Assembly (NCBI GenBank): GCA_963719505.1
Contig: CAVRCF010000003.1
Coordinates: 192,001-256,000, forward strand
DNA length: 64,000 nucleotides
Direction: 5' to 3'
Source of the DNA: Halobacteriovoraceae bacterium
GTDB taxonomy: Bacteria > Bdellovibrionota > Bacteriovoracia > Bacteriovoracales > Bacteriovoracaceae
The position numbers were made by a program, and so were the translations under genes. Below are positions 1-64,000 of this stretch, piece after piece (the first letter of the stretch is position 1; each line of letters opens with the position of its first letter). The notes under the pieces were generated by a model. The model saw only the letters and a list, made by a program, of their open reading frames with translations, was not told the origin of the DNA and did not search any database.

Positions 1-3
1 GGA

Positions 4-405
4 TTGCTGGTGTTAGAAGGTGAGCGTTTATCATTTCTCCTCGTTGATATTGGGACTTTCTCTGAGGAAAGACTTTCTAAATTTGAAAGCTTTAGGAAAC
101 TGAAAGATAGTTATAGTAAGCTGTGTAATGGTGAAGTTATCGAGATTGTAAGTTGTGATCTTAATAGTATTCAAGCCAGTTTTCCTTGGTACACTATGAA
201 GGGAGGAGCGACTCTAAGCTTTAAGGGCCTTGATCAAAAATTAAAGTTATCTTTCATGCAACCACAAAATACAAAGTTTCCCACTCATAAACTAGATAGC
301 AGCTTGTTACAAGTAATGGCACTTAGTGAAGGAGTGAGTGACCTCAAGTCAGGAATAGCATTTGGAAAAAAGTTCAAAGATATTATGTCTCACATGAACA
401 CCTAA
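4..405 (+). CDS. Hypothetical protein, 5' end probably outside the window; paralog of the frameshifted gene at 8353-8815
   Basis: Shares FPWY..GGA.L...SF.QPQNTKFP.HK.D.SL.Q.M...EG.SDLK.G..FG with 8353-8815. Confidence 0.75.
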   Translation: MLVLEGERLSFLLVDIGTFSEERLSKFESFRKLKDSYSKLCNGEVIEIVSCDLNSIQASFPWYTMKGGATLSFKGLDQKLKLSFMQPQNTKFPTHKLDSSLLQVMALSEGVSDLKSGIAFGKKFKDIMSHMNT

Positions 406-456
406 ATTTTTCTAGTCTCAGAAAGAAATAAACAAGATCAGAGGCTTGTCGTTTCG
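394..456 (+). repeat. Degenerate copy R1 of the tRNA-Asp-linked junction repeat
   Basis: atgaacacctaaatttttctagtctcagaaagaaataaacaagatcagaggcttgt aligns with atgaactcttgaacctttttaaaccccagaaacaaaaaaacaagctcaaggcttgt (5751). Confidence 0.6.
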
Positions 457-466
457 AATACAAATC

Positions 467-1798
467 TTATACAACTAAGTCACTATCGTTCTCTTCTTCT
501 CTTGATTCATCATGCGTACTTAGTGCAATTCCAAAGGTTAGAATTCCAACTCTACCCATTAACATTAAGATAACAATAAGAACTTTAGCAGTGAAACCAA
601 AGTCTGCAGTGATACCCATTGATATCCCAACAGTTCCAAGAGCTGATGCTGCCTCGAATAAGATTTTTAAAAATTCAATTTCAGGGTGGAGTGCCGTTAG
701 TAAAAACAAAAAGACAAATAAAACAAAAATATAATACGTAAAAGATGCTATTGCTGTGTGAAGTCTTCTCTCTGGTATTTCTCTTTTGCGAAAACGAATC
801 GAGTTTCTCCCTTTTAGTATACTTCTAACAAGGCCTATAAGAGCTGATAAGGTCGTTAGCTTTAACCCCCCACCAGTACCAGATGGAGAGGCTCCAAAAA
901 TCATTGCAAAAGTTAAAATGACTAAGGTCGATTTAGAAAGAGTCCCAATATCCAATGTGTTAAAACCTACAGTGGTTGATGCAGTCATCACTTGAAATAA
1001 AGAACTCAAAAAACGATTGAATGGTGAAAGGCTTTGTATGCCGGGCTCAGAAACAAATATTAGAAACGTTCCGATCACGGTTATCCATAAAGTCATCGAT
1101 AGAATGACTTTACTTGTAAATAAGAGACTTTTTCTTTGACCTCTAAAATTTTGCATAATGTCTGCAAAAACAATAAAGCCTATTGCTCCAAGATAGCTTA
1201 ATAGACTTAAAATAAAATTGACGCTTACAGAGTCTCTATAAGTTACAAATCCGTTTGGAAATAAACTAAAACCAGCTGTACAAAATGCAGAGATACTGTG
1301 AAAAATACTAAGCCATAGTGAATTATCTAAACCTTCTGAAGAAAATACAAAGTATAGCCAACACGCACCAATGAGCTCACTTACAAAAGTAAAAAGGATG
1401 ACATTTTTAAGAAAGTCACCAATTTCAAATCCCTCTGGTAGTGAGAAAGCAGACTTTGAGATTGCCTCTCTCGTTCGGGTGAGTCTAGATCCAATTGACA
1501 GAGCTACAAAAGAGCTAAAAGTCATATATCCAAGCCCTCCAGCTTGAAAGAGCAGGAGAACGATCAATTGTCCCCAAAAATTATAGCTAGAAGCTACATC
1601 AATAGTAACCAAACCAGTTGTTGAAACTGCAGAAGTTGCGATAAACAAATTATCAATACCATTAACTTCAGTATTTTGAAAAAATGGGGTGGAGAGAGCA
1701 ATCCAACCAATGATTATATAAGAAAGGTAACCAATAAAGATTGCTTTCGCTGGCTGACTTTTCACGAAAAGATAAATAATTGCAGAAATGCGATTCAT
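467..1798 (-). CDS. Trk/Ktr-family potassium uptake membrane subunit (TrkH/KtrB)
   Basis: Multi-TM protein with four pore-loop motifs: STTGL, FCTAGF, TTVGF, LGTVG; also GASPSGTGGG. Confidence 0.92.
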   Translation of the reverse strand: MNRISAIIYLFVKSQPAKAIFIGYLSYIIIGWIALSTPFFQNTEVNGIDNLFIATSAVSTTGLVTIDVASSYNFWGQLIVLLLFQAGGLGYMTFSSFVALSIGSRLTRTREAISKSAFSLPEGFEIGDFLKNVILFTFVSELIGACWLYFVFSSEGLDNSLWLSIFHSISAFCTAGFSLFPNGFVTYRDSVSVNFILSLLSYLGAIGFIVFADIMQNFRGQRKSLLFTSKVILSMTLWITVIGTFLIFVSEPGIQSLSPFNRFLSSLFQVMTASTTVGFNTLDIGTLSKSTLVILTFAMIFGASPSGTGGGLKLTTLSALIGLVRSILKGRNSIRFRKREIPERRLHTAIASFTYYIFVLFVFLFLLTALHPEIEFLKILFEAASALGTVGISMGITADFGFTAKVLIVILMLMGRVGILTFGIALSTHDESREEENDSDLVV

Positions 1799-1867
1799 AA
1801 TAAAACCTATTTTTTTTGATCTTAATTTTAGTTGTGATAATTAAGAATGACTACTTTTTTCAAATAA

Positions 1868-1960
1868 ATCCTCGATCCTTTTCAAACCTCAAAAAAAATA
1901 CAAACGAAGGAGGCTAGTCATTTTGTTATTATAAACCGCCCAAAAAAGGGGCGAAAGTGC
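1868..1960 (+). repeat. Degenerate copy R2 of the junction repeat
   Basis: ctcgatccttttcaaacctcaaaaa...gcccaaaaaaggggcgaaagtg is colinear with the 20759 and 25995 copies. Confidence 0.7.
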
Positions 1961-2247
1961 TCGCTAAAAACAACTGATCCCTAAATTTGTATCCCGAGTT
2001 ATATGTGCCCATAATCATTAAGCTTTAGTCTAGTAGCCGACAGGTTTAGTCATCGCTCCTCGATAAGAAGGACTTAAAACAATGGCTCTCTCCACGTCAA
2101 AAATTGGCTCTCATTAAAAACAAGAAACCTGTAGAGGTAAGAGCGAGCTTCAGGGAAATCTGAATAATATTGAGCTTTTCTCTTTATTTAAAAAATAGTA
2201 TCGTTTTTTACGTCAATAATTAAATTGTCACAGGATATGGTTGTATT

Positions 2248-3654
2248 ATGAAACAAGATTTTTTTAAACAAGTAGAGTTAAACTTTGATGAGGCTGCAAA
2301 ATATTTAAACAGCTCTAAAGATATCCTAAATCAAATAAAAGCAACTAATACAATTATTACCTTGAAATTTCCAATTAAGCGAGATGACGGATCTGTAGAG
2401 GTCATTCAAGCGTGGAGAGCACAACATAGTTATCACCGAGCTCCATGTAAAGGGGGAATTCGTTATGCCGCCATTGCAAATGAAGATGAAGTGAAAGCGC
2501 TTGCGGCTCTCATGAGTTATAAATGTGCCGTTGTGGATGTTCCATTTGGTGGAGCGAAAGGTGCTGTTAAAATTAATACGAAAGACTATTCTGAAGCAGA
2601 GCTAGAGCGCATAACGAGAAGACTGACTTTTGAACTTTATAATAGAAATTTTATTGGTCCAGGCATTGATGTTCCGGCACCTGATTACGGATCTGGTCCT
2701 AGAGAAATGGCTTGGATAGCAGATACGTTTAGGTCTCTATCAAATGACATCAATGGCTTAGGATGTGTAACTGGAAAGCCTGTATCCCAAGGTGGTATTA
2801 GAGGAAGAAACGAAGCAACTGGTATGGGGGTGGCTTTTGGACTACGCGAATTTTGTGAATCTGAAGAGTACTTAGGTAAATTAGGTTTACCTATTGGAAT
2901 AAGTGGCAAGAAAGTTGCCATTCAGGGATTCGGTAACGTCGGTTATCACAGTGCTTTCTATTTGGAACAGATGGGAGCTAAAATTGTGGCGATTTCTGAG
3001 TACGAGGGAATCATTGAAAATCCAGAAGGATTAAATATTGTTGAATTGCTAGCTCATCGTAAAGAAAATAAGTCTTTTAAAGGTTACAAAGGTGGAACGT
3101 TTTCAACTGATACGAATAAAATCTTCTCTTTCGATTGTGATATTCTTATCCCAGCGGCTTTAGAGTCACAAATCACCACGGAAAATTATAATGATGTAAA
3201 AGCTCAAATTATTGCAGAGGCTGCAAATGGACCTGTAACTTTTGATGCAAGTAAGAAGCTTTTTGAAAAAGGAGTCGTTGTTATTCCAGATATTTATTTA
3301 AATGCTGGTGGGGTAACAGTTTCTTACTTTGAATGGATAAAGAATTTATCACATATTAGGTTTGGAAGAATTGAAAGTCGAAATGATCAGACTAGCTACA
3401 AAAACATCGTCAACATGGTTTCAGAGATGACGGGTAAGAAAGTTGATAAGAGTATCATCGAGAAGTTTTCAACTAAAGGTGATGAAGCTTCATTGGTTGC
3501 TTCTGGACTTGAAGAAACAATGATAACTGCTTTACAGGACCTTCTTTTAATAGCGAAAGAACACAAATACGAAATTGATCTAAGAACTGCTGCGTTCATT
3601 TGTGCTATAAAGAAAATTTCTCTTTGCTATGAAGAAAGTGGAATCTTTCCTTAA
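2248..3654 (+). CDS. gdhA: Glu/Leu/Phe/Val dehydrogenase family, glutamate dehydrogenase
   Basis: PCKGGIRY, VPFGGAKG, DVPAPD, GFGNVG, EAANGP and NAGGVTVSYFEW motifs. Confidence 0.95.
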   Translation: MKQDFFKQVELNFDEAAKYLNSSKDILNQIKATNTIITLKFPIKRDDGSVEVIQAWRAQHSYHRAPCKGGIRYAAIANEDEVKALAALMSYKCAVVDVPFGGAKGAVKINTKDYSEAELERITRRLTFELYNRNFIGPGIDVPAPDYGSGPREMAWIADTFRSLSNDINGLGCVTGKPVSQGGIRGRNEATGMGVAFGLREFCESEEYLGKLGLPIGISGKKVAIQGFGNVGYHSAFYLEQMGAKIVAISEYEGIIENPEGLNIVELLAHRKENKSFKGYKGGTFSTDTNKIFSFDCDILIPAALESQITTENYNDVKAQIIAEAANGPVTFDASKKLFEKGVVVIPDIYLNAGGVTVSYFEWIKNLSHIRFGRIESRNDQTSYKNIVNMVSEMTGKKVDKSIIEKFSTKGDEASLVASGLEETMITALQDLLLIAKEHKYEIDLRTAAFICAIKKISLCYEESGIFP

Positions 3655-3730
3655 AATCAAATGATAATGAATCTCATTCATCAATATGGCTCAGATTTTT
3701 TCATTTTTTTACAAGATGTCTGAGTCAGTA

Positions 3731-3820
3731 ATGACATATAAACTATCAATTTCTAAAGATGAAATAAATCAACTGCCCTCGTTTTGATTTCAATGGAAAT
3801 TCTCACCATCAAACGACTAG
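3731..3820 (+). pseudogene. Possible N-terminal remnant of a 3'-5' exonuclease-family gene
   Basis: MTYKLSISKDEINQLP then a frame-broken RFDFNG; resembles the N-terminus of that family from memory; very short. Confidence 0.3.
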
Positions 3821-3910
3821 ACCCGGTGACGCTCTTCGATTACTTTAATAATTTAGCATCACAAAGTGCGAAATAATTTTCTAGATCCAATTTACTTTGA
3901 ATTTAATTGG

Positions 3911-4030
3911 GCACGAACTCTTGGACCTTCTCAAACCCCAGAAACAAAAAAGCTGGGAAGCTTGTAATTTGAGTAATCTAAATGTCCAAGAAAGGGTTCT
4001 GAAATGGCGAGAGCGGCTCAACTTAAACCT
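3911..4030 (+). repeat. Full junction repeat R3 (hairpin arm, tRNA-Asp 3' end remnant, conserved right arm)
   Basis: gcacgaactcttggaccttctcaaaccccagaaacaaaaaagc...aaagggttctgaaatggcgagagcggctcaacttaaacc. Confidence 0.9.
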
Positions 4031-4229
4031 ACTTAATATTATATACTACTAATTAGATCGGCTATTGCCGCTTTTAACTTTTTAACTATTGTTAGACTAT
4101 TAAAAAACGCTTCTAAACTAAATTATACATATTAAAAGTTAAGTTTGAAGAATATGATAAAATTAATCCTGCGGACGAGTTAAAATTTTTGTATTTATTA
4201 ATAATGTTTAGAAAACGGAGAACTCTAAA

Positions 4230-5693
4230 ATGAGCAATTTCTTTATTTATTTAACAATGTTTCTTTTAAGTATTAGTCTGATTTCATGCTCATCTGGCCC
4301 AACTAGTGGTGGTTACTTTCCTCAGGGGAAACCATTCAATATCGAGGGAACTGTATTTGAATATAGATACACAAAAGATAGCAAGTATGGGCTTACTATC
4401 GAATATTCTAATACTTGGGAACTTGAACCTATTTACTCTTCGATTAAAATCTTAAGTAAAAATGTTATACTCGTTTTAGAAACTGGAGCTAAATTTTATA
4501 AGCATTACAACTATAATACAAAAGAAATGAAAGAGACTGAAATTACCAAGGTTTATGTACCTGCTAATGAAGGCGAAAATGGTGCAGGCAGGGCAGTTTA
4601 TGTTGTTGTCAAAAAAGACTCATCTCACCATTTAGTTACTGATAAGCAAAACTTGAGTTTATTTGAATTAAAAGATCTTGATACCACAGACTCAAATTTA
4701 TTAGTGACGCAAACTCCTTTTGGTGATTTATTTATTCGTAAAAAAATTAATGATAGAAAATTTTACCAAGGAGTTTCAGCCAAAGGCGAGCTGACATCTT
4801 CTACATTCCCGGCGGATAAAGTTCACTTCATGATGAATGAAAGCACAATTAAAAAAGTCACACAATACCTGATACCGCTATTAACAATTGATGAATCGAG
4901 AGAGTTATACTGGCCAATTATCTTCTATTTCAATAATAACAAAGAATATTTAATTGAGAAGCCTGATCACATTCAGGGAGCTTACGTTGATTTTAATTTA
5001 AATGTATACAATCCTAGTTACAAAAAAAATCTATTTAATTTACCAACGAGTAGTGTGTTTTTCATTGTTTACTCTGGGCAGAACGGAAACAGTGCGTTTG
5101 AAAAAAGCTTTGTTATGCAAGACCTAGGTAGTTTTTCAGAAATGAAAAAAGTGCTTACAGACAAACCTAATAATATTAATGGTCTAAATCTGATTAGCAT
5201 ATTACCCGGAAAAGATAGTACTGGTAAAGGAGTTGTTTTTAATAATACTTTTCCTATTCTAAAAAATGAAGAAGGTAAGTATACTATTAAATCGCGTTTT
5301 GGAAGCTATAATGCAAACAATAGAGAATTTGATACACTTGACCAGGTTAGAAATCATTTAAATGAGAGAAGTTTAAATATTAATTCTGTCTCTACGAAAA
5401 TGTATGCTGATAACAAGAAAGAAGAGGCAAATAGAAGAGCAGTTAGTGATGCCACAGATAAAAGGATCAAAGATTGGCAGGATAAATTAAATGCCTCAGA
5501 CCTGGCAATTAAACAGGCTAATGAGCAAGCACAAAAAGATGAGAAAAATCGCGCCTGGAAAAGTGTCGGAGATCAAATTCAAAATGCTGGAGATAAAGCA
5601 AAGGTCAAAGGGGACTGTATCAGAAAAAGAACTCAGACCAAAAAAGATTACTTAGACAAGAAACAGGGATGGTATGAGACAGGTGGTTGTTAG
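4230..5693 (+). CDS. Lipoprotein with conserved C-terminal coiled-coil/Cys tail; paralog of 8815-10302
   Basis: Lipobox-like LISC after a hydrophobic N-terminus; C-terminus VGDQIQ..TQTKKDYLDKKQGWYETGGC is shared with 8815-10302. Confidence 0.85.
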   Translation: MSNFFIYLTMFLLSISLISCSSGPTSGGYFPQGKPFNIEGTVFEYRYTKDSKYGLTIEYSNTWELEPIYSSIKILSKNVILVLETGAKFYKHYNYNTKEMKETEITKVYVPANEGENGAGRAVYVVVKKDSSHHLVTDKQNLSLFELKDLDTTDSNLLVTQTPFGDLFIRKKINDRKFYQGVSAKGELTSSTFPADKVHFMMNESTIKKVTQYLIPLLTIDESRELYWPIIFYFNNNKEYLIEKPDHIQGAYVDFNLNVYNPSYKKNLFNLPTSSVFFIVYSGQNGNSAFEKSFVMQDLGSFSEMKKVLTDKPNNINGLNLISILPGKDSTGKGVVFNNTFPILKNEEGKYTIKSRFGSYNANNREFDTLDQVRNHLNERSLNINSVSTKMYADNKKEEANRRAVSDATDKRIKDWQDKLNASDLAIKQANEQAQKDEKNRAWKSVGDQIQNAGDKAKVKGDCIRKRTQTKKDYLDKKQGWYETGGC

Positions 5694-5750
5694 TTAGATT
5701 CTCCAGACTTTATGATATTTACCTAGTTATCACTTTTTAATTTGGTTAGT

Positions 5751-5869
5751 ATGAACTCTTGAACCTTTTTAAACCCCAGAAACAAAAAAACAAGCTCAAG
5801 GCTTGTAATTTTGGTAATCTGAATGCCTTAAAAGGGTTCGGAGATGGGGGGAGCGGCTTCACTTGAGCC
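5751..5869 (+). repeat. Full junction repeat R4
   Basis: Very similar to 25995-26101 through the tRNA 3' end remnant (tgggg..gagcg), then gcttcacttgagcc. Confidence 0.92.
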
Positions 5870-5971
5870 AATTTTCAAATGTTTAGATGTCTCAACTATG
5901 TCAATTCCTTGCAGTTAATCTTACAAGACCAAATAAGTTCTAGTGTGTAAATTAGTGAATTTTATTTACTG

Positions 5972-5992
5972 CTGTATCGAATAGTGATACAG
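5972..5992. promoter_or_regulatory. Candidate HigA operator palindrome
   Basis: ctgtatc-N7-gatacag inverted repeat just upstream of higB. Confidence 0.5.
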
Positions 5993-6014
5993 TGATAAGG
6001 CAGATGGAGTTATT

Positions 6015-6305
6015 TTGATTATTAATTTTCAAGGAAAGATAGCCAAAGACATATGGGTGACGAATACCTCCAAGTCTTTACCAAGAGAATTATGGATACG
6101 TGCCAAAGCCTTACTGACAATTATACATGCAACAAGAGACTTGGATGATTTAAAAATTAAAGGACAACCACCCAATATTCGTCTTCATAAACTAAAAGGC
6201 GATCGAAAAGAATATTGGAGCATAACAATAAAATTACCTTGGTGTATTACGTTCAAGTTTAAAAATGGTGAATTTACCGAGGTTAAGATAGAAAACTATC
6301 ATTAA
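6015..6305 (+). CDS. higB: HigB-like toxin (RelE/ParE superfamily)
   Basis: RLHKLKGDRKEYWSI..W.I.FKF......V.I.NYH pattern; toxin-first gene order. Confidence 0.88.
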   Translation: MIINFQGKIAKDIWVTNTSKSLPRELWIRAKALLTIIHATRDLDDLKIKGQPPNIRLHKLKGDRKEYWSITIKLPWCITFKFKNGEFTEVKIENYH

Positions 6306-6309
6306 GAAA

Positions 6310-6585
6310 GTGAGGTCTATTATGATTACTAATCCTATGCCAATGCACCCAGGTGAAGTTTTATCTTCTATTTATATGAGTGAAATGGGTCTTACTCAGG
6401 TTGGACTTGCTAAGCTCTGCAAATGTACGAGTGCAAAAGTAAACGAGATTGTTAATAAGAAACGCGGTATCACAGCAGCTTTTGCAATAACACTAGAGAC
6501 TGTCCTTGGTACAAGTGCAGAGATGTGGGTGAGAATGCAAGCAGAGTATGACCTTTGGGAAGCTAGGCAGAAGTTGGCTTCTTGA
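6310..6585 (+). CDS. higA: HigA antitoxin (XRE HTH)
   Basis: HPGEVL...LTQ..LA...EIVN.KRGIT...W..MQ.EYDL. Confidence 0.92.
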   Translation: MRSIMITNPMPMHPGEVLSSIYMSEMGLTQVGLAKLCKCTSAKVNEIVNKKRGITAAFAITLETVLGTSAEMWVRMQAEYDLWEARQKLAS

Positions 6586-6849
6586 TGGATGGTACTTTTA
6601 TGTCTTAGAATTGGGTATTTAAGAGCCAAATTATATGGCCCTTATTGATTGACTTGATTATTTGTTTAGATCAACTCGATATATACACGAATGGTTACCA
6701 TTAGAATTTAGTAATTTTTCAACCATTTCAAACTGATAAGTTTCATTAATTTTTTTAATAGATACAATATGCCTTGCAATTAAATTAGGTGTTTGAGTTC
6801 CTAGTTCATTTGATGCAAAAGAAGTGCTTCCAGTTATTTTTGCATAATT

Positions 6850-8088
6850 TGGAAGTAACACGAATTGCGTTTACAACACCTGACTAAATATTGCCGGTAA
6901 TATTTGAGTCATGCGTTCTCAGTTAAAATTGTAGTAACCACAAAACAATTTTTAACAAAAGGAAAACACATGACTCAACAACAGTATCTCATTAATCGTA
7001 AGCTCAACATAGTTGAATTTGCAGACACTTTAAAAAATATTACAAAAGCATGCAAAAGACTTGGTGTAAGCCGACAGCATTACTACGATATTAAAACTGC
7101 CATACAAGAAGACGGACTTGAAGGCCTTATAGAAAAGTCTAGAAGAGGTCCAAGAGTTGGAAACAGGTGCGCTCCAGAAGTCGAGAAAGCTGTTCTAGAC
7201 TATTCTTTACAGTATCCTACCCATGGACAAGTTCGAGTTTCGAATGAGCTTAAAAGAAAAAGCAATATTGCTATTAGCGCTGGCGGAATTCGCTCAATCT
7301 GGCTCAGGCATGACTTACAAGTAAAACATCTAAGGTTAAAACGTCTAGAGAAATGGTCGGCTCAGGAGAATAATATTTTAACTGAGTCTCAAGTCCAAGC
7401 ACTCGAAGAGAGAAAGCAAGAGAAAGAAGCTCATGGCGAAGTAGAGACTCATCACTCTGGATTTCTATTCGCCCAAGATACTTACTACGTTGGCTACATT
7501 AAAGGTGTTGGAAAAATTTATCAGCAAACAGGAATTGATACCTATTCTAATGTGGGGTTTGCAAAACTCTATCTGGATAAAAGTCAAACTGTTGCGGCAG
7601 ATTTTTTAAACAGCAAAGTACTTCCATTCTTCGACGAACACAGGATCTCAGTTCTTAGGATTTTGACAGACAATGGACGAGAATATTGTGGTCACAAAGA
7701 TGCGCATCACTATCAATTATTCATGCACTTGAATGATATAGAACATAGTCGAACAAAAGTAAGACATCCTCAAACGAATGGATCAGTAGAGAAATTAAAT
7801 CAAATCATCCAAAATGAATTTTATAGTGTTGCATTTAGAAAGAAGCTTTATACGAGCCTAGAAGGACTGCAGGATGATCTTGATTTTTACATGAAGGATT
7901 ACAACTTCGACAGAACAAATCAAGGAAAGAGGTGCAAAGGAAGAACTCCTTATGAAACATTTTCAGAAGGAGTAAAATTGTATAAAGAAATGGTTTTTGA
8001 CACCGAGGTAGAAAGTAGCGAAATAGATTTACAATAGTTTTATATTTTGACTGAGAGCGTTTTGTAAACGCAAGTCGTGACTACTGCA
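6850..8088 (+). mobile_element. IS481-family insertion sequence with 7-bp target duplication
   Basis: Imperfect 27-bp terminal IRs (..cacgaattgcgtttacaa / ttgtaaacgcaagtcgtg..); cataatt at 6843-6849 and 8089-8095. Confidence 0.9.
6970..8037 (+). CDS. IS481-family DDE transposase
   Basis: N-terminal HTH; QDTYYVG, LTDNGREYCG and PQTNGSVE rve motifs. Confidence 0.93.
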   Translation: MTQQQYLINRKLNIVEFADTLKNITKACKRLGVSRQHYYDIKTAIQEDGLEGLIEKSRRGPRVGNRCAPEVEKAVLDYSLQYPTHGQVRVSNELKRKSNIAISAGGIRSIWLRHDLQVKHLRLKRLEKWSAQENNILTESQVQALEERKQEKEAHGEVETHHSGFLFAQDTYYVGYIKGVGKIYQQTGIDTYSNVGFAKLYLDKSQTVAADFLNSKVLPFFDEHRISVLRILTDNGREYCGHKDAHHYQLFMHLNDIEHSRTKVRHPQTNGSVEKLNQIIQNEFYSVAFRKKLYTSLEGLQDDLDFYMKDYNFDRTNQGKRCKGRTPYETFSEGVKLYKEMVFDTEVESSEIDLQ

Positions 8089-8309
8089 CATAATTAACAA
8101 TATCCTTAGGATTAAAAACACCAAGTTCATTTCTGTAGCCCATTATAGGATGTGGGCAGAAGTATCTAGCAGAAGGTTGCAAACGGAGGGTTGAGAACTT
8201 CACTATAGATTGATTTGCTAAACTTCTACGGTGGTCACTTGGTACAGGTATGGTCTGCTAGCAAACTAATTTTTTTATTTGGTTTTTAAAGTATGCACGA
8301 GTAGAGATT

Positions 8310-8336
8310 TTTCTTTTGAACCTCTTTCTAGTCTCT
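8310..8336 (+). repeat. Short fragment R5 of the junction repeat
   Basis: ttgaacctctttc is identical to 10559-10571; tttctagtctc is shared with R1. Confidence 0.45.
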
Positions 8337-8352
8337 ATTCTAACCAAAAAGC

Positions 8353-8815
8353 TTACTTTCCTAGTATTGTTTTAAGTTTATTCCCAAATTCTCTTCCTGC
8401 TTTCAAATCACTTATGCCTTCATTAATGGACATTAATTGAATCAATGAATTATCAATCTTGTGATAGGGGAATTTAGTATTTTGAGGTTGTACAAAGGAG
8501 AAGCGCACAGGCTTTGCTAGACCTCCAATATTAAGCACTGCACCTCCCATAAAGAAGTACCATGGAAATTTAGCTTTAATATTTTGCTTTGACCCCCAAT
8601 TCAGTATTGATTAATTGGACCGGTTCTTCTTTTTTCAGAAAGTCGATACTACTCTCTGTATTACTGTAGGCTTCTAAATCTAAAAGCTTTTTCTCACTAA
8701 ATGTTCCTCGCCCAACAAGAGAAAAAGAAAACATACTGTTATCAATTTCAATATACCCTGGTGCGCTGTGAAATATCCCATCTAATAACCACGTTTTATG
8801 AACTATATTTCTCAT
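8353..8815 (-). pseudogene. Small partner protein, frameshifted near 8590; paralog of 4-405
   Basis: Two ORFs (8576-8815, 8353-8550) join via QNIKAKFPWYFFMGG in an alternate frame near a G5 run; start overlaps the lipoprotein stop. Confidence 0.75.
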
Positions 8816-10302
8816 TATTTACAGCCACCAGTTTCGTACCAACCTTGTTTTTTCGCTAAGTAATCTTTTTTGGTTTGAGTTTGTTTATTTATGCACTTTG
8901 CTTTTTTATTTGCAGCGGCACCTGCTTTTTGAATTTGATCTCCAACTCGGCTCCACACAGCATTTTTTTCATCTTCTCTTGCTTTTTCTTCAGCAATCTT
9001 CTGTGCTTCACGGTTTTTATATTTTTTCTCTTCGGCGTTTAGAATATCAATCCTTCTTTTTTCTCGCTCAGTTACGGCAGTACGCTCTTTTGTAATTTTG
9101 CTGAAATAAGAATTTTTATTTTGAGTTGCTATCGATTTATAGTTTTGAATCCGATAATTTATGGCTGCACGAGCCTCAGGCCTACTATCAAATGCTATAG
9201 CTAATTCTCCATCAAGAGATTGATTAGGTCTAGCAGCATAGACATGTTTTTCATTATCGTTTTTATAAATAACATATGCTCTATTGAATGTTGCACCGCC
9301 AGTAGTAATATCTATGCCATTTATTACTTCATAATCTGTCGCAGTATTAGTATTTGTAAACGTATTTTTTATAGCGTTGAGTATTCCACTATTAGTATCT
9401 AAGCTACCAGGGTTTATACTTACAAATTCTTTTCCGTCTTTTAAGGCTAAAATATCAAAGTTAGAGAAATAAGGGATCTTGTAAAAATCATTTTGTTTTG
9501 TCTCTGGATAAGCCCAGTGTTGTAATGAATTGTCGATAAATCCAAGAACACCTTCTGGTCTTTTAGCGATATCTCCTCTTTGATTAAAAAGTATCGGCCA
9601 ATACAGATTTCTCTCTTTATTAACAATTCTAAAAGGGATAATGAATGTTCTTTTATGGTCACCGTTATAGTAAGTACGTAAAACAACTTCATTTGCAGGG
9701 ATAGGCTCTAGATCTAGGAGTTTTCCTTCTATATCGTATCTTTTGTAGTATTTTTTATCACCCTCTTTATGTCTTACTAGAAATCCATAATAAAATCCTG
9801 GAAGGACTGCATCGAATAGCTCTCTATCGTCAAAAAAATTTCTAATCGGTTCGTCTAGATTACTGAACTTATTAGGGTAAAGCCTACCTGTTTTCGAGTT
9901 AATAGGATAAACGTCCCCATTTGATTTCTGTGCAAGACCTAGCCAATTTAAATGGCTATCTCTTTTTCCCCCTCTCTTTGGGTACCAAATTTTTTTAATA
10001 TCAGTATCAGCGTGAGAATTAGTCTTAATGTTGAAAACTTCGAAAGTATCAGAATTATTTTTTCTTAGATAAATGACTTCGTCGCTAAACGATCTAATAT
10101 TCGCGTATTTGGGCGGTATAACCCAACTCTTAGAACCTCGTTTAACCATTCCCATATAAATTCCAGAGGTCGTATCTTTCTCCCAGCAATAGCTATATTT
10201 TTGTCCGCCTAAAGTCGCAACTCCATTACAAGTATAACTTTCACGAAAACTTGCACAGGAATTAAATATTAAGATAATAAGAGCAATTAAAAATAGTTTC
10301 AT
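8815..10302 (-). CDS. Lipoprotein; paralog of 4230-5693
   Basis: Lipobox-like FNSC; LYWPI.F and the C-terminal KKQGWYETGGC are shared. Confidence 0.85.
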   Translation of the reverse strand: MKLFLIALIILIFNSCASFRESYTCNGVATLGGQKYSYCWEKDTTSGIYMGMVKRGSKSWVIPPKYANIRSFSDEVIYLRKNNSDTFEVFNIKTNSHADTDIKKIWYPKRGGKRDSHLNWLGLAQKSNGDVYPINSKTGRLYPNKFSNLDEPIRNFFDDRELFDAVLPGFYYGFLVRHKEGDKKYYKRYDIEGKLLDLEPIPANEVVLRTYYNGDHKRTFIIPFRIVNKERNLYWPILFNQRGDIAKRPEGVLGFIDNSLQHWAYPETKQNDFYKIPYFSNFDILALKDGKEFVSINPGSLDTNSGILNAIKNTFTNTNTATDYEVINGIDITTGGATFNRAYVIYKNDNEKHVYAARPNQSLDGELAIAFDSRPEARAAINYRIQNYKSIATQNKNSYFSKITKERTAVTEREKRRIDILNAEEKKYKNREAQKIAEEKAREDEKNAVWSRVGDQIQKAGAAANKKAKCINKQTQTKKDYLAKKQGWYETGGCK

Positions 10303-10530
10303 ACATATGCCTTTGAATAGAACTAATTCTTTAATGATAGTTAAAAAAAACCAATAAGTTTAGCAGGTAAAATCGGCGTTATATTGGGTCGAATTATGTA
10401 CCTAATTATGTGACTAACTTACTGACTGGGTTCTGGGGGAATCGCCCACTGTTAAACGAGAATATCTGGCCCTATGGCTTCGTACGTTACAGGGAAAAGC
10501 CATCTTAGTAGATGACAGTTTTTTCGGAAT

Positions 10531-10571
10531 AGGTCGAAAATGGCGGGAGCGGCTCCACTTGAACCTCTTTC
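10531..10571 (+). repeat. Right half R6 of the junction repeat, containing the exact tRNA-Asp 3' end
   Basis: tcgaaaatggcgggagcg is identical to 26084-26101, followed by gctccacttgaacc. Confidence 0.88.
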
Positions 10572-10711
10572 CAATAACTTAAAGTCTATGAGCATAGTAA
10601 TTGCCTTCGCCTACCATACTACAAAATTGATCAGCTCTGTTGGTAGTAAAAACTACCTTTATATAGAAAAATATAGTTTTTTGTGCTATTATGAATTCAA
10701 TGGAGGTACTT

Positions 10712-10936
10712 ATGGGTGCTAAGCAGCTTGCAACAAAAATTGATGAGAGTATTAAAGATGCTTTAGATCTATTCTGTGAAGATAGAGGTCTGAAGATTAA
10801 TAGGTTTCTAGAGGATGCAATTCTGGACAAAATTGAAGAGTATGAAGATATATCTGATATTCGAAAATTAAGAAAAGAAAAATCTCGCGACTTTCAAGAT
10901 GTTCTAAAAGAGTTGAAAACTAGTGGCAAATTATAA
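10712..10936 (+). CDS. Antitoxin (RHH/CopG-like) of a RelBE-type pair
   Basis: GGAGG RBS; small protein with an acidic central segment, overlapping the downstream RelE. Confidence 0.75.
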   Translation: MGAKQLATKIDESIKDALDLFCEDRGLKINRFLEDAILDKIEEYEDISDIRKLRKEKSRDFQDVLKELKTSGKL

Positions 10937-11186
10937 AATCGAAATTACTTCTACAGCAGAGAAGTCGTTAAAAAAAATACCTAAAAAAGATATTGGTAAA
11001 GTTGTTGAAGCAATCCAGATTTTGGCAATATCACCTTTCCCTAGTGGTTGCCGAAAACTTAAAGGTGAAGAAGACGTCTATCGTGTTCGCCAAGGAAATT
11101 ACCGAATAATTTATGATATTCTTGATACTAAGTTAATTGTCTTAGTTTTGAAAATTGGACACCGTAAAGACATCTATAAAAAGTAG
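10923..11186 (+). CDS. relE: RelE/ParE-family toxin
   Basis: RKLKG..YRVRQGNYRIIYDI....VLKIGHRKDIY. Confidence 0.92.
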   Translation: MANYKIEITSTAEKSLKKIPKKDIGKVVEAIQILAISPFPSGCRKLKGEEDVYRVRQGNYRIIYDILDTKLIVLVLKIGHRKDIYKK

Positions 11187-11450
11187 CTCTATTTCGAGCA
11201 TACAATTACTTACAAAACAACCACGAATAATAAACTTAAGAAAGCGTTCGATGAATGTGGCATTAGATATAAGACTTGGCATTGTTGCAGACATACTAGA
11301 GGTACATTTCTGTATGGAAAAACAGGGGATAAAGCTCTATCAATGAGCTGGTTAGGGCACTCGAGTGAGCGAGTTCACGACAAATATCTACATACTTATG
11401 AGGCCTTGATGAGAGAGATTAAATCGAAGGATTGTGATTGGGGAGATTAA
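11187..11450 (+). pseudogene. C-terminal remnant of a tyrosine recombinase/integrase (not in ORF track)
   Basis: My translation: KTWHCCRHTRGT (HxxR)...SWLGHSS (LGH)...DKYLH (catalytic Tyr); the N-terminal part is missing. Confidence 0.8.
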
Positions 11451-11493
11451 ATAAAATTAGTAAACTTTGATGCTCAAAATCCGATAATATTGT

Positions 11494-12048
11494 ATGGCAT
11501 TTCAAGATGATGAGCGTGAAAAAGAGATGATTGAATCATTTGGACTAGATTCTGTCGAAGGACGAACTAGTACTGACGCAATTTAAAAAATTAGTGGAAA
11601 GGAATTGGAATTCGAATTGAAGTCTACTCAGTCTGGCTCAGTAACAACTGTAAGAGATTTTGGGCAGGAGCATATTCGAAAATGAAAGACAAAACACTGG
11701 TTAATTGGTGTATACACAAATAATATCCTTGATTATTGTTGGTATGGCTCTCCAAAAGATATCGCCAAATGGATAAAAAGCAAGGAAGAGTATATTCAAG
11801 CAGACTTTGATTTAGCAAGTTTGGTTCCCGATCTAGTTGGAACTGAAGTATTAAATAAGATCTTAGGTGATAAAGATTTTTATTCTTTGGAAGACGCTAG
11901 AAAATTGCATAAGAAACAATATACCAAGAATAAGTACTTAGAGTTAATGGATACGGAAACAGGTTATAGTAAATCTAAAATGCTTAGAATTCTTCAGGAC
12001 AGATGTAGGTATATAATTGAAAGAGGCTCTCTACTAATATTTTTATAA
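11494..12048 (+). pseudogene. Degraded PD-(D/E)xK nuclease, restriction-endonuclease-like
   Basis: MAFQDDEREKEM...TDAI*...FELKSTQSGSVTTVRDFG...; internal stops and frameshifts. Confidence 0.55.
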
Positions 12049-12800
12049 AAAATGAAAATTACTCGAACTTACTTGCACTCGTTAAAGAGGAGGACCCTGA
12101 TTTACTCCTCTTGCTAGAACCTGATGAGAAATGGAAGCAAGGTGTGCGAGCTTTAGAGGACCAATTTAAATTCTACAAACTACTGCCAAGGAATAATGCC
12201 TACGGGATGTTTCTTTATTCAAAATTTAAGTTAGAGGATCTAGAAGTCCGTTATTTGATAGATGAAAATGTTCCTTCTCTATATACGAAATTTTCTATTG
12301 ATAATTCGAGCCCAGTTCACCTTTTTTGCCTTCATCCAAGGCCACCAAGACCAGGTGAGTCTTCTAGTCTTCAAAGAGATGCTGAGTTAATTAAAGTTGC
12401 AAAGGAAGTTAAAGAGATCAATACAGAGCCTGCTTTTGTGATTGGTGATTTAAATGATGTCGCTTGGTCACATACAACTCGTCTTTTCAAAAGGCTAAGC
12501 GAAACACTAGACCCCCGAGTTGGAAGAGGATTCCTTAATACATTTCCTGCCAGCAGTAAGATCTTCTCTTTTCCTCTCGATCACGTTTTCCACACAAAAA
12601 AACTTGGCTTGAAAGAAATGAAGGTGCTAAGAAATATAGGTTCCGATCATCGTCCTATATCTATTTCTTTTGAAATCTTAGAGCGTGGCGAGGAGAGCTC
12701 TTCTCCTGAGTGTGCTGATTCAGAAGATAAAGAGGAAGCAAAGTCTACCGAGCAAGAGTCAAAAAAGTGGGATGGGCCAGTAAAAGAGGTTGATAGTTAG
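12049..12800 (+). pseudogene. Endonuclease/exonuclease/phosphatase-family protein, 5' truncated
   Basis: DPDLLLLLE, GDLNDVAWS, LDHVF and GSDH motifs; reading frame begins abruptly after the preceding remnant. Confidence 0.75.
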
Positions 12801-12874
12801 TAGTATAAAAAACGCTTTTCAGAGGCTTTTTTTGCAAGTGTAGACTGTGAATCTTCAAAATCAAAAGGTTAAAG

Positions 12875-13267
12875 CTAAGTTATTTTAGACAAAAATTCAT
12901 TCACCTTTGAGATCAGCAGTTTCTTATCCACAGGCTTTTTTATGTAATCATCAAACTTAAAAGGGTTATTCGTTTCTGGCCAGGAGTCTTCTTCGTAAGC
13001 ACTCATTGCAAGTATCTTATGATTTGGGTTTTCAGATTTTAGGTGATTTAGTGCCTCAATACCATTCATTTCAGGCATTTCAATATCAAATATGAATAAA
13101 TCAAAATTAAACTCACTTGCCATCTTTACTGCTTCTAGGCCATTTTCGGCGAATTTTATCTGTGCATTAGTATTGCGTAGATAAAAATCATAAATTCTAA
13201 AGTTTTCAATACAGTCGTCTGCAATTAAGATTTTATATTTACTGAGGTCTAAATTTGCTTCATTCAA
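12875..13267 (-). CDS. Single-domain response regulator (REC)
   Basis: ILIADD, FDIEMPEMNG, YIKKP. Confidence 0.92.
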   Translation of the reverse strand: MNEANLDLSKYKILIADDCIENFRIYDFYLRNTNAQIKFAENGLEAVKMASEFNFDLFIFDIEMPEMNGIEALNHLKSENPNHKILAMSAYEEDSWPETNNPFKFDDYIKKPVDKKLLISKVNEFLSKIT

Positions 13268-14399
13268 TGGTTATATCTCCAATGATGTGTTGCTTGTATT
13301 TTTTCGTGAAAGGAAACTTAATCATAAAACTTGCACCTTTACCTAAAGTAGATTGTGCATCAACAGATGCTTTCATTAATTTAGCTAAACCGAATGATAT
13401 ATGTAGACCAAGTCCACTTCCACCAAACTCTTTCGTTATCTCTGTGCTTTCTTGGCTAAACTCACCGAATATATTTTTTTTAAAGGTTGGATCAAAACCT
13501 TGTCCTGTATCATGAATTGTAAAGGTGGCAATATCATTTATATCTGTAGAGACTTCAAAAGAAATTGTTCCAGTCTTTGTGAACTTTAAAGCATTACTTA
13601 AAAAGTTATTTAGTATTTGTTTCAAACGAAAGGCATCAGCTGATATAAATGATTTTTCACAAATGTTTTCACAGATATGAAATTCCCAGTTTAATTTTTT
13701 TGCCTTTACTAAAACAGCAGAATCTAATGCAAATCCTTGTGCAAATCCATAGATACTTACTTCTTGATTATTTACTTGGAGCTTATTCATCTCAAGTTTT
13801 GAAAAATCAAGGATCTCATCTACAAGTCTTTTAATATCGTGAGTTTGACGATAAAAAATTTCGGCGGTTTCTTCCGCAGGTATAGCATCAGGGTCCTCCC
13901 GCAAAATATTACTGTATCCTATCATCGTGTTTAATGGGTTCCTAACTTCATGAGCTATAAAGTTCATCAAGTAAGTTTTAGCCTTTACGAGCTTAGAGAT
14001 CTTAAGATTTCTTTCATTTAGATATGAATTTAACTCATTAACATAGTCTGTTCTTTGACGTAGTGTTTGTCTCTTTTGAAATTTCTCGAGGCCTGACTGT
14101 GGTAAACAAAATCCTATAAATTTAAATATTAAATTATCATCATCCTCAGTTACTTTAAAAAAATTAAAATTTGACTCTAAGCTTTCACTATTAATAGCTA
14201 CCTTTATCTTGTCGCTCTTAATGACTATAATTAGGCTGCTTTTTTCAAAAAGGGATAAAACTATTTTCTGTAATTCACGACATATCTTTAAACACTTCTC
14301 AGTAGATTTTTCTGTATAGGTCAGTAACTCAAAGAAGATCTCTTCAAATAAAAAAACATCAGAATTTTGATAAATAGGAAATTTCAAGTTTCTATTCAT
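13260..14399 (-). CDS. Sensor histidine kinase
   Basis: AHEVRNPL H-box; NALKFT, DTGQG and GGSGLGL boxes. Confidence 0.92.
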   Translation of the reverse strand: MNRNLKFPIYQNSDVFLFEEIFFELLTYTEKSTEKCLKICRELQKIVLSLFEKSSLIIVIKSDKIKVAINSESLESNFNFFKVTEDDDNLIFKFIGFCLPQSGLEKFQKRQTLRQRTDYVNELNSYLNERNLKISKLVKAKTYLMNFIAHEVRNPLNTMIGYSNILREDPDAIPAEETAEIFYRQTHDIKRLVDEILDFSKLEMNKLQVNNQEVSIYGFAQGFALDSAVLVKAKKLNWEFHICENICEKSFISADAFRLKQILNNFLSNALKFTKTGTISFEVSTDINDIATFTIHDTGQGFDPTFKKNIFGEFSQESTEITKEFGGSGLGLHISFGLAKLMKASVDAQSTLGKGASFMIKFPFTKKYKQHIIGDITIE

Positions 14400-14799
14400 A
14401 CTGAAGCACTTTTTTGAAGTTAATGACAGTTCCTTTTGTGTCAGATTTTATTTTAAACTGATCAGCTATTCTTTTGCAGGAAGCGAGACCAAGCCCTAAA
14501 GTATCACCTGTTGAAAAATTCTCTTTTAATGCTCTATTTATGTTTTCTATACCTGGCCCTTTGTCTTTTGATATAATGATTGCCTCACAGCTATCCACAT
14601 AAAAAGTTAGTGAAATTGTTAATTCGCCATCGTGGGCGTACTTAACTAGGTTTGTTCCAAGTTCAGATACTGCTGTTACGTATCGACATAGATCAACACT
14701 ATTAATATCTTTTCTTATGCCAAAGTTCATTATGGAGCCTAGTACAGAGATAACATCTGATTCGGCAGTGATTGGAAACGTTTTTTCTACTTTTTCCAT
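14392..14799 (-). CDS. rsbT: RsbT-like Ser/Thr kinase (anti-sigma regulatory factor)
   Basis: TAVSELGTNLVKYA, DKGPGI..I..AL...FSTG.TLGLGL. Confidence 0.85.
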   Translation of the reverse strand: MEKVEKTFPITAESDVISVLGSIMNFGIRKDINSVDLCRYVTAVSELGTNLVKYAHDGELTISLTFYVDSCEAIIISKDKGPGIENINRALKENFSTGDTLGLGLASCKRIADQFKIKSDTKGTVINFKKVLQYE

Positions 14800-15107
14800 A
14801 ATATCTCATAATCACTATGGCTATCTCTTGATGAGATAGACGTTGAGAGCATAGGTGACATGTTTATTTTTTTAGTTTTATGATCCAAGATATTTAAGAC
14901 ATTTATAAATCGCACAAGATCTGTTAATTCTTGATCAGAGATATGGTTCAAACCATCAAAATCTAATATCACTTCACTCGTTGTTGAAGCTTTACACAAG
15001 TCATTTAACTTTTCATAAGTTTCTGGGAAACACATTTGTTCCAATGATTCATGATAAATATTCACTTTAATAGTGTGACCTTGTCTGCTAAAAAAATTTA
15101 TTGGCAT
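14787..15107 (-). CDS. Divergent STAS-domain protein in the RsbS position
   Basis: VILDFDGLNHIS STAS-like motif; lies between the rsbR-like and rsbT-like genes. Confidence 0.55.
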   Translation of the reverse strand: MPINFFSRQGHTIKVNIYHESLEQMCFPETYEKLNDLCKASTTSEVILDFDGLNHISDQELTDLVRFINVLNILDHKTKKINMSPMLSTSISSRDSHSDYEILWKK

Positions 15108-15108
15108 A

Positions 15109-15528
15109 TCAGATATTTTCCTGATCCCTTGTTAACTTATAACCCAATTTTAACATACAGTATTGGAGGGCATTACCAATTGTAGTCTTAGTGGTCATTT
15201 GATCAAAATTAATATTGAGGGTTGTCATTGAGTGAGCAACGGTGGCATTTATTCCAGATAAAACGCAATCGCAACCCATTAATGTAGCGGCTTTATTAAG
15301 GTTTAAGATATGCTTTGAGACGGAACTATCAATAGCAGGTACATTAGAAATATCTACGATTAAAAAAGGTGCATCCTTATCTTGGATTGAGTGTAAGGTT
15401 TTTGATAAAATAGCCTCAGCTTTAGTTGAGTCAAGAAAGCCAGATATTGATAAAAATAAAATTCCATCCCACAGTTGATTAACGGTAATTAGTTCTTTGT
15501 AATCCGCATTATTTGCAAAATCAGTCAT
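15109..15528 (-). CDS. STAS-domain protein, RsbR-like (STAS only)
   Basis: LWDGIL...G.LDS..A, IVDISNVPAIDS, LMGC..VLSGI..VA. Confidence 0.85.
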   Translation of the reverse strand: MTDFANNADYKELITVNQLWDGILFLSISGFLDSTKAEAILSKTLHSIQDKDAPFLIVDISNVPAIDSSVSKHILNLNKAATLMGCDCVLSGINATVAHSMTTLNINFDQMTTKTTIGNALQYCMLKLGYKLTRDQENI

Positions 15529-15689
15529 ACATCATCCTTATTTAAAAATATTTATTAGTATAAACACAACGTATAGTAAGCTCAATAAGGCTAAACGTAA
15601 AAGTAATAATGTATAACTTGTCGTTCATACATAGCTGCAGTGAGTCGTTCTAAAGATTTAAAGTAAAAAGAGATTTTTGAGTATATCCG

Positions 15690-15961
15690 AAAAAAGTTTG
15701 GTTTTTAAAAGGAAATGAACTCTTATGAACATAAGATAACGGACAAGTTTGTAAAAAATGGTAGTGAATAAGTGTCTTGGTGACAAGATAACTAGATGAA
15801 AAAGTAGCAATGCGGATTTTTTATAGAGCTTTTGAAGTTATCCGCGCAGGCACTGAAATTGAGCAGAGTTTTGGGTGCAGGAATCCATCCCTGTTTTTGG
15901 CCCTCAGGGTGACAGGCCGATTTTTTTGTAGAAAAAGAGGAAAGTTAGTCGTGGATTTGGG
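15690..15961 (+). mobile_element. Orphan, diverged right-end non-coding region of an IS1380-like element
   Basis: ttggtgacaagataactagatgaaaaagta matches ttggcgacaaaataagtagatgaaaaagta (~23731-23760); ends in gtggatttggg like gcggatttggg at 25835 and 25948. Confidence 0.7.
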
Positions 15962-16108
15962 TGTTACAAGTCTTGCTTCAAAGATAAAAGTTTCTCGTAA
16001 AACCATTTATCATTAGAAAAAGAAATATCCTGATTAAGAGATGCTAAAAGATGACATAGCTAGTAAATTTTGTGAGAATTTTTATATTAAATTAAAATGG
16101 AGTTTAAT

Positions 16109-16180
16109 ATGAAATTTGTAGCACTATTATTACTTTTATTATCAACTTCAATTTTTGCTAAAGATAAGTTTGATTTAAAC
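16109..16180 (+). pseudogene. N-terminus of a secreted protein truncated by an IS
   Basis: GGAG RBS then the signal peptide MKFVALLLLLLSTSIFAKDKFDLN, cut at the IS end. Confidence 0.6.
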
Positions 16181-16283
16181 TGTTCGTGACCCTGGACTGC
16201 GGTCGTAATATCGGAGTCCAACATACTTATTTAAAGCCCTGAAAATAGGTCAATTCTTAAATCTGATATAATCAATTTAGGAG

Positions 16284-16685
16284 TTGAAAATGACAAAAAG
16301 AAACAGAAAAACATTTACCAAAGAGCAAAAAGACTGGGCCGTCGACGAATTCATTGCCGGAAGCCTCAGTGTCGATCAAATTGCAGAGCAACTCGGAGCT
16401 GAACCTCAATACATTTATCGATGGAAAGTTCTCAGAGAAGAAAAACTTAAAGGTCTCAGAGTTGAGGAGCTAACAGCTCGCGGAAATTCTATCGAGGAAT
16501 CACAAAGGATTTTTGAATTTGAGCTCGAAGTTGATGCCTATAAAAAGAAATTTGCCGAACAAGTTCTCATAAGTGACCTTTTAAAAAAACTCCTGAAGTA
16601 TCCACCCTTACAACGAGAGAGCGAATTGACTGGGTTACTAAAAACTATAAAAGCACAGGAACTAAAAAGAAGGCAATCCAAATAA
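16284..16685 (+). CDS. IS3 OrfA (HTH)
   Basis: RKTFTKEQK...IYRWK; A7 slippery site at ~16583. Confidence 0.88.
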   Translation: MKMTKRNRKTFTKEQKDWAVDEFIAGSLSVDQIAEQLGAEPQYIYRWKVLREEKLKGLRVEELTARGNSIEESQRIFEFELEVDAYKKKFAEQVLISDLLKKLLKYPPLQRESELTGLLKTIKAQELKRRQSK

Positions 16686-17506
16686 TGGAGCTATCATCAT
16701 CTACTTATTATAAAGATTCAAAAGTTACCAGAGCAGAAAAAGAAGAACATGATGCTGATATTCGAGGTAAAGTTGAACAGCTAAGAGTAGCGTTTTCAAG
16801 AGCCGGTTACAGGCCATTACTACAGCACTTAAAAAGACATGGTATCTCTGTTGGAGAAACTCGTTTAAGACGAATTCTAGGTGAATCAGGGCTCTTTTTA
16901 AAGCCAAAAAGAAAGTATATGAGAACAACGACGTCAGATCATGATGAACTTGTTCATCCAAATTTGATTCAAGGGATGACTATTGATGGAGTTAATCAAG
17001 TTTGGGCCGGAGATATAACTTATATTCGAATTAACAATGGATTTGTTTTCCTGGCAGTCCTTCTTGATCTTTATTCACGTAAAGTCATTGGTTGGTCAGT
17101 CTCAAAAAGAATAGATGGGCAGTTAACTCTAGATGCTTTGAAGATGGCCATCAAACGAAGAAATCCACCAGAGGGAGTTATTCACCACACAGATCGAGGA
17201 GTTCAGTATCTCTGTGAAAAATATGTAAAAGAATTGAAGGAAAATAATTTTCACCTATCTTGTTCTCGAAAAGGGAATCCTTATGACAACGCTTGGTCAG
17301 AATCTTTTATGAAAACTTTAAAGCACGAAAAAGTTTTTATGAGGAAGTACGATACATTTTTAGACGTGATTGATAAGCTGCCATATTTTATTGAAGAAGT
17401 TTATAATAAGAAAAGATTGCATTCATCTTTGAATTACTTGCCACCGGAAGAATTTGAAGATATTTACACTGAAGAAAAAAAGGATCGACCTGTTTTTATA
17501 CTTTAG
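16685..17506 (+). CDS. IS3 OrfB transposase catalytic domain
   Basis: WAGDITY, HHTDRGVQY, NAWSESF. Confidence 0.93.
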   Translation: MELSSSTYYKDSKVTRAEKEEHDADIRGKVEQLRVAFSRAGYRPLLQHLKRHGISVGETRLRRILGESGLFLKPKRKYMRTTTSDHDELVHPNLIQGMTIDGVNQVWAGDITYIRINNGFVFLAVLLDLYSRKVIGWSVSKRIDGQLTLDALKMAIKRRNPPEGVIHHTDRGVQYLCEKYVKELKENNFHLSCSRKGNPYDNAWSESFMKTLKHEKVFMRKYDTFLDVIDKLPYFIEEVYNKKRLHSSLNYLPPEEFEDIYTEEKKDRPVFIL

Positions 17507-17575
17507 CGTGTTGGTGTCCGATCAAACGACCGCAGTCCACCCCCCTTTTGATGGCTACCTCTTAACGGAGGAAAA

Positions 17576-17941
17576 ATGGGAAGAAATAGAAGAAGATTTA
17601 GTGAAGATCAAAAAGTTCAAATCCTACAGGAACATCGTTCAAAAGGTGCTCCAATTTCAGTTTTAGCACGAGTCCATGATATAAATGCAGTAACTTTATA
17701 CCAATGGAAAAGAGCTATGAAAGACAAACCTGATACTAATATTGATGTTGCTGACCTTTTGAAACAAATTGATCAACTAAAAAAAGACAAAGATAAACTA
17801 CTAAAGAAAGTTGGCGAGTTTACCCTCAGAGAAGAGGTCGCTCAGGATATCATCGACTTTTATAAAAAAAAGATCTTGGAACAGGAGTTGAGCGAGCAAA
17901 AGAATTCATCAAACTCAAAAAGAAAGGATCAAAAAAAATGA
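17576..17941 (+). CDS. IS3/IS2-like OrfA
   Basis: RRRFSEDQK...LYQWKR; A8G frameshift motif at ~17864. Confidence 0.88.
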   Translation: MGRNRRRFSEDQKVQILQEHRSKGAPISVLARVHDINAVTLYQWKRAMKDKPDTNIDVADLLKQIDQLKKDKDKLLKKVGEFTLREEVAQDIIDFYKKKILEQELSEQKNSSNSKRKDQKK

Positions 17942-18741
17942 TCTGCGAAATGTTTGGAGTTCACTCAAAATCAATTTATAAAACTACTAGCTCAAAGAAA
18001 TTTTACTTTAAAGCTGAAGATGAAGATATTCTCAGCCAGATTCGATCTATCGTTTCTTTGCGCCCAACTTATGGTTATAAAAGAGTTACGGCCATGGTCA
18101 ATCGTATGCGACTTACCCTAGGCCATCCAAGGCTTAATAAGAAGCGTATTTACAGGATAATGAGAATGAATGGCCTTCTTCTTCCAAAGTCTGCTGTGAC
18201 GAGAACTCACACTTCAACTGGAAAAGTAATGACTCTGCATTCGAATATGAGGTGGTGCAGTGATTGTTTTGAGATTAAGTGCTTTAACGGAGAAAAATTT
18301 TTTGTATCTTTTGTTTTAGATACATGTGACAGAGAAGTTCTCTCATTTGTAGCCTCAAAATCACCACTGCTTGCGACTGATATTGAAAGTTTAATGCTAA
18401 AAGCTGTACGCTATAGGTTTAAAGATTATAAGACTTCTAGAACGATAGAATTTTTATCGGATAGAGGAAGTATTTACCGAGCCCATTCAGTTAAGAATTT
18501 AGCGAATCATCTTGGTTTAAAAAGCTGTTACACAGCAGCCTATAGTCCAGAATCAAATGGAATGAGTGAAGCTTTTGTGAAAACGATCAAGCGAGATTAC
18601 GTCTACAACAGCGATTGTTACAGCTCAGATATATTGCTTAAAATGATTAAGGGATGGGTGAACGATTATAATGAAATAGCACCACATTCAGGGCTTGGCA
18701 TGTTGAGTCCAAAAGAGTATTTATTAGAAAATCAAAGGTAG
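17938..18741 (+). CDS. IS3/IS2-like OrfB transposase
   Basis: RWCSDCFE, LSDRGS, SPESNGMSEAFVKTIKRDY. Confidence 0.93.
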   Translation: MICEMFGVHSKSIYKTTSSKKFYFKAEDEDILSQIRSIVSLRPTYGYKRVTAMVNRMRLTLGHPRLNKKRIYRIMRMNGLLLPKSAVTRTHTSTGKVMTLHSNMRWCSDCFEIKCFNGEKFFVSFVLDTCDREVLSFVASKSPLLATDIESLMLKAVRYRFKDYKTSRTIEFLSDRGSIYRAHSVKNLANHLGLKSCYTAAYSPESNGMSEAFVKTIKRDYVYNSDCYSSDILLKMIKGWVNDYNEIAPHSGLGMLSPKEYLLENQR

Positions 18742-18764
18742 CCTGAAACGGGGTCCAATCCAAA

Positions 18765-18947
18765 TATGATGTCTTGGATCTAATTAAAAACAATAAGTTG
18801 AAGTTAGTGCTAGCAGACTTAACACCTGAGTCTATGCCCATTTCATTCATCTACTCACATAAAAAACACCTTTCTCAAAAAGTGACAGCTTTTATGGATT
18901 GGTTTGATGAAATTTTCCAAAGCAATATAACGATTAATAAAGGATAA
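18765..18947 (+). pseudogene. C-terminal remnant of a LysR-type regulator (not in ORF track)
   Basis: My translation: YDVLDLIKNNKLKLVLADLTPESMPISFIYSHKKHLSQKVTAFMDWF, like the end of a CrgA-type LysR substrate domain. Confidence 0.7.
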
Positions 18948-18951
18948 ATTT

Positions 18952-20013
18952 ATGTTAACTAAGAAGAGATACTCTCTTAAGGAAATTATTATTTGGACTA
19001 AAGCTGAGATTTTTATGTTTTTCATCTTATCAATTGCTGTGGCTATTTTATATTCATTTTTTAAACTTGAGTTTCTTCAAGTCCCATGGACGCCCGTTGC
19101 TCTGATAGGTACGGCGGTGGCATTTGTCTTAGGGTTTCAGAATAACTCGGCTTATGGGCGAATTTGGGAGGCACGTAAAATTTGGGGTGGAATTGTTAAT
19201 ACTTCGAGAATGTGGGGTATGAATATTAAAGACATGATAACAAATGAACACGTAAAGGACTCATCATCACTGGAAAACTTAGACGACTATGTGAAACACT
19301 TTGTAAAAAGACACATCGTTTGGTTAACTGCTCTAAGACATGCAATGAGGCAACCTAAAAAATGGGAAGTCTATTCCGATTTAAAAAGTAACAATAAGTG
19401 GTCAGAGATAATCCACATTCCAGAGAGGAAGGTTGATGTTATAATAGATCTTAAAAAATACTTGTCTGAAAGCGAAATGTCTTATGTTGAAAATAAAAGT
19501 AACAAGCCAGCTGCTATTTTGTTTCTCCAGTCGAGTGAACTCAAAAAGTTAAAAGAAAGCGGACATATATGGGAGTTCTCGTATTTGGAACTACAAAGTC
19601 TTTTAAATGAACTTTTTACGTTGCAAGGAAAGTCAGAGCGAATAAAAAACTTTCCATACCCAAGACAGTACGCAACTTTGAGCCATATCTTCGTTTGGAT
19701 CTTTTTAATCTTACTTCCATTTGGCTTAATACCTGAGTTCTCAAAAATAGGTCAAAGCTTTTCAAGTCAGTTTCCCATTGTTGGTGATTACTTTGTAATT
19801 ATTGGTGTGTTTTTTTGTGTTGTTGTATCTTGGGTTTTTTACACTATGGAGAGAATTGGCAGAACTGGAGAAAACCCTTTTGAAGGCACTCCAAACGACG
19901 TTCCTATTTCAACAATCTCAAGAGGTATTGAAATTGACTTGTTGCAATTACTAAATGAGGATAAAGAATCTATACCTTCTCAGTTTCCTGAAAATTATGA
20001 TGTACAGATGTAG
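18952..20013 (+). CDS. Bestrophin-family ion channel
   Basis: F.NNSAY.R.WEARK.WG..VN, ERIKNFPYP, ENPF..NDVP. Confidence 0.9.
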   Translation: MLTKKRYSLKEIIIWTKAEIFMFFILSIAVAILYSFFKLEFLQVPWTPVALIGTAVAFVLGFQNNSAYGRIWEARKIWGGIVNTSRMWGMNIKDMITNEHVKDSSSLENLDDYVKHFVKRHIVWLTALRHAMRQPKKWEVYSDLKSNNKWSEIIHIPERKVDVIIDLKKYLSESEMSYVENKSNKPAAILFLQSSELKKLKESGHIWEFSYLELQSLLNELFTLQGKSERIKNFPYPRQYATLSHIFVWIFLILLPFGLIPEFSKIGQSFSSQFPIVGDYFVIIGVFFCVVVSWVFYTMERIGRTGENPFEGTPNDVPISTISRGIEIDLLQLLNEDKESIPSQFPENYDVQM

Positions 20014-20036
20014 TAACTAATAAATTATATTGGTGA

Positions 20037-20733
20037 CTAATCTGTTTGTGTGTACCAAGCTCTTATGAGAAGCGATTGGAAAAATTGTACTGGTTTTTTA
20101 AAGCTTGATGCTTCAAATATCCCTTCAGCTTCTTGCGGAGATATAATACCAAGGTTCTCTTTCACTCCCTTTACAGCATTTTGTAACTCTGATTCATTAA
20201 CTTTGTGATCTTGCTTCATGCCTAACCAGTTCTTCATTAAATTTGGAAATGAAGAAGTTTCAAAGTCTGCACTTATCTCGGCATTAATAAAAATACCTTT
20301 TGCTTTAACCGACTTTCAATATCTTTAAATAGGTTTTCTCTTTCCTCAATAGTTTTTAAAAAAAATGGGTAACAAATAAACACATTGAGGCATCAAATTT
20401 ATCTTCGCTCACGAGCTCGTGTAGGAAACCGTGGAATAGCTCACACTGACTTTCTAAGTTTTCATTTTTAAATCGTTCTTTACAATCATTAATCATCGAT
20501 AGTGATGGCTCTATCCCAACAAATTTCCATGTTGGGTTTTCTTTCGCTATTTTAATTACTTCAACTCCAGTCCCAATACCAACGCAAAGTATATGAGCAT
20601 TGTCAGGTAGATTTTGTAATATTAGCGAATTTAAGTAATGCAGGTTTTCAGAGATTGGTTTGTATGATTCATTTGTTTTATCATAAACATCTGCAGTCAT
20701 ATTATTAAAAATTTCTACAGCTTTATTCTTCAT
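20037..20733 (-). pseudogene. Class I SAM-dependent methyltransferase, frameshifted
   Basis: ILCVGIGTG motif I, GIEPS; C-terminal FFQSLLIRAW in a separate ORF. Confidence 0.75.
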
Positions 20734-20758
20734 TTTGCTTTCCAGTTAATTTTCTGTC

Positions 20759-20850
20759 GCACGAACTCTTGAACCTTTTCAAACCCCAGAAACAAAAAAA
20801 CGAAGCAAAAGCTTCGTAATCTCGGTAATCTAAATGCCCAAAAAGGGTTC
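20759..20850 (+). repeat. Junction repeat R7, left arm, ending at aaaagggttc
   Basis: Near-identical to 25995-26085; inner hairpin shows covarying acgaagc/gcttcgt. Confidence 0.92.
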
Positions 20851-20874
20851 AATCTATAATCAGGTTAGAGATTA

Positions 20875-21955
20875 TTAAAGTTTATTTAAATAACTAATAT
20901 CAATTAATCTCTGATATTTTTTTCGTAATAAAAATGAAGGTAAATATTTAAGAATTAAGTTTCTGAAGAAGTTTTTTAAATTAGAAGTTGAATGGACAAA
21001 TTTTCCATAACTCCAAGACTCGTCAACTATAGATTTAACTTTTTTATATCGAAGGTTGACTAAATGAGAACCTGCACTATCGAACCCATATTTGTTGATA
21101 CAAAGACTCAGTGTGTAAGCATCCTCTATCGCTTGACAGGCGCCTTGTGCCAAGTTTGCAGTAGTTGCATGAATTGAATCACCTATTAAAATTATGTTAT
21201 TAGAATACCACTTTTTTGGAACTGGGTTGAGATCATGCATGTCGTTTCTGTAGATTTTGTCACTACATTCGATTATTTCAATTGCAGTTTCTTCAAAATC
21301 ATCTAAAAGTTGCTTGAGCTTTTTCTTTACATCTGTTGAGTCTTTTAGACCCTCTGGAGAAGTAGTTGCTAAGTACCAATATATTCTATCATCATAAAAA
21401 GGAATAGTGGCAAATCTTACATTGTTACCGAGTTGTTCGTTATATGCATCTTGAAACTTTAATTGAATAGGTTTAGATGTTACTCCTCGCCACACAGTCT
21501 GATCTGAGTATCTTTTAGCAATACTAGGAAAGAGTTGTTTTCTGACTAGAGAATTTATACCGTCACAGGCAACAAGAACTTCATAATTCGAGTGTGTTCC
21601 GTCTTCCCAAGAAATCATAGATGAATCTTGTTTTATTTGTTTTAAACGTTTATTGAAGATAATCTTTTCTTTTGGAAGATTTTCTAAAAGCATATCAGCT
21701 AAAAACTTCCTTGAAACGTTAGCGCCTTGACTTGAAATAGGGAGGTTTCTTATCAAATTTAACTTGTGATCAGTAATTACTGCTTTGTTTATGTATGCTC
21801 CTCGAGTAAGAAGAGTTTTTGTATTTATTACGTTTGATAGAATCTCAATAGTGCTTGAGCTTAAACCAATACCTGTTTCTATTTCTGGAACAACCTCTTG
21901 AGATTCATAAAGAACAAAGTCAATTTCTAAAATCTGTAAAAAATTTGCAAGTGTT
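20875..21955 (-). pseudogene. FAD-dependent monooxygenase truncated at its N-terminus by IS1380
   Basis: ACDGINS and IGDSIHA...QGACQAIEDA motifs; frame extends to LTLANF at the IS junction, and the GxGxxG motif is missing. Confidence 0.85.
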
Positions 21956-22098
21956 AACGTAACCGCGCACGATGATACCTAATATCGTGCGTTCCAAGTA
22001 GTCGTAATAAGGCTTTTCATCATTTTGATAAATTCACCCAAAAATTGAAAAAAAAGTGTTTTTTTTACGGCCCTGCATAAAGAAAAAGCTTTTTTGTT

Positions 22099-23535
22099 TT
22101 GATATCTTTTTATCGCCAAACAAAAAAAAACAAACCAAAAAAGCTTTTTAGCAAAAGAACTGCCATGTACAAAACTATCAAAATTGAATCAACTTCTCAA
22201 ACATTCTCTTCTCATTCTGGTCTATTTTTATTTGAAGAGCTCTGGAAGCAACTAAAACTAGATAAAAGACTCAAATCTAAGATGCCCCGCAAAAAGAAAA
22301 ACATAGGTCCAACTCAATTAGATAAGTTTAAATCTCTACTTTATTCGTTTGTTGTTGGAAATGATTGTCTTTCTGATATTGATAATTCAAATAAAGATCC
22401 ATTGTTTGCAGAACTTACTGGGAAGGTTGCAGCTAGGACTCAAGGTGATTTTTTAAAGTCATTTGGAAATAGACATGCTGAAAAATTACAGGAATTTTTA
22501 GTTGAGCTAACTTTTGAGCTTAGAGCTTTGATGTTTCCAGATGATATAAAGTTTATTCTTTCAATGGATTCTACGCCTCATGAACATTACGGAAAAAATA
22601 TGGAAGGGATGGCGTGGAACTATAAAAATATGTGGTGCCTTGATTCTCAAAATGCTTATGATCAATTTGGATTTAGTTATTTGTTCGATCTTCGTCCTGG
22701 AAATACTCATTCGGGTAAAGATGCTGAGCGCTGGGTGCATGAAATTTTTAAGAATTGTCCAAGTCATTTAGAAAGATGGTTTAGAGCAGACTCCGCATAT
22801 GGAAAGCAAGAAGTTTATAAAGCTCTTCAAGCCAAAGGAGCAAAGTTTGCAATAGTTCTTAGGGATAATATAAGTCGATATGTTAGAAAGAAGAATCGAA
22901 ATATGTTGAATTGGGAGAAGACAGAACTTGAGTTTTTCAAGTCAAAAGAGTGTGAAATAGCGATGTCTCATTACCCAATTAAAAGCTTAGGGGAGATGCG
23001 AGTCGTTTTTATTAGAGCCCGAAAGAGCGTAGATGATATCAATGAGGCTCGAGACCTCTTTAAGAATTACAATCCTGAAGAACACGACTATAGACATTAT
23101 TCTATCATAACAAACATTGGTTTTTCAGAGATGAACAATGAAGAAGTTTTTGAGTTTTATAAAGATAGAGCAACAGCAGAGAGCTATATTCGAGAGCAAA
23201 AGTACGGCTTTGATTTTTTAAACTTTCCTTGTCGTCGTTTGAGAGCGAATAAAATTTTTGGATTAGTAGGAACGTTTGCACATAATTTAACGAGAGTAAT
23301 TTCTTTTTGCATGGAAGAGAAGTGGCGAACAGTTCGAGATAGAAAAAGTGGAGAAAGGATTCGTGTAAAACAGCTTGGATATTTTTCAAAGAGTGTTAGA
23401 AGTCATGTCATAAATATTGCGGGGCAGTTGATCCGAAGTGCTCGGAAACTAAAGTTAAGAATTTACTTTAAACAGGAGGTGGTGCTTAACAGGATTATGA
23501 AAAATTTATTGTTTAAGTTTAGTTTACAAACCTGA
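22099..23535 (+). CDS. IS1380-family transposase (copy 1; ATG at 22165 is the likely start)
   Basis: S.SGL.LF, LSMDST, LRPGN.HS, RADSAY, Y..R...E..I.E.K. Confidence 0.9.
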   Translation: MISFYRQTKKNKPKKLFSKRTAMYKTIKIESTSQTFSSHSGLFLFEELWKQLKLDKRLKSKMPRKKKNIGPTQLDKFKSLLYSFVVGNDCLSDIDNSNKDPLFAELTGKVAARTQGDFLKSFGNRHAEKLQEFLVELTFELRALMFPDDIKFILSMDSTPHEHYGKNMEGMAWNYKNMWCLDSQNAYDQFGFSYLFDLRPGNTHSGKDAERWVHEIFKNCPSHLERWFRADSAYGKQEVYKALQAKGAKFAIVLRDNISRYVRKKNRNMLNWEKTELEFFKSKECEIAMSHYPIKSLGEMRVVFIRARKSVDDINEARDLFKNYNPEEHDYRHYSIITNIGFSEMNNEEVFEFYKDRATAESYIREQKYGFDFLNFPCRRLRANKIFGLVGTFAHNLTRVISFCMEEKWRTVRDRKSGERIRVKQLGYFSKSVRSHVINIAGQLIRSARKLKLRIYFKQEVVLNRIMKNLLFKFSLQT

Positions 23536-23959
23536 GCGCGTGTTCTTTGAAAAATGAATATTGTAAACCAGCTTGAACTACTGCCACCAAGGCAGACGTG
23601 CGCCTTGAGTACGTCTTTGAGTAGTTAAAACATACGCTCGAGAAGAAAGGTTGTGTTTTTATCGGAGGAAAATAGAGAATGGAAATGAAGTAGGGGACAA
23701 CTTTTGAATAAAGGTTTGGGAATGGCTGTTTTGGCGACAAAATAAGTAGATGAAAAAGTACCTGGGAGCTTTTTGAAGAGAGTTTTGAGTTTACTCGCGG
23801 AAAATTTTGATGTTGGAACGTAACCGCGCACGATGATACCTAATATCGTGCGTTCCAAGTAGTCGTAATAAGGCTTTTCATCATTTTGATAAATTCACCC
23901 AAAAATTGAAAAAAAAGTGTTTTTTTTACGGCCCTGCATAAAGAAAAAGCTTTTTTGTT

Positions 23960-25396
23960 TTGATATCTTTTTATCGCCAAACAAAAAAAAACAAACCAAA
24001 AAAGCTTTTTAGCAAAAGAACTGCCATGTACAAAACTATCAAAATTGAATCAACTTCTCAAACATTCTCTTCTCATTCTGGTCTATTTTTATTTGAAGAG
24101 CTCTGGAAGCAACTAAAACTAGATAAAAGACTCAAATCTAAGATGCCCCGCAAAAAGAAAAACATAGGTCCAACTCAATTAGATAAGTTTAAATCTCTAC
24201 TTTATTCGTTTGTTGTTGGAAATGATTGTCTTTCTGATATTGATAATTCAAATAAAGATCCATTGTTTGCAGAACTTACTGGGAAGGTTGCAGCTAGGAC
24301 TCAAGGTGATTTTTTAAAGTCATTTGGAAATAGACATGCTGAAAAATTACAGGAATTTTTAGTTGAGCTAACTTTTGAGCTTAGAGCTTTGATGTTTCCA
24401 GATGATATAAAGTTTATTCTTTCAATGGATTCTACGCCTCATGAACATTACGGAAAAAATATGGAAGGGATGGCGTGGAACTATAAAAATATGTGGTGCC
24501 TTGATTCTCAAAATGCTTATGATCAATTTGGATTTAGTTATTTGTTCGATCTTCGTCCTGGAAATACTCATTCGGGTAAAGATGCTGAGCGCTGGGTGCA
24601 TGAAATTTTTAAGAATTGTCCAAGTCATTTAGAAAGATGGTTTAGAGCAGACTCCGCATATGGAAAGCAAGAAGTTTATAAAGCTCTTCAAGCCAAAGGA
24701 GCAAAGTTTGCAATAGTTCTTAGGGATAATATAAGTCGATATGTTAGAAAGAAGAATCGAAATATGTTGAATTGGGAGAAGACAGAACTTGAGTTTTTCA
24801 AGTCAAAAGAGTGTGAAATAGCGATGTCTCATTACCCAATTAAAAGCTTAGGGGAGATGCGAGTCGTTTTTATTAGAGCCCGAAAGAGCGTAGATGATAT
24901 CAATGAGGCTCGAGACCTCTTTAAGAATTACAATCCTGAAGAACACGACTATAGACATTATTCTATCATAACAAACATTGGTTTTTCAGAGATGAACAAT
25001 GAAGAAGTTTTTGAGTTTTATAAAGATAGAGCAACAGCAGAGAGCTATATTCGAGAGCAAAAGTACGGCTTTGATTTTTTAAACTTTCCTTGTCGTCGTT
25101 TGAGAGCGAATAAAATTTTTGGATTAGTAGGAACGTTTGCACATAATTTAACGAGAGTAATTTCTTTTTGCATGGAAGAGAAGTGGCGAACAGTTCGAGA
25201 TAGAAAAAGTGGAGAAAGGATTCGTGTAAAACAGCTTGGATATTTTTCAAAGAGTGTTAGAAGTCATGTCATAAATATTGCGGGGCAGTTGATCCGAAGT
25301 GCTCGGAAACTAAAGTTAAGAATTTACTTTAAACAGGAGGTGGTGCTTAACAGGATTATGAAAAATTTATTGTTTAAGTTTAGTTTACAAACCTGA
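23960..25396 (+). CDS. IS1380-family transposase (copy 2)
   Basis: Protein identical to copy 1. Confidence 0.9.
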   Translation: MISFYRQTKKNKPKKLFSKRTAMYKTIKIESTSQTFSSHSGLFLFEELWKQLKLDKRLKSKMPRKKKNIGPTQLDKFKSLLYSFVVGNDCLSDIDNSNKDPLFAELTGKVAARTQGDFLKSFGNRHAEKLQEFLVELTFELRALMFPDDIKFILSMDSTPHEHYGKNMEGMAWNYKNMWCLDSQNAYDQFGFSYLFDLRPGNTHSGKDAERWVHEIFKNCPSHLERWFRADSAYGKQEVYKALQAKGAKFAIVLRDNISRYVRKKNRNMLNWEKTELEFFKSKECEIAMSHYPIKSLGEMRVVFIRARKSVDDINEARDLFKNYNPEEHDYRHYSIITNIGFSEMNNEEVFEFYKDRATAESYIREQKYGFDFLNFPCRRLRANKIFGLVGTFAHNLTRVISFCMEEKWRTVRDRKSGERIRVKQLGYFSKSVRSHVINIAGQLIRSARKLKLRIYFKQEVVLNRIMKNLLFKFSLQT

Positions 25397-25721
25397 GCGC
25401 GTGTTCTTTGAAAAATGAATATTGTAAACCAGCTTGAACTACTGCCACCAAGGCAGACGTGCGCCTTGAGTACGTCTTTGAGTAGTTAAAACATACGCTC
25501 GAGAAGAAAGGTTGTGTTTTTATCGGAGGAAAATAGAGAATGGAAATGAAGTAGGGGACAACTTTTGAATAAAGGTTTGGGAATGGCTGTTTTGGCGACA
25601 AAATAAGTAGATGAAAAAGTACCTGGGAGCTTTTTGAAGAGAGTTTTGAGTTTACTCGCGGAAAATTTTGATGTTGGAAAAAAAGATAGCGATTTAAAAT
25701 GAGCCGAATTGAAAAAAAAGA

Positions 25722-25948
25722 GCTAGAGCAAAAAAAAAGGCGCAACTATGCGACCTCTATGGACCAGCGAACTCAAAATGAGCCGAATGAAAAAAATATT
25801 GTCAGAGCAGTGGAAAAGATTCTCGCGGATTTGGGCTAGAGCAAAAAAAAAGGCGCAACTATGCGACCTCTATGGACCAGCGAACTCAAAATGAGCCGAA
25901 TGAAAAAAATATTGTCAGAGCAGTGGAAAAGATTCTCGCGGATTTGGG
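25722..25948 (+). repeat. 113-bp tandem duplication of the IS right end
   Basis: gctagagcaaaa...ctcgcggatttgg starts at 25722 and again at 25835. Confidence 0.9.
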
Positions 25949-25994
25949 ATTTGGGTTTTGTTTTTAGATGTTTTTTTCATTGATATTTTCCGCT

Positions 25995-26101
25995 CACGAA
26001 CTTTTGAACCTTTTTAAACCCCAGAAACAAAAAAACAAGCTCAAAGGCTTGTAATTTCGGTAATCTAAATGCCCAAAAAGGGTTCGAAAATGGCGGGAGC
26101 G
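25995..26101 (+). repeat. Junction repeat R8, continuous with the tRNA-Asp 3' end
   Basis: Reference copy for R1-R7. Confidence 0.93.
26029..26052 (-). terminator. Rho-independent terminator downstream of tRNA-Asp, inside the repeat
   Basis: Minus strand acaagc-ctttga-gcttgt followed by a T-run. Confidence 0.7.
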
Positions 26102-26167
26102 AAGGGACTCGAACCCTCGGCCTTCTGCGTGACAGGCAGACGTTATAACCAACTTAACTACGCCCCC
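26091..26167 (-). tRNA. tRNA-Asp(GTC)
   Basis: GGGGGCG/CGCTCCC acceptor stem, TCTGC-CTGTCAC-GCAGA anticodon arm, GGTTCGAGT T-loop, encoded CCA. Confidence 0.98.
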
Positions 26168-26301
26168 GTGTGTTTTCGTAAGATAGAATATAAATGGTGA
26201 GGGGAAAAGCGTCAAGAAAAAAAGGTCTCAAGCCATTAAAAAAACATCTTTTACCAACAGAACCTGTTTATGCTATGATTGGCTATGTTGCGAGGTGACA
26301 A

Positions 26302-27357
26302 ATGGGTTTTATTCACAGTCTATGGAATTATATTTTAGTATCAGCACCGTATCTTTTATTCGGTCTTCTTTTGGCGGGGTTCGTTAGCGAATTTATGCCA
26401 ATGGATAAGATTAAAAAGTGGCTTGGTGGCAATAGCTTTATGTCTGTCATAAGGGCTTCTCTCATTGGCGTTCCTCTTCCGCTTTGTTCGTGTTCTGTTA
26501 TTCCAACAGCTGTAACTTTAAGAAAATCTGGAGCAAGTAATGCTTCAACATCTGCATTTCTTATATCCACACCAGAATCTGGGGTCGACTCAATAAGTTT
26601 AACTTATGCCCTTATTGACCTACCAATGGCCATCATAAGACCAATCGCTGCATTCTTATCTGCGATCGTTGCGGGATTCTTTCATTTAAAATTCAATAAA
26701 TTTGAGGCTCCACTTGAGCCACAGGCCCCTAAGTCTTGTTGTTCAAAAACCAAAGTAACTTTAGAGCAGCCAGAAATAAGAAAAGAGAATCGGTTTATAC
26801 GTGCTGCAAAGTTTGGCTATGGAAGTTTACTCAATGATATCGCTTTATGGTTAGCAATCGGAATGCTTGGTGGTGCTCTGATCGACTTTGTTGTTCCAGC
26901 AGACTTCTTTTTGCAATATGGTTCTAATGTCGGACGGTACCTAATCTTATTAGTAGGTATCCCTCTTTATATTTGTGCAACAGCTTCTACCCCAATTGCC
27001 GTATCCTTGATCCTTAAAGGCCTCTCTCCTGGAGCGGCGCTGATCCTCTTACTAGTGGGACCTGCGACAAATATTTCAAATATTGCAGTTTTACAAAAGT
27101 ATATTGGTAAAAAAGGTGTGGTTATCAATATTTTGAGTATTGCTCTTGTTGCCCTTGCCCTCTCTTATGCAACAGACTGGATGTATGGAAATTGGTTTAC
27201 CCTAAATCTTTCTGAGAAGCTTTCAAGTCATGAGCACACTGGTGCTTGGTGGGAAGTTGTTTCAGGTATTACCTTAAGTGCTCTTATCCTTAAGGGTATT
27301 TTTATTGAGGAAATTAAGCCACGCTTTCATAAAATGAATGAACACTCTCATGCCTAA
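26302..27357 (+). CDS. DUF318/ArsP-type permease (SO_0444-like metal efflux)
   Basis: PLPLCSCSVIP, TPESGVDS, PLYICATASTP, GPATN. Confidence 0.88.
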   Translation: MGFIHSLWNYILVSAPYLLFGLLLAGFVSEFMPMDKIKKWLGGNSFMSVIRASLIGVPLPLCSCSVIPTAVTLRKSGASNASTSAFLISTPESGVDSISLTYALIDLPMAIIRPIAAFLSAIVAGFFHLKFNKFEAPLEPQAPKSCCSKTKVTLEQPEIRKENRFIRAAKFGYGSLLNDIALWLAIGMLGGALIDFVVPADFFLQYGSNVGRYLILLVGIPLYICATASTPIAVSLILKGLSPGAALILLLVGPATNISNIAVLQKYIGKKGVVINILSIALVALALSYATDWMYGNWFTLNLSEKLSSHEHTGAWWEVVSGITLSALILKGIFIEEIKPRFHKMNEHSHA

Positions 27358-28090
27358 ATCAATTTTCATCACAGGTGGAACATCTGGTATTGGTCTCGCA
27401 GTCGCTAAGCTTTATAAGTCTAGAGGCTTTCGCGTGGGAATTTGTGGAAGAAATAAAGAAGTTCTAAGTCAGTATGCCGGTGAATTTGAAGTTTTTGAAG
27501 TTGAAGTCACTAATCTTTCACAGGTCGAGCTCGCCATAGAGACGTTTGCTAAAGGTGGGTTAGATATCGTTTATGCTAATGCTGGTGTTGGGTACGAGCA
27601 TAAAAGTAGACTTCCAGACTTTAAAAGGGCCCGTGAGATCATTGATATAAATATCAATGGGGTTCTCAATACTTTTGAAGTGGCGACGAAAATATTTTTA
27701 GAAAATGGCTCTGGAGCTTTGGTAGCGACGGCAAGTGTTGCAGGCTTCAATGGACTCCCAGGCGTTCCAGCTTACAGTGGATCGAAAGCCGCGATTATAA
27801 AGATATGCGAATCGTTAAGACTTGATCTTAGGAGTCGAAATATAGCTGTCACTTGCGTTTGTCCGGGTTTTATTGATACTCCCTTAACTCAAAAAAATCC
27901 TCACTCGATGCCCTTTTTAACAAGTCCTGAGTCAATGGCCATAAAGATTTATGAAGGGGTTGAAAAGAAAAAAAGAAATATTCTTTATCCAACACTTTTT
28001 GCTAGGGTGGTTCTCCTTTTGTCTTTTATGCCGAGGGCCCTTTACGATAAGATTATTACCAAACGTTCGTTAGATTATTCAAAAGAGTAG
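27338..28090 (+). CDS. Short-chain dehydrogenase/reductase
   Basis: TGGTSGIG, ANAG, YSGSK, PGFIDT. Confidence 0.93.
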   Translation: MNTLMPKSIFITGGTSGIGLAVAKLYKSRGFRVGICGRNKEVLSQYAGEFEVFEVEVTNLSQVELAIETFAKGGLDIVYANAGVGYEHKSRLPDFKRAREIIDININGVLNTFEVATKIFLENGSGALVATASVAGFNGLPGVPAYSGSKAAIIKICESLRLDLRSRNIAVTCVCPGFIDTPLTQKNPHSMPFLTSPESMAIKIYEGVEKKKRNILYPTLFARVVLLLSFMPRALYDKIITKRSLDYSKE

Positions 28091-28145
28091 AACATTATAG
28101 CTTTGTATTGTTTACAGCCAAACGACTTAGGTATATTTTAGATCT

Positions 28146-28715
28146 ATGTCTTTTGGTGTGCATCAATTTATTCATTCAACAGGTCGAGCGAGCTATTTTG
28201 TAGAACGACCTTTTGGCAATATCCTTGTCTTCTCTGATGATATAGAACAAGTTGATCATGACTTTGTAAAAGCAAAAGGCGGTCTCTTTCGCCAGTATTT
28301 TGAAAGCCCTGAAGGAGTTAACTCCCTTAATAGGCAATTATTTAGAATCTATGGAGCAAAAGCTGTTGGCTGCTGGAGCCAAGAGGCTTTTGACCACGCG
28401 ATTGTCTTAGAGAGATTTGGTATCGATTTTAGCGACCCCTCTATTAAATTTAAAACACAAGGGGAGGCGAAGTACTTAGTTATCTCCCAAAAAAGCAAAA
28501 AAATGGCCGTTATGGGTTCGTCATTCGACTTAAAAGCAACGGGTGAGATCATGGTTTTAGGCCATGAGCAAACAGATAATATTTTAACTAAGTTAAAAAA
28601 TGATTCAGTTGATATCGTTTTCTTCTCTTCCTTTGAAAAAGAAAACTCTCTTGTGTTTAAAGAGCCAAGTCAATTTCAAAAGCTAAAAAACTTTCTCGTT
28701 AACCTCTTTGGTTAA
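28146..28715 (+). CDS. Hypothetical protein
   Basis: 189-aa ORF filling the intergenic gap. Confidence 0.65.
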   Translation: MSFGVHQFIHSTGRASYFVERPFGNILVFSDDIEQVDHDFVKAKGGLFRQYFESPEGVNSLNRQLFRIYGAKAVGCWSQEAFDHAIVLERFGIDFSDPSIKFKTQGEAKYLVISQKSKKMAVMGSSFDLKATGEIMVLGHEQTDNILTKLKNDSVDIVFFSSFEKENSLVFKEPSQFQKLKNFLVNLFG

Positions 28716-30036
28716 TAATCTTTCGATAAAAACTAAACGAAATTATTCCTGCCGCAATATTTGAAATCGCCATTGAAAAAATCACAGGATGATCCATTTC
28801 TAAAAAATCAAATATATAGTACAGAGGAGTAAAGAAAATAAGTGTTCTTAAAGAAATCATCACTAGGGCCACAATTGGTTTGTCGATGGCATTTAAAAAG
28901 GAATTAATAACGATCACAAAAGAGTATCCACAAAGAGTGAAAGAGATATAGAAGAGAAAATCTTTTGCATAATCCATCGCTTTTGTATCATTTGAAAAAA
29001 TATTTGTAATTGGGTCTGACAAAAGAGTGAGGATAATAATTTGAACAAGTCCATAAAAAAGACAAAACTTTAAAGAGCTTAAAACAGTCTCTTTGACTCT
29101 ATCCAGTTTTTGCTTTCCAAAATTCTGACCTATAATAGGACCGATGGCCACCGAAAGGGCAAGAACTGGAATCATCGTGAAAAACTGAATTTTTGTTCCA
29201 ACTCCAAAACCCGCGACAAAGTCAGTGCTTCTTGTGGAGAGAAAAAAGTTTCCAATACTTAAGGCAATAGGATTAAGGGCATTTGAAACAGCAGCCGGCG
29301 CTGCAATCGAGGTTATCTTTTTAAGGGGATCAAAGGCTTTTTTCGTCAATTCAGATAGGGGGGCAAAAAACTTATACTTAAAGGCAGCAAGAGAGAACTC
29401 TGCTATCAAAGCACAAAGGTTTGCAAACATTGTGGCAATTCCGGCCCCTTCAATCCCTAAAGCCGGAATGAAAGCCAGCCCGAAGATGAGAAGAGGATCC
29501 AGAGCAGTATTAACAATCGTGGCCAAAATAATGGAATAGCTTTGAACCTTTGTAATACCATGGGCTCTGTATGTTCCCGCTATGCAAAGAGAGCACATCC
29601 TAAAGCCCATCCCGATATAGGCATAAACCATGTATTCATTTATATAAACCAGCTGCTGTGTTGTTGCTCCCAGTAAGGAGAAAAGTGGATCAATCGTAAA
29701 AATTCCAAGCGTACTTAAAAAAAATGCAGATGAGAAGCCAACCAAAATGGAAACCGTAGAGGCCCTTTTGACTTCACTTTCTCTTCCAGATCCAAGCATC
29801 CTTGATAAAACCGAATTAACGCCAATGGCAAAACCAATAGAGAGGTTTAATAAAATCATGACCACCGGATAAGAGAACGAAATCGCTGTCAGTTGCTCAA
29901 TTCCCAAAAGAGAGATGAAATAGGTGTCAATGATGTTAAAAGACATATTCGCCGCAATACCGATGGCCATAGGAAGGGCCAAGGAGAACAGATGCTTTCT
30001 TATGCTGCCTTCAGTGAGGCTGGTTGTATGAGAGAT
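28699..30036 (-). CDS. MATE-family efflux transporter
   Basis: LTEGSIRKHL..LALPM, IIDTYFIS.LG, LDPLLIFG...GIEGAGIAT; frame extends to an ATC preceded by AAGGA. Confidence 0.9.
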   Translation of the reverse strand: MSHTTSLTEGSIRKHLFSLALPMAIGIAANMSFNIIDTYFISLLGIEQLTAISFSYPVVMILLNLSIGFAIGVNSVLSRMLGSGRESEVKRASTVSILVGFSSAFFLSTLGIFTIDPLFSLLGATTQQLVYINEYMVYAYIGMGFRMCSLCIAGTYRAHGITKVQSYSIILATIVNTALDPLLIFGLAFIPALGIEGAGIATMFANLCALIAEFSLAAFKYKFFAPLSELTKKAFDPLKKITSIAAPAAVSNALNPIALSIGNFFLSTRSTDFVAGFGVGTKIQFFTMIPVLALSVAIGPIIGQNFGKQKLDRVKETVLSSLKFCLFYGLVQIIILTLLSDPITNIFSNDTKAMDYAKDFLFYISFTLCGYSFVIVINSFLNAIDKPIVALVMISLRTLIFFTPLYYIFDFLEMDHPVIFSMAISNIAAGIISFSFYRKIINQRG

Positions 30037-30164
30037 GGTTTTGTCCTTTATGAGGGGGATTTAATTAAATGTTTAGAGAACTTCTCATTTTTTTTCAAAG
30101 TTTAAAAGATGTAAAAACATAGACATGTTTTAATTATGACGTTGTTAATCAAAAAGGAGACTAT

Positions 30165-30824
30165 ATGAAAATCTTGAACACTTTATTTGTATTTGCAATT
30201 TCAGCAGTCTTTTCATTCGCCAATGCGGGCTTTTCAACCGCTAGTGATGGAGAGTTTGCTACGATCTCAGGAAAAGTGACTAAAGTTGGTCCAGATGCCT
30301 TTTATCTCATGTCTAAGGGAAAAAGAATGTTGGTTGAGATGGATGACTACGATTGGGATGCCGACGGGTATAAACTCAAAGTTGGAGACTCTGTCGTGGT
30401 AAATGGTAAAGTCGATAAGGACTTTATGGAAAAAAGAAAGCTGGAAGCGGGAAGTGTCTATGTTAAGAACATAAATGCTTATTTTTACGCCAATTCAGAT
30501 GATGAAGAAGGAGCACCTTTTCTCAATGCGAGTTACTACACAATGGACACCATTCCAGAGAATACGTCTTTGGATATCCAAGGTAGAGTTGTCGCTATTA
30601 GTGGAAGAGAGCTGGTCGTTGATACAGGCCTTAAGAAGATAAAAGTTGATACGGGAAATCTCATCTATAATCCTTTAGATGATAAAGGTTTCACTCAGAT
30701 TGATCTCAATGACAGGGTAAGAATCTCTGGAATCGTTGACGACTCTTTCTTTAGTGGAAAATCACTTTCTGCCAATTTTGTCGCGGAACTACCCACAACG
30801 AAAAAACAGGTGTATTCCGAATAA
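30165..30824 (+). CDS. Secreted protein with two OB-fold-like (YdeI/BOF-like) repeats
   Basis: Signal peptide; two G.V...V.V.G.VD..F....L.A repeats. Confidence 0.7.
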   Translation: MKILNTLFVFAISAVFSFANAGFSTASDGEFATISGKVTKVGPDAFYLMSKGKRMLVEMDDYDWDADGYKLKVGDSVVVNGKVDKDFMEKRKLEAGSVYVKNINAYFYANSDDEEGAPFLNASYYTMDTIPENTSLDIQGRVVAISGRELVVDTGLKKIKVDTGNLIYNPLDDKGFTQIDLNDRVRISGIVDDSFFSGKSLSANFVAELPTTKKQVYSE

Positions 30825-30853
30825 AAACTTTGAATTAAAACCAATTTAACCTT

Positions 30854-30880
30854 AGCCCCTATTTGATTAGGGGCTTTTTT
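30854..30880 (+). terminator. Rho-independent terminator
   Basis: agcccct-N8-aggggct plus a T-run. Confidence 0.75.
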
Positions 30881-30909
30881 GTGTGTAGTATTTCTTTACT
30901 GGAGAAATC

Positions 30910-31890
30910 ATGAAAACTTGTCTTATCTTATCCCTTTTATCGTTTTTAAGTTTTGGGGCCACGAAATATAATGCTGAGCTTGATGGGTATGATTATCCAT
31001 TTAAAGTTGAGAGTTTTAAGTTTAGCTCTCAAAATCAAGATTTAAAAATGGCTTATATGGACCTTAAGCCTGAGAAAGTAAATAAAGATAAAGTCGTTGT
31101 TCTTTTGCATGGAAAGAATTTTGCGGGTTACTATTTTGAAAGAATAGCAAATGATCTCCAAGATGCTGGTTACAGAGTTATTATTCCCGATCAAATAGGC
31201 TTTGGGAAAAGCTCTAAGGTTAAGGCTTACCAGTTTAGCTTTTATCAATTCGCGTTCAATACAAAACTTCTTATGGACTCTTTAGGAATAGAAAAATTTG
31301 ATGTTGTTGGCCACTCAATGGGGGGGATGCTTGCCACTCATATGACTTACCTCTATCCGAAAACTGTAAACAAACTTATTTTAATTAATCCCATTGGACT
31401 TGAGCCTTATTTAAAATACGTTGAATTTAAAGATCCAGCTTTCTTTTATGATATTGAAAAAAAGAAGACGGCAGCGAAAATGAGAGAGTATCAAAAAAAG
31501 AATTACTATGATGGAAAGTGGAGCGAGCGATACGAGAAGCTTCTGATTCCCCATGTGGGTCAGTTAAATGGTGAGGACTGGGATCTCGTGTCTTGGAATA
31601 GTGCTCTGACTTATGGTCCAATTTTTAATGAAGATATTACAAGTAAGATGAGTGAGATAAAAAATAAAGTTTTTCTCGTTATTGGAACAAGAGACCAAAC
31701 GGGACCTGGGCGATCATGGAAAAAACCAGGAGTGAACCATAAACTTGGTGATTATAAGAAGCTGGCAAAGAGAACATTTAAACGTTTTCCAAGTGCTAAG
31801 CTTTACGAGCTAAAGGGCTTGGGACATATGCCTCAATTTGAAGATTATAAAAAATTCTCTTCAGTTTTCTATCCCATCTTTAACAAGTGA
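30910..31890 (+). CDS. Secreted alpha/beta hydrolase
   Basis: LLHGKNF, PDQIGFGKS, GHSMGG nucleophile elbow, GHMP. Confidence 0.92.
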   Translation: MKTCLILSLLSFLSFGATKYNAELDGYDYPFKVESFKFSSQNQDLKMAYMDLKPEKVNKDKVVVLLHGKNFAGYYFERIANDLQDAGYRVIIPDQIGFGKSSKVKAYQFSFYQFAFNTKLLMDSLGIEKFDVVGHSMGGMLATHMTYLYPKTVNKLILINPIGLEPYLKYVEFKDPAFFYDIEKKKTAAKMREYQKKNYYDGKWSERYEKLLIPHVGQLNGEDWDLVSWNSALTYGPIFNEDITSKMSEIKNKVFLVIGTRDQTGPGRSWKKPGVNHKLGDYKKLAKRTFKRFPSAKLYELKGLGHMPQFEDYKKFSSVFYPIFNK

Positions 31891-31948
31891 AGATAAAAGA
31901 GATAAGTCTATTACCTCTTTTGATCGTTTTAAAGGCTCTAGAGTAGAA

Positions 31949-32380
31949 CTATTCTGTATATTGGTTTGAGTCAAATGACTCTTTAGTGTAGTCGGAGTCG
32001 ACATTGAGTTCATCTAATGTCTCTTGATTCAGATTTCCGGTTGGTCTTAGAGAATTCTTTCTTTGAAAATCTTTAATAGCGGCTCTTGTTCGATATCCCA
32101 AAACACCGTCCATAGCTCCCACGTTATATCCTTGCTCAGCTAGAGATGCCTGTGACTTTCTCACCATATCATTTGTCGTTTTCACGTAATCCGTTTTATA
32201 AGCTTTGGTCTTGGCCCTAATAGGTTCAACCACCTCACGTTTTGTCGTTTGAAGGTTTACAGGAGCGGCCTGAGGAGTGACCATTGTTCCGTCGGTGTTG
32301 TTTTCAGTTGGAGCATTCTCCATAGCCGAAAAAGACAGGGTAGAGGCTAAAGAGAGGCTTATAATGATTAGTTTTTTCAT
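31949..32380 (-). CDS. Secreted peptidoglycan-binding (PG_binding_1) protein
   Basis: Signal peptide MKKLII..; Q..L...GY..G..DG.LG..TR.AI..FQ....L..TG.L. Confidence 0.85.
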   Translation of the reverse strand: MKKLIIISLSLASTLSFSAMENAPTENNTDGTMVTPQAAPVNLQTTKREVVEPIRAKTKAYKTDYVKTTNDMVRKSQASLAEQGYNVGAMDGVLGYRTRAAIKDFQRKNSLRPTGNLNQETLDELNVDSDYTKESFDSNQYTE

Positions 32381-32381
32381 T

Positions 32382-32819
32382 TTATTCTCCGAAGGTTTGA
32401 GACTTTTTAACAGGAATTGCAATCCCCATCTTTCTTAAAGTCTCTCTATTTACCGAACCAGTTGGATCGATAGCATATCTTTGCTGGAAGTTTGATAAAG
32501 CCGTGCTTGTTTTTGCATTGAGAACACCATTTATTTCTCCAACATCATATCCTTTGATGTCGAGTTTTATTTGTACCTCTTTCACCAGCTCTGTCGTTAT
32601 GTCGACAAAAGGGTCTTCAGGCTTATTCATAGGATTTGGGTCGTAGTTTTTGGGAACTTCTTGTGGGGTAGATGCTGATCCTTCATAGTTTGGATTTGAT
32701 TTATCGTAGATCGTTGCGGCAACTGCACTCATTGAAACTGTCATGATAACAACTGCGCTTATAGCTTTATAGATTCTCATTTTTTGCTCCTTATGAAAGA
32801 GAGAGGGTGAACTCATCAC
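32382..32819 (-). CDS. Secreted peptidoglycan-binding protein
   Basis: VKEVQ..L...GYD.G.ING.....T..AL..FQ......TG. Confidence 0.85.
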   Translation of the reverse strand: MMSSPSLFHKEQKMRIYKAISAVVIMTVSMSAVAATIYDKSNPNYEGSASTPQEVPKNYDPNPMNKPEDPFVDITTELVKEVQIKLDIKGYDVGEINGVLNAKTSTALSNFQQRYAIDPTGSVNRETLRKMGIAIPVKKSQTFGE

Positions 32820-32853
32820 CCTCCCAACATCATTTATTTTAATTTAAACAATC

Positions 32854-33342
32854 TTACTCGGCATAAGTATCTGAGGCTTCAGGTTTAAAGTTTCTCTCAA
32901 TATTCATTTTCTCTAAAGTTTGTTGGTTGAGGGAACCTGTTGCTGCTAGATTATTTTCTTTTTGAAACTTTGTGATAGCTGCTCGAGTTTTAGCTCCGAT
33001 AATCCCATCGGTTGTACCAGCTGCAAAACCTTTTTGATTGAGTGCTTCTTGTACTCTTTTCACATCATTCATTGAGGTGCGGGCTTCAAGCATCTTCTTA
33101 TCCTGTGATTTTTTAGACCATCTCTCTGTGGATGATGCAGTTGTGTTCACGTCATCATAGCTTCTCATAGGCTTATTCATGGATTCATTTTGAGAGCGAT
33201 TAGAGTTAACGTGATCAGGGCTAGTGTGATAGTTAGAAGCTGATTTGTCTTGATAGCTCCCAGTGCTTCCAGCAAGTGCAGTAGCTGAACCTAAAATCAT
33301 TGTTGTTGTCAGTAGTACATTCATAGCTTTGTTCTTCATCAT
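32854..33342 (-). CDS. Secreted peptidoglycan-binding protein
   Basis: VKRVQEALNQKGF..GT.DG.IG.KTRAAI.KFQ....L..TG.L. Confidence 0.88.
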   Translation of the reverse strand: MMKNKAMNVLLTTTMILGSATALAGSTGSYQDKSASNYHTSPDHVNSNRSQNESMNKPMRSYDDVNTTASSTERWSKKSQDKKMLEARTSMNDVKRVQEALNQKGFAAGTTDGIIGAKTRAAITKFQKENNLAATGSLNQQTLEKMNIERNFKPEASDTYAE

Positions 33343-33471
33343 AATCTCCTTGATTTTTATTATCCATCAAAATGGAAGTTACAAAAATAATAGGAGAGTT
33401 AGCCTGGGAAAACTTCGTTAACCGGTGAAAAGATTGTAAAGAAAATTACAAGTAAAGCGTCTATGTATCTG

Positions 33472-34350
33472 TTATTCGGCTAATTTTGATGAGCTTTCAA
33501 CGGCCAAGATATGGGTTGATGAAGCTATTGACTGGTCTTTTGATGCTAAGATTTGTTTTTCAAAACTTGAGTTGGTTAAATGGTTGGCAACACTTGACCA
33601 CCAAGCGCTATGACTATCGACTGTCTTTTGTGTCGTCCCCATCATTTTGGCTTCGTAGGTAAAACTAAGAGAGCCGTATTTTTTATGAAGAAAGTCTTTC
33701 AGTGTTCCCTTTACACTCTTTCCCCAAAAGTCATGACTTTTTGAATGAATGAGCTCGGTGGAGACATGATTTTTTAAAAGAAGAGAGACCTTTTGATATT
33801 GTTTTTTATAAAAATCTTTTTGGGCTGAAAGCTTTGGAGATAACAGAACTCCACCACAGCAGTGATAGTCTACTGATAAGTAAAGTTTTGCATTTGTTGA
33901 ACTCAACTCATTATCGAGCCAGGTTGCAAAAGTGAAAGTCTCCTGAGCTTGAAGCTTATCCTTTTTAAAGTCTCTATTTAAGTCAGCTCCCAGCATACTG
34001 TGCCTAGATTTTCTAACAACAGCATCAGGGTTTAACTGAGGAATAAGGTAGATCACTCCGTTATTTTTTAAGAATTTTTCAAACTTATTAAGGGCCTTTG
34101 GACTCTTTTGTGCCAAATCAACGAAAGACTTTAGAATACCATTATACTCATTGCCGTGAACGCCTTCGCTAAAGAGAATCGCTTTTTTAGGGCCCTTTTT
34201 AGAACTACTTGAGTCAAAGATCTTATAAGCCGTCAATGAGACACCTTGAAAAGACTTTCCGTAATCAATTCTTTGAAGCTCTAAAGTTGACGCGAGTAGG
34301 TTAGAGGCGATTGTTAAGGTAAATATTAGGATTCTTGTAGAAATCTTCAC
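33472..34350 (-). CDS. M14-family zinc carboxypeptidase, secreted
   Basis: GVHGNE (HxxE), LNPD, DLNRDF, VDYH, catalytic-Glu-like TYE. Confidence 0.85.
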   Translation of the reverse strand: MKISTRILIFTLTIASNLLASTLELQRIDYGKSFQGVSLTAYKIFDSSSSKKGPKKAILFSEGVHGNEYNGILKSFVDLAQKSPKALNKFEKFLKNNGVIYLIPQLNPDAVVRKSRHSMLGADLNRDFKKDKLQAQETFTFATWLDNELSSTNAKLYLSVDYHCCGGVLLSPKLSAQKDFYKKQYQKVSLLLKNHVSTELIHSKSHDFWGKSVKGTLKDFLHKKYGSLSFTYEAKMMGTTQKTVDSHSAWWSSVANHLTNSSFEKQILASKDQSIASSTHILAVESSSKLAE

Positions 34351-34728
34351 ATTTCAATTATACGTGGTCTCCAGATTCATTTAAAGGACAGAAAAATGTT
34401 CTCTGCGTTTTTTTACATTTCTAGTGGCGTTTTGACACCACTGTGACTTGGAGCTAGATGTAAGTTTGAGCGAGAAACTTGACCTAAAGATTGCCCCTTT
34501 GTCTAATCATTGGTCTCTTTTCACAAATGCACCCTAAAGTTACTTTAGTAATCTAAGAAGGTAAGATTTCAGCCCCCGTTGTAAAGCAAAAGCTTGATTT
34601 AATGAAAGGAATCGCTTGATTTTAAATAATGATTGAATTATATATAACCTAGTTAACTAATAACCGGATTATGTATTATCGATCATCTTCTTATCTCTAA
34701 AAAGTTTTTAAAAGTTGTACCAGACTCA

Positions 34729-35121
34729 ATGAGTTTAATTCGCTCTCATATTAGAAAGGCAAGTGAATCGCAGTTAAGTTTTGCAAAATTTAGAATTTTA
34801 TCAAACGTCAATCGAGGCTTAAATACTGTTGGTGAATTAGCTGGGCTGCAGTTTGTCTCTCAGCCGGCTATTTCAAAGTTAGTTGACTCTTTAGTTTGTG
34901 AAAACTATTTGACTCGACATCATAGCAAAGAAGATAGACGGGTCATCGTTTTAAAGTTAACGAGAGAAGGAAAACAAAAATTTCAAAAAGTAAAAAGTGC
35001 AGCGAGTAAAGATTTTAAACCTATTATTGATCTTTTGAGTGAAAAAGAGATTACCAGACTTGAAGAAGCTCTTAGTTGTCTTGAATCTATTTTTGAAAAA
35101 GTACAGGAGAATAAAATTTGA
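34729..35121 (+). CDS. MarR-family transcriptional regulator
   Basis: SQPAISKLVDSL...EDRRV..L.LT..G. Confidence 0.9.
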   Translation: MSLIRSHIRKASESQLSFAKFRILSNVNRGLNTVGELAGLQFVSQPAISKLVDSLVCENYLTRHHSKEDRRVIVLKLTREGKQKFQKVKSAASKDFKPIIDLLSEKEITRLEEALSCLESIFEKVQENKI

Positions 35122-36347
35122 AAAATATCACCTTTATCACTTTACTTGGTTTCACTTGTACTTTATACGCCTCAACATCAGTCAATGACCTCTACTTAAA
35201 ATCACTAAAAGACTCAAAGCAGGTCGAAATATTTAAGCTGACTGAAAAGGGAAGCTTGGCCGAACTTGAAAATAGACGCTCAACTCTTTTCCCTTCTGTA
35301 GATATCGTAAGTACCAATAGATACGGAAATAATGCGGTCAATGCCTTTTCAGATGAGAATGCCGTCGATACCCAGGTGGCTTTAAGTTTGGAGCAAAGAC
35401 TTTTTCAAGGGGGAGCAGAATTCGCTCTCAATGATTATAAGAAAGTCCTTCCAAAACAAGCTGAAGCTTTAAAAGAACAAAACCTCTCTGAATACTACGG
35501 TCAATTTACCTCTCTATACTTTCAAGTGTCTTCAGCGATTGAAGAGAACGAAACCGTTGAAGCTTTACTTAGAAACTTAAAGCAAAGAGTTGCAATCGTT
35601 AAGAAGAGAACAAAAATTGGACGAGATAGAAAGGCAGATCTCTACGCGCTAGAAGCCCAACTCTACAGATTGGAGGCAGACCTTTCAACAACGAAAGCCC
35701 AGCTAAAGTCAGCGAGAACAGAATTCTTGAATTTTTCAGGCTTAGATTCAATTGATGGCATACAGGATAAGGTTAATCCTTTGGCTTTGGAGTTGACTAA
35801 AAACGTCGACTTAGAAAATCGTCCAGATTTAAAGAATTTAAAATTTAACTACGACAGCTCTGTTCTCGAGGCAAAAATTGAAAAGGCCTCTTACTATCCA
35901 CAGGTAGACTTTGGTGCCAATTATTTTCTAGATAAAAGTAACCTCGGTCGAAATGACTGGGAAGTAAGTCTAAATATTCGATTAAATCTTTTAGATTTTG
36001 GTCAACGATCCTCTGCCGTTCAAGGCAGAAGAGTGACAGCAAATATTAATAAAGCTCGGTTTGAGTTTAATAGAATGAATGCAAAGGGTCGTTGGAGTAA
36101 TTTTATCGATAGCTTTAAAGCTAAAAAAAGAGAACTTAAGTCTTTGAGAGCCGCTTTAAAAAAGAGCAGAAATTCTTATGATGAACAGTTAAAAGATTTA
36201 AAACGAGGCCTTGTCACTCAAATTGATGTCATAAGGTCTCTTGACGATGTTATTAGTTTGGAGAAACTCTCTATTAGATCTTCTTTGGAAGTTAAGTCTC
36301 TTTACTATCAAGCAAATGCATATCTTGGGAACTACCCAAAAAGTTAA
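35118..36347 (+). CDS. TolC-family outer membrane efflux protein
   Basis: Signal peptide; two OEP repeats (LFPSVD, YYPQVDF). Confidence 0.88.
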   Translation: MKNITFITLLGFTCTLYASTSVNDLYLKSLKDSKQVEIFKLTEKGSLAELENRRSTLFPSVDIVSTNRYGNNAVNAFSDENAVDTQVALSLEQRLFQGGAEFALNDYKKVLPKQAEALKEQNLSEYYGQFTSLYFQVSSAIEENETVEALLRNLKQRVAIVKKRTKIGRDRKADLYALEAQLYRLEADLSTTKAQLKSARTEFLNFSGLDSIDGIQDKVNPLALELTKNVDLENRPDLKNLKFNYDSSVLEAKIEKASYYPQVDFGANYFLDKSNLGRNDWEVSLNIRLNLLDFGQRSSAVQGRRVTANINKARFEFNRMNAKGRWSNFIDSFKAKKRELKSLRAALKKSRNSYDEQLKDLKRGLVTQIDVIRSLDDVISLEKLSIRSSLEVKSLYYQANAYLGNYPKS

Positions 36348-36360
36348 AAGGTAAATAAAA

Positions 36361-39300
36361 ATGAGTCTGTCGTCACTATCGATTAAAAATCCAGTTTTTG
36401 CTTGGATGTTTATGTTCTCTTTGATTCTTTTTGGAGTTTTGGGATTCTCAAAACTTGGAATAAATGAAAACCCTGATGTGGATTATCCCTCAATCTCAAT
36501 TTCTTATGAATACGAGGGTGCCACACCTGAAGTTGTAGAAAAAGATGTCCTTGAGCCTGTTGAGTCTGTCCTTGTATCGATGCAAGGAATAAAAGATATG
36601 ACATCTACTGCCGGTCGGGGGCAGGGGCGAATTGAACTTGAATTCTCGTTAGATAAAAATATTGATTTTGCCCTTCAAGAAGTTCAGACTCTTTTGGGAA
36701 GAGCTCAAAGAGAACTTCCCGATGCCATAGAAACTCCAACCGTGACAAAGTCAAACGCAGCAGATGATCCAATATTATACTTAGCTTTGGTCTCGACCAA
36801 ACTGAGCGAAAGAGATTTAAATATTCTTTTTAAAGATGGCATCGTTGATCAGTTAACAACTGTCGAGGGTGTTTCTGAAGTTCGTGCGTATGGTGCACGA
36901 GATCCTATGATGAGAGTCGATGTTGTCGCAGAAAAACTTAACCAATACCAGTTAACTCTTTCGGATATTGTTGAGACTCTAGAGAGGGAAAGTGTTGAAC
37001 TTCCTGCAGGTAAATTTGAAACGCCTGAAAAGGAAACGAGTATAAGAGTTCTCGGTGAAGGAAAGACAGTCGACGACTTTAAGAATATGATTATTAGTAG
37101 ACGTGGAGGAAGTCCAAACTTTATTCCTATCACCCTGTCTCAGGTTGCAAATATTTACGCCGGTGTCGAAAATAGAACACGAATTTCCCGAGTGAATGGA
37201 AAGCCTTCATTGTCGATGCCCATCTATAAGCAGCGTGGAGTAAACGCTGTAGAAGTGGCAGATATGGTTAAGGCACGAGTAAAAGAGATAGCTAAAACTT
37301 TACCTGAGGGAACTCAGCTCTCTGTTAATTTTGACAGGACAGCTTTTATTCGCCTCTCTATTGATGAGCTTATTCAAAACTTACTTTTATCAGCCCTGCT
37401 GACGTCAATCGTTTGTTGGGTTTTTCTAAATTCGATTTCAGCAACAATTAACATTTTACTTGCGATCCCGACGGCAATTATAGGGACGTTCGCTTTCATG
37501 TACCTGATGGGATTTACCTTGAATACATTCTCTTTGCTGGGGCTGACTCTGGCCATTGGTATCGTTGTCGATGATGCCATCGTTATGTTAGAAAATATTG
37601 TTCGGTACGCTAAGAAGGGAAATGATAAGGTTCAAGCTGCTTTTAAAGGAAGTAAAGAGATAACCTTTGCCGTTTTGGCAACGACTGCTGTTTTGATCGC
37701 GATCTTTGCCCCCATAACATTAATGCCTGGAATTGAGGGGCGATTCTTCCAAGAATTTGCCTTAACAATTTGTATAGCCGTTAGTTTATCATCTTTGGAA
37801 GCTCTGACTCTTGCTCCGATGAGATGTTCACAGTTTCTCAACGTTGAGTCCAAAGGTATCTTTATTCATCACTGGGTGGATAAGAGTGTGAATATTTCAA
37901 GAACGTTCTACATTAAAGTCTTGAGCTTCTCTCTAAAGAATAGAATAAAAATACTCGTTGTATCTCTAGTCTTCATCGCCGCTTCATTAGTTTCATTAAA
38001 TTTTATCGATAAAGAATTCGCACCAGAAGCAGATAGAAGCTTTATGTTTGTTCTTTTTATCGCGCCAGATGGTAAGAGTTTAGATTATACCGATGCCAAG
38101 GTAAAAGAGTATGAAGCTATTGTTCAGAAGAATGAAAATGTCGAAAGAATGATCGTCGCCGTTGGTGGTGGTCGTGGGGTGACAACTGGAAACAGAGGTT
38201 TTGGCGTTATCATCTTAAAAGATCTTAACGAAAGAAAGAAATCACAGTTTGAAGTCGCCTCAGATCTTCGTGAACAACTATCTGGTATTACGGGTATAAA
38301 AATTATTATTCGAGATAGAATGGGCTCGGCTATTGGTGGTAGGCGCGGTAGTCCAATTGAATTTACAATAACAGGACCAAAACTCTCTGTTCAACAAGAG
38401 TTGTATGAGAAGCTTGAAAAAGAGATGTCTGATTCAAATTTAATGGTTGGTGTTCGCTCAGATGATATTGGACAGTTGCCTGAAGTTCATATTATTCCCA
38501 ACCGTCTTCGTGCCCAACAGCGCGGTGTCGAGATTAGAACAATTGCACAAACATTAAATGTGGGAGTTGGTGGTCTAGCCGCAGCTAAGTACACAGAAGG
38601 GGGAAGACGTTATGATGTCTTCGTTCAACTTGCTGAAGAAGATAGAACAAATGAAAATATTTCATCCTTACTCCTGCAAAATAACAGAGGAGAGTTTGTC
38701 ACTCTTAAAGATGTTGTTAAGATTGAAGATGCTTTCGGTCCTCAATCTATCTACCGTGAAAATAGGGCCAGAGGCATAAGAGTTGATGCAAACCTGGGGA
38801 AAGATGTCCCTCAAAGTAGAGCCGTCGATTTTATAAAAGATCTTGCGGCGAAAGTATTACCTAGTGGATATTATGTGAAGTTCTCAAAGGATCTTAATGA
38901 ATCTCTTTTTGGTATTCTTTTAATTATGTTACTGGGCTTAGTAATCGCTTACATGGTTTTGGCAAGCCAGTTTAACTCTTTCTCTGATCCCATTACCGTT
39001 TTTCTAGCAATTCCTTTTGGACTCAGTGGAGCCTTTATAGCGCTGTGGTTATCTGGGAGTACTTTAAATATTTATTCTATGATCGGAATTCTTCTTACGA
39101 TGGGAATTGTTAAAAAGACTTCTATTCTCATTGTTGAATTTTCAAATCAATTAAGAGAAGAGGGAATGGAGACTTATGATGCCATTGTTAATGCTTGTGA
39201 GACAAGATTTCGTCCTATCATCATGACAACGTTTACAACTTTAGCCTCGGCTGTACCAGCTGCGGTCATTATTGGGGCAGGAAGTGAAACGAGACGACCA

Positions 39301-39417
39301 ATGGCCTTGGTCATTATTGGAGGAGTATTCCTTTCGACTTTATTTACTCTTATCGTCGTTCCTTGTTTCTATTCTTTGATAGCGAGAAAGAGAAGAGTTA
39401 TTTTAGAAGAGGTGTAG
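36361..39417 (+). CDS. RND efflux permease (AcrB/AcrD/AcrF family)
   Basis: 1018 aa; GIVVDDAIVMLENI, TRFRPIIMT. Confidence 0.95.
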   Translation: MSLSSLSIKNPVFAWMFMFSLILFGVLGFSKLGINENPDVDYPSISISYEYEGATPEVVEKDVLEPVESVLVSMQGIKDMTSTAGRGQGRIELEFSLDKNIDFALQEVQTLLGRAQRELPDAIETPTVTKSNAADDPILYLALVSTKLSERDLNILFKDGIVDQLTTVEGVSEVRAYGARDPMMRVDVVAEKLNQYQLTLSDIVETLERESVELPAGKFETPEKETSIRVLGEGKTVDDFKNMIISRRGGSPNFIPITLSQVANIYAGVENRTRISRVNGKPSLSMPIYKQRGVNAVEVADMVKARVKEIAKTLPEGTQLSVNFDRTAFIRLSIDELIQNLLLSALLTSIVCWVFLNSISATINILLAIPTAIIGTFAFMYLMGFTLNTFSLLGLTLAIGIVVDDAIVMLENIVRYAKKGNDKVQAAFKGSKEITFAVLATTAVLIAIFAPITLMPGIEGRFFQEFALTICIAVSLSSLEALTLAPMRCSQFLNVESKGIFIHHWVDKSVNISRTFYIKVLSFSLKNRIKILVVSLVFIAASLVSLNFIDKEFAPEADRSFMFVLFIAPDGKSLDYTDAKVKEYEAIVQKNENVERMIVAVGGGRGVTTGNRGFGVIILKDLNERKKSQFEVASDLREQLSGITGIKIIIRDRMGSAIGGRRGSPIEFTITGPKLSVQQELYEKLEKEMSDSNLMVGVRSDDIGQLPEVHIIPNRLRAQQRGVEIRTIAQTLNVGVGGLAAAKYTEGGRRYDVFVQLAEEDRTNENISSLLLQNNRGEFVTLKDVVKIEDAFGPQSIYRENRARGIRVDANLGKDVPQSRAVDFIKDLAAKVLPSGYYVKFSKDLNESLFGILLIMLLGLVIAYMVLASQFNSFSDPITVFLAIPFGLSGAFIALWLSGSTLNIYSMIGILLTMGIVKKTSILIVEFSNQLREEGMETYDAIVNACETRFRPIIMTTFTTLASAVPAAVIIGAGSETRRPMALVIIGGVFLSTLFTLIVVPCFYSLIARKRRVILEEV

Positions 39418-39749
39418 ATTTATACCTCTTTTGAGTAATGTAGATCCTTAATTTTATTTAATTTTTCGAATTAAAATGTGTTTTTTTCTTAACATTTCTT
39501 TGGAGTTTTTAAATTTGCTCTTACTATCAATTAGTTAGACATACCTTAACTTTTTTAAAGTTCGCCTTTACCAAACTACTTTCGCGCAGCTGCAAGACAG
39601 ATTATGAGAATCGATCGAAAGTATCTTCGTTACTAATTTGATTCGAGTCCCTTAACCGCAATGCTCCTCCTACTCCCCCTGCCAGTGAACAAACTACAAA
39701 ACAAGGGTTCTCTTTAAAGTCCTCGAATCTTAAAAAAGGTTTATGAATT

Positions 39750-42573
39750 ATGGCAAAGCCACAGCCTATTTTATATTTACACGCATTGGAGCAAGAAGAG
39801 ATAAAAGTTATTAAGTTAACGTTGTGTAAATTATTTAAAGTTAAAACTTCATTGGAGAAAACTGAAAAGAATAAGGTCTCTATTGTTATCTCTGGAAGTC
39901 GAGATTTCATCGACGAGCATGTTAAGTCTGGTCAGTTTGATTCCTGTTTCTTTTTTCAAGTTCCGTATGGACAAACATGTTCCGAAAATGCGTCAGGCTT
40001 TTTTTCTGCACCCATTGACCCAGAAGTTTTACATATTACTTTGAAGTCCTATAGTTTTAAAAATCTAGAACAAACATCATTTATAGTTGAAAGCTCCTTT
40101 GCAGCGATTGAAAATGAAAGAGAAAACTTAAAACGACTCTTTCAACAAACACCTAAAATGGTTTGTATTTTAAAGGGACCAACTCATATTTTCGAATTTG
40201 TTAATGATGCTCATATAAAGATATTGGGTTTTGATGCAACAGGAATGCCTGTCAGAGAAGCACAGCCTGAATCGGTAGAGGTTCATTCTATCTTGGATGA
40301 TGTCTATAAAACGGGGAGGACTGCGCAATTGGTGGAGATTCCTGTCACCGTTGGAAATCAACTAAGATATTTTAATTTAACTTATTCCGCTAGAGTCGAT
40401 TCATCTGGAAAAATTAACGGGATCATGATTCTTGGAGAAGAAATTACAGAGCAATTTTTAACAAGAGAGATGTTAAAAACACAAAGTACTGCATTGCAGA
40501 TGACTATGAGTGGCTCTTCCTTGCACGATGTTTTGGATATTTTAGCTCAAGCCATAGAGACGCATCTCTCCGATGAGGTATTGTGCTCGATTCTATTATT
40601 AGATGCTGATGGAGTCCACCTTCGTTATGGAGCAGCTCCAAGTCTTCCTGATTCATATAATGAAGCGACGGATGGGATTGCTATTGGTCCCAAAGTCGGT
40701 TGTTGTGGGACAGCTGCGTACTTAAATAAGGAAATTTCAGTCAACGATATCTCTAAAAGTCCTTTGTGGGAAAACTATAAAGATCTAGCGAAAGTGCATA
40801 AGCTAAATTCATGTTGGTCAACACCAATTAAAACCTCAAAGGGAGAAATAGTAGGAGCTTTTGGTCTATACAATAGACCTCCTGAAGACCCAACTTCTCA
40901 GGAACTTCAAATTTTAAATCTTATAACGCAAACAATTTCATTGGTAATAGAGAGAGACCTCGATATTAAAAAGAGACTAAACGTAGAAAAAGCTCTCGAT
41001 GAAAGTGAAAAACTTTATCACTCAACTGAAGAGCAACTGACTATGGCCGTTGAAGTTGCACGGGTTGGTTTCTATGATTGGAATATTTTAAAAAATACCA
41101 TTAAGTTCAGTGATCAAATGTTGAATGATTGGGGACTCTCGGGAAAAAATCCAACCTTAGAACAAGCGATGATGTGTATTCACGAAGAAGATCGCAAAAG
41201 AGTCTATAAACTTGTAAAGGCCACAATGGAGAAAGATGCAGTTTATCATACTAGCTATAGAGTTCTAAAAGATGATGGAACTGTTGATTGGATGGATGTT
41301 AGAGGTGAGGTTCAAAGAAATAAAAAGGGAGAAGCCATTCGATTTTTCGGAACCTCTATTGTTGTTACAGATCAAAAACAAAGAGAAGCGTCTTTAGAGA
41401 AAGCCCAAAAAATTGCAGAGAACGCAAGTGTTGCCAAAGGACTTTTTTTAGCCAATATGAGTCATGAAATAAGAACTCCCCTTGGTGCGATCATGGGATT
41501 TCTAAACCTTTTAAAAAATCCTTCTAATACACGCAGTGAACTTGAGGAGTATATAGGAATCATTGATCGAAGTTCAAAGCAACTTTTACATATTGTTAAT
41601 GATGTCTTGGATCTATCAAAAATTGAAGCCGGAAAGTTTTCAATTGATCCTACTGAGTTCTCATTGGCCGAACTTTTGAATGACTTTAATACCCTTATGG
41701 CCTTTAAGTCTCGAGAGAAAGGGTTAACTTATGAGATGGAACTTGCCTCTAAAATCCCAGACTGGGTTAACGGCGACGAGACTCGGTTTCGACAGATCTT
41801 AAGTAATCTTGTTGGGAATGCCATAAAGTTTACAGACAAAGGTTTTGTACGATTGAAAGTCTCTTTTTCAGATGAAGAATTTTTTAAATATAGATGTTGA
41901 GGATTCTGGTTGTGGTATCCCATTAAACTCACAGCTTAAAGTCTTTGAACCTTTCTCCCAAGGGGACAACTCTACGACCAGAATTTATGGCGGTACGGGA
42001 TTAGGATTAAACCTCTCCAAACTCTTGACCAAAGCTATGGGAGGAGATTTTATGTTAAAGGAAAGTGTTGTGGGAGTTGGTACAACCTTTAGTATAAGTA
42101 TTCCTTTTGATAAGCTTCCAAAAACCGAGATGATTAGCTGTACTGAGTTTCCAAACGTAACGAGAGAAGATAAATCCAGTGACCAAAAAACATTGTCGCC
42201 AGCTCGAGTCCTAATTGTCGAGGATGCCGTTGAGAATCAAAGACTTTTAAAAATTCTTCTCGAAAGTTGGGGGGTCACAACGCAAGTTGCTTCTAATGGA
42301 TCTGAGGGAGTTGAAAGCGCTCTTAATGGTGACTTCGATATGGTTTTAATGGATATTCAGATGCCAATAATGGATGGTTATGAAGCCACCTCAATCCTTC
42401 GTCAAACTGGATATCATAAACCCGTAATTGCTTTGACAGCTCATGCGATGAAAGAGGAAAAAGATAAATGCATCGCCTCTGGTTTTTCTGACTTTTTAAC
42501 AAAGCCTATTGATCAAGCAAGTTTATATGGACTTATCTCTTCAAGTTTTAATCCAAGTCAAAATGTTATGTGA
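39750..42573 (+). CDS. Hybrid sensor kinase PAS-GAF-PAS-HisKA-HATPase-REC, with a frameshift at ~41880
   Basis: ANMSHEIRTPL, NAIKFT / VEDSGCG, GGTGLGL, MDIQMP; the break is at a T7 run. Confidence 0.88.
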
Positions 42574-42699
42574 AACAACATTTTCTATGTATGAAATAAC
42601 ACAACATCTATGCATCGGTATGATCTATAGGGAGACTCTTTGGTGCATGATCTAGTTTAAGAAATGTTATCAAACATGTAAATCAACTAAGGAGATTTT

Positions 42700-42858
42700 A
42701 TGAACAAGGATCAATTAAAAGGTAAAGGAAAAGAATTAAAAGGTGAAGCTAAAGAGAAAATTGGTAAAGCTACTGATAATTCTAAAAAAGTTGCTGAAGG
42801 AAAAGTTGAAAAAACTGAAGGTAAGATTCAGAAAAAATACGGCGACGCCAAAGACTAG
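42700..42858 (+). CDS. CsbD-family stress protein (52 aa, not in ORF track)
   Basis: AAGGAG RBS; MNKDQLKGKGKELKGEAKEKIGKATDN...EGK.....G.IQKKYG.AKD. Confidence 0.9.
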   Translation: MNKDQLKGKGKELKGEAKEKIGKATDNSKKVAEGKVEKTEGKIQKKYGDAKD

Positions 42859-43003
42859 TTAAATAATTTCGACTTCTTTATTTTCTTAATAGAGAAGTCG
42901 AATATTTGAATAGAATGAATCATTTATTCGCTATTTCTTCAATCCCATTTTGCAATTGCAAGTTTCAACTAAAAATTAATTCAAAAACAGACAAGGAGTT
43001 AAG

Positions 43004-43447
43004 ATGAAAAATATTTATATCTGCGTAAATATAGATAATAAAAGTTTCGATAGCTTAAAGAAGGTCGAGGATTATATTGATATGAAGTCGGTGAATATTA
43101 CTCTTTTGCATATTTGGAATAAAAAAGCTTATGACTATCCTGGCGATATGATTGTGGCTTTTTACCCCAACGAGTCTCAAGCCCAAGATATAGCAAGTGA
43201 GATGGATAAAAGATTAGCCGAACAATTTTCAAAATTCCCAGATCTATCTTCAGATAGATTTCACACAAAAGTTTTTTCAACATCCAACCCAAAGGATGAT
43301 GTTGTAGATCTTCTAAAAGAAGAAAAGGCTGATTTAGTGGTTTGTCTGACACCTGAGAAGAGAGCTATAAAAGACTTCTTCCACAGTTCGTTTACAAACT
43401 ATTTAAGCTCTCATGCTCCGTGCGATGTATTAGCGTTAAGAGTTTAA
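43004..43447 (+). CDS. Universal stress protein
   Basis: ITLLHI, KADLVV, FF..S....L..HAPCDVL. Confidence 0.85.
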   Translation: MKNIYICVNIDNKSFDSLKKVEDYIDMKSVNITLLHIWNKKAYDYPGDMIVAFYPNESQAQDIASEMDKRLAEQFSKFPDLSSDRFHTKVFSTSNPKDDVVDLLKEEKADLVVCLTPEKRAIKDFFHSSFTNYLSSHAPCDVLALRV

Positions 43448-43477
43448 GAGATCTCTAATGTGTCACTAGAACTTAAG

Positions 43478-43561
43478 TGGTGGCCTCGGCCGGACTTGAA
43501 CCGGCATACCCGAAAGCGGTTGATTTTGAATCAACTGTGTCTACCATTCCACCACGAGGCC
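43478..43561 (-). tRNA. tRNA-Leu(CAA)
   Basis: GGCCTCG/CGAGGCC acceptor stem, GTTGA-TTCAAAA-TCAAC anticodon arm, long variable arm, CCA. Confidence 0.97.
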
Positions 43562-43650
43562 ATTGATTTGATTTGAATATATTAGTGAGGTAGAGGGGTG
43601 AAGTCAATATAAGGCCCAAGGTTTGACGCTTGAGCCCATTAAATATTTTT

Positions 43651-44598
43651 TTAAAACATGTTGATGTTAGCAGTAAATCCAATATTTGTTAATTCAGACT
43701 TTAAGTCTTGTGGAACAAATTGAATGTTCGGGTAAAGAAATACATCTCTAGTTAATGAGATTCCAAGACCAACAGACTGAGTTACAATTCTTTGCTCAAA
43801 TTCACTATCTGCTTTTGTATTGTCATACCAGTTCGATCTAACAATTGTTCTTAGGTTGTAAGTGTCGTTGATAATATACTCTGCTTGAGGTAAAAATCCC
43901 CAAACAACATCGTTTTGATTTGCTTGAAATTCTTCATCATCTTTATCAAAGTAGTACTTTGTATAAACACCTAAGACACCAATTGAAAAACCAGTTTTTC
44001 CAAACGCGTACATTGTGTTTACTGATAAATCTAGAGAGTTTTGATATCCAATATCTGTTAAGTTACTTGCTGTGTACTGAGTAATCCCAACAGAACCAAT
44101 CGTTTGAACACCAAAAAAGTTATTCATGTGAACATAAGAAAAATATGGATTTGAAATATCTAGCTCACCTTTATTGTCGTCAAATTCTTTTTGGGCTCTT
44201 TCTGAATCGGTATCGATATCGTCATTAAAAGGAGCAAGTACTTGAACACCAGCACCAAGATTTAATCTATTTAATGAGTTTAGTCTATATGTACCATTAA
44301 CAGTCCCACTAATTCCGGCAATACTCGTTGTATCTCCAGCATTTGAAATATTGGGTCTATCAGCAGCAAATGGTTTTGCTAGAGATCCACCATTATAGCT
44401 TAAACTAAAGTTCATACTAAAATCAGACAGAGAACCATTACTTGCTCTAAATCTTCTATTAGTGATTTTGGCATCTGCTTCATCAATTTTTGAAGTGGTA
44501 GCTTTAACCGGTGCATCATCTGTAGTACTCTTGCGCTCTTGTGCTATGGCATTCCCTGCAAGAAGGGTAAAAGTTAATAGTAAGCATACTTTTGTCAT
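43651..44598 (-). CDS. Probable outer-membrane beta-barrel protein
   Basis: Signal peptide, alternating beta-strand pattern, C-terminal Phe. Confidence 0.75.
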   Translation of the reverse strand: MTKVCLLLTFTLLAGNAIAQERKSTTDDAPVKATTSKIDEADAKITNRRFRASNGSLSDFSMNFSLSYNGGSLAKPFAADRPNISNAGDTTSIAGISGTVNGTYRLNSLNRLNLGAGVQVLAPFNDDIDTDSERAQKEFDDNKGELDISNPYFSYVHMNNFFGVQTIGSVGITQYTASNLTDIGYQNSLDLSVNTMYAFGKTGFSIGVLGVYTKYYFDKDDEEFQANQNDVVWGFLPQAEYIINDTYNLRTIVRSNWYDNTKADSEFEQRIVTQSVGLGISLTRDVFLYPNIQFVPQDLKSELTNIGFTANINMF

Positions 44599-44792
44599 TC
44601 CAGTCTCCTTGAAAACATAATATTTTTTAATAGAGTTAACTTATAGGTCAAAAACCTGATTGTCATGCTCATGTAAGGCTTTGAATCTATTTAGTTAAAA
44701 TTAGGTGAAAACTGGTCTCAAAATGTCCCCAAAACGGTCATTCTTTGGCCTTTGGGAAGTCTAATTTAAGAATCTTGGTGTGATGCGTGTCG

Positions 44793-45743
44793 CTAAATCT
44801 TTAGAAGATTCAGAGCTTGATCAATTTTAAAACGATAAAAATCTTCACCCAGATGCTTCTTGAGTGAAGAGTTACTGATCAGACATGAGTTTTTTAGATA
44901 GTCGATGAGGTATGTTGGGATGTCTAAGTTTATCTTTTTTAAAAGTTGGTTTAAAGGAGCTGCTACAGAGATGGGAAAAGGAATTCCCTTGCTGCCGACA
45001 ATATCAAGGGCATCGTTTAGCGAAATAAAGTCATCTGTAGCGACATTGTAGATCCCCGTTGGAAGATCTGTGCAGGCTCGCGCCAAAACTGTGGCCATGT
45101 CAAACTCATGGATAAACTGAAAGACCGGATTGTAATCGATGGGTCTAATAGCATAAGAGCTTGTAAGGTACTTACTCATTGTATTTGAAATTTGTGAGCC
45201 AATAATATTGCAAGGCCTAAGAACGATAGTGCTCATTGTGTCTTGGTATTTCCACATCCAGTTTGTGCATATCTGATCCATCTCAACCACATCACGAAGT
45301 TCGGAGTGTTTCATACTTGCCCTAAGAGGCGCATCTTCTGGAAGAAAGATCGTGTTGTCGGGCAAGGCGCCATAGACGTGAAAGGTGCTGAGAATGATAA
45401 GCTTCTTAACATTAAATCTTAGGCTTAAATCGAGTATTCTATTTGTACCCATCACACTGAGTTCGAGCCTTTTAGATAAGTCGTTATTTCCAATGGTGGA
45501 GTGACTCATTCTTCCCAGGTGGTAAACAACATCAAATTCATGCTCTCTAAAGAGCTTTTCAAAATTACCTCGGGAGTATTTCATTTTAATACAAGTGAGG
45601 CCTTTGATATCGACTTCCGGAGGAGTTCTATTATCAATGCCGTATATTTCAGACTCGGGATTATTACCTAGAATCACTCTCGAAGTTATTTGAGCGAGTC
45701 CGCCGGCAATTCCTATAATTAAAATCTTTTTAGGTTTATTCAT
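44793..45743 (-). CDS. NAD-dependent epimerase/dehydratase family protein
   Basis: ILIIGIAGGL, LSTFHVYGA, LRPCNIIG, QFIHE.D. Confidence 0.88.
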   Translation of the reverse strand: MNKPKKILIIGIAGGLAQITSRVILGNNPESEIYGIDNRTPPEVDIKGLTCIKMKYSRGNFEKLFREHEFDVVYHLGRMSHSTIGNNDLSKRLELSVMGTNRILDLSLRFNVKKLIILSTFHVYGALPDNTIFLPEDAPLRASMKHSELRDVVEMDQICTNWMWKYQDTMSTIVLRPCNIIGSQISNTMSKYLTSSYAIRPIDYNPVFQFIHEFDMATVLARACTDLPTGIYNVATDDFISLNDALDIVGSKGIPFPISVAAPLNQLLKKINLDIPTYLIDYLKNSCLISNSSLKKHLGEDFYRFKIDQALNLLKI

Positions 45744-46614
45744 TTTTTCTTCTTTTTATAAATCGATCAGCCAAGGGAATCCTTATCTCGTCAAAAAAAG
45801 GTCTTCTCGTTTTTAATCCCTTGAGAAGCTGGGCATTTATTTGTTTCTCTATTCTGTAAACATGTTCTCTTATGTCTTTATCTTGTGCATCGACAGAAAG
45901 ATCACTGGGAACTTCGTAGGGTTTGCCAATATAAATATCAATAGGAGAAGGGAGTGGAAAAAGATTGGCCGAAAGGGGGAGTGTCGGTAAACCAAGTATC
46001 TTGCCAAGTTTTTTAGCGTGGTAGACAAAAGGAAACATCTCTTCAGCTCCGACGACGGAGATGGGAAGAATAGGAGTCTTTTCTCCAAGAGCTATTCTGA
46101 AAAAACCATTTGAGAACTTTCTCGTATCATAGAATTCATTTGTGCTCTTTGTAATTCCCTTCATTCCTTCCGGGAAAACCAGGATGGATTCATTTTGTTC
46201 TAAAAGCCATTTACAATTTCCACGATCACCTAAAATTGAACCTGTCTGAGCGGTGAGGCTTCCAAGAAAGGGAAAGCCTGCTAGAAAACTATCAACCATA
46301 CTGTGAAGAATTCTGGGTTTTTCAACCTCCATTGCAAGGGCGATGGTAATCATCATGCCATCAATGGGAATTTGTCCGGTGTGGTTAGAGGCCAAGATAT
46401 AAGGACGATCTTCAATATTTTCCGCACCAAAGACTCGAACGCGAAAATATTTTTTATAAACGGGATAGATAAGGTTGACGGCATCGACAATTTTGTCGAT
46501 ATCGAACCCCCAAGGATCCTTGTAAGCCTCATAGCGTTTACGTAACTTCTGAATTTGTTGCTCTTTATGAAGCTTTTCTTCATCAGAGAGTCTCAGACTA
46601 AATTTGTCAAACAT
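45736..46614 (-). CDS. PlsC-like acyltransferase
   Basis: SNHTGQIPIDG and VFPEG motifs. Confidence 0.9.
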   Translation of the reverse strand: MFDKFSLRLSDEEKLHKEQQIQKLRKRYEAYKDPWGFDIDKIVDAVNLIYPVYKKYFRVRVFGAENIEDRPYILASNHTGQIPIDGMMITIALAMEVEKPRILHSMVDSFLAGFPFLGSLTAQTGSILGDRGNCKWLLEQNESILVFPEGMKGITKSTNEFYDTRKFSNGFFRIALGEKTPILPISVVGAEEMFPFVYHAKKLGKILGLPTLPLSANLFPLPSPIDIYIGKPYEVPSDLSVDAQDKDIREHVYRIEKQINAQLLKGLKTRRPFFDEIRIPLADRFIKRRKNE

Positions 46615-46698
46615 ATAGGTTCCAATTTTTTGCTTACTATTGTTATAATTGATTTATAGATATACTTAAAGAGAGAAAATCTGAGCCAAAGGAACAAT

Positions 46699-47001
46699 GT
46701 GAGTGCAAGTAGAGATGAAAAACACTGGGGAAATAAACTTCAGGATATAATGCAAAGCTGCCAAGTTGAGCTAAAAAAGACAACGCAGATCGGAATGAAG
46801 ATGCTGACGGCTTCTCAGTCAAACAGCCTTTTAAAAGAGCAGTATGAAAAGCTAGGAATGCTGACGCTTCAAGCGGTGTCTAACAATGAACTGGATTGGT
46901 CGAATGAAACGGCTAAAGAGCTGGTTGAGAGAATTGAGAAACTAAAAGTTGAATTATCAGCTTTAGAAGACCAAGTTAATTCTTTAAAAAAAGAAGATTA
47001 G
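46699..47001 (+). CDS. Hypothetical coiled-coil protein
   Basis: AAGGA RBS, 100-aa ORF. Confidence 0.7.
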   Translation: MSASRDEKHWGNKLQDIMQSCQVELKKTTQIGMKMLTASQSNSLLKEQYEKLGMLTLQAVSNNELDWSNETAKELVERIEKLKVELSALEDQVNSLKKED

Positions 47002-47672
47002 TCTTCTTCTGGTAAAATTGTTTGATTAAGCATCTCTTTACCAAGAATAAAATTTTTCAATGACTCTTCTAGAAGATGGCACTCCGTCTTTTTTTCAGCG
47101 GAGACAAAAAAGATCTGTTTCACAAATTTAAATTCTTTATATATTTGCGGCTTTAGCTTGTTTAAAGCAGCCCTTTCTTTTTGTTTTTTCAATTTATCAA
47201 TCTTGTTAAAAACTAGAAAAATTTCAAACTCTGTCGCTTTTACGTAGTGATAAAATTCTTGATCTGAGGTTTGATTTGGATGACGAGCATCTTGAATATT
47301 GAAAAGAAGAGTTTTTCTATTTAGCCCTTCAAAAAAAGCTCCCATGAGAGCTTCCCAATTTTTTTTCATTGTTTTAGAAACTTCGGCGTGGCCATAACCT
47401 GGAAGATCGAAAAGATAATATTTTTGTTCAGATCCATGAAGCTCAAATGTGAAGATATTTATTTTCTGTGTTCGTCCTGGTGTTTTCGATATTTTTGCAA
47501 TCTTGTTACCAAAAAGTGCATTGATCAAACTGGATTTTCCAACGTTTGAGCGTCCAACCATGGCAAGACCGATGACATCTTGATTGTGTTCCCACCAACC
47601 TTGCATTTGCTTTATGCTATCGATGGCCATTTCAAAGTTTGTTTGTCCGCGGTTAATGATTTCTTGATTCAT
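46998..47672 (-). CDS. engB: Ribosome biogenesis GTPase YihA/EngB
   Basis: GRSNVGKSS, TPGRT, DLPGYG, NKID. Confidence 0.95.
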   Translation of the reverse strand: MNQEIINRGQTNFEMAIDSIKQMQGWWEHNQDVIGLAMVGRSNVGKSSLINALFGNKIAKISKTPGRTQKINIFTFELHGSEQKYYLFDLPGYGHAEVSKTMKKNWEALMGAFFEGLNRKTLLFNIQDARHPNQTSDQEFYHYVKATEFEIFLVFNKIDKLKKQKERAALNKLKPQIYKEFKFVKQIFFVSAEKKTECHLLEESLKNFILGKEMLNQTILPEED

Positions 47673-47773
47673 ATATATCCAACCAGTAAGTAAAAAATTT
47701 AAACCTCTTTGTCAGATATTAGCCGCCTATTGTCAATGTAAATGGCACGAAGCTTGTATAAATAACGCGAGAC

Positions 47774-49090
47774 TTGAACTTAGAGGGGACTAGCATGATG
47801 ATTAAAGAGATTGGATTTATGACTGACATTTTAAATAAGAAGGGATTAAAGGAGGGAGATGAGATTATCGTGAAGCCTTTTGGAAAAAGAAGACGCACTT
47901 ATTGTCTCAATTTTACCAAGCTTGTCTTTACCACAAAAAATGGCCCTAAAATCAGCTGGGTTAAGACTCTTGATTCGATCCAAGGTGAGGAGTTTACCTT
48001 TGAATTAAAAAGTTTTGTGGTGCCCTCTATAAATCAGCAAAAGAACCAAAGATATTTCCTTCAATCCAGCTGTGGGACACCTTTTAAGCTGAATGGAAGT
48101 TTTGCAACACAGGCGTTTATCGAGGTTGGGGATGAGGTCGAAATTGGCTTTCATAAAGTCCTCTTTAATAGGCGTCAAGCTCCTGAGGATCAGATGAAGC
48201 TTTTTAGCGGTTTTATTGAAGACAATAAGAAAGTGATTGCTTCCACACTCCCTATTCTCATTGAAGGGGAGACGGGAGTTGGAAAGACCACTTTGGCAAA
48301 GGAGTTTCATATTCTCAGTGGAAGACCAGGAAAGTTTGTTCATATCAATGTCTCCGCCTTTTCTAGGTCCCTCATCGAGTCGGAGCTTTTTGGCCATATC
48401 AAGGGGGCATTTACTGGAGCTTTAAATGATAAAAAAGGTGCTTTTAGACAATCTCACCAGGGCACCCTTTTTATTGATGAAATAGATTCACTTCCTTTAG
48501 AGCTTCAAACAAAGCTTCTACTCTTTTTTGATAGCCAGGAATTGACACCGGTGGGAAGTGAAATCAGTTATAAAGTTGATACCAGAATTATTTGTGCCTC
48601 TGGACGATCGTTAAAAAATTTGACTGAAGCCAAGCAAATGCGAAAAGACTTTTATTTTCGTGTGGCAAGCGGAGCGATGATAAAAATTCCCGCTCTTAGA
48701 GACAACTTATTCATGCTTTCAAGATTTTGTAAGCTTTATGGAATTGAAAGAAATATCATTATTCCTGAAAAACTTATCGAGTTCTATGAGACTCTTCCTT
48801 GGCCTGGAAATTATCGTCAACTCAAAGGTCACTTAGATAAAAAATTTATTATGATGAATGGAAGGAAAATGGACTTTGATGAGGTTGATAATGAACTGGT
48901 GGTGTTGAGTTCAGAACTTATTGATATAGAAAAAAATCATTCCTTAACGATGAAAGAGCTTAAAAGTAATTACGCAAAAAAAGTCTATTTTGAGTGCGAC
49001 CAAAACTATTCTCGAGCGTCACGTGTTTTAGATATAAGCCCAAGAAGCCTCAAAAGCTTAATTGAAACCGAAAAGGCTTTGACTAGTTAG
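47774..49090 (+). CDS. Sigma-54-dependent transcriptional activator
   Basis: GETGVGKT, ESELFGH.KGAFTGA, LFIDEI, WPGN; C-terminal HTH. Confidence 0.9.
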   Translation: MNLEGTSMMIKEIGFMTDILNKKGLKEGDEIIVKPFGKRRRTYCLNFTKLVFTTKNGPKISWVKTLDSIQGEEFTFELKSFVVPSINQQKNQRYFLQSSCGTPFKLNGSFATQAFIEVGDEVEIGFHKVLFNRRQAPEDQMKLFSGFIEDNKKVIASTLPILIEGETGVGKTTLAKEFHILSGRPGKFVHINVSAFSRSLIESELFGHIKGAFTGALNDKKGAFRQSHQGTLFIDEIDSLPLELQTKLLLFFDSQELTPVGSEISYKVDTRIICASGRSLKNLTEAKQMRKDFYFRVASGAMIKIPALRDNLFMLSRFCKLYGIERNIIIPEKLIEFYETLPWPGNYRQLKGHLDKKFIMMNGRKMDFDEVDNELVVLSSELIDIEKNHSLTMKELKSNYAKKVYFECDQNYSRASRVLDISPRSLKSLIETEKALTS

Positions 49091-49982
49091 CCACCATGAA
49101 CGTAAAGCCAACTTCTTCAACGACCCCTTCAACTCGATTTTCTTTCAAAAATCTGTTGAGGTCATTAGTAATTTTTTCTTTAAAGACTAGTTTTCCCTCT
49201 TCTTCGATTGGGAATGACGAAATAACCGGCTCGACGTTTGTAAAGAAATAGTCTCTCAATTGATTCTCGTAGTGTTCAAGGTATTGCTTGGCAAAACGTG
49301 TGTTAGTTCTGACTGTAAAGTCCACTGTTATGCTTCTGATATCTTTCACAGACTCTCTATAGATTGGTATTTTTACATTGAGAACTTTTATCGTTCTTTT
49401 TTGAAAGTCTTTATACTCAGGTTTGTAAGCGTATTCTTGAACACTTGCAGGAGCTCTACTGGAGAACTCATTGAGCAGAATTTGATTTGTAGAATTGATG
49501 ACGCCATAGAAACCAAGTCCGATAACGGATAACGCAGCCACTCCAAAGGCTAATTGCCCTTTTCCAAGCTTATCTGTAACCGTGTCGATATGGTTAATTC
49601 TTCTCTTTGTCGATTCAATAATAAAAACAGCGTGAGACTTCAATGGTGTTTTTAAAAGAAGAACTTTTACTTTTTCCAAGAAGCCAAACATGCGTTCTTT
49701 GTAGGGATAGGTCGATGCAAAGTCTAAAACATTATTTATCTTCTCTCTCACCCTTGAAATAAAGAGACTAATGCGGTTAAGGCATTTGAGGATGAAGAAC
49801 CTCAAGGAGTCTAACTTGTCTTTAGACAACGCTTTAACCTTTCTAAAAAACACCAGAATAAATTTTGGCATAAGAGTGTAGTAAAGACTCCGCAGTGTAC
49901 TTTGTAAGCGCACAATCCAAAGATTTAATCTCTCTTCGAGCTTTTCTAATGCCTTTTCAAGTTTTTCTAATTTTTCCAACAT
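49083..49982 (-). CDS. Membrane protein with a FliL-like C-terminal domain
   Basis: One TM segment; ENQLRD...EEGK...KEKI...LN..L...G.VEEV.F resembles FliL. Confidence 0.55.
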   Translation of the reverse strand: MLEKLEKLEKALEKLEERLNLWIVRLQSTLRSLYYTLMPKFILVFFRKVKALSKDKLDSLRFFILKCLNRISLFISRVREKINNVLDFASTYPYKERMFGFLEKVKVLLLKTPLKSHAVFIIESTKRRINHIDTVTDKLGKGQLAFGVAALSVIGLGFYGVINSTNQILLNEFSSRAPASVQEYAYKPEYKDFQKRTIKVLNVKIPIYRESVKDIRSITVDFTVRTNTRFAKQYLEHYENQLRDYFFTNVEPVISSFPIEEEGKLVFKEKITNDLNRFLKENRVEGVVEEVGFTFMVAN

Positions 49983-50083
49983 AAATACCTCTTCAATCTT
50001 GTCGGCTATTAGTTGTTAATACTTTAGTATTTTACTCCGTTTTCGGCATTTCTTTCCTAAAATCATAAAAATAAGTCAAATCA

Positions 50084-50794
50084 TTGAAAACTAGGAGCTT
50101 ATTATCGATAAGGAAGTTAGGGAATAGGGAGAATAGAATGTTAAAACCTAACTACTTAAAATTACAAGCTTTATTAGTTATCAGTATGCTTATGAGCTCT
50201 TGTGCGATGCTCGAATACAGAGATTTTGAGGATCAAATGAGTGAATACAGAGATGATGACCTCTCATTTGTACCAAATCAGGACTTTCCTGTTGTGGCCG
50301 GTGACAGCGGTGATATGGGGGGAGGCTTAGAGGTTATATTGAGACGGACTCCGGCAAGTGGAAGTCAGAGAAAACTAAATGCACACGAAAGTTCAATACG
50401 CCAAGAACTCTATGCTCTTGAGGGTCAGCTTCAAGAAGACGAACTGAAGCAATACATAGAAAATAAGGATAAACTTGGAAGTGATTCCCAAAAGATCTAC
50501 TTTCTAAGTCTCGATGAAATGGAGAAGTACGACTACTTGAAAACTCGAGGCCTGGTCGAGAGGGCGGATAATTCCTATTATTCATCAGCTGAAAGGGCCA
50601 TTGCCAGCGTGACCAACGATATTGTCTTAGGCATGGGAAAACAAGAAGTAGCAAGAATCTGGGGACAGCCAGCTCGTGTTGACTATTCGGGCTCAAAAAG
50701 TCTTCAAAATGAGCGTTGGGCGTATCGTCGAAATGACAAAGTAAAATTCATCTATTTCGATTCTGGAGTAGTTGAAGGCTGGACTGAAGAGTAG
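50084..50794 (+). CDS. Lipoprotein with a SmpA/OmlA-like C-terminal domain
   Basis: Lipobox MSSC; LGM.KQEV...WGQP...ERW.Y...YF..G.V.GW. Confidence 0.7.
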   Translation: MKTRSLLSIRKLGNRENRMLKPNYLKLQALLVISMLMSSCAMLEYRDFEDQMSEYRDDDLSFVPNQDFPVVAGDSGDMGGGLEVILRRTPASGSQRKLNAHESSIRQELYALEGQLQEDELKQYIENKDKLGSDSQKIYFLSLDEMEKYDYLKTRGLVERADNSYYSSAERAIASVTNDIVLGMGKQEVARIWGQPARVDYSGSKSLQNERWAYRRNDKVKFIYFDSGVVEGWTEE

Positions 50795-50829
50795 TATATT
50801 GTCCTGATAGACAGAAATTAGGTGAATAT

Positions 50830-51810
50830 ATGGACTTTACATTAGATTTTGAAAAACCTGTTCTAGATCTTGAAATTCAGATCAAAGAACTTAAAGAAGC
50901 CAACGACAAACCCGGCATAGATATTTCCAAAGAAATTAAGGCCCTCCAACTCAAAGTTGATAAAATGATCAACGAGATTTATGGAAACCTCAGTTCATGG
51001 GAGAGAGTGCAACTGTCCAGGCATCCCAAAAGACCTCACGCAATAGACTACATAGAAATGATGGTTAGTGACTTTCATGAACTTCATGGTGACCGTCGTT
51101 ATGCGGATGACCCTTCTATGATTACCGGTTTCGGCTATATTGGTGAACAAAAAATTGCCGTCATTGGAATTGAAAAGGGTCGAAAAACTCAAGATAAAAT
51201 TAAAAGAAACTTCGGAATGGCTTCTCCGGAAGGATATCGTAAAGCGATGCGAATCATGAAAATGGCAAGCACGTTTAAAATTCCAATCGTCACTCTCGTT
51301 GATACTCCGGGTGCATACCCAGGAATTGGGGCAGAAGAGCGAGGTCAAGCTCAAGCCATTGCTGAAAATCTAGAAGAGATGTTTGGCATTGAAGTCCCTA
51401 TTATCTCGGTTGTGATCGGTGAAGGTGGATCTGGTGGAGCTCTTGGTATCGCTATAGCGGATAGAGTCTTTATGATGGAATACTCTATTTATTCAGTCAT
51501 TTCACCAGAGTCATGTGCATCTATCTTGTGGTCGGATCCAAAACAGGCCGAGTTCGCAGCGAACTCTCTTCAGTTAGGACCAGATAAAGCTCGAGAGCTT
51601 GGTATTATTGATGATATAATAAAAGAACCAGTAGGTGGGGCACATAAGAATATTCCAGATGCTATTGAAGCAGTGAAAAAACAAATTGAAAAAGAATTAA
51701 AAAAGTTAATCAAAGTAAAAGCAACGACTCTTATGAATGGAAGATATGAAAAGTTTAGAGTGATGGGCAACCAGACGATCTCAACTTTAAGTGATAGTCC
51801 AGAAAAATAG
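50830..51810 (+). CDS. accA: Acetyl-CoA carboxylase carboxyltransferase alpha subunit
   Basis: LDFEKP, NFGM..PEGYRKA, DTPGAYPG, GEGGSGGA. Confidence 0.97.
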   Translation: MDFTLDFEKPVLDLEIQIKELKEANDKPGIDISKEIKALQLKVDKMINEIYGNLSSWERVQLSRHPKRPHAIDYIEMMVSDFHELHGDRRYADDPSMITGFGYIGEQKIAVIGIEKGRKTQDKIKRNFGMASPEGYRKAMRIMKMASTFKIPIVTLVDTPGAYPGIGAEERGQAQAIAENLEEMFGIEVPIISVVIGEGGSGGALGIAIADRVFMMEYSIYSVISPESCASILWSDPKQAEFAANSLQLGPDKARELGIIDDIIKEPVGGAHKNIPDAIEAVKKQIEKELKKLIKVKATTLMNGRYEKFRVMGNQTISTLSDSPEK

Positions 51811-51840
51811 AGTCATCAAAGAAGTGAGAAAGGAAATATA

Positions 51841-52713
51841 ATGCCCATTCAATCAATGACAGGTTTTGGTAAAGGTGAGAAAGAAGGGGAAAAATTCACT
51901 GTCTCTGTTGAATTAAAAACGGTAAATAATCGTTTCAAAGATATTCGCTTTAAAATGAGTAATCTGTTTAACGCCTTTGAACTTCCATTAAAAAAACGAA
52001 TTGAAAAAACTTTCTCAAGAGGAAGTTTTGACGTCTATGTTAACTATAAAAAAATTCAAACAACAAAATCAAATCAAGAAATAGATTATAGTAAAGTTGA
52101 ATCTTTCCTCGTCGAGATGAAAAAAGTTTCAGAAGCGGCGGGAGTTAAACTTAAATTTTCTCCAACAGAGTTTATGAAATCTGATTTCTATGTTGAAGAT
52201 GAATCCAAAGAAGAAGAGCTTACAGTACTTTTAAATCCAGCTTTTGAGGATGCCATTAAGGCCCTAGAAGCTTCAAGGGTAGAAGAGGGAACGAAGCTTG
52301 TTGAGAAGTTAAAAGAGCACGCAGAGGCTTACAAAGAGCACTTTGAGCATGTGAAAAATCTCAAAGGTACCTATCAGGAAAAAGTAAAAGAGAAACTAGA
52401 GAAGAGATTTGAAAGTGATGCCTCTGGATTAAATATCGATGAACCAAGGTTCCTTCAAGAAATAATATACTACTTAGAAAAACTTGATATTGATGAAGAG
52501 ATTAATCGCATTGTTATTCACCTTGATAAACTTGAAAGTATCTTTAAGATGCCAAGTGAGATTGGAAGACAGATTGACTTTCTCGTTCAAGAACTCAATA
52601 GAGAGACAAATACGATCGGAAGTAAGTCCGGCAATAGTGAAATCTCAGCCCATGTCGTACAGATGAAAGTACAGTTAGAAAAGATTAGAGAACAAGCCCT
52701 AAACTTAGAATAG
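51841..52713 (+). CDS. yicC: YicC/YloC-family endoribonuclease
   Basis: SMTGFG; DIDEEI.R..H; QELNRETNTIGSK; IREQ..N.E. Confidence 0.95.
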   Translation: MPIQSMTGFGKGEKEGEKFTVSVELKTVNNRFKDIRFKMSNLFNAFELPLKKRIEKTFSRGSFDVYVNYKKIQTTKSNQEIDYSKVESFLVEMKKVSEAAGVKLKFSPTEFMKSDFYVEDESKEEELTVLLNPAFEDAIKALEASRVEEGTKLVEKLKEHAEAYKEHFEHVKNLKGTYQEKVKEKLEKRFESDASGLNIDEPRFLQEIIYYLEKLDIDEEINRIVIHLDKLESIFKMPSEIGRQIDFLVQELNRETNTIGSKSGNSEISAHVVQMKVQLEKIREQALNLE

Positions 52714-52723
52714 AGGAATCGTT

Positions 52724-53293
52724 GTGAGTACCAGAGGAAAGATTATTGTTATCGTTGCTCCCAGTGGAACTGGTAAGTCAACTTTGCTTAAAAAGCTTAT
52801 GGAAGAGGTTCCGTCCCTTAACTGGTCAGTCTCTTGTACAACGAGACCCAAAAGAACGGGTGAGAAAGATGGCGTTGATTACTTTTATATAACGACTAAA
52901 GACTTTGAAAACCGCATAGAAAATAATGAGTTTATTGAGTACGCAAAAGTGCATTCTAATTATTACGGCACGTCGAAAGTCTTTGTTGATCAAGGACTCT
53001 CAAGTGGACAACATCTTCTTTTTGACCTGGATGTCCAGGGATGTGATTCGATAAAGAAGATCTATGGGGATGAAGCCAATATTATTTTTATCGAACCCCC
53101 AAGTGTTGATGCCTTAAGGCAGAGGCTTACAGGAAGAGGGACAGATAACCCCGATGTCATTGCTGAGAGATTAAAAAACTCTATAGAAGAGCTTAAAAGA
53201 AAAGATGATTTTGATTTCAATGTTGTTAATGACGATATTGATAAAGCATATAGAGAATTAAAAGAGATAGTTCTAAAAATACTGGAGAAGTAG
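52724..53293 (+). CDS. gmk: Guanylate kinase
   Basis: APSGTGKST, SCTTRPKR.GE.DGVDY, YYGT. Confidence 0.97.
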   Translation: MSTRGKIIVIVAPSGTGKSTLLKKLMEEVPSLNWSVSCTTRPKRTGEKDGVDYFYITTKDFENRIENNEFIEYAKVHSNYYGTSKVFVDQGLSSGQHLLFDLDVQGCDSIKKIYGDEANIIFIEPPSVDALRQRLTGRGTDNPDVIAERLKNSIEELKRKDDFDFNVVNDDIDKAYRELKEIVLKILEK

Positions 53294-55500
53294 TTGTACG
53301 ATCGGATAGATTTCTCACATGAAGGCGACCTCACGGTTGATGAGCTGGCCAAAAGAATTAAATATCATTTACCAGAGGTGAAAGAGGAAGAAGATTTTAC
53401 TCCTGAGGAAAGCTTTCGACTTTGCCGATCACCACCATAAGCCTCAAAAAAGAAGTTCCGGTGAGCCTTATATTATTCATCCTCTGAATGTCGCAGCAAC
53501 GTTAATCAAATTACAAATGGACATTGAAAGCATTATCGGTGGCATACTCCACGATGTTGTTGAGGACTGTGACGTTTCTGAACAAGATATTGTTGAAGGC
53601 TTTGGTGTTGGGATTGCTGATATTGTTATCGGTTGTACTAAAATTTCTAAAATTAAATTTAAAACTAAAGAAGAATCCCAAGCGGAAAACTTTCGAAAGA
53701 TGGTTGTGGCCATGGCCAAAGATATTCGCGTCATCATTGTGAAGCTTGCCGACAGAATGCATAATATGCTCACTTTGCAGTATGTTTCAAAAGAGAAGCA
53801 AGTTAAAAAAGCTCAAGAGACTCTCGATATCTATGTTCCCTTGGCAAGTCGTCTTGGTATTAACTCAGTAAAAAGTGAACTTGAAGATTTGTGCCTGCGT
53901 TTTCTCCATCCAGAGAGCTATTACCGCCTAGCTGAAAAAGTCTCGATGAAAAAAAGTGTTCGAGAAAAATATATTCGAGACACTGTCAGAATGATTAAAG
54001 AGAAACTCGCTGAGTTTGGAGTTAAAGGTGAGGTGTATGGACGCCCTAAGCATTTCTACTCTATCTATAAAAAAATGAGTAACAGAGAAGTGGACTTTGA
54101 TCAAATTCAAGACCTCCTCGCCTTTAGAATAATGGTTAGTAATATAACTGAATGTTATAAATCTCTAGGAGTTATTCACTCTTCTTTTACTCCCGTGCCA
54201 GGGCGCTTTAAAGACTATATCGCTATCCCAAAAGTGAATGACTATCAATCTCTTCACACCACAGTCATCGGTCCACAAGCTGAGAGAATTGAGATTCAGA
54301 TTCGAACCCATGAAATGCATGAAGTTGCGGAGACAGGGGTTGCGGCACATTGGAAGTATAAAGAAGGAGCTGTCAAAGATCTGAATAAACTCAAGTGGGT
54401 GGAAGAACTCATGGAGTTCGATAGAGATATCCATGCAAGTTCTGAGTTTATGGATTTGGTAAAAAATGACCTAGAAGGTGAGGGAATTTTTATCTTTACC
54501 CCATCGGGAGATGTTAAAGAGTTGCGCTACGGAGCTGGACCACTTGATTTTGCTTACGCCGTTCACACAGATGTGGGAAATAGATGCGTTGGGGCCAAGG
54601 TCAACGGTAAGATGGTTCCTTTAAAACATAAATTAAAGTCTGGAGATACAGTTGAAGTTTTAACAAGTAAAACTCAGACTCCAAGTAAAGATTGGTTAAA
54701 GGTTGTTCGAACCTCTCGGGCCAGAACAAAGATTAAGCAATATCTGTTACAAATTGAACGAGACAAAAATAGAGAAATTGGTGAGGAGATGCTTGAAAAA
54801 GTGTTGAGGTCTTATAGTACGAGCGTAAAAGCTCTCGATAAAAAAAAGGACTTTCCCAAAATCTTTACCGCCCTTCGTGTTAAAACGATGGATGAGCTTT
54901 TTCAAAATATTGGTGCGGGAAGAATATCGGTCAAGAAAGTTCTTGAGCATGCTGAGTCTATTGAATACGTAAATGAAGAAGATGCTCAAAAGGAAGCCAA
55001 GTCAAAAGAGTTTGATACTCTCTACAAGCAGCTTTCCAACACGGCAAAGAAGTCTTCTAATAAAGACAATGCCGTCATCGTTGATGGTCTTGATGATATT
55101 GTCGTTAGGATGGGGAAGTGTTGTAATCCAATCCCTGGTGACCCTATTATGGGGTTTATTACCAGAGGTCGTGGTATTACCGTTCACACCAACAAATGTT
55201 CAAGAGTTGATGACTTTGATGATATGAGAAAAGTTGATGTTGAGTGGAACTCCTCTTATGCTTTCACCCACTCTGTGAACTTAAGAGTAATCGTTCACGA
55301 TCGACCGGGAATTTTATCCAGGATCTCGAATAATATAAATAGCTTAAACGTGAATATAAAAAGTGCGATCGCAAAGAGTATGCCTGATCTCAAAGGAAGC
55401 TTTCTTTTTGAAATTGAAGTTAAAGGCTACTCAGAATTTCTTGAAAGTTGTAAGTATCATTGAGGCGATGGAAGAAGTCATAACGGTGTCGAGAGCTTAA
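53294..55500 (+). CDS. spoT: Bifunctional (p)ppGpp synthase/hydrolase (RelA/SpoT), frameshifted at ~53390 and ~55445
   Basis: R.SGEPYI.HP upstream of the called ORF; LHDVVED, LADRMHN, YQSLHT, TGS and ACT domains; tail IEAMEEVITVSRA in an alternate frame. Confidence 0.93.
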
Positions 55501-55799
55501 TGGAAGACTTTAGAAATCCAAGAGAAGTTATAGTTTTAAAAAAGCGCAGAAATACTTTGTTGAGGCTCAACTTCTTTACTCTTTTCGTTATTGCATTTAG
55601 TTTTTCTAGTTTTTTGATGGACTTTTATCTTGTGGAATCACTTATCACTTTTGGTATCTCGTTTATTGTATTTCTCTTTATCCGCTATCAGCTCTTTAAG
55701 ACTAAACTTAAGATCTACAGTCCAGAAGTCTTTACTGAGCAGGGTGAATTTAAACCCAATAAAGACGATTTAAAATATATTCATGGTAGCGGTCGCTAA
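55500..55799 (+). CDS. Small membrane protein
   Basis: Two TM segments; start overlaps the spoT stop. Confidence 0.65.
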   Translation: MEDFRNPREVIVLKKRRNTLLRLNFFTLFVIAFSFSSFLMDFYLVESLITFGISFIVFLFIRYQLFKTKLKIYSPEVFTEQGEFKPNKDDLKYIHGSGR

Positions 55800-56260
55800 A
55801 GAGAATCAATAGCAATAAAAAGGATACCTGTGGGGTTACCAGCAAACCACTCAGCCACAAGAAACCTATCTGTAAGCTCATGAATATCTTGAGTATTTCT
55901 TTGAACGTAATCCATGGTCTTATAGAGATTTTCAATTAAAACTTTTTGATAAAGTGAATTAAATCTAATTTTACATCTTATTGATAGCTCGTCGGCTTGA
56001 AGACAATGGGCTCTTCCAAAGTATGAGTTTAGGTGATTAACGCCAGCATCATTTCTTTCAAACTTAATTTCATAGGCGAAGGCAGATGCAATTTCTGGTG
56101 GCATCGTAAAGCTTAGAGAGTCAGGAGAAATTTTAATATTTTTAACGTTAAAATCGGCCAAGGGACGAAGAGCTGGTTCATCAATAGGAACTATAAAGTG
56201 CCCATTCATGGCATTTGCTGCAGCGCTTAAGAAGGCGATAAGGATTAAGATGTTTTTCAT
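55796..56260 (-). CDS. Secreted hypothetical protein
   Basis: Signal peptide MKNILILIAFLSAAANA. Confidence 0.7.
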   Translation of the reverse strand: MKNILILIAFLSAAANAMNGHFIVPIDEPALRPLADFNVKNIKISPDSLSFTMPPEIASAFAYEIKFERNDAGVNHLNSYFGRAHCLQADELSIRCKIRFNSLYQKVLIENLYKTMDYVQRNTQDIHELTDRFLVAEWFAGNPTGILFIAIDSL

Positions 56261-56425
56261 AATGAGTAATTCGCTGTTTGCTCGGTCTTTGTCAAGACGC
56301 TGACCGTGCGATTTTAAGCTTTAAGTGTGTAAGTTCCTCCTTATGTGTTGAAATCACTTAAAATACTGTGTTTTACATGAAATAATTAAGTCCATCTAAA
56401 GAAGAAGCGTTCAAACGATGGAGAT

Positions 56426-57226
56426 TTGATGAAAAAGGGACTTTTAGTCGCAACTTTTGGCCTGATGCTTAATTGTGGCTTTGCAGCAGAGTTTATGGAG
56501 TTTGGTGCAAACGATTTCGTTCAAGAGGACTATAAGACGAGTAATTGGCTCTTTGAGATGGGTTATAATTACTTACCCTATGAAGTAGTCCTACCTGCTT
56601 ATGATGGAGCCTTCGATAATTTTAAGGCTGAAGAAGATGCAAAACTCTCTGGCTTGAGCTTGGGTTTTGGTGGACAGATATATTTCGGTGCAGGTCTATC
56701 AACGACGATTAAGATTGTAGCGACTCATTATAGAGATTTTGAAGATGTTCAATCTAAAGCCGCAGAAGATATTGATCTAGACCTCATCGATCTCGATTAT
56801 AAGCATGAAGTAAGTACTGGTGAGGCTTCCGGTTCATTGGATTATCTTATTGAGACTGAGTATTTTGGCGTTCAGCCTTTTATTGCCTTTGCAGTGGGGA
56901 TTGGAGAATCGAGAGCTGAAAGAGATTATAAATATGAAGGATTATCCGGGGGTACAAACCCAAACCCTGAGATGTATGACGTAGAGGCGATTGAAAGATT
57001 TAATTATAATAAGCTGACTTTAGGGGTTAACTTTATTTCTAATATCGGTCTGACTTCTTATATAACTGTCAGTCAGTATAGTACGGTAAAGACTGAAAGA
57101 GAGTTTAAAGGTGAATTCACGACTCAGTCACAGCAAACAGCTCAGTCGGTGGATGAAAAATTTGAGGATCTCGATGAGGATTCAAGCGAGACTGTGGCAA
57201 GTGTAGGCTTTGGTTATTTATTTTAA
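56426..57226 (+). CDS. Probable outer-membrane beta-barrel protein
   Basis: Signal peptide; C-terminal VGFGYLF. Confidence 0.75.
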   Translation: MMKKGLLVATFGLMLNCGFAAEFMEFGANDFVQEDYKTSNWLFEMGYNYLPYEVVLPAYDGAFDNFKAEEDAKLSGLSLGFGGQIYFGAGLSTTIKIVATHYRDFEDVQSKAAEDIDLDLIDLDYKHEVSTGEASGSLDYLIETEYFGVQPFIAFAVGIGESRAERDYKYEGLSGGTNPNPEMYDVEAIERFNYNKLTLGVNFISNIGLTSYITVSQYSTVKTEREFKGEFTTQSQQTAQSVDEKFEDLDEDSSETVASVGFGYLF

Positions 57227-57244
57227 AAAGCAGTAAGGATTTTA

Positions 57245-58082
57245 ATGAAAAAAACAGCAACGATTTTACTTATGTCCTCTATGCTTTTCTCTTGTGGGAA
57301 AACGGAGGAGAAGTTTCTCTTTAAAAAAGGCAGCCAAGACTATAATGCGGCTAATGCAGCTAAAGCTGAAGAGTGTAAAAAAGATAATGCCAGACTTATA
57401 GACAACTTAACAAAGTCTTCAGCCTTTAAAAACCTTTTTGCCTCAGGTGTTAGACGAGAGAGTTTTTAAGATTACGCGAAAGAGAACTTAGACAGAATCA
57501 GAAAGCCTTACAGATAAAGATGATAAAAGAGCAGGCCTTCCATTTTTTCAGTATATTAGAATTATAAAACCACTCGTTGATGGTGATGACATGACTGTCG
57601 TTTTCTCTTCCTCTGGAAACTCAGAGTGGGATGGACAAAAGTCAAAAACTTTTCAATTCTCTGAAGCGAGTAGCACTGAGATTCAAAATGAAATTGTTAA
57701 TGGAGCTTGTAACTCAGCCACTGATTCTTACTCAGGTTCTATTGGATCAAGCACAACACAAATTCAGTTTAGTGATGAAAGAACACTAACAACTGAGGTC
57801 GATGATAAAGATCAGATTCAAAAACAAGTGAAAGAGAGTTTTACTCTTAAGTCTGGACTTCCGCTTTTCTTTTACCGCTACAATGGATCTGTTGAACGTT
57901 TCGAAAGAGTAAGTTCAAGTGCCACGACAAAAACAATCTACTCTGCTCCGACAGTGGAGATGATGAACTCAACCTCGCAACTGAACGAACTCTATGTCAG
58001 AACAATACGGATAATGACAATGGAGACTTTACTGGATGTAGTGATGTGTTACTGGATTCAGGGATTCAGAGTTGTGTTTTAA
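57245..58082 (+). CDS. Lipoprotein, apparently broken by frameshifts
   Basis: Lipobox LFSC; consecutive fragments 57245-57469 and 57591-58082. Confidence 0.55.
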
Positions 58083-58152
58083 TGTGACAAGTCTCATGCT
58101 CAAAATGCTAATCCAGACACTTATTTGACATTTTTTACAGTGTCTGTGACCC

Positions 58153-58806
58153 TTAATCATTCCAAAAAATCAAAAACGTCGTTGTTCGAATAAGCTTATA
58201 AACTTCTTTGAACAACTTCTTTAAATTTCTCGTTTCCGTGTAATCCATGGGAATACTTTCGAAATAAAAATTATAGTTCTCATTTTCAGATTGTAGACGA
58301 TTTAAGATTAATGAAATTCTTCTGATATGATAGTCGCTTGAGATGATAAGAATATTTTTATGGGCTTTTAAACTCGCTAGGTAATTAAAGGTGGCGATAG
58401 CATTTTCAACAGTATTTCTCGCAAGATAGTCGATCTCTATATGATGGCCCTCTGTCCTTAAGAACTCTTCGACAGAAATATCTCTTCCTTGTTTATCCAC
58501 AAGAGTTTTTAAATTATTTTTTGCATAGACCCCAGAGATAAAAACTTTACTCGAAGGGTAGTTCTCAATTTTTTTGAAGGTGTAATCAAGTCTTCCAGAA
58601 TCCCCAGTATAAACAGCTATGAGATCGGGAGATTTTTTAAAGAAGGCCAGTTTCGTGATTTCATTTTGATCTTTGGCATAAATAGGAAGATAGATGCAAA
58701 GAAGAACAAATGTTGCAGAGATCGCGCCCAAAAACAAGACCAGGTTTCTAAACAGTCTTCTTGAGCGCGTGCTTTTTGATTCAAATATATACTTTCTATT
58801 AAACAT
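58153..58806 (-). CDS. YdcF/DUF218-family protein
   Basis: AVYTG..GR, FISGV, ARNTVENA, ISSDYHI.R. Confidence 0.85.
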   Translation of the reverse strand: MFNRKYIFESKSTRSRRLFRNLVLFLGAISATFVLLCIYLPIYAKDQNEITKLAFFKKSPDLIAVYTGDSGRLDYTFKKIENYPSSKVFISGVYAKNNLKTLVDKQGRDISVEEFLRTEGHHIEIDYLARNTVENAIATFNYLASLKAHKNILIISSDYHIRRISLILNRLQSENENYNFYFESIPMDYTETRNLKKLFKEVYKLIRTTTFLIFWND

Positions 58807-59192
58807 TAAGCTTTAGCTGCAATAACTTCGATTTCAACTAATGCACCTTTAGGTAAAGCAGGTACTTGAACACAGCTTCTTGCTGGATACGGTTCAGAGA
58901 AGTACTCTACATATGCGGCGTTTACCTTGTCGAAGTTCCCAAGATCAGTAACAAAAATTGAAGTCTTCAAAATATGAGACCTTGTTATTTTACAGTGCTC
59001 AAGTAATCCATCGATGTTCTTCATAATCTGTTTGGTTTGATCTTCAAATGAGTCCAGAAGTTTTCCTGTTTTAGGATCAATTCCAATTTGACCAGAGAAA
59101 TAAAAAACACCGCCGTGCTCAACCCCTTGAGAGTAAGTTCCAACGGCACTTGGTGCAAGATCTGTACTAATAATATTTTTTTCAAAACTCAT
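58806..59192 (-). CDS. ridA: RidA-family enamine deaminase
   Basis: AP.AVG.YSQG, SGQI, PARSCVQV..LP.GALVEIE. Confidence 0.93.
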   Translation of the reverse strand: MSFEKNIISTDLAPSAVGTYSQGVEHGGVFYFSGQIGIDPKTGKLLDSFEDQTKQIMKNIDGLLEHCKITRSHILKTSIFVTDLGNFDKVNAAYVEYFSEPYPARSCVQVPALPKGALVEIEVIAAKA

Positions 59193-59199
59193 ACGTTTC

Positions 59200-61531
59200 C
59201 TATTTTTTTAGCTCACTTAAAAGAGTTGTTAAGTGAGTCATGTTGATAATCTCTTCCACTGTTGATGTTCTTTGAACGATGTTGATTGGGTAATCCATTG
59301 GGGCCATGATTGGTCCAATTGGTGTACACTCACTCAGTTGTGAAAGAAGTTTATAGCTAATATTTGCTGACTGAAGATCAGGGAAAATTAAAATATCAGC
59401 AGGTCTTTTTAAGTCAGAAAACTTGAAAAGGTTTCCTCGAATAATTTCGTTAACGGCAACATCCGCTTGCATTTCACCCTCAACCATAAGGTCTGGGTTT
59501 CTTTTCTTAGTAAGCTTCACCGCTTCAATAATTTTCATCGTGTTTGGATCAATATTCGAACCAAAGTTTGAATAACTTAAAAAGGCTACGGCAGGGTCTT
59601 TTTGCATAAGCTTTTTATACAGATTCGTCACCGATTCTGCTGTTGTTGCTAAGTTCTTCAGCAGATGGATTTCTTTGCACTGTACAGTCAGCGAGGAAAA
59701 GGACTCTGTTTTTAAAGACCAGAATCATAACTCCAGCCGTTTTAGCATCTTTACTTCCACCAGTGGTTTTCATGATTGGGCCAAAACAGTCAGGATAGTT
59801 TTGCGTTGTCCCGGTGATCATAGCATCGGCGTGCCCTTTTTTAACCATCATAGAGCCAAAGTAGTTTCCATTTTTCATGGAGTCTTCACTAAGTGAAAGA
59901 GTTGCCCCACGTCTTTGTCTTTCGGTATGGTAAGTCTGGTAATAGTCTTCAAAGTTTTTATCGTAGACTGGACGAATAATTTTTATTTTATCTTTAATGG
60001 CCAAGATTCCATATTTTTCCATTCGTGCATGAATTTGTTTTTCATGACCAAGAAGAATTGGTTCAATCTTTCCTTCTTCCACAAGGATCGAAACTGCTTG
60101 AAGAACACGACCATTAGTTCCTTCGGCAAAGACGACCTTTCTTTTAGCATTAGGACTTAGTCTTGAACGAATCATTCTCATAAAGCCATCAGCCTGACCC
60201 ATTCTTGCTTCAAGTTGAAGAGCGTATTGATTGAAATCTTTAATCTCTATTCTGTTAACTCCGGTCTCCATACCAGCTTTGGCAACAGCTGGTGAAACTC
60301 GAGTAAGAACTCTTTTATCAAATGGTTTTGGGATTAAATAATCTTTTCCAAATTTAAAGTCCTCTCCACCGTATGCACTTTTTACATCTTCAGGAACTTC
60401 TTCCTTTGCAAGATTTGCCAGAGCATGAACAGCAGCTATTTTCATTTCTTCATTGATTGCCGTCGCTCTGATGTCGAGGGCCCCTCTAAAGATGAAGGGA
60501 AATCCCAACACGTTATTTACTTGGTTTGGATAATCAGTTCGTCCAGTGGCCATAATTGCATCATCACGAACTTCCGCAACTTCTTCAGGTGTAATTTCAG
60601 GATCTGGGTTTGCCATTGCAAAGATAATTGGATTTTTGGCCATGGCACGAACCATATCTTTACTAACAACGCCTTTTGCTGAGCATCCCATAAAGGCATC
60701 CGCTCCATCCATAGCATCACCTAAAGTTCTCGCTGTTGTCTCAACTGCAAAATCTTCTTTATATGGATTCATCCCTTCTGTTCGACCTTGATATATAACG
60801 CCTTTGGAATCACACATAAGAAGATTTTTTGGTTGGACTCCAAGAGTAAAAAAGAGTTTTGCAATCGCCATAGACGCTGCACCAGCTCCACTGAAGACAA
60901 CTTTTGTTTTAGAAATATCTCTTTTGGTTAAGTCTATCGCATTTAAAAAACCTGCAGTCGCAATAATAGCTGTCCCATGTTGATCGTCGTGAAAAACGGG
61001 AATATCTAGTTTTTGTAATTGCTTTTCAACTTCAAAACATTCAGGTGCTTTAATATCTTCAAGGTTTATTCCTCCAAAGGTTGGAGCAATGGCCGTAACA
61101 GCTGAGACCATCTCTTCTACAGTGGTGCAGTCTAGTTCGATATCAAAGACATCAATATCTGCAAATCTTTTAAAGAGAACGCCTTTACCTTCCATCACTG
61201 GTTTTCCAGCAAGGGCACCAATATTTCCTAAACCTAAAACGGCTGAACCGTTTGAGACAACGCCGACCAAGTTTCCTTTTGCGGTATACTTGTAAGCATC
61301 TTCAGGATTTTTTGCGATCTCTAAACAAGGCTCTGCAACCCCTGGGGAGTAAGCTAAAGAGAGGTCTCTTGAAGTGATACACGGCTTAGTTGCGATGACT
61401 TCGATTTTTCCTGGTCTTCCGCTAGAATGGTACTCAAGTGCTTGATTTCTTTTCTGATCTTTCACGTTATTTCCTTTAATAATTTTTAGACATACTCTCT
61501 TAAAAGTTACGATTTTTCTAGTGGTTTGCAA
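59200..61531 (-). CDS. maeB: NADP-dependent malic enzyme fused to a PTA domain, frameshift at ~59630
   Basis: [33 protein letters not shown] domain [15 protein letters not shown]. Confidence 0.95.
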
Positions 61532-61624
61532 GGTGTCAAATCTTTAACTTTCATTAAATCATCAAAATAAGTATAGTGAGCACATGAAATTTTTAAAGAC
61601 TGACATTATCGTGATGAGTCATCA

Positions 61625-63459
61625 ATGATTCAAGTCACAGGCCTTGATAAAGAACTCGGGGATCGCATCCTTTTTAACAATGTAACCTTTGGGCTTTCTA
61701 AAAACGAAAAGGTCGGCCTTGTTGGAAGAAATGGCTCGGGGAAATCGACTCTTTTTAAAATTATTATGCAAGAAGTTGATAAAGATGGCGGGGATATAAG
61801 CATTCCTAAAAACTACTCAATTGGCTTTCTTCAGCAATATATCAAATTCACCAAAACGACTGTCATTGACGAATGCATGCAGGTTCTCTCCAAAGAAGAA
61901 CAATTTGATTTATATAAAGCGGAAAAGATTTTATTTGGTTTGGGTTTTACAAGCGAAGATTTAAAGAAGGATCCGCTAAGTTTCTCAGGTGGTTTTCAAA
62001 TTAGAATAAACCTAACAAAAATACTTCTAGAAAATCACGACCTGCTTCTTCTCGATGAACCAACAAACTATCTCGATATTGTCAGTATGCGCTGGCTAGA
62101 GGGATTCCTTGCTCGCTATCCAGGTGAGATTATTCTCATCACTCACGATAGAGACTTTATGGATAAAGTGTGTGACCACACGATGGGACTTCATCGTCAA
62201 AAGCTTGTCAAAATCAAAGGCAACTTTGAAAAGTATAAAACGAAAATGAAGAAGAAGAAATCGTCCACGAGAACACAAGACTTAACCAAGAGAAAAAACG
62301 AAAAGAGTTAGAGGCGTTTGTCACTCGGTTCAAAGCGAAGGCCAGTAAGGCTGGACAAGCACAGTCTAGAGCTAAAATGCTAGAGAAAATGGATGAAATT
62401 GAAGCTTTAGAAAGTGTGAGAACTCTCGATTTTAAATTTAATTACAAAGACTTTCAGGCAAAGACCTTTTTAAAGGCTAATAATCTCTCCTTTGGTTACG
62501 ATAAAAATAAAATACTTTTTAAAGATCTCTCTTTCTTTATCAATGCAAAAGATAGAATTGCTATTATCGGAAAAAATGGAAAAGGAAAATCGACTCTTTT
62601 AAATATTATCGCAGGAAAGCTCGCGCCTTTGACGGGAGATATTGAAGCTCATCCAAGTTTGGCCCTAGGGCACTTTGGTCAGACAAATATAGATGTTCTT
62701 CACGCAGACAATACCATTGAAGAAGAAATTAATTCAGTCAATGCAGACTTGGGGACAGCGAAAGCGAGATCTATTTGTGGAACGATGATGTTTACGGGGG
62801 ACGATGCTAAAAAGAAAATTAAAGTCCTCTCTGGTGGTGAAAAAAGTAGGGTTTTACTTGGAAAAATTTTGGCCAAAGAGACAAATCTTCTTCTTTTGGA
62901 TGAGCCCACAAACCATTTGGATCAAGAGTCGGTTGATGAATTAACACGAGAATTAAATAACTTTAAAGGCGCCAGTATTATTGTGACCCATAATGAACTT
63001 ATTCTTCGCCGCTTTGCCACAAAGTTTATTGTCTTTCAAAAAGATGGCTGTGAGGAATTCGTTGGCTCTTATGATGAATTTTTGGAAAAAATTGGTTGGG
63101 AAGATGAGGCAGATGATCAACAAAAGCCCAGCGAGAAACCAAAGCTTTCGCATAAAGAGTACAAACATCTTCGCAGTGAGCTCATCAAAGAGCGATCGAG
63201 GGCCACAAAAGAGCTAAGAAAAACAATAGAGAAAACGGAAGAAAAAATAGTGCAAGCCGAAGACAATATAAACCTTGCCAACGAAAACCTTATCAAGGCA
63301 TCTCACGCTGAAAATGCAGATGATATAACCAAGTACTCAAAGTTACTGGCCGAAAGTGAAAATGAAGTTGAAAACCTTTTTGATAAGTTAGAGTCAGACA
63401 GTGAGAGTCTCTCCCTGATTGAAAGAGACTTTGATTTAAAGCTTGAGCAGTTGTCCTAG
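61625..63459 (+). CDS. ABC-F family ATPase, frameshift at ~62245
   Basis: Two NBDs (GRNGSGKST/FSGG/LLDEPTN and GKNGKGKST/LSGGE/LLDEPTN), no TM segments, C-terminal coiled coil. Confidence 0.92.
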
Positions 63460-63917
63460 TTGGCAATCTTTAAGAGCATATTATATGTTTTTTGAATAAG
63501 GTCGTTCGCGCCTGTGTATTCATCTAATCTTTGCATTTCACGACCATTGAGAAGCAGAACTACACCTGGGTATCTTTTAAGATCATAGCGTCTATGAACA
63601 TAATTTCTTGTGATATCTACATTAACGATTTGGATACTTTTAGTCATGGCGAAAACTTTGGGGCTTATAGAGTCCAGCTTCGTTTCAAAAGGGTAGCAAT
63701 CAAAGCGAGTATCGTTAATAGGACAGTATCTTCCACCAAAAACGACAAGAGACCACTCTTTAGCATTAATAACTTTTGTAAAATCAAAGTCACCTGCCTT
63801 ATTAAAACTTTCAAATTCATAACTATTATCAGCGGCAAAAGCTTGGAAACTTAGTAGGACTAAAATTATTAAAGATTTCATCTGGGCTCCGGTAGAATGT
63901 TTTGTGAACCATAGCAA
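63456..63917 (-). CDS. Secreted thioredoxin-fold protein
   Basis: Signal peptide; LVVFG..YC, VNVD, YP.VVLL.NG.E..R. Confidence 0.7.
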   Translation of the reverse strand: MLWFTKHSTGAQMKSLIILVLLSFQAFAADNSYEFESFNKAGDFDFTKVINAKEWSLVVFGGRYCPINDTRFDCYPFETKLDSISPKVFAMTKSIQIVNVDITRNYVHRRYDLKRYPGVVLLLNGREMQRLDEYTGANDLIQKTYNMLLKIAN

Positions 63918-64000
63918 GTGATTGAAATAAAAGGTTAATAATTGAAAAAATTACTCAAAATAGCTAGAGATAAAGGTGTCGACTTGAGATTTTAAGTGAG

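Follow-up and report, generated by a model that had tools for sequence, protein, structure and literature searches.

What has placed a series of related repeats, with short gene-carrying intervals between them, behind the tRNA-Asp gene of a Halobacteriovoraceae bacterium? The original prediction, made from the letters of a 64,000-nucleotide stretch (the window; positions 192,001 to 256,000 of contig CAVRCF010000003.1), regarded the locus as a polarised gene-capture platform, to which small cassettes are added at the tRNA end by a recombinase acting in trans. In our analysis, the window comprises about seven units in series behind tRNA-Asp, none with a working integrase, and the region is probably a tandem accretion array built by serial tyrosine-integrase insertions at the 3' end of this gene.

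Results

The integration target (attB side), tRNA-Asp(GTC), is located at 26091..26167 on the minus strand (ARAGORN; Rfam tRNA, 70.6 bits), has a promoter-like site at 26187-26215 on the same strand and is the sole tRNA-Asp among the 32 tRNAs of the whole assembly. The repeat behind it is real: when the 3.69-Mb genome was searched by blastn and nhmmer, six of the copies originally listed proved significant, one (J6) is partial and one unsupported. The six nhmmer matches and J6 are confined to C3:192392-218114, and neither program found copies elsewhere in the genome.

The tRNA-proximal copy J8, which serves as reference for all identities, is a ~95-bp O arm (25995..26087, minus strand) with a terminator hairpin (ACAAGC/GCTTGT) and T-run; the inverted repeat GAACCCTTTTT...AAAAAGGTTC flanks this hairpin, and J8 is 97% identical to copies from another genus. 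On the same strand lie J7 (20756..20879; 85/89; terminator 20800-20817), J4 (5747..5868; 95/103; terminator 5790-5806), J3 (3909..4028; 89/103) and J2 (1860..1983; 65/84; hairpin 1936-1954), all with E-values of 1e-27 to 4e-21 in the whole-genome nhmmer scan, as well as J1 (392..456; 54/73; E=0.0012), which abuts the stop of an upstream ORF. J4 and J3 are full junctions, each with three mismatches in a 26-nt motif of pseudo T-arm and core, J2 is a degenerate full junction and J1 a degenerate partial O arm; as predicted, the two copies farthest from the tRNA are the most degenerate. J7 consists of the O arm only (20760-20850), and unrelated sequence stands where core and pseudo T-arm would be. 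J6 (10531..10630, minus strand) comprises pseudo T-arm, core and ~60 bp of P arm without an O arm; its tRNA-end part (10531-10574) agrees with J8 at 23/24 positions, by itself not significant (nhmmer E=0.5), the 26-nt motif, which recurs in other genomes, is matched exactly, and the distal flank carries a different hairpin and T-run at 10499-10516. The copy claimed at 8310-8336 (minus strand; 'R5' or J5) was reported by neither program, amounts to a 14/15 match (8313..8336) without statistical support and possibly represents a collapsed junction. At J7, where the core is missing, and at the doubtful J5, unit boundaries are uncertain.

A junction is composed of a pseudo T-arm, a 14-bp core and the ~95-bp arm ('O') with an intrinsic terminator. 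The core CGCTCCCGCCATTT (26088..26101, minus strand), which consists of the last 11 nt of tRNA-Asp and TTT, is in the alignments the only segment common to tRNA-type, pseudo-T and 95-bp-arm-less junctions and is the likely crossover region. The copies away from the tRNA reach about 20 nt further than originally described, into the conserved pseudo T-arm (consensus AAGAGGTTCAAGTGGAGC). This arm is not that of the local tRNA-Asp: the aligned non-tRNA copies have GGTTCAAGTGGAGCC where the tRNA has GGTTCGAGTCCCTTC, a difference which excludes that the tRNA end was duplicated locally. The junctions are hybrid attachment sites. Hairpin and T-run are retained in 29 of 33 aligned junction copies with at least four different stem sequences, junctions devoid of the O arm have another hairpin and T-run immediately after CCATTT, and a terminator scan gave matches at J8, J7, J4, J6 and J2, all on the tRNA strand. 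In every junction, a terminator opens the distal arm right behind CCATTT, as though this arm had once abutted the tRNA, which together with the gradient of degeneracy bears out the predicted polarity of the array.

The sole recombinase trace within the arrays is a tyrosine integrase. In the window, it is a 77-aa C-terminal remnant (11214..11444, plus strand; translation with a sub-threshold PF00589 match) near the pseudo-T end of the 10.2-kb R6-R7 interval, which has kept HxxR and the catalytic-Tyr region and lost the first ~366 aa. Intact 443-aa proteins, for example P0002, have at residues 367-443 a stretch 95-96% identical to the remnant and match Pfam PF00589 and PHROGs phrog_1, annotated as integrase; intact relatives of 443-445 aa are known only from metagenome protein sets. 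The remnant belongs to an integrase family not described before, which probably provided the enzyme behind all the junctions, these being its attachment sites. A tyrosine recombinase is thus present as a remnant, but no intact cognate integrase was found in this genome, which is 83.5% complete by marker count, so that its gene may have escaped assembly. A close relative (at least 60% identity) is absent from all 12 family genomes with the junction, among which G007 alone has a more distant one (39%), on another contig. Since an intact cognate integrase lies beside a tRNA-Asp junction in 0 of 23 inter-junction intervals, the link between integrase and site is drawn from remnants, stumps of the 443-aa protein near the pseudo-T end in three of these intervals, and from a relative at tRNA-Ser: G082 encodes an intact, 64% identical integrase within a 12-kb island at tRNA-Ser(GCT), which is bounded by a junction of this type whose acceptor sequence is that of tRNA-Ser instead.

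With up to three mismatches allowed, a search of 237 family genomes (Bacteriovoracaceae-type MAGs) gave 18 sites of the 26-mer, in 12 genomes, and none of a reversed control pattern; the exact 22-mer is found in 10 stretches from 6 of the species genomes and in 16 metagenome stretches. In these 12 genomes and in metagenome contigs the junctions are often arrayed as well, at a spacing of 0.5-5 kb. Between genera, junction identity reaches 97%, flanking genes only about 70%: O arm and tRNA are 97.7% identical to G035, the adjacent permease gene about 74%, and the O arm is only 79-86% identical in the same-genus genome G002. G201 shares the integrase stump (87% at the nucleotide level) and ParDE (82%), yet 3.8 kb of flanking core genes have no match in its DNA. 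The junction has spread horizontally between genera.

The units have a GC content of 32-36% versus 37.6% for the flank, and their cargo consists of accessory genes. A single intact accessory gene makes up the cargo of each of the three outermost units, and Pfam confirmed the cargo that had been named: in unit G a second TrkH-type cation transporter (467..1798, minus strand; 34% identical to the C1 copy), in unit F an accessory glutamate dehydrogenase paralogue (2248..3654, plus strand; 36-42% identical to the housekeeping copy at C1:708980, with homologues of 63-70% limited to 5 among the 236 remaining family genomes) and in unit E a 487-aa signal-peptide protein of no known family (4230..5693, plus strand), a 29% paralogue of the 495-aa protein of unit C (8815-10302). 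GdhA and TrkH of the array are divergent second copies. The two toxin-antitoxin (TA) modules adjoin junctions as predicted, a HigB-like toxin with HTH antitoxin (6015..6585, plus strand; Pfam) the pseudo T-arm of J4, and a ParE toxin (10923-11186; Pfam PF05016) with an upstream 81-aa putative antitoxin (together 10691..11186, plus strand) that of J6. ParDE likewise lies beside the pseudo T-arm in G201, G202 and G003, and the HigBA module is 86% identical in metagenome contig L114, where the unit that holds it adjoins tRNA-Asp, is 1.25 kb long and lacks an integrase.

Unit B (10575-20759) contains the integrase stump, the ParDE module, IS copies and gene fragments; according to Pfam, its remainder (12111..20733) encodes an EEP nuclease/phosphatase, a response regulator, a histidine kinase, an anti-sigma-type kinase, a STAS protein, a bestrophin and a methyltransferase fragment besides two IS3-family copies. 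Because a truncated tyrosine integrase, gene fragments and IS copies reside inside, unit B is a decayed remnant of an autonomous element; that intervals are deletion remnants of large islands, named in the original prediction as a reading opposed to its own, holds for R6-R7 and thus only in part. Unit A (20875..25947) includes a tandem pair of IS copies with DDE_Tnp_1_4 transposases (22099-23535 and 23960-25396), a 113-bp tandem repeat (25722-25947) and an FAD monooxygenase (20875-21756); previously taken for a whole gene, the latter is a fragment, which aligns with FAD_binding_3 at model positions 153-316 out of 349.

Discussion

In tandem accretion, mobile elements of one family would repeatedly enter, by tyrosine-integrase site-specific recombination, at the 3' end of the sole tRNA-Asp gene. 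The attP of each element would be made up of a P arm, the pseudo T-arm, the 14-bp core and a P' arm, which would open with an intrinsic terminator and, in most elements, would be the ~95-bp O sequence. Crossover at the core would rebuild the tRNA gene and place the element's own terminator behind it, and older units would be pushed outward, each then headed by a pseudo-T/core junction; the order of insertion suggested is therefore from the distal to the tRNA-proximal end. The integrase would belong to the incoming elements. A point against this reading is that the integrase stumps of G000 and G201 have an identical truncation point and different flanks on both sides, for which simple decay is an insufficient explanation.

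A possible, though tentative, alternative comes closest to the original prediction: integron-like cassettes of one to three genes and a complete ~190-bp attP would be moved by the 443-aa integrase in trans, the locus being a TA-stabilised gene-capture array. Among the 23 intervals, which stem from 11 of 13 loci analysed and have a median of 1718 bp, 20 are without an integrase trace, and the smallest (520-790 bp) still have both arms. No integrase is present in the tRNA-proximal, expectedly youngest units of L114 (1.25 kb), G046 (1.4 kb) and G002 (1.24 kb), the three single-gene units of the window are tight and intact (10-264 bp from gene to junction), and the 26-nt pseudo-T/core stays exact across genera. 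As anticipated, gene content between junctions varies among genomes and certain units turn up again beside other neighbours: one with a 167-aa ORF has ParDE next to it in G003 and HigBA in mg120, and ParDE occupies different array positions in four genomes. However, a resident cognate integrase is found in none of the 12 junction-bearing family genomes, exact-motif searches favour well-kept junctions, neither circles nor empty sites were observed, and the same array is decayed, with its integrase stump, gene fragments and coreless junctions. Moreover, the shared modules keep only TA genes, P arm and pseudo T-arm end, and the other boundary varies by genome, which leaves fixed cassette boundaries unsupported. 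For the neat single-gene units, insertion in trans as integrase-less cassettes has somewhat less than an even chance.

Doubtful, if likewise conceivable, is that all units entered as autonomous integrase-bearing islands and internal deletions left immobile, att-bounded remnants similar to CIMEs, in which selection kept TA and useful genes. The three integrase stumps, always near the pseudo-T end, agree with this, as does the intact tRNA-Ser relative, which has integrase and TA module at that very end, and the window shows IS insertions, a truncated methyltransferase and monooxygenase and coreless or degenerate junctions; integration, CIME decay and further accretion is also the published explanation of such tandems, as given in PMC5704250. 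On the other hand, many clean deletions sparing both arms and one whole gene are needed, and in several genomes an integrase is already missing from the units that look youngest, whose junctions at the tRNA are nearly perfect. Distant genomes share integrase-less modules at far higher identity than core genes, so that these modules moved after, or without, their integrase.

That the repeats are a dispersed REP/MITE-like element, were copied locally from the tRNA-Asp terminator region by duplication or unequal crossing-over, or are recognised by a large serine recombinase, could appeal to the O arm as an imperfect palindrome of moderately stable fold (z about -2.5 in four of six copies), but is highly improbable and close to refuted by the restriction of the copies to one locus, by a pseudo T-arm missing from the local tRNA yet found in other genera, by zero PF00239 resolvase domains in this genome and by the tyrosine integrase traces as the only ones inside the arrays.

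Chromosomal integrons are polarised arrays of short, mostly one-gene units with ~100-bp imperfectly palindromic sites, interspersed TA units and more degenerate older units, and the array resembles them in all these respects. As had been foreseen, it is nevertheless not an integron attC system: IntI is missing, as none of the four TIGR02249 matches reaches the cut-off, the sites have a tRNA-derived core in place of the R''/L''-L'/R' architecture, and the cargo genes are not co-oriented. The notion of a platform as in integrons is weakened, with neither a platform-encoded recombinase nor attI or a Pc promoter present and the integrase element-borne.

Among the closest known systems are CIMEs of the ICESt1/ICESt3 type, integrase-less units which keep both att sites and are stacked by accretion (Pavlovic 2004 and Bellanger 2011, cited in PMC5704250). 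As described in PMC5704250, elements first decay to att-bounded units that lack an integrase, accretion then follows, new elements enter the att site at the target-gene end, as in the tandem accretion array, and arrays are mostly decayed. In contrast, the units here are far smaller (median 1.7 kb), conjugation and mobilisation genes are missing, the target, in predatory Bacteriovoracaceae-type bacteria, is the 3' end of tRNA-Asp, the junction has a pseudo T-arm and tRNA terminator module, and an intact partner element was not found in the same genomes.

Tycheposons and tRNA-seeded genomic islands of Prochlorococcus are described as growing by serial insertion at tRNA genes, where partial tRNA copies separate the units and integrases are fragmented (Hackl et al., 10.1101/2020.12.28.424599). 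By that account, newcomers displace older units inward to the island, past events can be told from integrase fragments and surplus partial tRNAs, and the cargo comprises adaptive accessory genes, similar to the array. Host phylum and integrase family differ, an intact element is missing altogether from the array of the window, and the repeat, which includes a terminator-bearing arm, far exceeds in length the ~40-nt att site of that study.

Islander tDNA islands, as presented in PMC4383910, likewise have a tyrosine integrase acting at the 3' part of a tRNA gene, which is restored, with a displaced fragment in direct orientation at the far end; the 'fragment' here is the pseudo T-arm, a variant borne by the element, not a displaced tRNA end. 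Islander accepts a tandem member only with its own integrase, by which none of our units would qualify, and reports four tandems of three or more among 3919 islands (PMC4383910), compared with about seven units here.

As the cognate integrase is absent from the assembly, the array has probably become static, short of an integrase supplied in trans. Tandem accretion is a known route of genomic-island building, here in an unusually compact, integron-like form.

Direct repeats confined to one tRNA-Asp locus

The sole tRNA-Asp(GTC) gene among the 32 tRNAs found in the 3.69-Mb assembly (5 contigs, 37% GC; the window corresponds to G000:C3:192001-256000) lies on the minus strand at 26091-26167, and its last 11 nt, together with roughly 95 bp downstream, recur as direct-orientation repeats. 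A profile built from five copies and searched against the whole genome matched at 25992-26114, 5747-5868, 3909-4028, 20756-20879 and 1860-1983 (E 2e-34 to 4e-21), at 392-456 (E=0.0012) and at 10531-10564 (junction J6, E=0.5), the remaining matches being two of noise level on contig C1 (E=0.11 and E=0.75). With a consistent blastn result, the scan shows the repeats of the original prediction to be real and far beyond chance expectation. Measured against the copy next to the tRNA, identity drops outward (85/89, 95/103, 89/103, 65/84 and 54/73), the last two values bearing out the claimed degeneracy of the farthest copies; a further proposed fragment at 8310-8336 amounts to a 14/15 match and is unsupported. 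Every repeat copy found in the whole-genome search falls inside 26 kb and no dispersed copies of the REP/MITE type were detected, nor did Rfam (E<=0.1) match anything besides tRNA in window 1-30000.

Anatomy of the junctions

Junctions are numbered from J8 at tRNA-Asp to J1, the outermost. Read in the sense of the tRNA, full ones consist of a P arm, a pseudo T-arm, a 14-bp core and an approximately 95-bp O arm with a terminator. The core CGCTCCCGCCATTT, which equals the last 11 nt of tRNA-Asp followed by TTT and is present in direct orientation at J6, J4 and J3, is the sole segment found in every junction type and is probably where crossover occurs. Copies away from the tRNA carry the variant T-arm ...AAGAGGTTCAAGTGGAGC|CGCTCCCGCCATTT..., as opposed to ...CGAGGGTTCGAGTCCCTT|CGCTCCCGCCATTT... 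of the tRNA itself. The P-side sequence of about 60 bp beyond the pseudo T-arm (window 10575-10630) occurs in three copies in the family genome G201, so that the full site would span roughly 190 bp, in keeping with the attP size of tyrosine integrases.

In most junctions the core is followed by the O arm, made up of the motif GAACCCTTTTT, a hairpin with T-run and the inverted motif AAAAAGGTTCAA. The palindrome that this arm forms (GAACCCTTTTT...AAAAAGGTTC) is imperfect, and its fold z is about -2.5 in 4/6 copies. RNAalifold gave no consensus structure for 33 junction copies, the hairpin variants being out of register in the alignment, and hairpins were judged instead from per-sequence folds. 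Of these 33 aligned copies, which include two pairs of near-duplicate contigs (mg114/mg115, G203/mg121), 29 keep hairpin and T-run, and their stems show at least four different sequences. Junctions lacking an O arm (J6 in the window; sites in genomes G035, G096 and G202 and metagenome contig mg120) have another hairpin with T-run directly after CCATTT, and a terminator scan of the tRNA strand matched at J8, J7 and J4 and also detected the hairpin behind J6. Every distal arm thus looks like a former terminator of the tRNA gene, as serial insertion at the tRNA predicts.

Around the terminator hairpin, an inverted repeat GAACC(C/T)TTTTT ... AAAAAG(G/T)TTC, for example at window 25995-26087, is shared by arms of the tRNA-Asp and tRNA-Ser types, its base pairs being invariant across arms, and the pseudo T-arm contains the related GGTTCAA. 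Both are candidate binding sites of the integrase or of an accessory protein.

Units of the array and their cargo

The DNA between junctions is divided into units A, nearest to tRNA-Asp, to G, with a GC content of 32-36% in all units versus 37.6% in the flank. In unit A (20880-25991), a pair of tandem IS copies and a 113-bp tandem repeat accompany an FAD monooxygenase gene that the prediction counted as the interval's one gene besides the IS pair and that proves to be truncated. No core is left in J7, the outer junction of this unit. The IS copies (window 21940-25520, period 1861 bp, 98-100% identical, with a DDE_Tnp_1_4 transposase) are also present at no fewer than three other places in the genome, and the two exact 113-bp repeats (25722-25947) lie directly beside the tRNA-proximal junction. 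Unit B (10575-20755) combines an intact-looking bestrophin, a STAS/kinase/response-regulator cluster and an EEP-family enzyme with signs of decay, namely a methyltransferase fragment, two IS3 copies and an integrase stump, and its ParDE adjoins pseudo T-arm J6.

Unit C encodes a 495-aa secreted or lipoprotein-like protein (window 8815-10302), unit D an IS and a HigB/HTH pair adjoining J4, unit E a 487-aa protein (window 4230-5693) that is a 29% paralogue of the unit C protein, unit F an accessory glutamate dehydrogenase and unit G a second TrkH. Units E and F lie between full junctions (J4/J3 and J3/J2, respectively) and are recombinase-free. The 487-aa and 495-aa proteins, neither of which matches Pfam or NCBIfam, may be predator surface proteins. 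The window's 495-aa protein and another of this length (L038 11624-13111) had been considered as recombinases and were rejected, as they are mutually unrelated and belong to no Pfam/NCBIfam family; the signal-peptide-like N-terminus of the former, ending in Cys, also counted against such a role.

The array dehydrogenase shares 36-42% identity with the family-typical copy at C1:708980 and has close homologues (63-70%) in just 5 of 236 other family genomes; judged by these identities, it is not the housekeeping enzyme. As a mobile cassette GdhA was rejected, since none of 19 dehydrogenase loci, the five closest homologues included, has a junction or tRNA within about 1.5 kb. A DUF3050 gene follows the last junction in G046 and G062 and is located on another contig in G000, the genome of the window. 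Two ORFs left of the window (560 aa and 153 aa) are accessory, being present in only 5/237 family genomes, which indicates that the variable region runs past the left edge and that the island's outer edge is not reached. Beside these ORFs, about 3 kb left of the TrkH unit, a 150-aa ORF (G000:C3:189018-189470) aligns with the TrkH model at its C-terminal part alone (positions 404-491 of 502).

An integrase remnant and its intact relatives

No Phage_integrase (PF00589) ORF reaches the usual threshold in window 1-30000, the genome contains no resolvase domains, and of 12 PF00589 matches in the genome ten exceed the cut-off, none of them in the array. The weakest match (window 11211-11399) represents what is left of a tyrosine integrase, its C-terminal end, HxxR and Tyr motifs included. 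This 77-aa stump (window 11214-11444) is 95-96% identical to residues 367-443 of the intact metagenome proteins P0002, P0003, P0005 and P0007 (443-445 aa). These proteins match PF00589 and phrog_1 (for P0002, E=1.6e-8 and E=1e-18, respectively), and the P0002 motifs ...TGMRFNE..., ...WHCCRHTRGT... and ...LGHSSERVHDKYLH... correspond to box I Arg, HxxR and catalytic Tyr; as the stump keeps only the last two, it cannot be active. Including further stumps of this protein near the pseudo T-arm in G201 and G096, remnants occur in 3/23 intervals between consecutive junctions, an intact integrase in none of the 23 and in none of the seven window units. The search for a recombinase accompanying the array yielded, in this genome, a tyrosine integrase stump and neither an intact cognate nor a resolvase domain.

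Searches for the four metagenome proteins in 238 genomes of the order/class, in viral contigs, and in 50,697 phage and 72,556 plasmid records gave no match, and the closest integrase relative in the genome itself, at tRNA-Arg, is 29% identical. The stump begins at the same residue (366/367 of 443) at window 11214 and at position 3425 of locus L071 (G201:C246), the shared DNA measuring 239 bp with unrelated flanks on both sides in these two distantly related genomes. The gene ending 27 bp upstream of the stump in G000 encodes a ParE (PF05016); in G201 the stump directly adjoins the stop codon of a ParE-like toxin (PF15781). Random decay does not account for a breakpoint that recurs next to different toxin genes in the two genomes.

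Distribution and a relative at tRNA-Ser

The O arm was found in 3/4 genomes of the genus (G000 counted) and 21/201 sampled family genomes. The 26-nt pseudo-T/core motif (<=3 mismatches) has 18 sites in 12/237 family genomes and 9/69 genera, with no sites for a reversed control pattern in the same genomes. Among about 185,000 species genomes, an exact 22-mer was matched by 10 stretches, spread over 6 genomes that all belong to this bacterial group; it also occurs in 16 metagenome stretches, and viral contigs contain no stretch with the pseudo-T pattern. Arrays are frequent: intervals between consecutive junctions (n=23, in 11 of 13 loci analysed) have a median of 1718 bp (range 520-10199 bp). 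tRNA and O arm are 97.7% identical to those of G035, a genome of another genus, the adjoining permease gene only about 74%; by this comparison the junction is conserved far better than host genes. In the genus-mate G002 the O arm reaches 79-86% identity only. The first junction of a six-junction array in G062 (L032, G062:C7, 3163-3287) retains the true T-stem 3' half; ARAGORN found no tRNA upstream of it, and the genome's intact tRNA-Asp lies at the extreme end of another contig (G062:C2:81-157), so the assembly is probably broken inside the array.

At tRNA-Ser(GCT) of G082, a 12-kb island (L069, G082:C13:25000-40127, at 2032-14140) encodes an intact integrase relative of 451 aa (64% identity). 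Junctions of the kind seen at tRNA-Asp bound the island, with the pseudo T-arm unchanged and the acceptor sequence switched to tRNA-Ser, and a Gp49/HTH toxin-antitoxin pair adjoins the pseudo T-arm. With a 1003-aa family-B DNA polymerase, a small 244-aa Xer-like recombinase and a primase/helicase-like gene, the island resembles an integrative element capable of its own replication, similar to pipolins or casposons in gene content. A second integrase copy (98%) is located on G082:C1.

Probable serial insertion, with possible cassettes or decay

The most probable general mechanism, in which we have good confidence, is serial integrase-mediated insertion at the tRNA-Asp core, whereby newcomer elements would insert at the core and bring their own predicted terminator behind the tRNA gene. 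The gene-capture platform originally predicted is partly right: its repeats are probably recombination junctions at tRNA-Asp, and its movement in trans falls under the first of two sub-readings of the general mechanism, which can differ unit by unit.

That the small units are cassettes mobilised in trans is a real possibility, if short of a probable one. Any integrase trace is absent from 20/23 intervals, integrase-less units hold the tRNA-proximal, presumably youngest slot in locus L114 and in G046 and G002, and the window has three compact, intact single-gene units. Modules also recur in differing neighbourhoods: ParDE in G000, G201, G202 and G003, HigBA in G000 and four metagenome contigs, a Gp49/HTH pair in G201, G203 and mg118, and a unit with a 167-aa ORF that adjoins ParDE in G003 and HigBA in mg120. 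G201 shares stump and ParDE (82-87% at the nucleotide level) without detectable DNA similarity in the 3.8 kb core flank, so integrase-less pieces have moved between distant hosts. However, shared modules are constant only at the end formed by toxin-antitoxin genes, P arm and pseudo T-arm, the other boundary varying, and a close integrase is absent from all 12 genomes with a junction.

The second sub-reading, that the small units are wrecks produced purely by decay of integrase-bearing elements, is only slightly less likely. It draws on integrase stumps positioned exactly where the integrase of an element is expected and on gene fragments, IS copies and coreless junctions in the same array, and the CIME/accretion path, as set out in the available sections of PMC5704250, explains such tandems.

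An integron can be dismissed: the TIGR02249 model of IntI gave four weak matches in the whole genome (best 44 bits, cut-off 265), none on C3 near the array, and an attI/Pc platform is lacking. Like the O arm, attC sites, which recombine in folded single-stranded form, are imperfect palindromes; their conserved parts are R/L boxes, and the invariant part here is a tRNA-derived core, on which the sites are built, plus pseudo T-arm.

The array works like tandem accretion of tDNA-integrating elements. As in tDNA islands of the Islander type, an intact tRNA is accompanied by a direct-oriented 3' copy at the far end, but the rule of an own integrase per tandem member failed in the window (0/7 units); in the parts available of PMC4383910, that rule yields only 4 tandems of three or more among 3919 islands. 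CIME-ICE tandems are described, in the sections available of PMC5704250, as decay followed by accretion, and units E and F likewise keep both att sites without integration genes; a CIME, however, arises from and moves with a related intact ICE/IME alongside, of which the assembly contains none, inside the array or outside it. In tycheposon islands, neighbouring elements are separated by partial tRNA copies and integrases are fragmented; hallmarks in Prochlorococcus are specific tyrosine/serine recombinase clades and replication modules (10.1101/2020.12.28.424599, text available in part). The present array shares tRNA-targeting tandem elements split by partial tRNA copies, and the related G082 island carries a family-B DNA polymerase and a primase/helicase-like gene.

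Implications

Literature on Bacteriovorax genomic islands, tRNA and integrases yielded no description of this att/integrase family, and the portions available of PMC12642874 and PMC5760749, supplements aside, do not mention tRNA-Asp arrays. Tandem accretion is known; what is new is an integrase/att family that forms unusually dense integrase-less arrays, and even the conservative reading defines such a family, with its 14-bp core and pseudo T-arm motif. Since Islander-type finders demand an integrase per island (PMC4383910, as far as its text is available), arrays like that of the window go unreported, and the 26-mer provides a simple sequence tag for locating such hotspots.

The tRNA gene that the elements invade is essential and present once, and they would supply it with a predicted terminator in place of its own. 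Tentatively, the array may represent a tRNA-Asp-anchored cassette system of Bacteriovoracaceae-type predators with integron-like function built from different parts. Integrase-less mini-elements of one to three genes plus a ~190-bp attP, which mimics the tRNA T-arm/acceptor end and supplies its own tRNA terminator, would be moved in trans by a dedicated 443-aa tyrosine integrase, toxin-antitoxin cassettes would stabilise the array, and a sister lineage would target tRNA-Ser(GCT). Should the small units prove mobile in trans, single genes could be captured by a second route, distinct from the integron and acting in predatory bacteria with constant access to prey DNA.

Follow-up and report, generated by a model that had tools for sequence, protein, structure and literature searches.

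The window analyzed here, a 64,000-nt stretch of DNA from a Halobacteriovoraceae bacterium, carries an intact tRNA-Asp gene with an array on its 3' side in which the end of that gene is repeated, and this raises the question of how several copies of a tRNA end, each joined to the same non-tRNA arm, came to lie beside a single tRNA gene. We consider it likely that the locus consists of integrative elements that were stacked in tandem at tRNA-Asp and have since decayed, keeping their attachment (att) sites and lacking an integrase of their own.

The tRNA-Asp gene and the anatomy of its junctions

The integration target, tRNA-Asp(GTC), is the sole tRNA-Asp of the assembly. It was identified by ARAGORN and by the Rfam tRNA model (70.6 bits), and an Rfam search over positions 1-30000 of the window returned this tRNA and nothing else. 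The repeated core corresponds to the last 11 nt of the gene (26091-26101), whose 3' end reads TGGCGGGAGCG on the plus strand and is followed by aagggactcgaacc. The 11-mer is found at 4005, 5845, 10541, and 26091, as direct repeats that bound the elements. The first-pass annotation stated that three of the repeats (R3, R4, and R6) match the tRNA 3' end and then all switch at the same base, and this is the case, with an exact match in R6 and one mismatch each in R3 and R4. Past the switch base the sequences are gctccacttgaacc (R6), gctcaacttaaacc (R3), and gcttcacttgagcc (R4), and the conserved arm, P', which directly follows the 11-mer, is GCTCCACTTGAACC. A junction is composed of three parts, a P arm of ~70-95 nt with a minus-strand terminator, the tRNA end, and the P' arm, and the following junctions and partial junctions were recognized:

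~1871-2006: degenerate junction; diverged P arm with terminator at 1954-1936, then a different right arm, CCTAAATTTGTATCCCGAGTTATATGT
3911-4029: junction R3; type-1 P arm 3911-4004, core 4005-4015 with one mismatch, degenerate P' 4016-4029
5750-5869: junction R4; type-1 P arm with minus-strand terminator at 5806-5790, core 5845-5855 with one mismatch, P' 5856-5869
10470-10640: junction R6; type-2 P arm with minus-strand terminator at 10516-10499, exact core 10541-10551, full P' from 10552 to ~10640 including a distal block, CGCCTACCATACTACAAAATTG
20757-20850: R7, a lone type-1 P arm with terminator at 20817-20800, without core and without P'
25995-26090: type-1 P arm directly downstream of tRNA-Asp, with a terminator-like hairpin at 26052-26035, minus strand
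26091-26167, minus strand: tRNA-Asp(GTC)

Terminator-like hairpins are present on the tRNA strand in five of the six P arms of the window, and their stems vary in sequence but keep their pairing. R7 had been described as stopping at a middle motif, and its left arm does end right after GGGTTC; the companion statement that R6 begins near that motif did not hold, as R6 is a complete junction with a second type of left arm, common to two other genomes (G016 and G164). A right arm like that of the degenerate junction occurs in G078, after a P1-TGGCGGG junction.

On its own, the 11-mer is weak evidence of repetition, with seven matches in the window at up to two mismatches vs. 2.9 expected. Strong evidence comes from the 25-mer of core plus P' arm, for which three matches were found at up to three mismatches vs. 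none in 100 shuffles, and the left 29 nt of the repeat unit occur four times where none are expected. The repeats are also specific to this locus: there are four strong matches in 3.69 Mb, all of them at the tRNA-Asp array.

We propose that the region from ~1.9 kb to 26.1 kb would represent a tandem array of small elements, which successive site-specific recombination events placed in the 3' end of tRNA-Asp. Each would bring an attP consisting of a P arm of ~70-95 nt, the last 11 nt of the tRNA and a P' arm starting GCTCCACTTGAACCTCTT, so that every new insertion would leave an internal attP-like junction; after integration the P arm would sit behind the tRNA and supply its terminator. The internal junctions had already been called attP-like, and they do have the arm-core-arm layout of attP, as tandem integration produces.

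The type-1 P arm was also considered as the native trailer of the tRNA. This candidate was rejected, as the arm is absent from a genome of the same genus (G001, which has a single core, no type-1 arm, and no array) and is found at internal junctions in several genera. In addition, an arm related to type-1 follows tRNA-Ser(gct) in two genera. The type-1 arm probably travels with the elements; a native origin is conceivable, since in G062 and G078 the arm is at the outermost junction beside the conserved DUF3050 and MscL.

Cassettes, cargo, and the candidate integrase

The segments between the junctions carry the following genes:

4030-5749, plus strand: cassette with one putative lipoprotein gene (487 aa; 4230-5693)
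5870-10469: cassette between R4 and R6; HigB/HigA-like genes (6015-6585), an IS481-like transposase (6904-8037), and a lipoprotein paralogue (495 aa; 8815-10302, minus strand)
10641-20756: composite cassette; toxin-antitoxin pair, integrase remnant, EEP nuclease, response regulator with histidine kinase, RsbW/STAS-like genes, two IS3-type insertion sequences, bestrophin, and a methyltransferase fragment
10691-11186, plus strand: antitoxin-like gene and ParE toxin, directly beside the P' arm of R6
11187-11450, plus strand: C-terminal remnant of a tyrosine integrase, 87 codons, with HxxR, LGH, and Y motifs kept
20851-25994: innermost segment; FAD-binding enzyme fragment, two identical DDE transposase genes that represent a 1861-nt tandem duplication, and a 113-nt tandem repeat

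The intervals R3-R4 and R4-R6 have full junctions on both sides and contain no recombinase except the IS transposase. More generally, neighboring junctions are 0.83-15.6 kb apart (median 2.9 kb, n=14), and the DNA between them has varied cargo with no full-length integrase. Copies of the module of P' and toxin/antitoxin genes beside R6, 79-82% identical to it in nucleotide sequence, are present in G149 and at locus L123 of a metagenome-assembled genome; at L123 the toxin-antitoxin pair makes up a complete unit of 829 nt with a full junction on either side.

None of 29 ORFs of the window matched Phage_integrase, and the only trace of a recombinase of this kind is the remnant at 11187-11450, which scores 17 bits and corresponds in alignment to the catalytic C-terminal part of an integrase family. 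The link of this family to the arrays is indirect: full-length members were found at a distance of 0.8-1.2 kb from P' at two loci, both in a single genome (G098), where P' is joined to a tRNA-Ser-type core, not to that of tRNA-Asp, and the orientation of the integrase is opposite to that of the remnants. Further remnants are situated ~1 kb from P' in G112 and at L123. The sole full-length relative in the genome studied here is ~28-30% identical and lies beside tRNA-Arg. Five near-complete genomes with arrays (G016, G062, G078, G081, and G149) all carry P' junctions, and searches with a profile of the integrase family detected no member in G062 and G078 at E<=1e-3, with positive controls that worked, or in G016, G081, and G149 at E<=1e-10. 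P' was not found upstream of full-length integrases in G060, G007, and G002, and for the island of G060 no far end was located. The enzyme responsible was probably a tyrosine integrase of ~430-450 aa belonging to the same family as the remnant.

The scarcity of integrases bears on a different explanation, which we regard as unlikely, namely that tRNA-Asp serves as a dedicated cassette-capture platform whose units never had an integrase and are inserted and excised by an unlinked recombinase of the host or of a helper element. Such a platform would work much as an integron does, except that its attB would be a tRNA and its attP would be lambda-like, with long arms. The tRNA-Asp of the Bacteriovoracaceae would then be a standing gene-capture site at which minimal circles, composed of a ~200-nt attP and one to four genes without an integrase, are inserted and shuffled by a recombinase acting in trans, and this could come from rare helpers such as the polymerase-B-bearing element of G098. 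The small integrase-less intervals, the complete 829-nt unit at L123, the five near-complete array genomes without the candidate family, and the differing neighbors of the P'-toxin/antitoxin module in four genomes are all consistent with capture. However, the integrase remnants of the window, G112, and L123 are all placed alike with respect to P', and intact integrases lie beside P' in G098, which together argue for the decay of autonomous elements. Also contrary to a capture platform are the mixed gene orientation within units, the lack of a conserved recombinase gene flanking the arrays, and the lack of IntI, as matches to the integron integrase model (TIGR02249) score 17-24 bits, far below the cut-off of 265. 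Under the decay of autonomous elements that we favor, the elements of the window would be relics that could move only if an integrase were provided in trans, or through homologous recombination between the repeated junctions.

Conservation of the switch point

The 34-nt sequence of core plus P' is present in 12 of 150 other Bacteriovoracaceae genomes, in most cases more than once (up to three copies per contig), and its copies adjoin tRNA-Asp wherever the sequence examined included that gene. A scan with an 18-mer of P' gave 17 matches in 14 of 151 genomes and none with the reversed control; ten of these follow the Asp 11-mer, three follow a tRNA-Ser-type end, and four have unrelated flanks. 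The first-pass annotation had proposed comparing breakpoints among related genomes, and these are not random: in all 18 P' junctions that we tabulated, from the window and nine other loci, P' starts directly after the tRNA-Asp 11-mer and the switch base is invariant. No match to a tRNA or tmRNA of the genome, which would have spoken against the reading in the first-pass annotation, was found for the P' arm (33 genes compared).

On the 5' side of tRNA-Asp, ArsP and/or an SDR gene are kept in eight of ten relatives examined (ArsP in six), and on the 3' side none of the ten has anything in common with the window. No empty site could be defined from the left-hand genes of the window, as GDH and TrkH lie away from tRNA-Asp in all ten relatives.

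A crossover within the last 11 nt of the tRNA, as suggested earlier, fits the data in that the block shared by junctions shrinks to ~11-14 nt where their P arms are unrelated. Odd junctions bracket GGG within the heptamer GGGAGCG, as G003 shares GGGAGCG only and G007 and G078 end at GGCGGG. Strand exchange would most likely take place in the 7 nt GGGAGCG, on the 3' strand of the acceptor stem. Relative to GGGAGCG, a GAACC occupies +10 to +14 in 10 of the 18 P' arms and in 9 of 12 tRNA arms, and since the GAACC of P' is at the same distance from the heptamer as that of the tRNA's own T-loop, one enzyme could read both partners.

The symmetry described around the core was only partly recovered. 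The palindrome GGAGC-G-GCTCC is present in R6, and it is perfect in 12 of the 18 P' junctions. The wider dyad exists in part; its left half in R6 reads GGTC, not GGTTC, the left GGTTC is exact in only six of the 18 junctions, and the inner palindrome lies 3 nt off the center of the outer GGTTC/GAACC dyad. The GAACC(C)TTTT-like motif was found as described in R3 and R4 (left, inverted middle, and right), and its middle copy is absent from three of 14 type-1 arms and from the other arm types. These motifs are candidate recombinase-binding sites, and the dyad may also have a role. We considered the inner palindrome as evidence of a hairpin and rejected it: the variant core GGGAGTG is followed by ACTCC in G112, which keeps the palindrome, and by GCTCC in G007, which breaks it, giving one case each way. 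RNAalifold of 11 P' arms gave no conserved structure (-5.4 kcal/mol, no compensatory pairs).

The invariant switch is also what makes quite improbable a reading without site-specific recombination, in which a block of tRNA end, trailer, and terminator multiplied by duplication, or through circles carrying this block that integrated by Campbell-type homologous recombination, with P' as a common flank. Perfect direct repeats do occur, with two copies forming one of 82 nt in G081 and another of ~50 nt (P arm plus core) in G149, and arrays without a cognate integrase would suit such a process. Against it, P' begins at the same base at all ten loci despite at least three unrelated types of P arm, the window's own repeats are only 79-91% alike, and the same P' is found in the same register on a different tRNA end. 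That P' plus core is a decayed tRNA or other small RNA gene can hardly be credited. Read in the tRNA sense, the arm does contain a T-loop-like GGTTCAAGT, but ARAGORN and Rfam were negative at the arm, the best tRNA matches have four mismatches in 15 positions at the would-be T-stem, and the 11 aligned arms lack compensatory pairs.

Relation to known systems

In attP sites of the lambda type, a short core identical to attB is flanked by long arms with repeated short motifs. The junctions described here resemble these in layout, with motifs that are putative protein-binding sites, and several P' arms have a stretch (ATCAATTATTTA) which we take to resemble the IHF consensus. The array is like integron cassette arrays in that small recombinase-less units, toxin-antitoxin units among them, are stacked at one site. 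It is unlike them in having no intI and no attI, in its ~200-nt directly repeated junctions without a conserved hairpin, and in its mixed orientation; no attC-like imperfect hairpins were found, and the 11 P' arms have neither conserved structure nor covariation. Streptococcal ICE/IME accretion arrays contain att-flanked segments without their own recombinase, in tandem with related elements and usually alongside a functional ICE. As in such cis-mobilizable elements, both att sites are recognizable here and there is no recombinase; unlike in the streptococcal arrays, there is no intact partner in this genome.

A close likeness is to the ssrA islands of Dehalococcoides, several of which follow one another in tandem behind a single small RNA gene, with direct repeats of the gene's 3' end as their boundaries and with an element-derived conserved motif that adjoins the repeat, is not alignable with the RNA gene, and served the authors to infer the insertion point (PMC3146451). 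These islands have a tmRNA target with a 20-bp repeat and an insertion point in the T-loop, a serine-type, CcrB-like recombinase (DsiB) in 16 islands, and 15 islands without an integration module, discussed as possible cis-mobilizable elements (PMC3146451). The two systems share tandem units, repeats of an RNA 3' end, a conserved element-derived arm, and units without an integration module; the present one differs in its target, tRNA-Asp, in its 11-nt core in the acceptor strand, in its far smaller units, and in a candidate tyrosine integrase that is almost always missing. The tycheposons of Prochlorococcus, according to a preprint, are cargo elements at tRNA genes, found as integrase-carrying elements at an average of 1-2 per genome, with neighbors separated by a partial tRNA only and with islands in which remnants such as broken integrases and additional partial tRNAs persist (bioRxiv 10.1101/2020.12.28.424599). 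Compared with that description, the junctions here have long conserved arms and nearly all units are without an integrase.

No description of the tRNA-Asp locus or of this junction family was found in the portion of the Halobacteriovorax/Bacteriovorax genomic-island literature covered. Our best reading is that the locus belongs to a known kind of system, the tRNA-end gene-acquisition hot spot, and represents a newly seen family whose pieces are unusually small and lack an integrase. The results mark the 3' side of tRNA-Asp as a gene-gain hot spot shared within a family of predatory bacteria, where the cargo observed includes toxin-antitoxin pairs, regulators, a restriction-modification gene, metabolic enzymes, and lipoproteins. 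If the units still move, they would provide a simple natural system for studying trans-mobilized cassettes; if they no longer do, the locus would be an ordinary island graveyard.

The junction signature (the 11-nt tRNA end plus GCTCCACTTGAACCTCTT) allows such arrays to be found in genomes and metagenomes. A scan of public contigs with the exact P' 18-mer alone yielded 125 loci that were read (5 viral contigs and 120 metagenome loci); 121 of these, including all five viral contigs, had unrelated flanks, and no integrase was found within 2 kb of the only four real junctions, three of which are of the Asp type and one of the Ser type.

Junction structure at the tRNA-Asp gene

This assembly (3.69 Mb, 5 contigs) has 32 tRNA genes and one tmRNA gene. 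The tRNA-Asp(GTC) gene of the window is its sole tRNA-Asp, and copies of the last 11 nt of that gene, the core, recur at three junctions (R3, R4 and R6):

26091-26167, minus strand: tRNA-Asp(GTC) gene (ARAGORN, Rfam)
4005: core copy in R3, one mismatch to the tRNA-Asp 11 nt
5845: core copy in R4, one mismatch to the tRNA-Asp 11 nt
10541: core copy in R6, exact match to the tRNA-Asp 11 nt

On the plus strand the tRNA 3′ end reads TGGCGGGAGCG, followed by the T arm aagggactcgaacc, and in R3, R4 and R6 the T arm is replaced by gctccacttgaacc or a near variant. This confirms, with two small corrections, the first-pass annotation, which had described the three repeats as matching the tRNA end and then switching to a common arm. 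The 11-mer is unremarkable by itself (7 matches with ≤2 mismatches, expectation 2.9). Core plus arm, a 25-mer, had 3 matches versus 0 in 100 shuffles. A block of ~95 nt left of the core is common to R3, R4 and the tRNA copy, and is present without a core in R7 (20757-20850). The repeat unit was confined to this locus in a search of the whole genome, and the junction feature at tRNA-Asp is real.

Each junction comprises a left arm (P), the core and a right arm (P′). The P′ arm starts with GCTCCACTTGAACCTCTT and reads AGGTTCAAGTGGAGC + CGCTCCCGCCA in the tRNA sense. Its derivation from another tRNA or tmRNA gene is not borne out by a comparison with all 33 tRNA and tmRNA 3′ ends of the genome, none of which matched it; even the best differ at 4 of the 15 arm-specific positions, each of them one that T-stem pairing would need. 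ARAGORN and Rfam identified no RNA gene at the P′ arm, and an alignment fold of 11 P′ arms had 0 covarying pairs. Many P′ copies extend for ~100 nt with two further conserved blocks, the distal one being retained in R6. R3 and R4 retain no more than the 14 nt at the start of P′, and these are degenerate. In relatives, the distal block (window 10608-10629) reads (T)CACCCACCATCCTACAAGATTG, within which CACCCACCA resembles a tRNA 3′ end lying on the opposite strand.

The P arms of the window and of Bacteriovoracaceae relatives (G-numbers) belong to at least three unrelated types:

Type 1: the 95-nt block of the window
Type 2: left flank of R6, also in G016 and G164
Type 3: G051

Five of the six window P arms have a terminator-like hairpin and T run on the tRNA strand, so that an integrated P arm supplies the rebuilt tRNA gene with a terminator. 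The type-1 stem occurs as ACAAGC/GCTTGT or ACGAAGC/GCTTCGT, so its pairing survives sequence change. The far 40 nt of the type-1 arm (GAACTCTTGAACCTTTTTAAACCCCAGAAAC...) are nearly invariant in 14 copies, varying less than the hairpin does, and 3 of the 14 lack the middle motif AAAGGGTTCGAAAA. Two further stretches, the P′ 18-mer and GGGTTCGAAAATGGC, are, like these 40 nt, candidate sites for integrase binding, and the repeated motifs may be recombinase-binding sites, as the first-pass annotation proposed.

Breakpoint conservation and the crossover point

Of 150 other family genomes, 12 contain the 34-nt core plus arm, at ≤3 copies per contig, with a tRNA-Asp gene beside it in six of the eight surrounding stretches examined. 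The arm alone (18 nt, ≤1 mismatch) had 17 matches in 14 of 151 genomes, and the reversed pattern had 0 in the same 151. Ten of these matches directly follow the Asp 11-mer and four have unrelated flanks; the other three follow, in unchanged register, TGGCGGAGAC(G/A), an end of tRNA-Ser type. Public metagenome and viral contigs provided three Asp-type junctions and one Ser-type junction from 125 loci, the remaining loci being chance matches. The window and nine other loci together provided 18 arm-bearing junctions, every one of which switches at the same base, so the breakpoints are not random. Of 10 relatives, eight retain an ArsP and/or SDR gene on the tRNA 5′ flank, six of them with ArsP, and the 3′ side has nothing in common with the window in any of the 10. 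In G001, of the same genus, there is one core with a different trailer and the array is absent within 20 kb.

Comparison of these junctions supports the earlier proposals that the internal junctions are attP-like, based on their P-core-P′ layout and constant switch base, and that the crossover lies in the last 11 nt of the tRNA. The outer junction of G003 has only GGGAGCG in common with the core, P-arm identity in G007 and G078 stops at GGCGGG, and where the P arms differ the common block shrinks to ~11-14 nt. These observations bracket the crossover within the 11 nt, and we infer that it most simply lies in GGGAGCG.

Ten of 18 P′ arms have GAACC at positions +10 to +14 relative to GGGAGCG, as do 9 of 12 tRNA-side arms, in which it is the T loop, and type-1 P arms have GGTTC at the mirror position. 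The resulting 35-nt dyad, GGTTC-N9-GGGAGCG-N9-GAACC, is centered on the 7 nt of the acceptor strand; exact copies of it are limited to 6 of the 18 P′ junctions and 3 of the 12 tRNA junctions. The palindrome GGAGC-G-GCTCC, offset 3 nt from the outer dyad center, is perfect in 12 of the 18 P′ junctions, has one mismatch in the other six, and is lacking from the tRNA junctions (3-5 mismatches).

Cargo, recombinase and origin of the array

The segments between the window's junctions carry varied genes:

4230-5693, plus strand: single putative lipoprotein gene forming a cassette
8815-10302, minus strand: lipoprotein paralogue, in a cassette with HigBA-like genes and an IS481-like element
11187-11450: tyrosine integrase remnant, 87 residues, with HCCRH, LGH and KYLH
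10-kb composite: antitoxin-like gene and ParE, signalling genes, two IS3 copies and bestrophin
Innermost segment: IS-filled

The two putative lipoproteins, neither of which has a Pfam family, are 29% identical over ~480 residues, with their last ~60 residues nearly identical (...KKDYLxKKQGWYETGGC). Junction-to-junction intervals in the window and relatives (n = 14) range from 0.83 to 15.6 kb, with a median of 2.9 kb, and their cargo includes toxin-antitoxin pairs, a type IIG-like methylase, regulators and enzymes. None of the 29 window ORFs matched Phage_integrase, and the 95 ORFs from eight loci of relatives included one serine-recombinase fragment and a single such match, in G164 next to a core that is non-canonical. 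In the metagenomic locus L123, three complete P1-core-P′ junctions lie within 3.4 kb (3706-7132), one interval being an 829-nt unit of an antitoxin-like gene and ParE alone. Window positions 21940-25947 contain an 1861-nt tandem duplication with two identical 478-aa DDE transposase genes, and a perfect 113-nt tandem repeat (25722-25947) adjoins the tRNA-side arm. A degenerate junction at 1871-2006 has a diverged P arm and a different right arm, like that following a P1-TGGCGGG junction in G078, which suggests that the array may reach left of position 3911, where the first-pass annotation has it start, with the glutamate dehydrogenase gene (2248-3654) possibly part of its cargo.

The integrase remnant aligns to the C-terminal 80 residues of a tyrosine recombinase family (430-450 aa) that has a full-length match to phrog_1 and none above cut-off among named NCBIfam models. 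G098 has two loci with full-length members, located 0.8-1.2 kb away from the same P′ arm and separated from it by a toxin-antitoxin pair; the core there is of tRNA-Ser type. Remnants lie ~1 kb from P′ in G112 and L123, the latter 87% identical in DNA to that of the window. The alternative is an unlinked recombinase acting in trans. Four observations count against a link between this family and the array. No intact integrase was found beside an Asp-type P′ junction. The remnants are oriented away from the core, the intact G098 genes toward it. The family profile, which matched the controls G098, G060 and G000, found nothing in the array-bearing genomes G062 (single contig) and G078 at E up to 1e-3, or G016, G081 and G149 at E up to 1e-10. 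Lastly, the only full-length relative in the window's genome is ~28-30% identical and lies beside tRNA-Arg. In G098, L089 has an intact ~12 kb element (5055-17044) beside tRNA-Ser(gct), encoding a 1003-aa family-B DNA polymerase, a 244-aa second tyrosine recombinase, a Gp49/HTH toxin-antitoxin and the ~450-aa integrase; this may be a self-replicating integrative element.

The array is most simply explained by accretion and later decay. Elements whose attP has the P-core-P′ form would enter the tRNA-Asp end repeatedly, each entry leaving an internal junction resembling attP, and most would later lose their integration genes, giving att-flanked units without an integrase, of the kind called cis-mobilizable elements. 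The copy in the window seems to be a relic. Units may also be moved by homologous recombination between junctions; G081 has an 82-nt perfect repeat. Such recombination does not account for a switch base that stays the same beside unrelated P arms.

Among the published systems compared here, the closest is that of the tandem ssrA islands of Dehalococcoides (PMC3146451). There, a conserved motif beside the direct repeat, unalignable to the RNA gene as is P′ here, marks the insertion point, and 15 islands are described without an integration module. Comparable stacking and remnants are described for tycheposon islands (bioRxiv 10.1101/2020.12.28.424599). What sets the present array apart is its target, an 11-nt core in the tRNA-Asp acceptor strand that has a counterpart on a tRNA-Ser-type end, together with long conserved arms, units of very small size and their occurrence in genomes without a cognate integrase. 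The family is new; the kind of system it belongs to is well known.

Other direct repeats of the tRNA-Asp end, in L067 (G112) at 5881 and on contig C4 of G012, reach ~20 nt into the T arm, which implies that this tRNA is also the target of at least one further element family, whose crossover differs. In L030 (G019; reverse strand, ~940-1580), two 273-nt repeats upstream of tRNA-Asp each begin with a ~21-nt stretch of the tRNA 3′ end and finish with the T-loop-like TTCGAATCC, a tRNA-fragment array unlike the window's kind.
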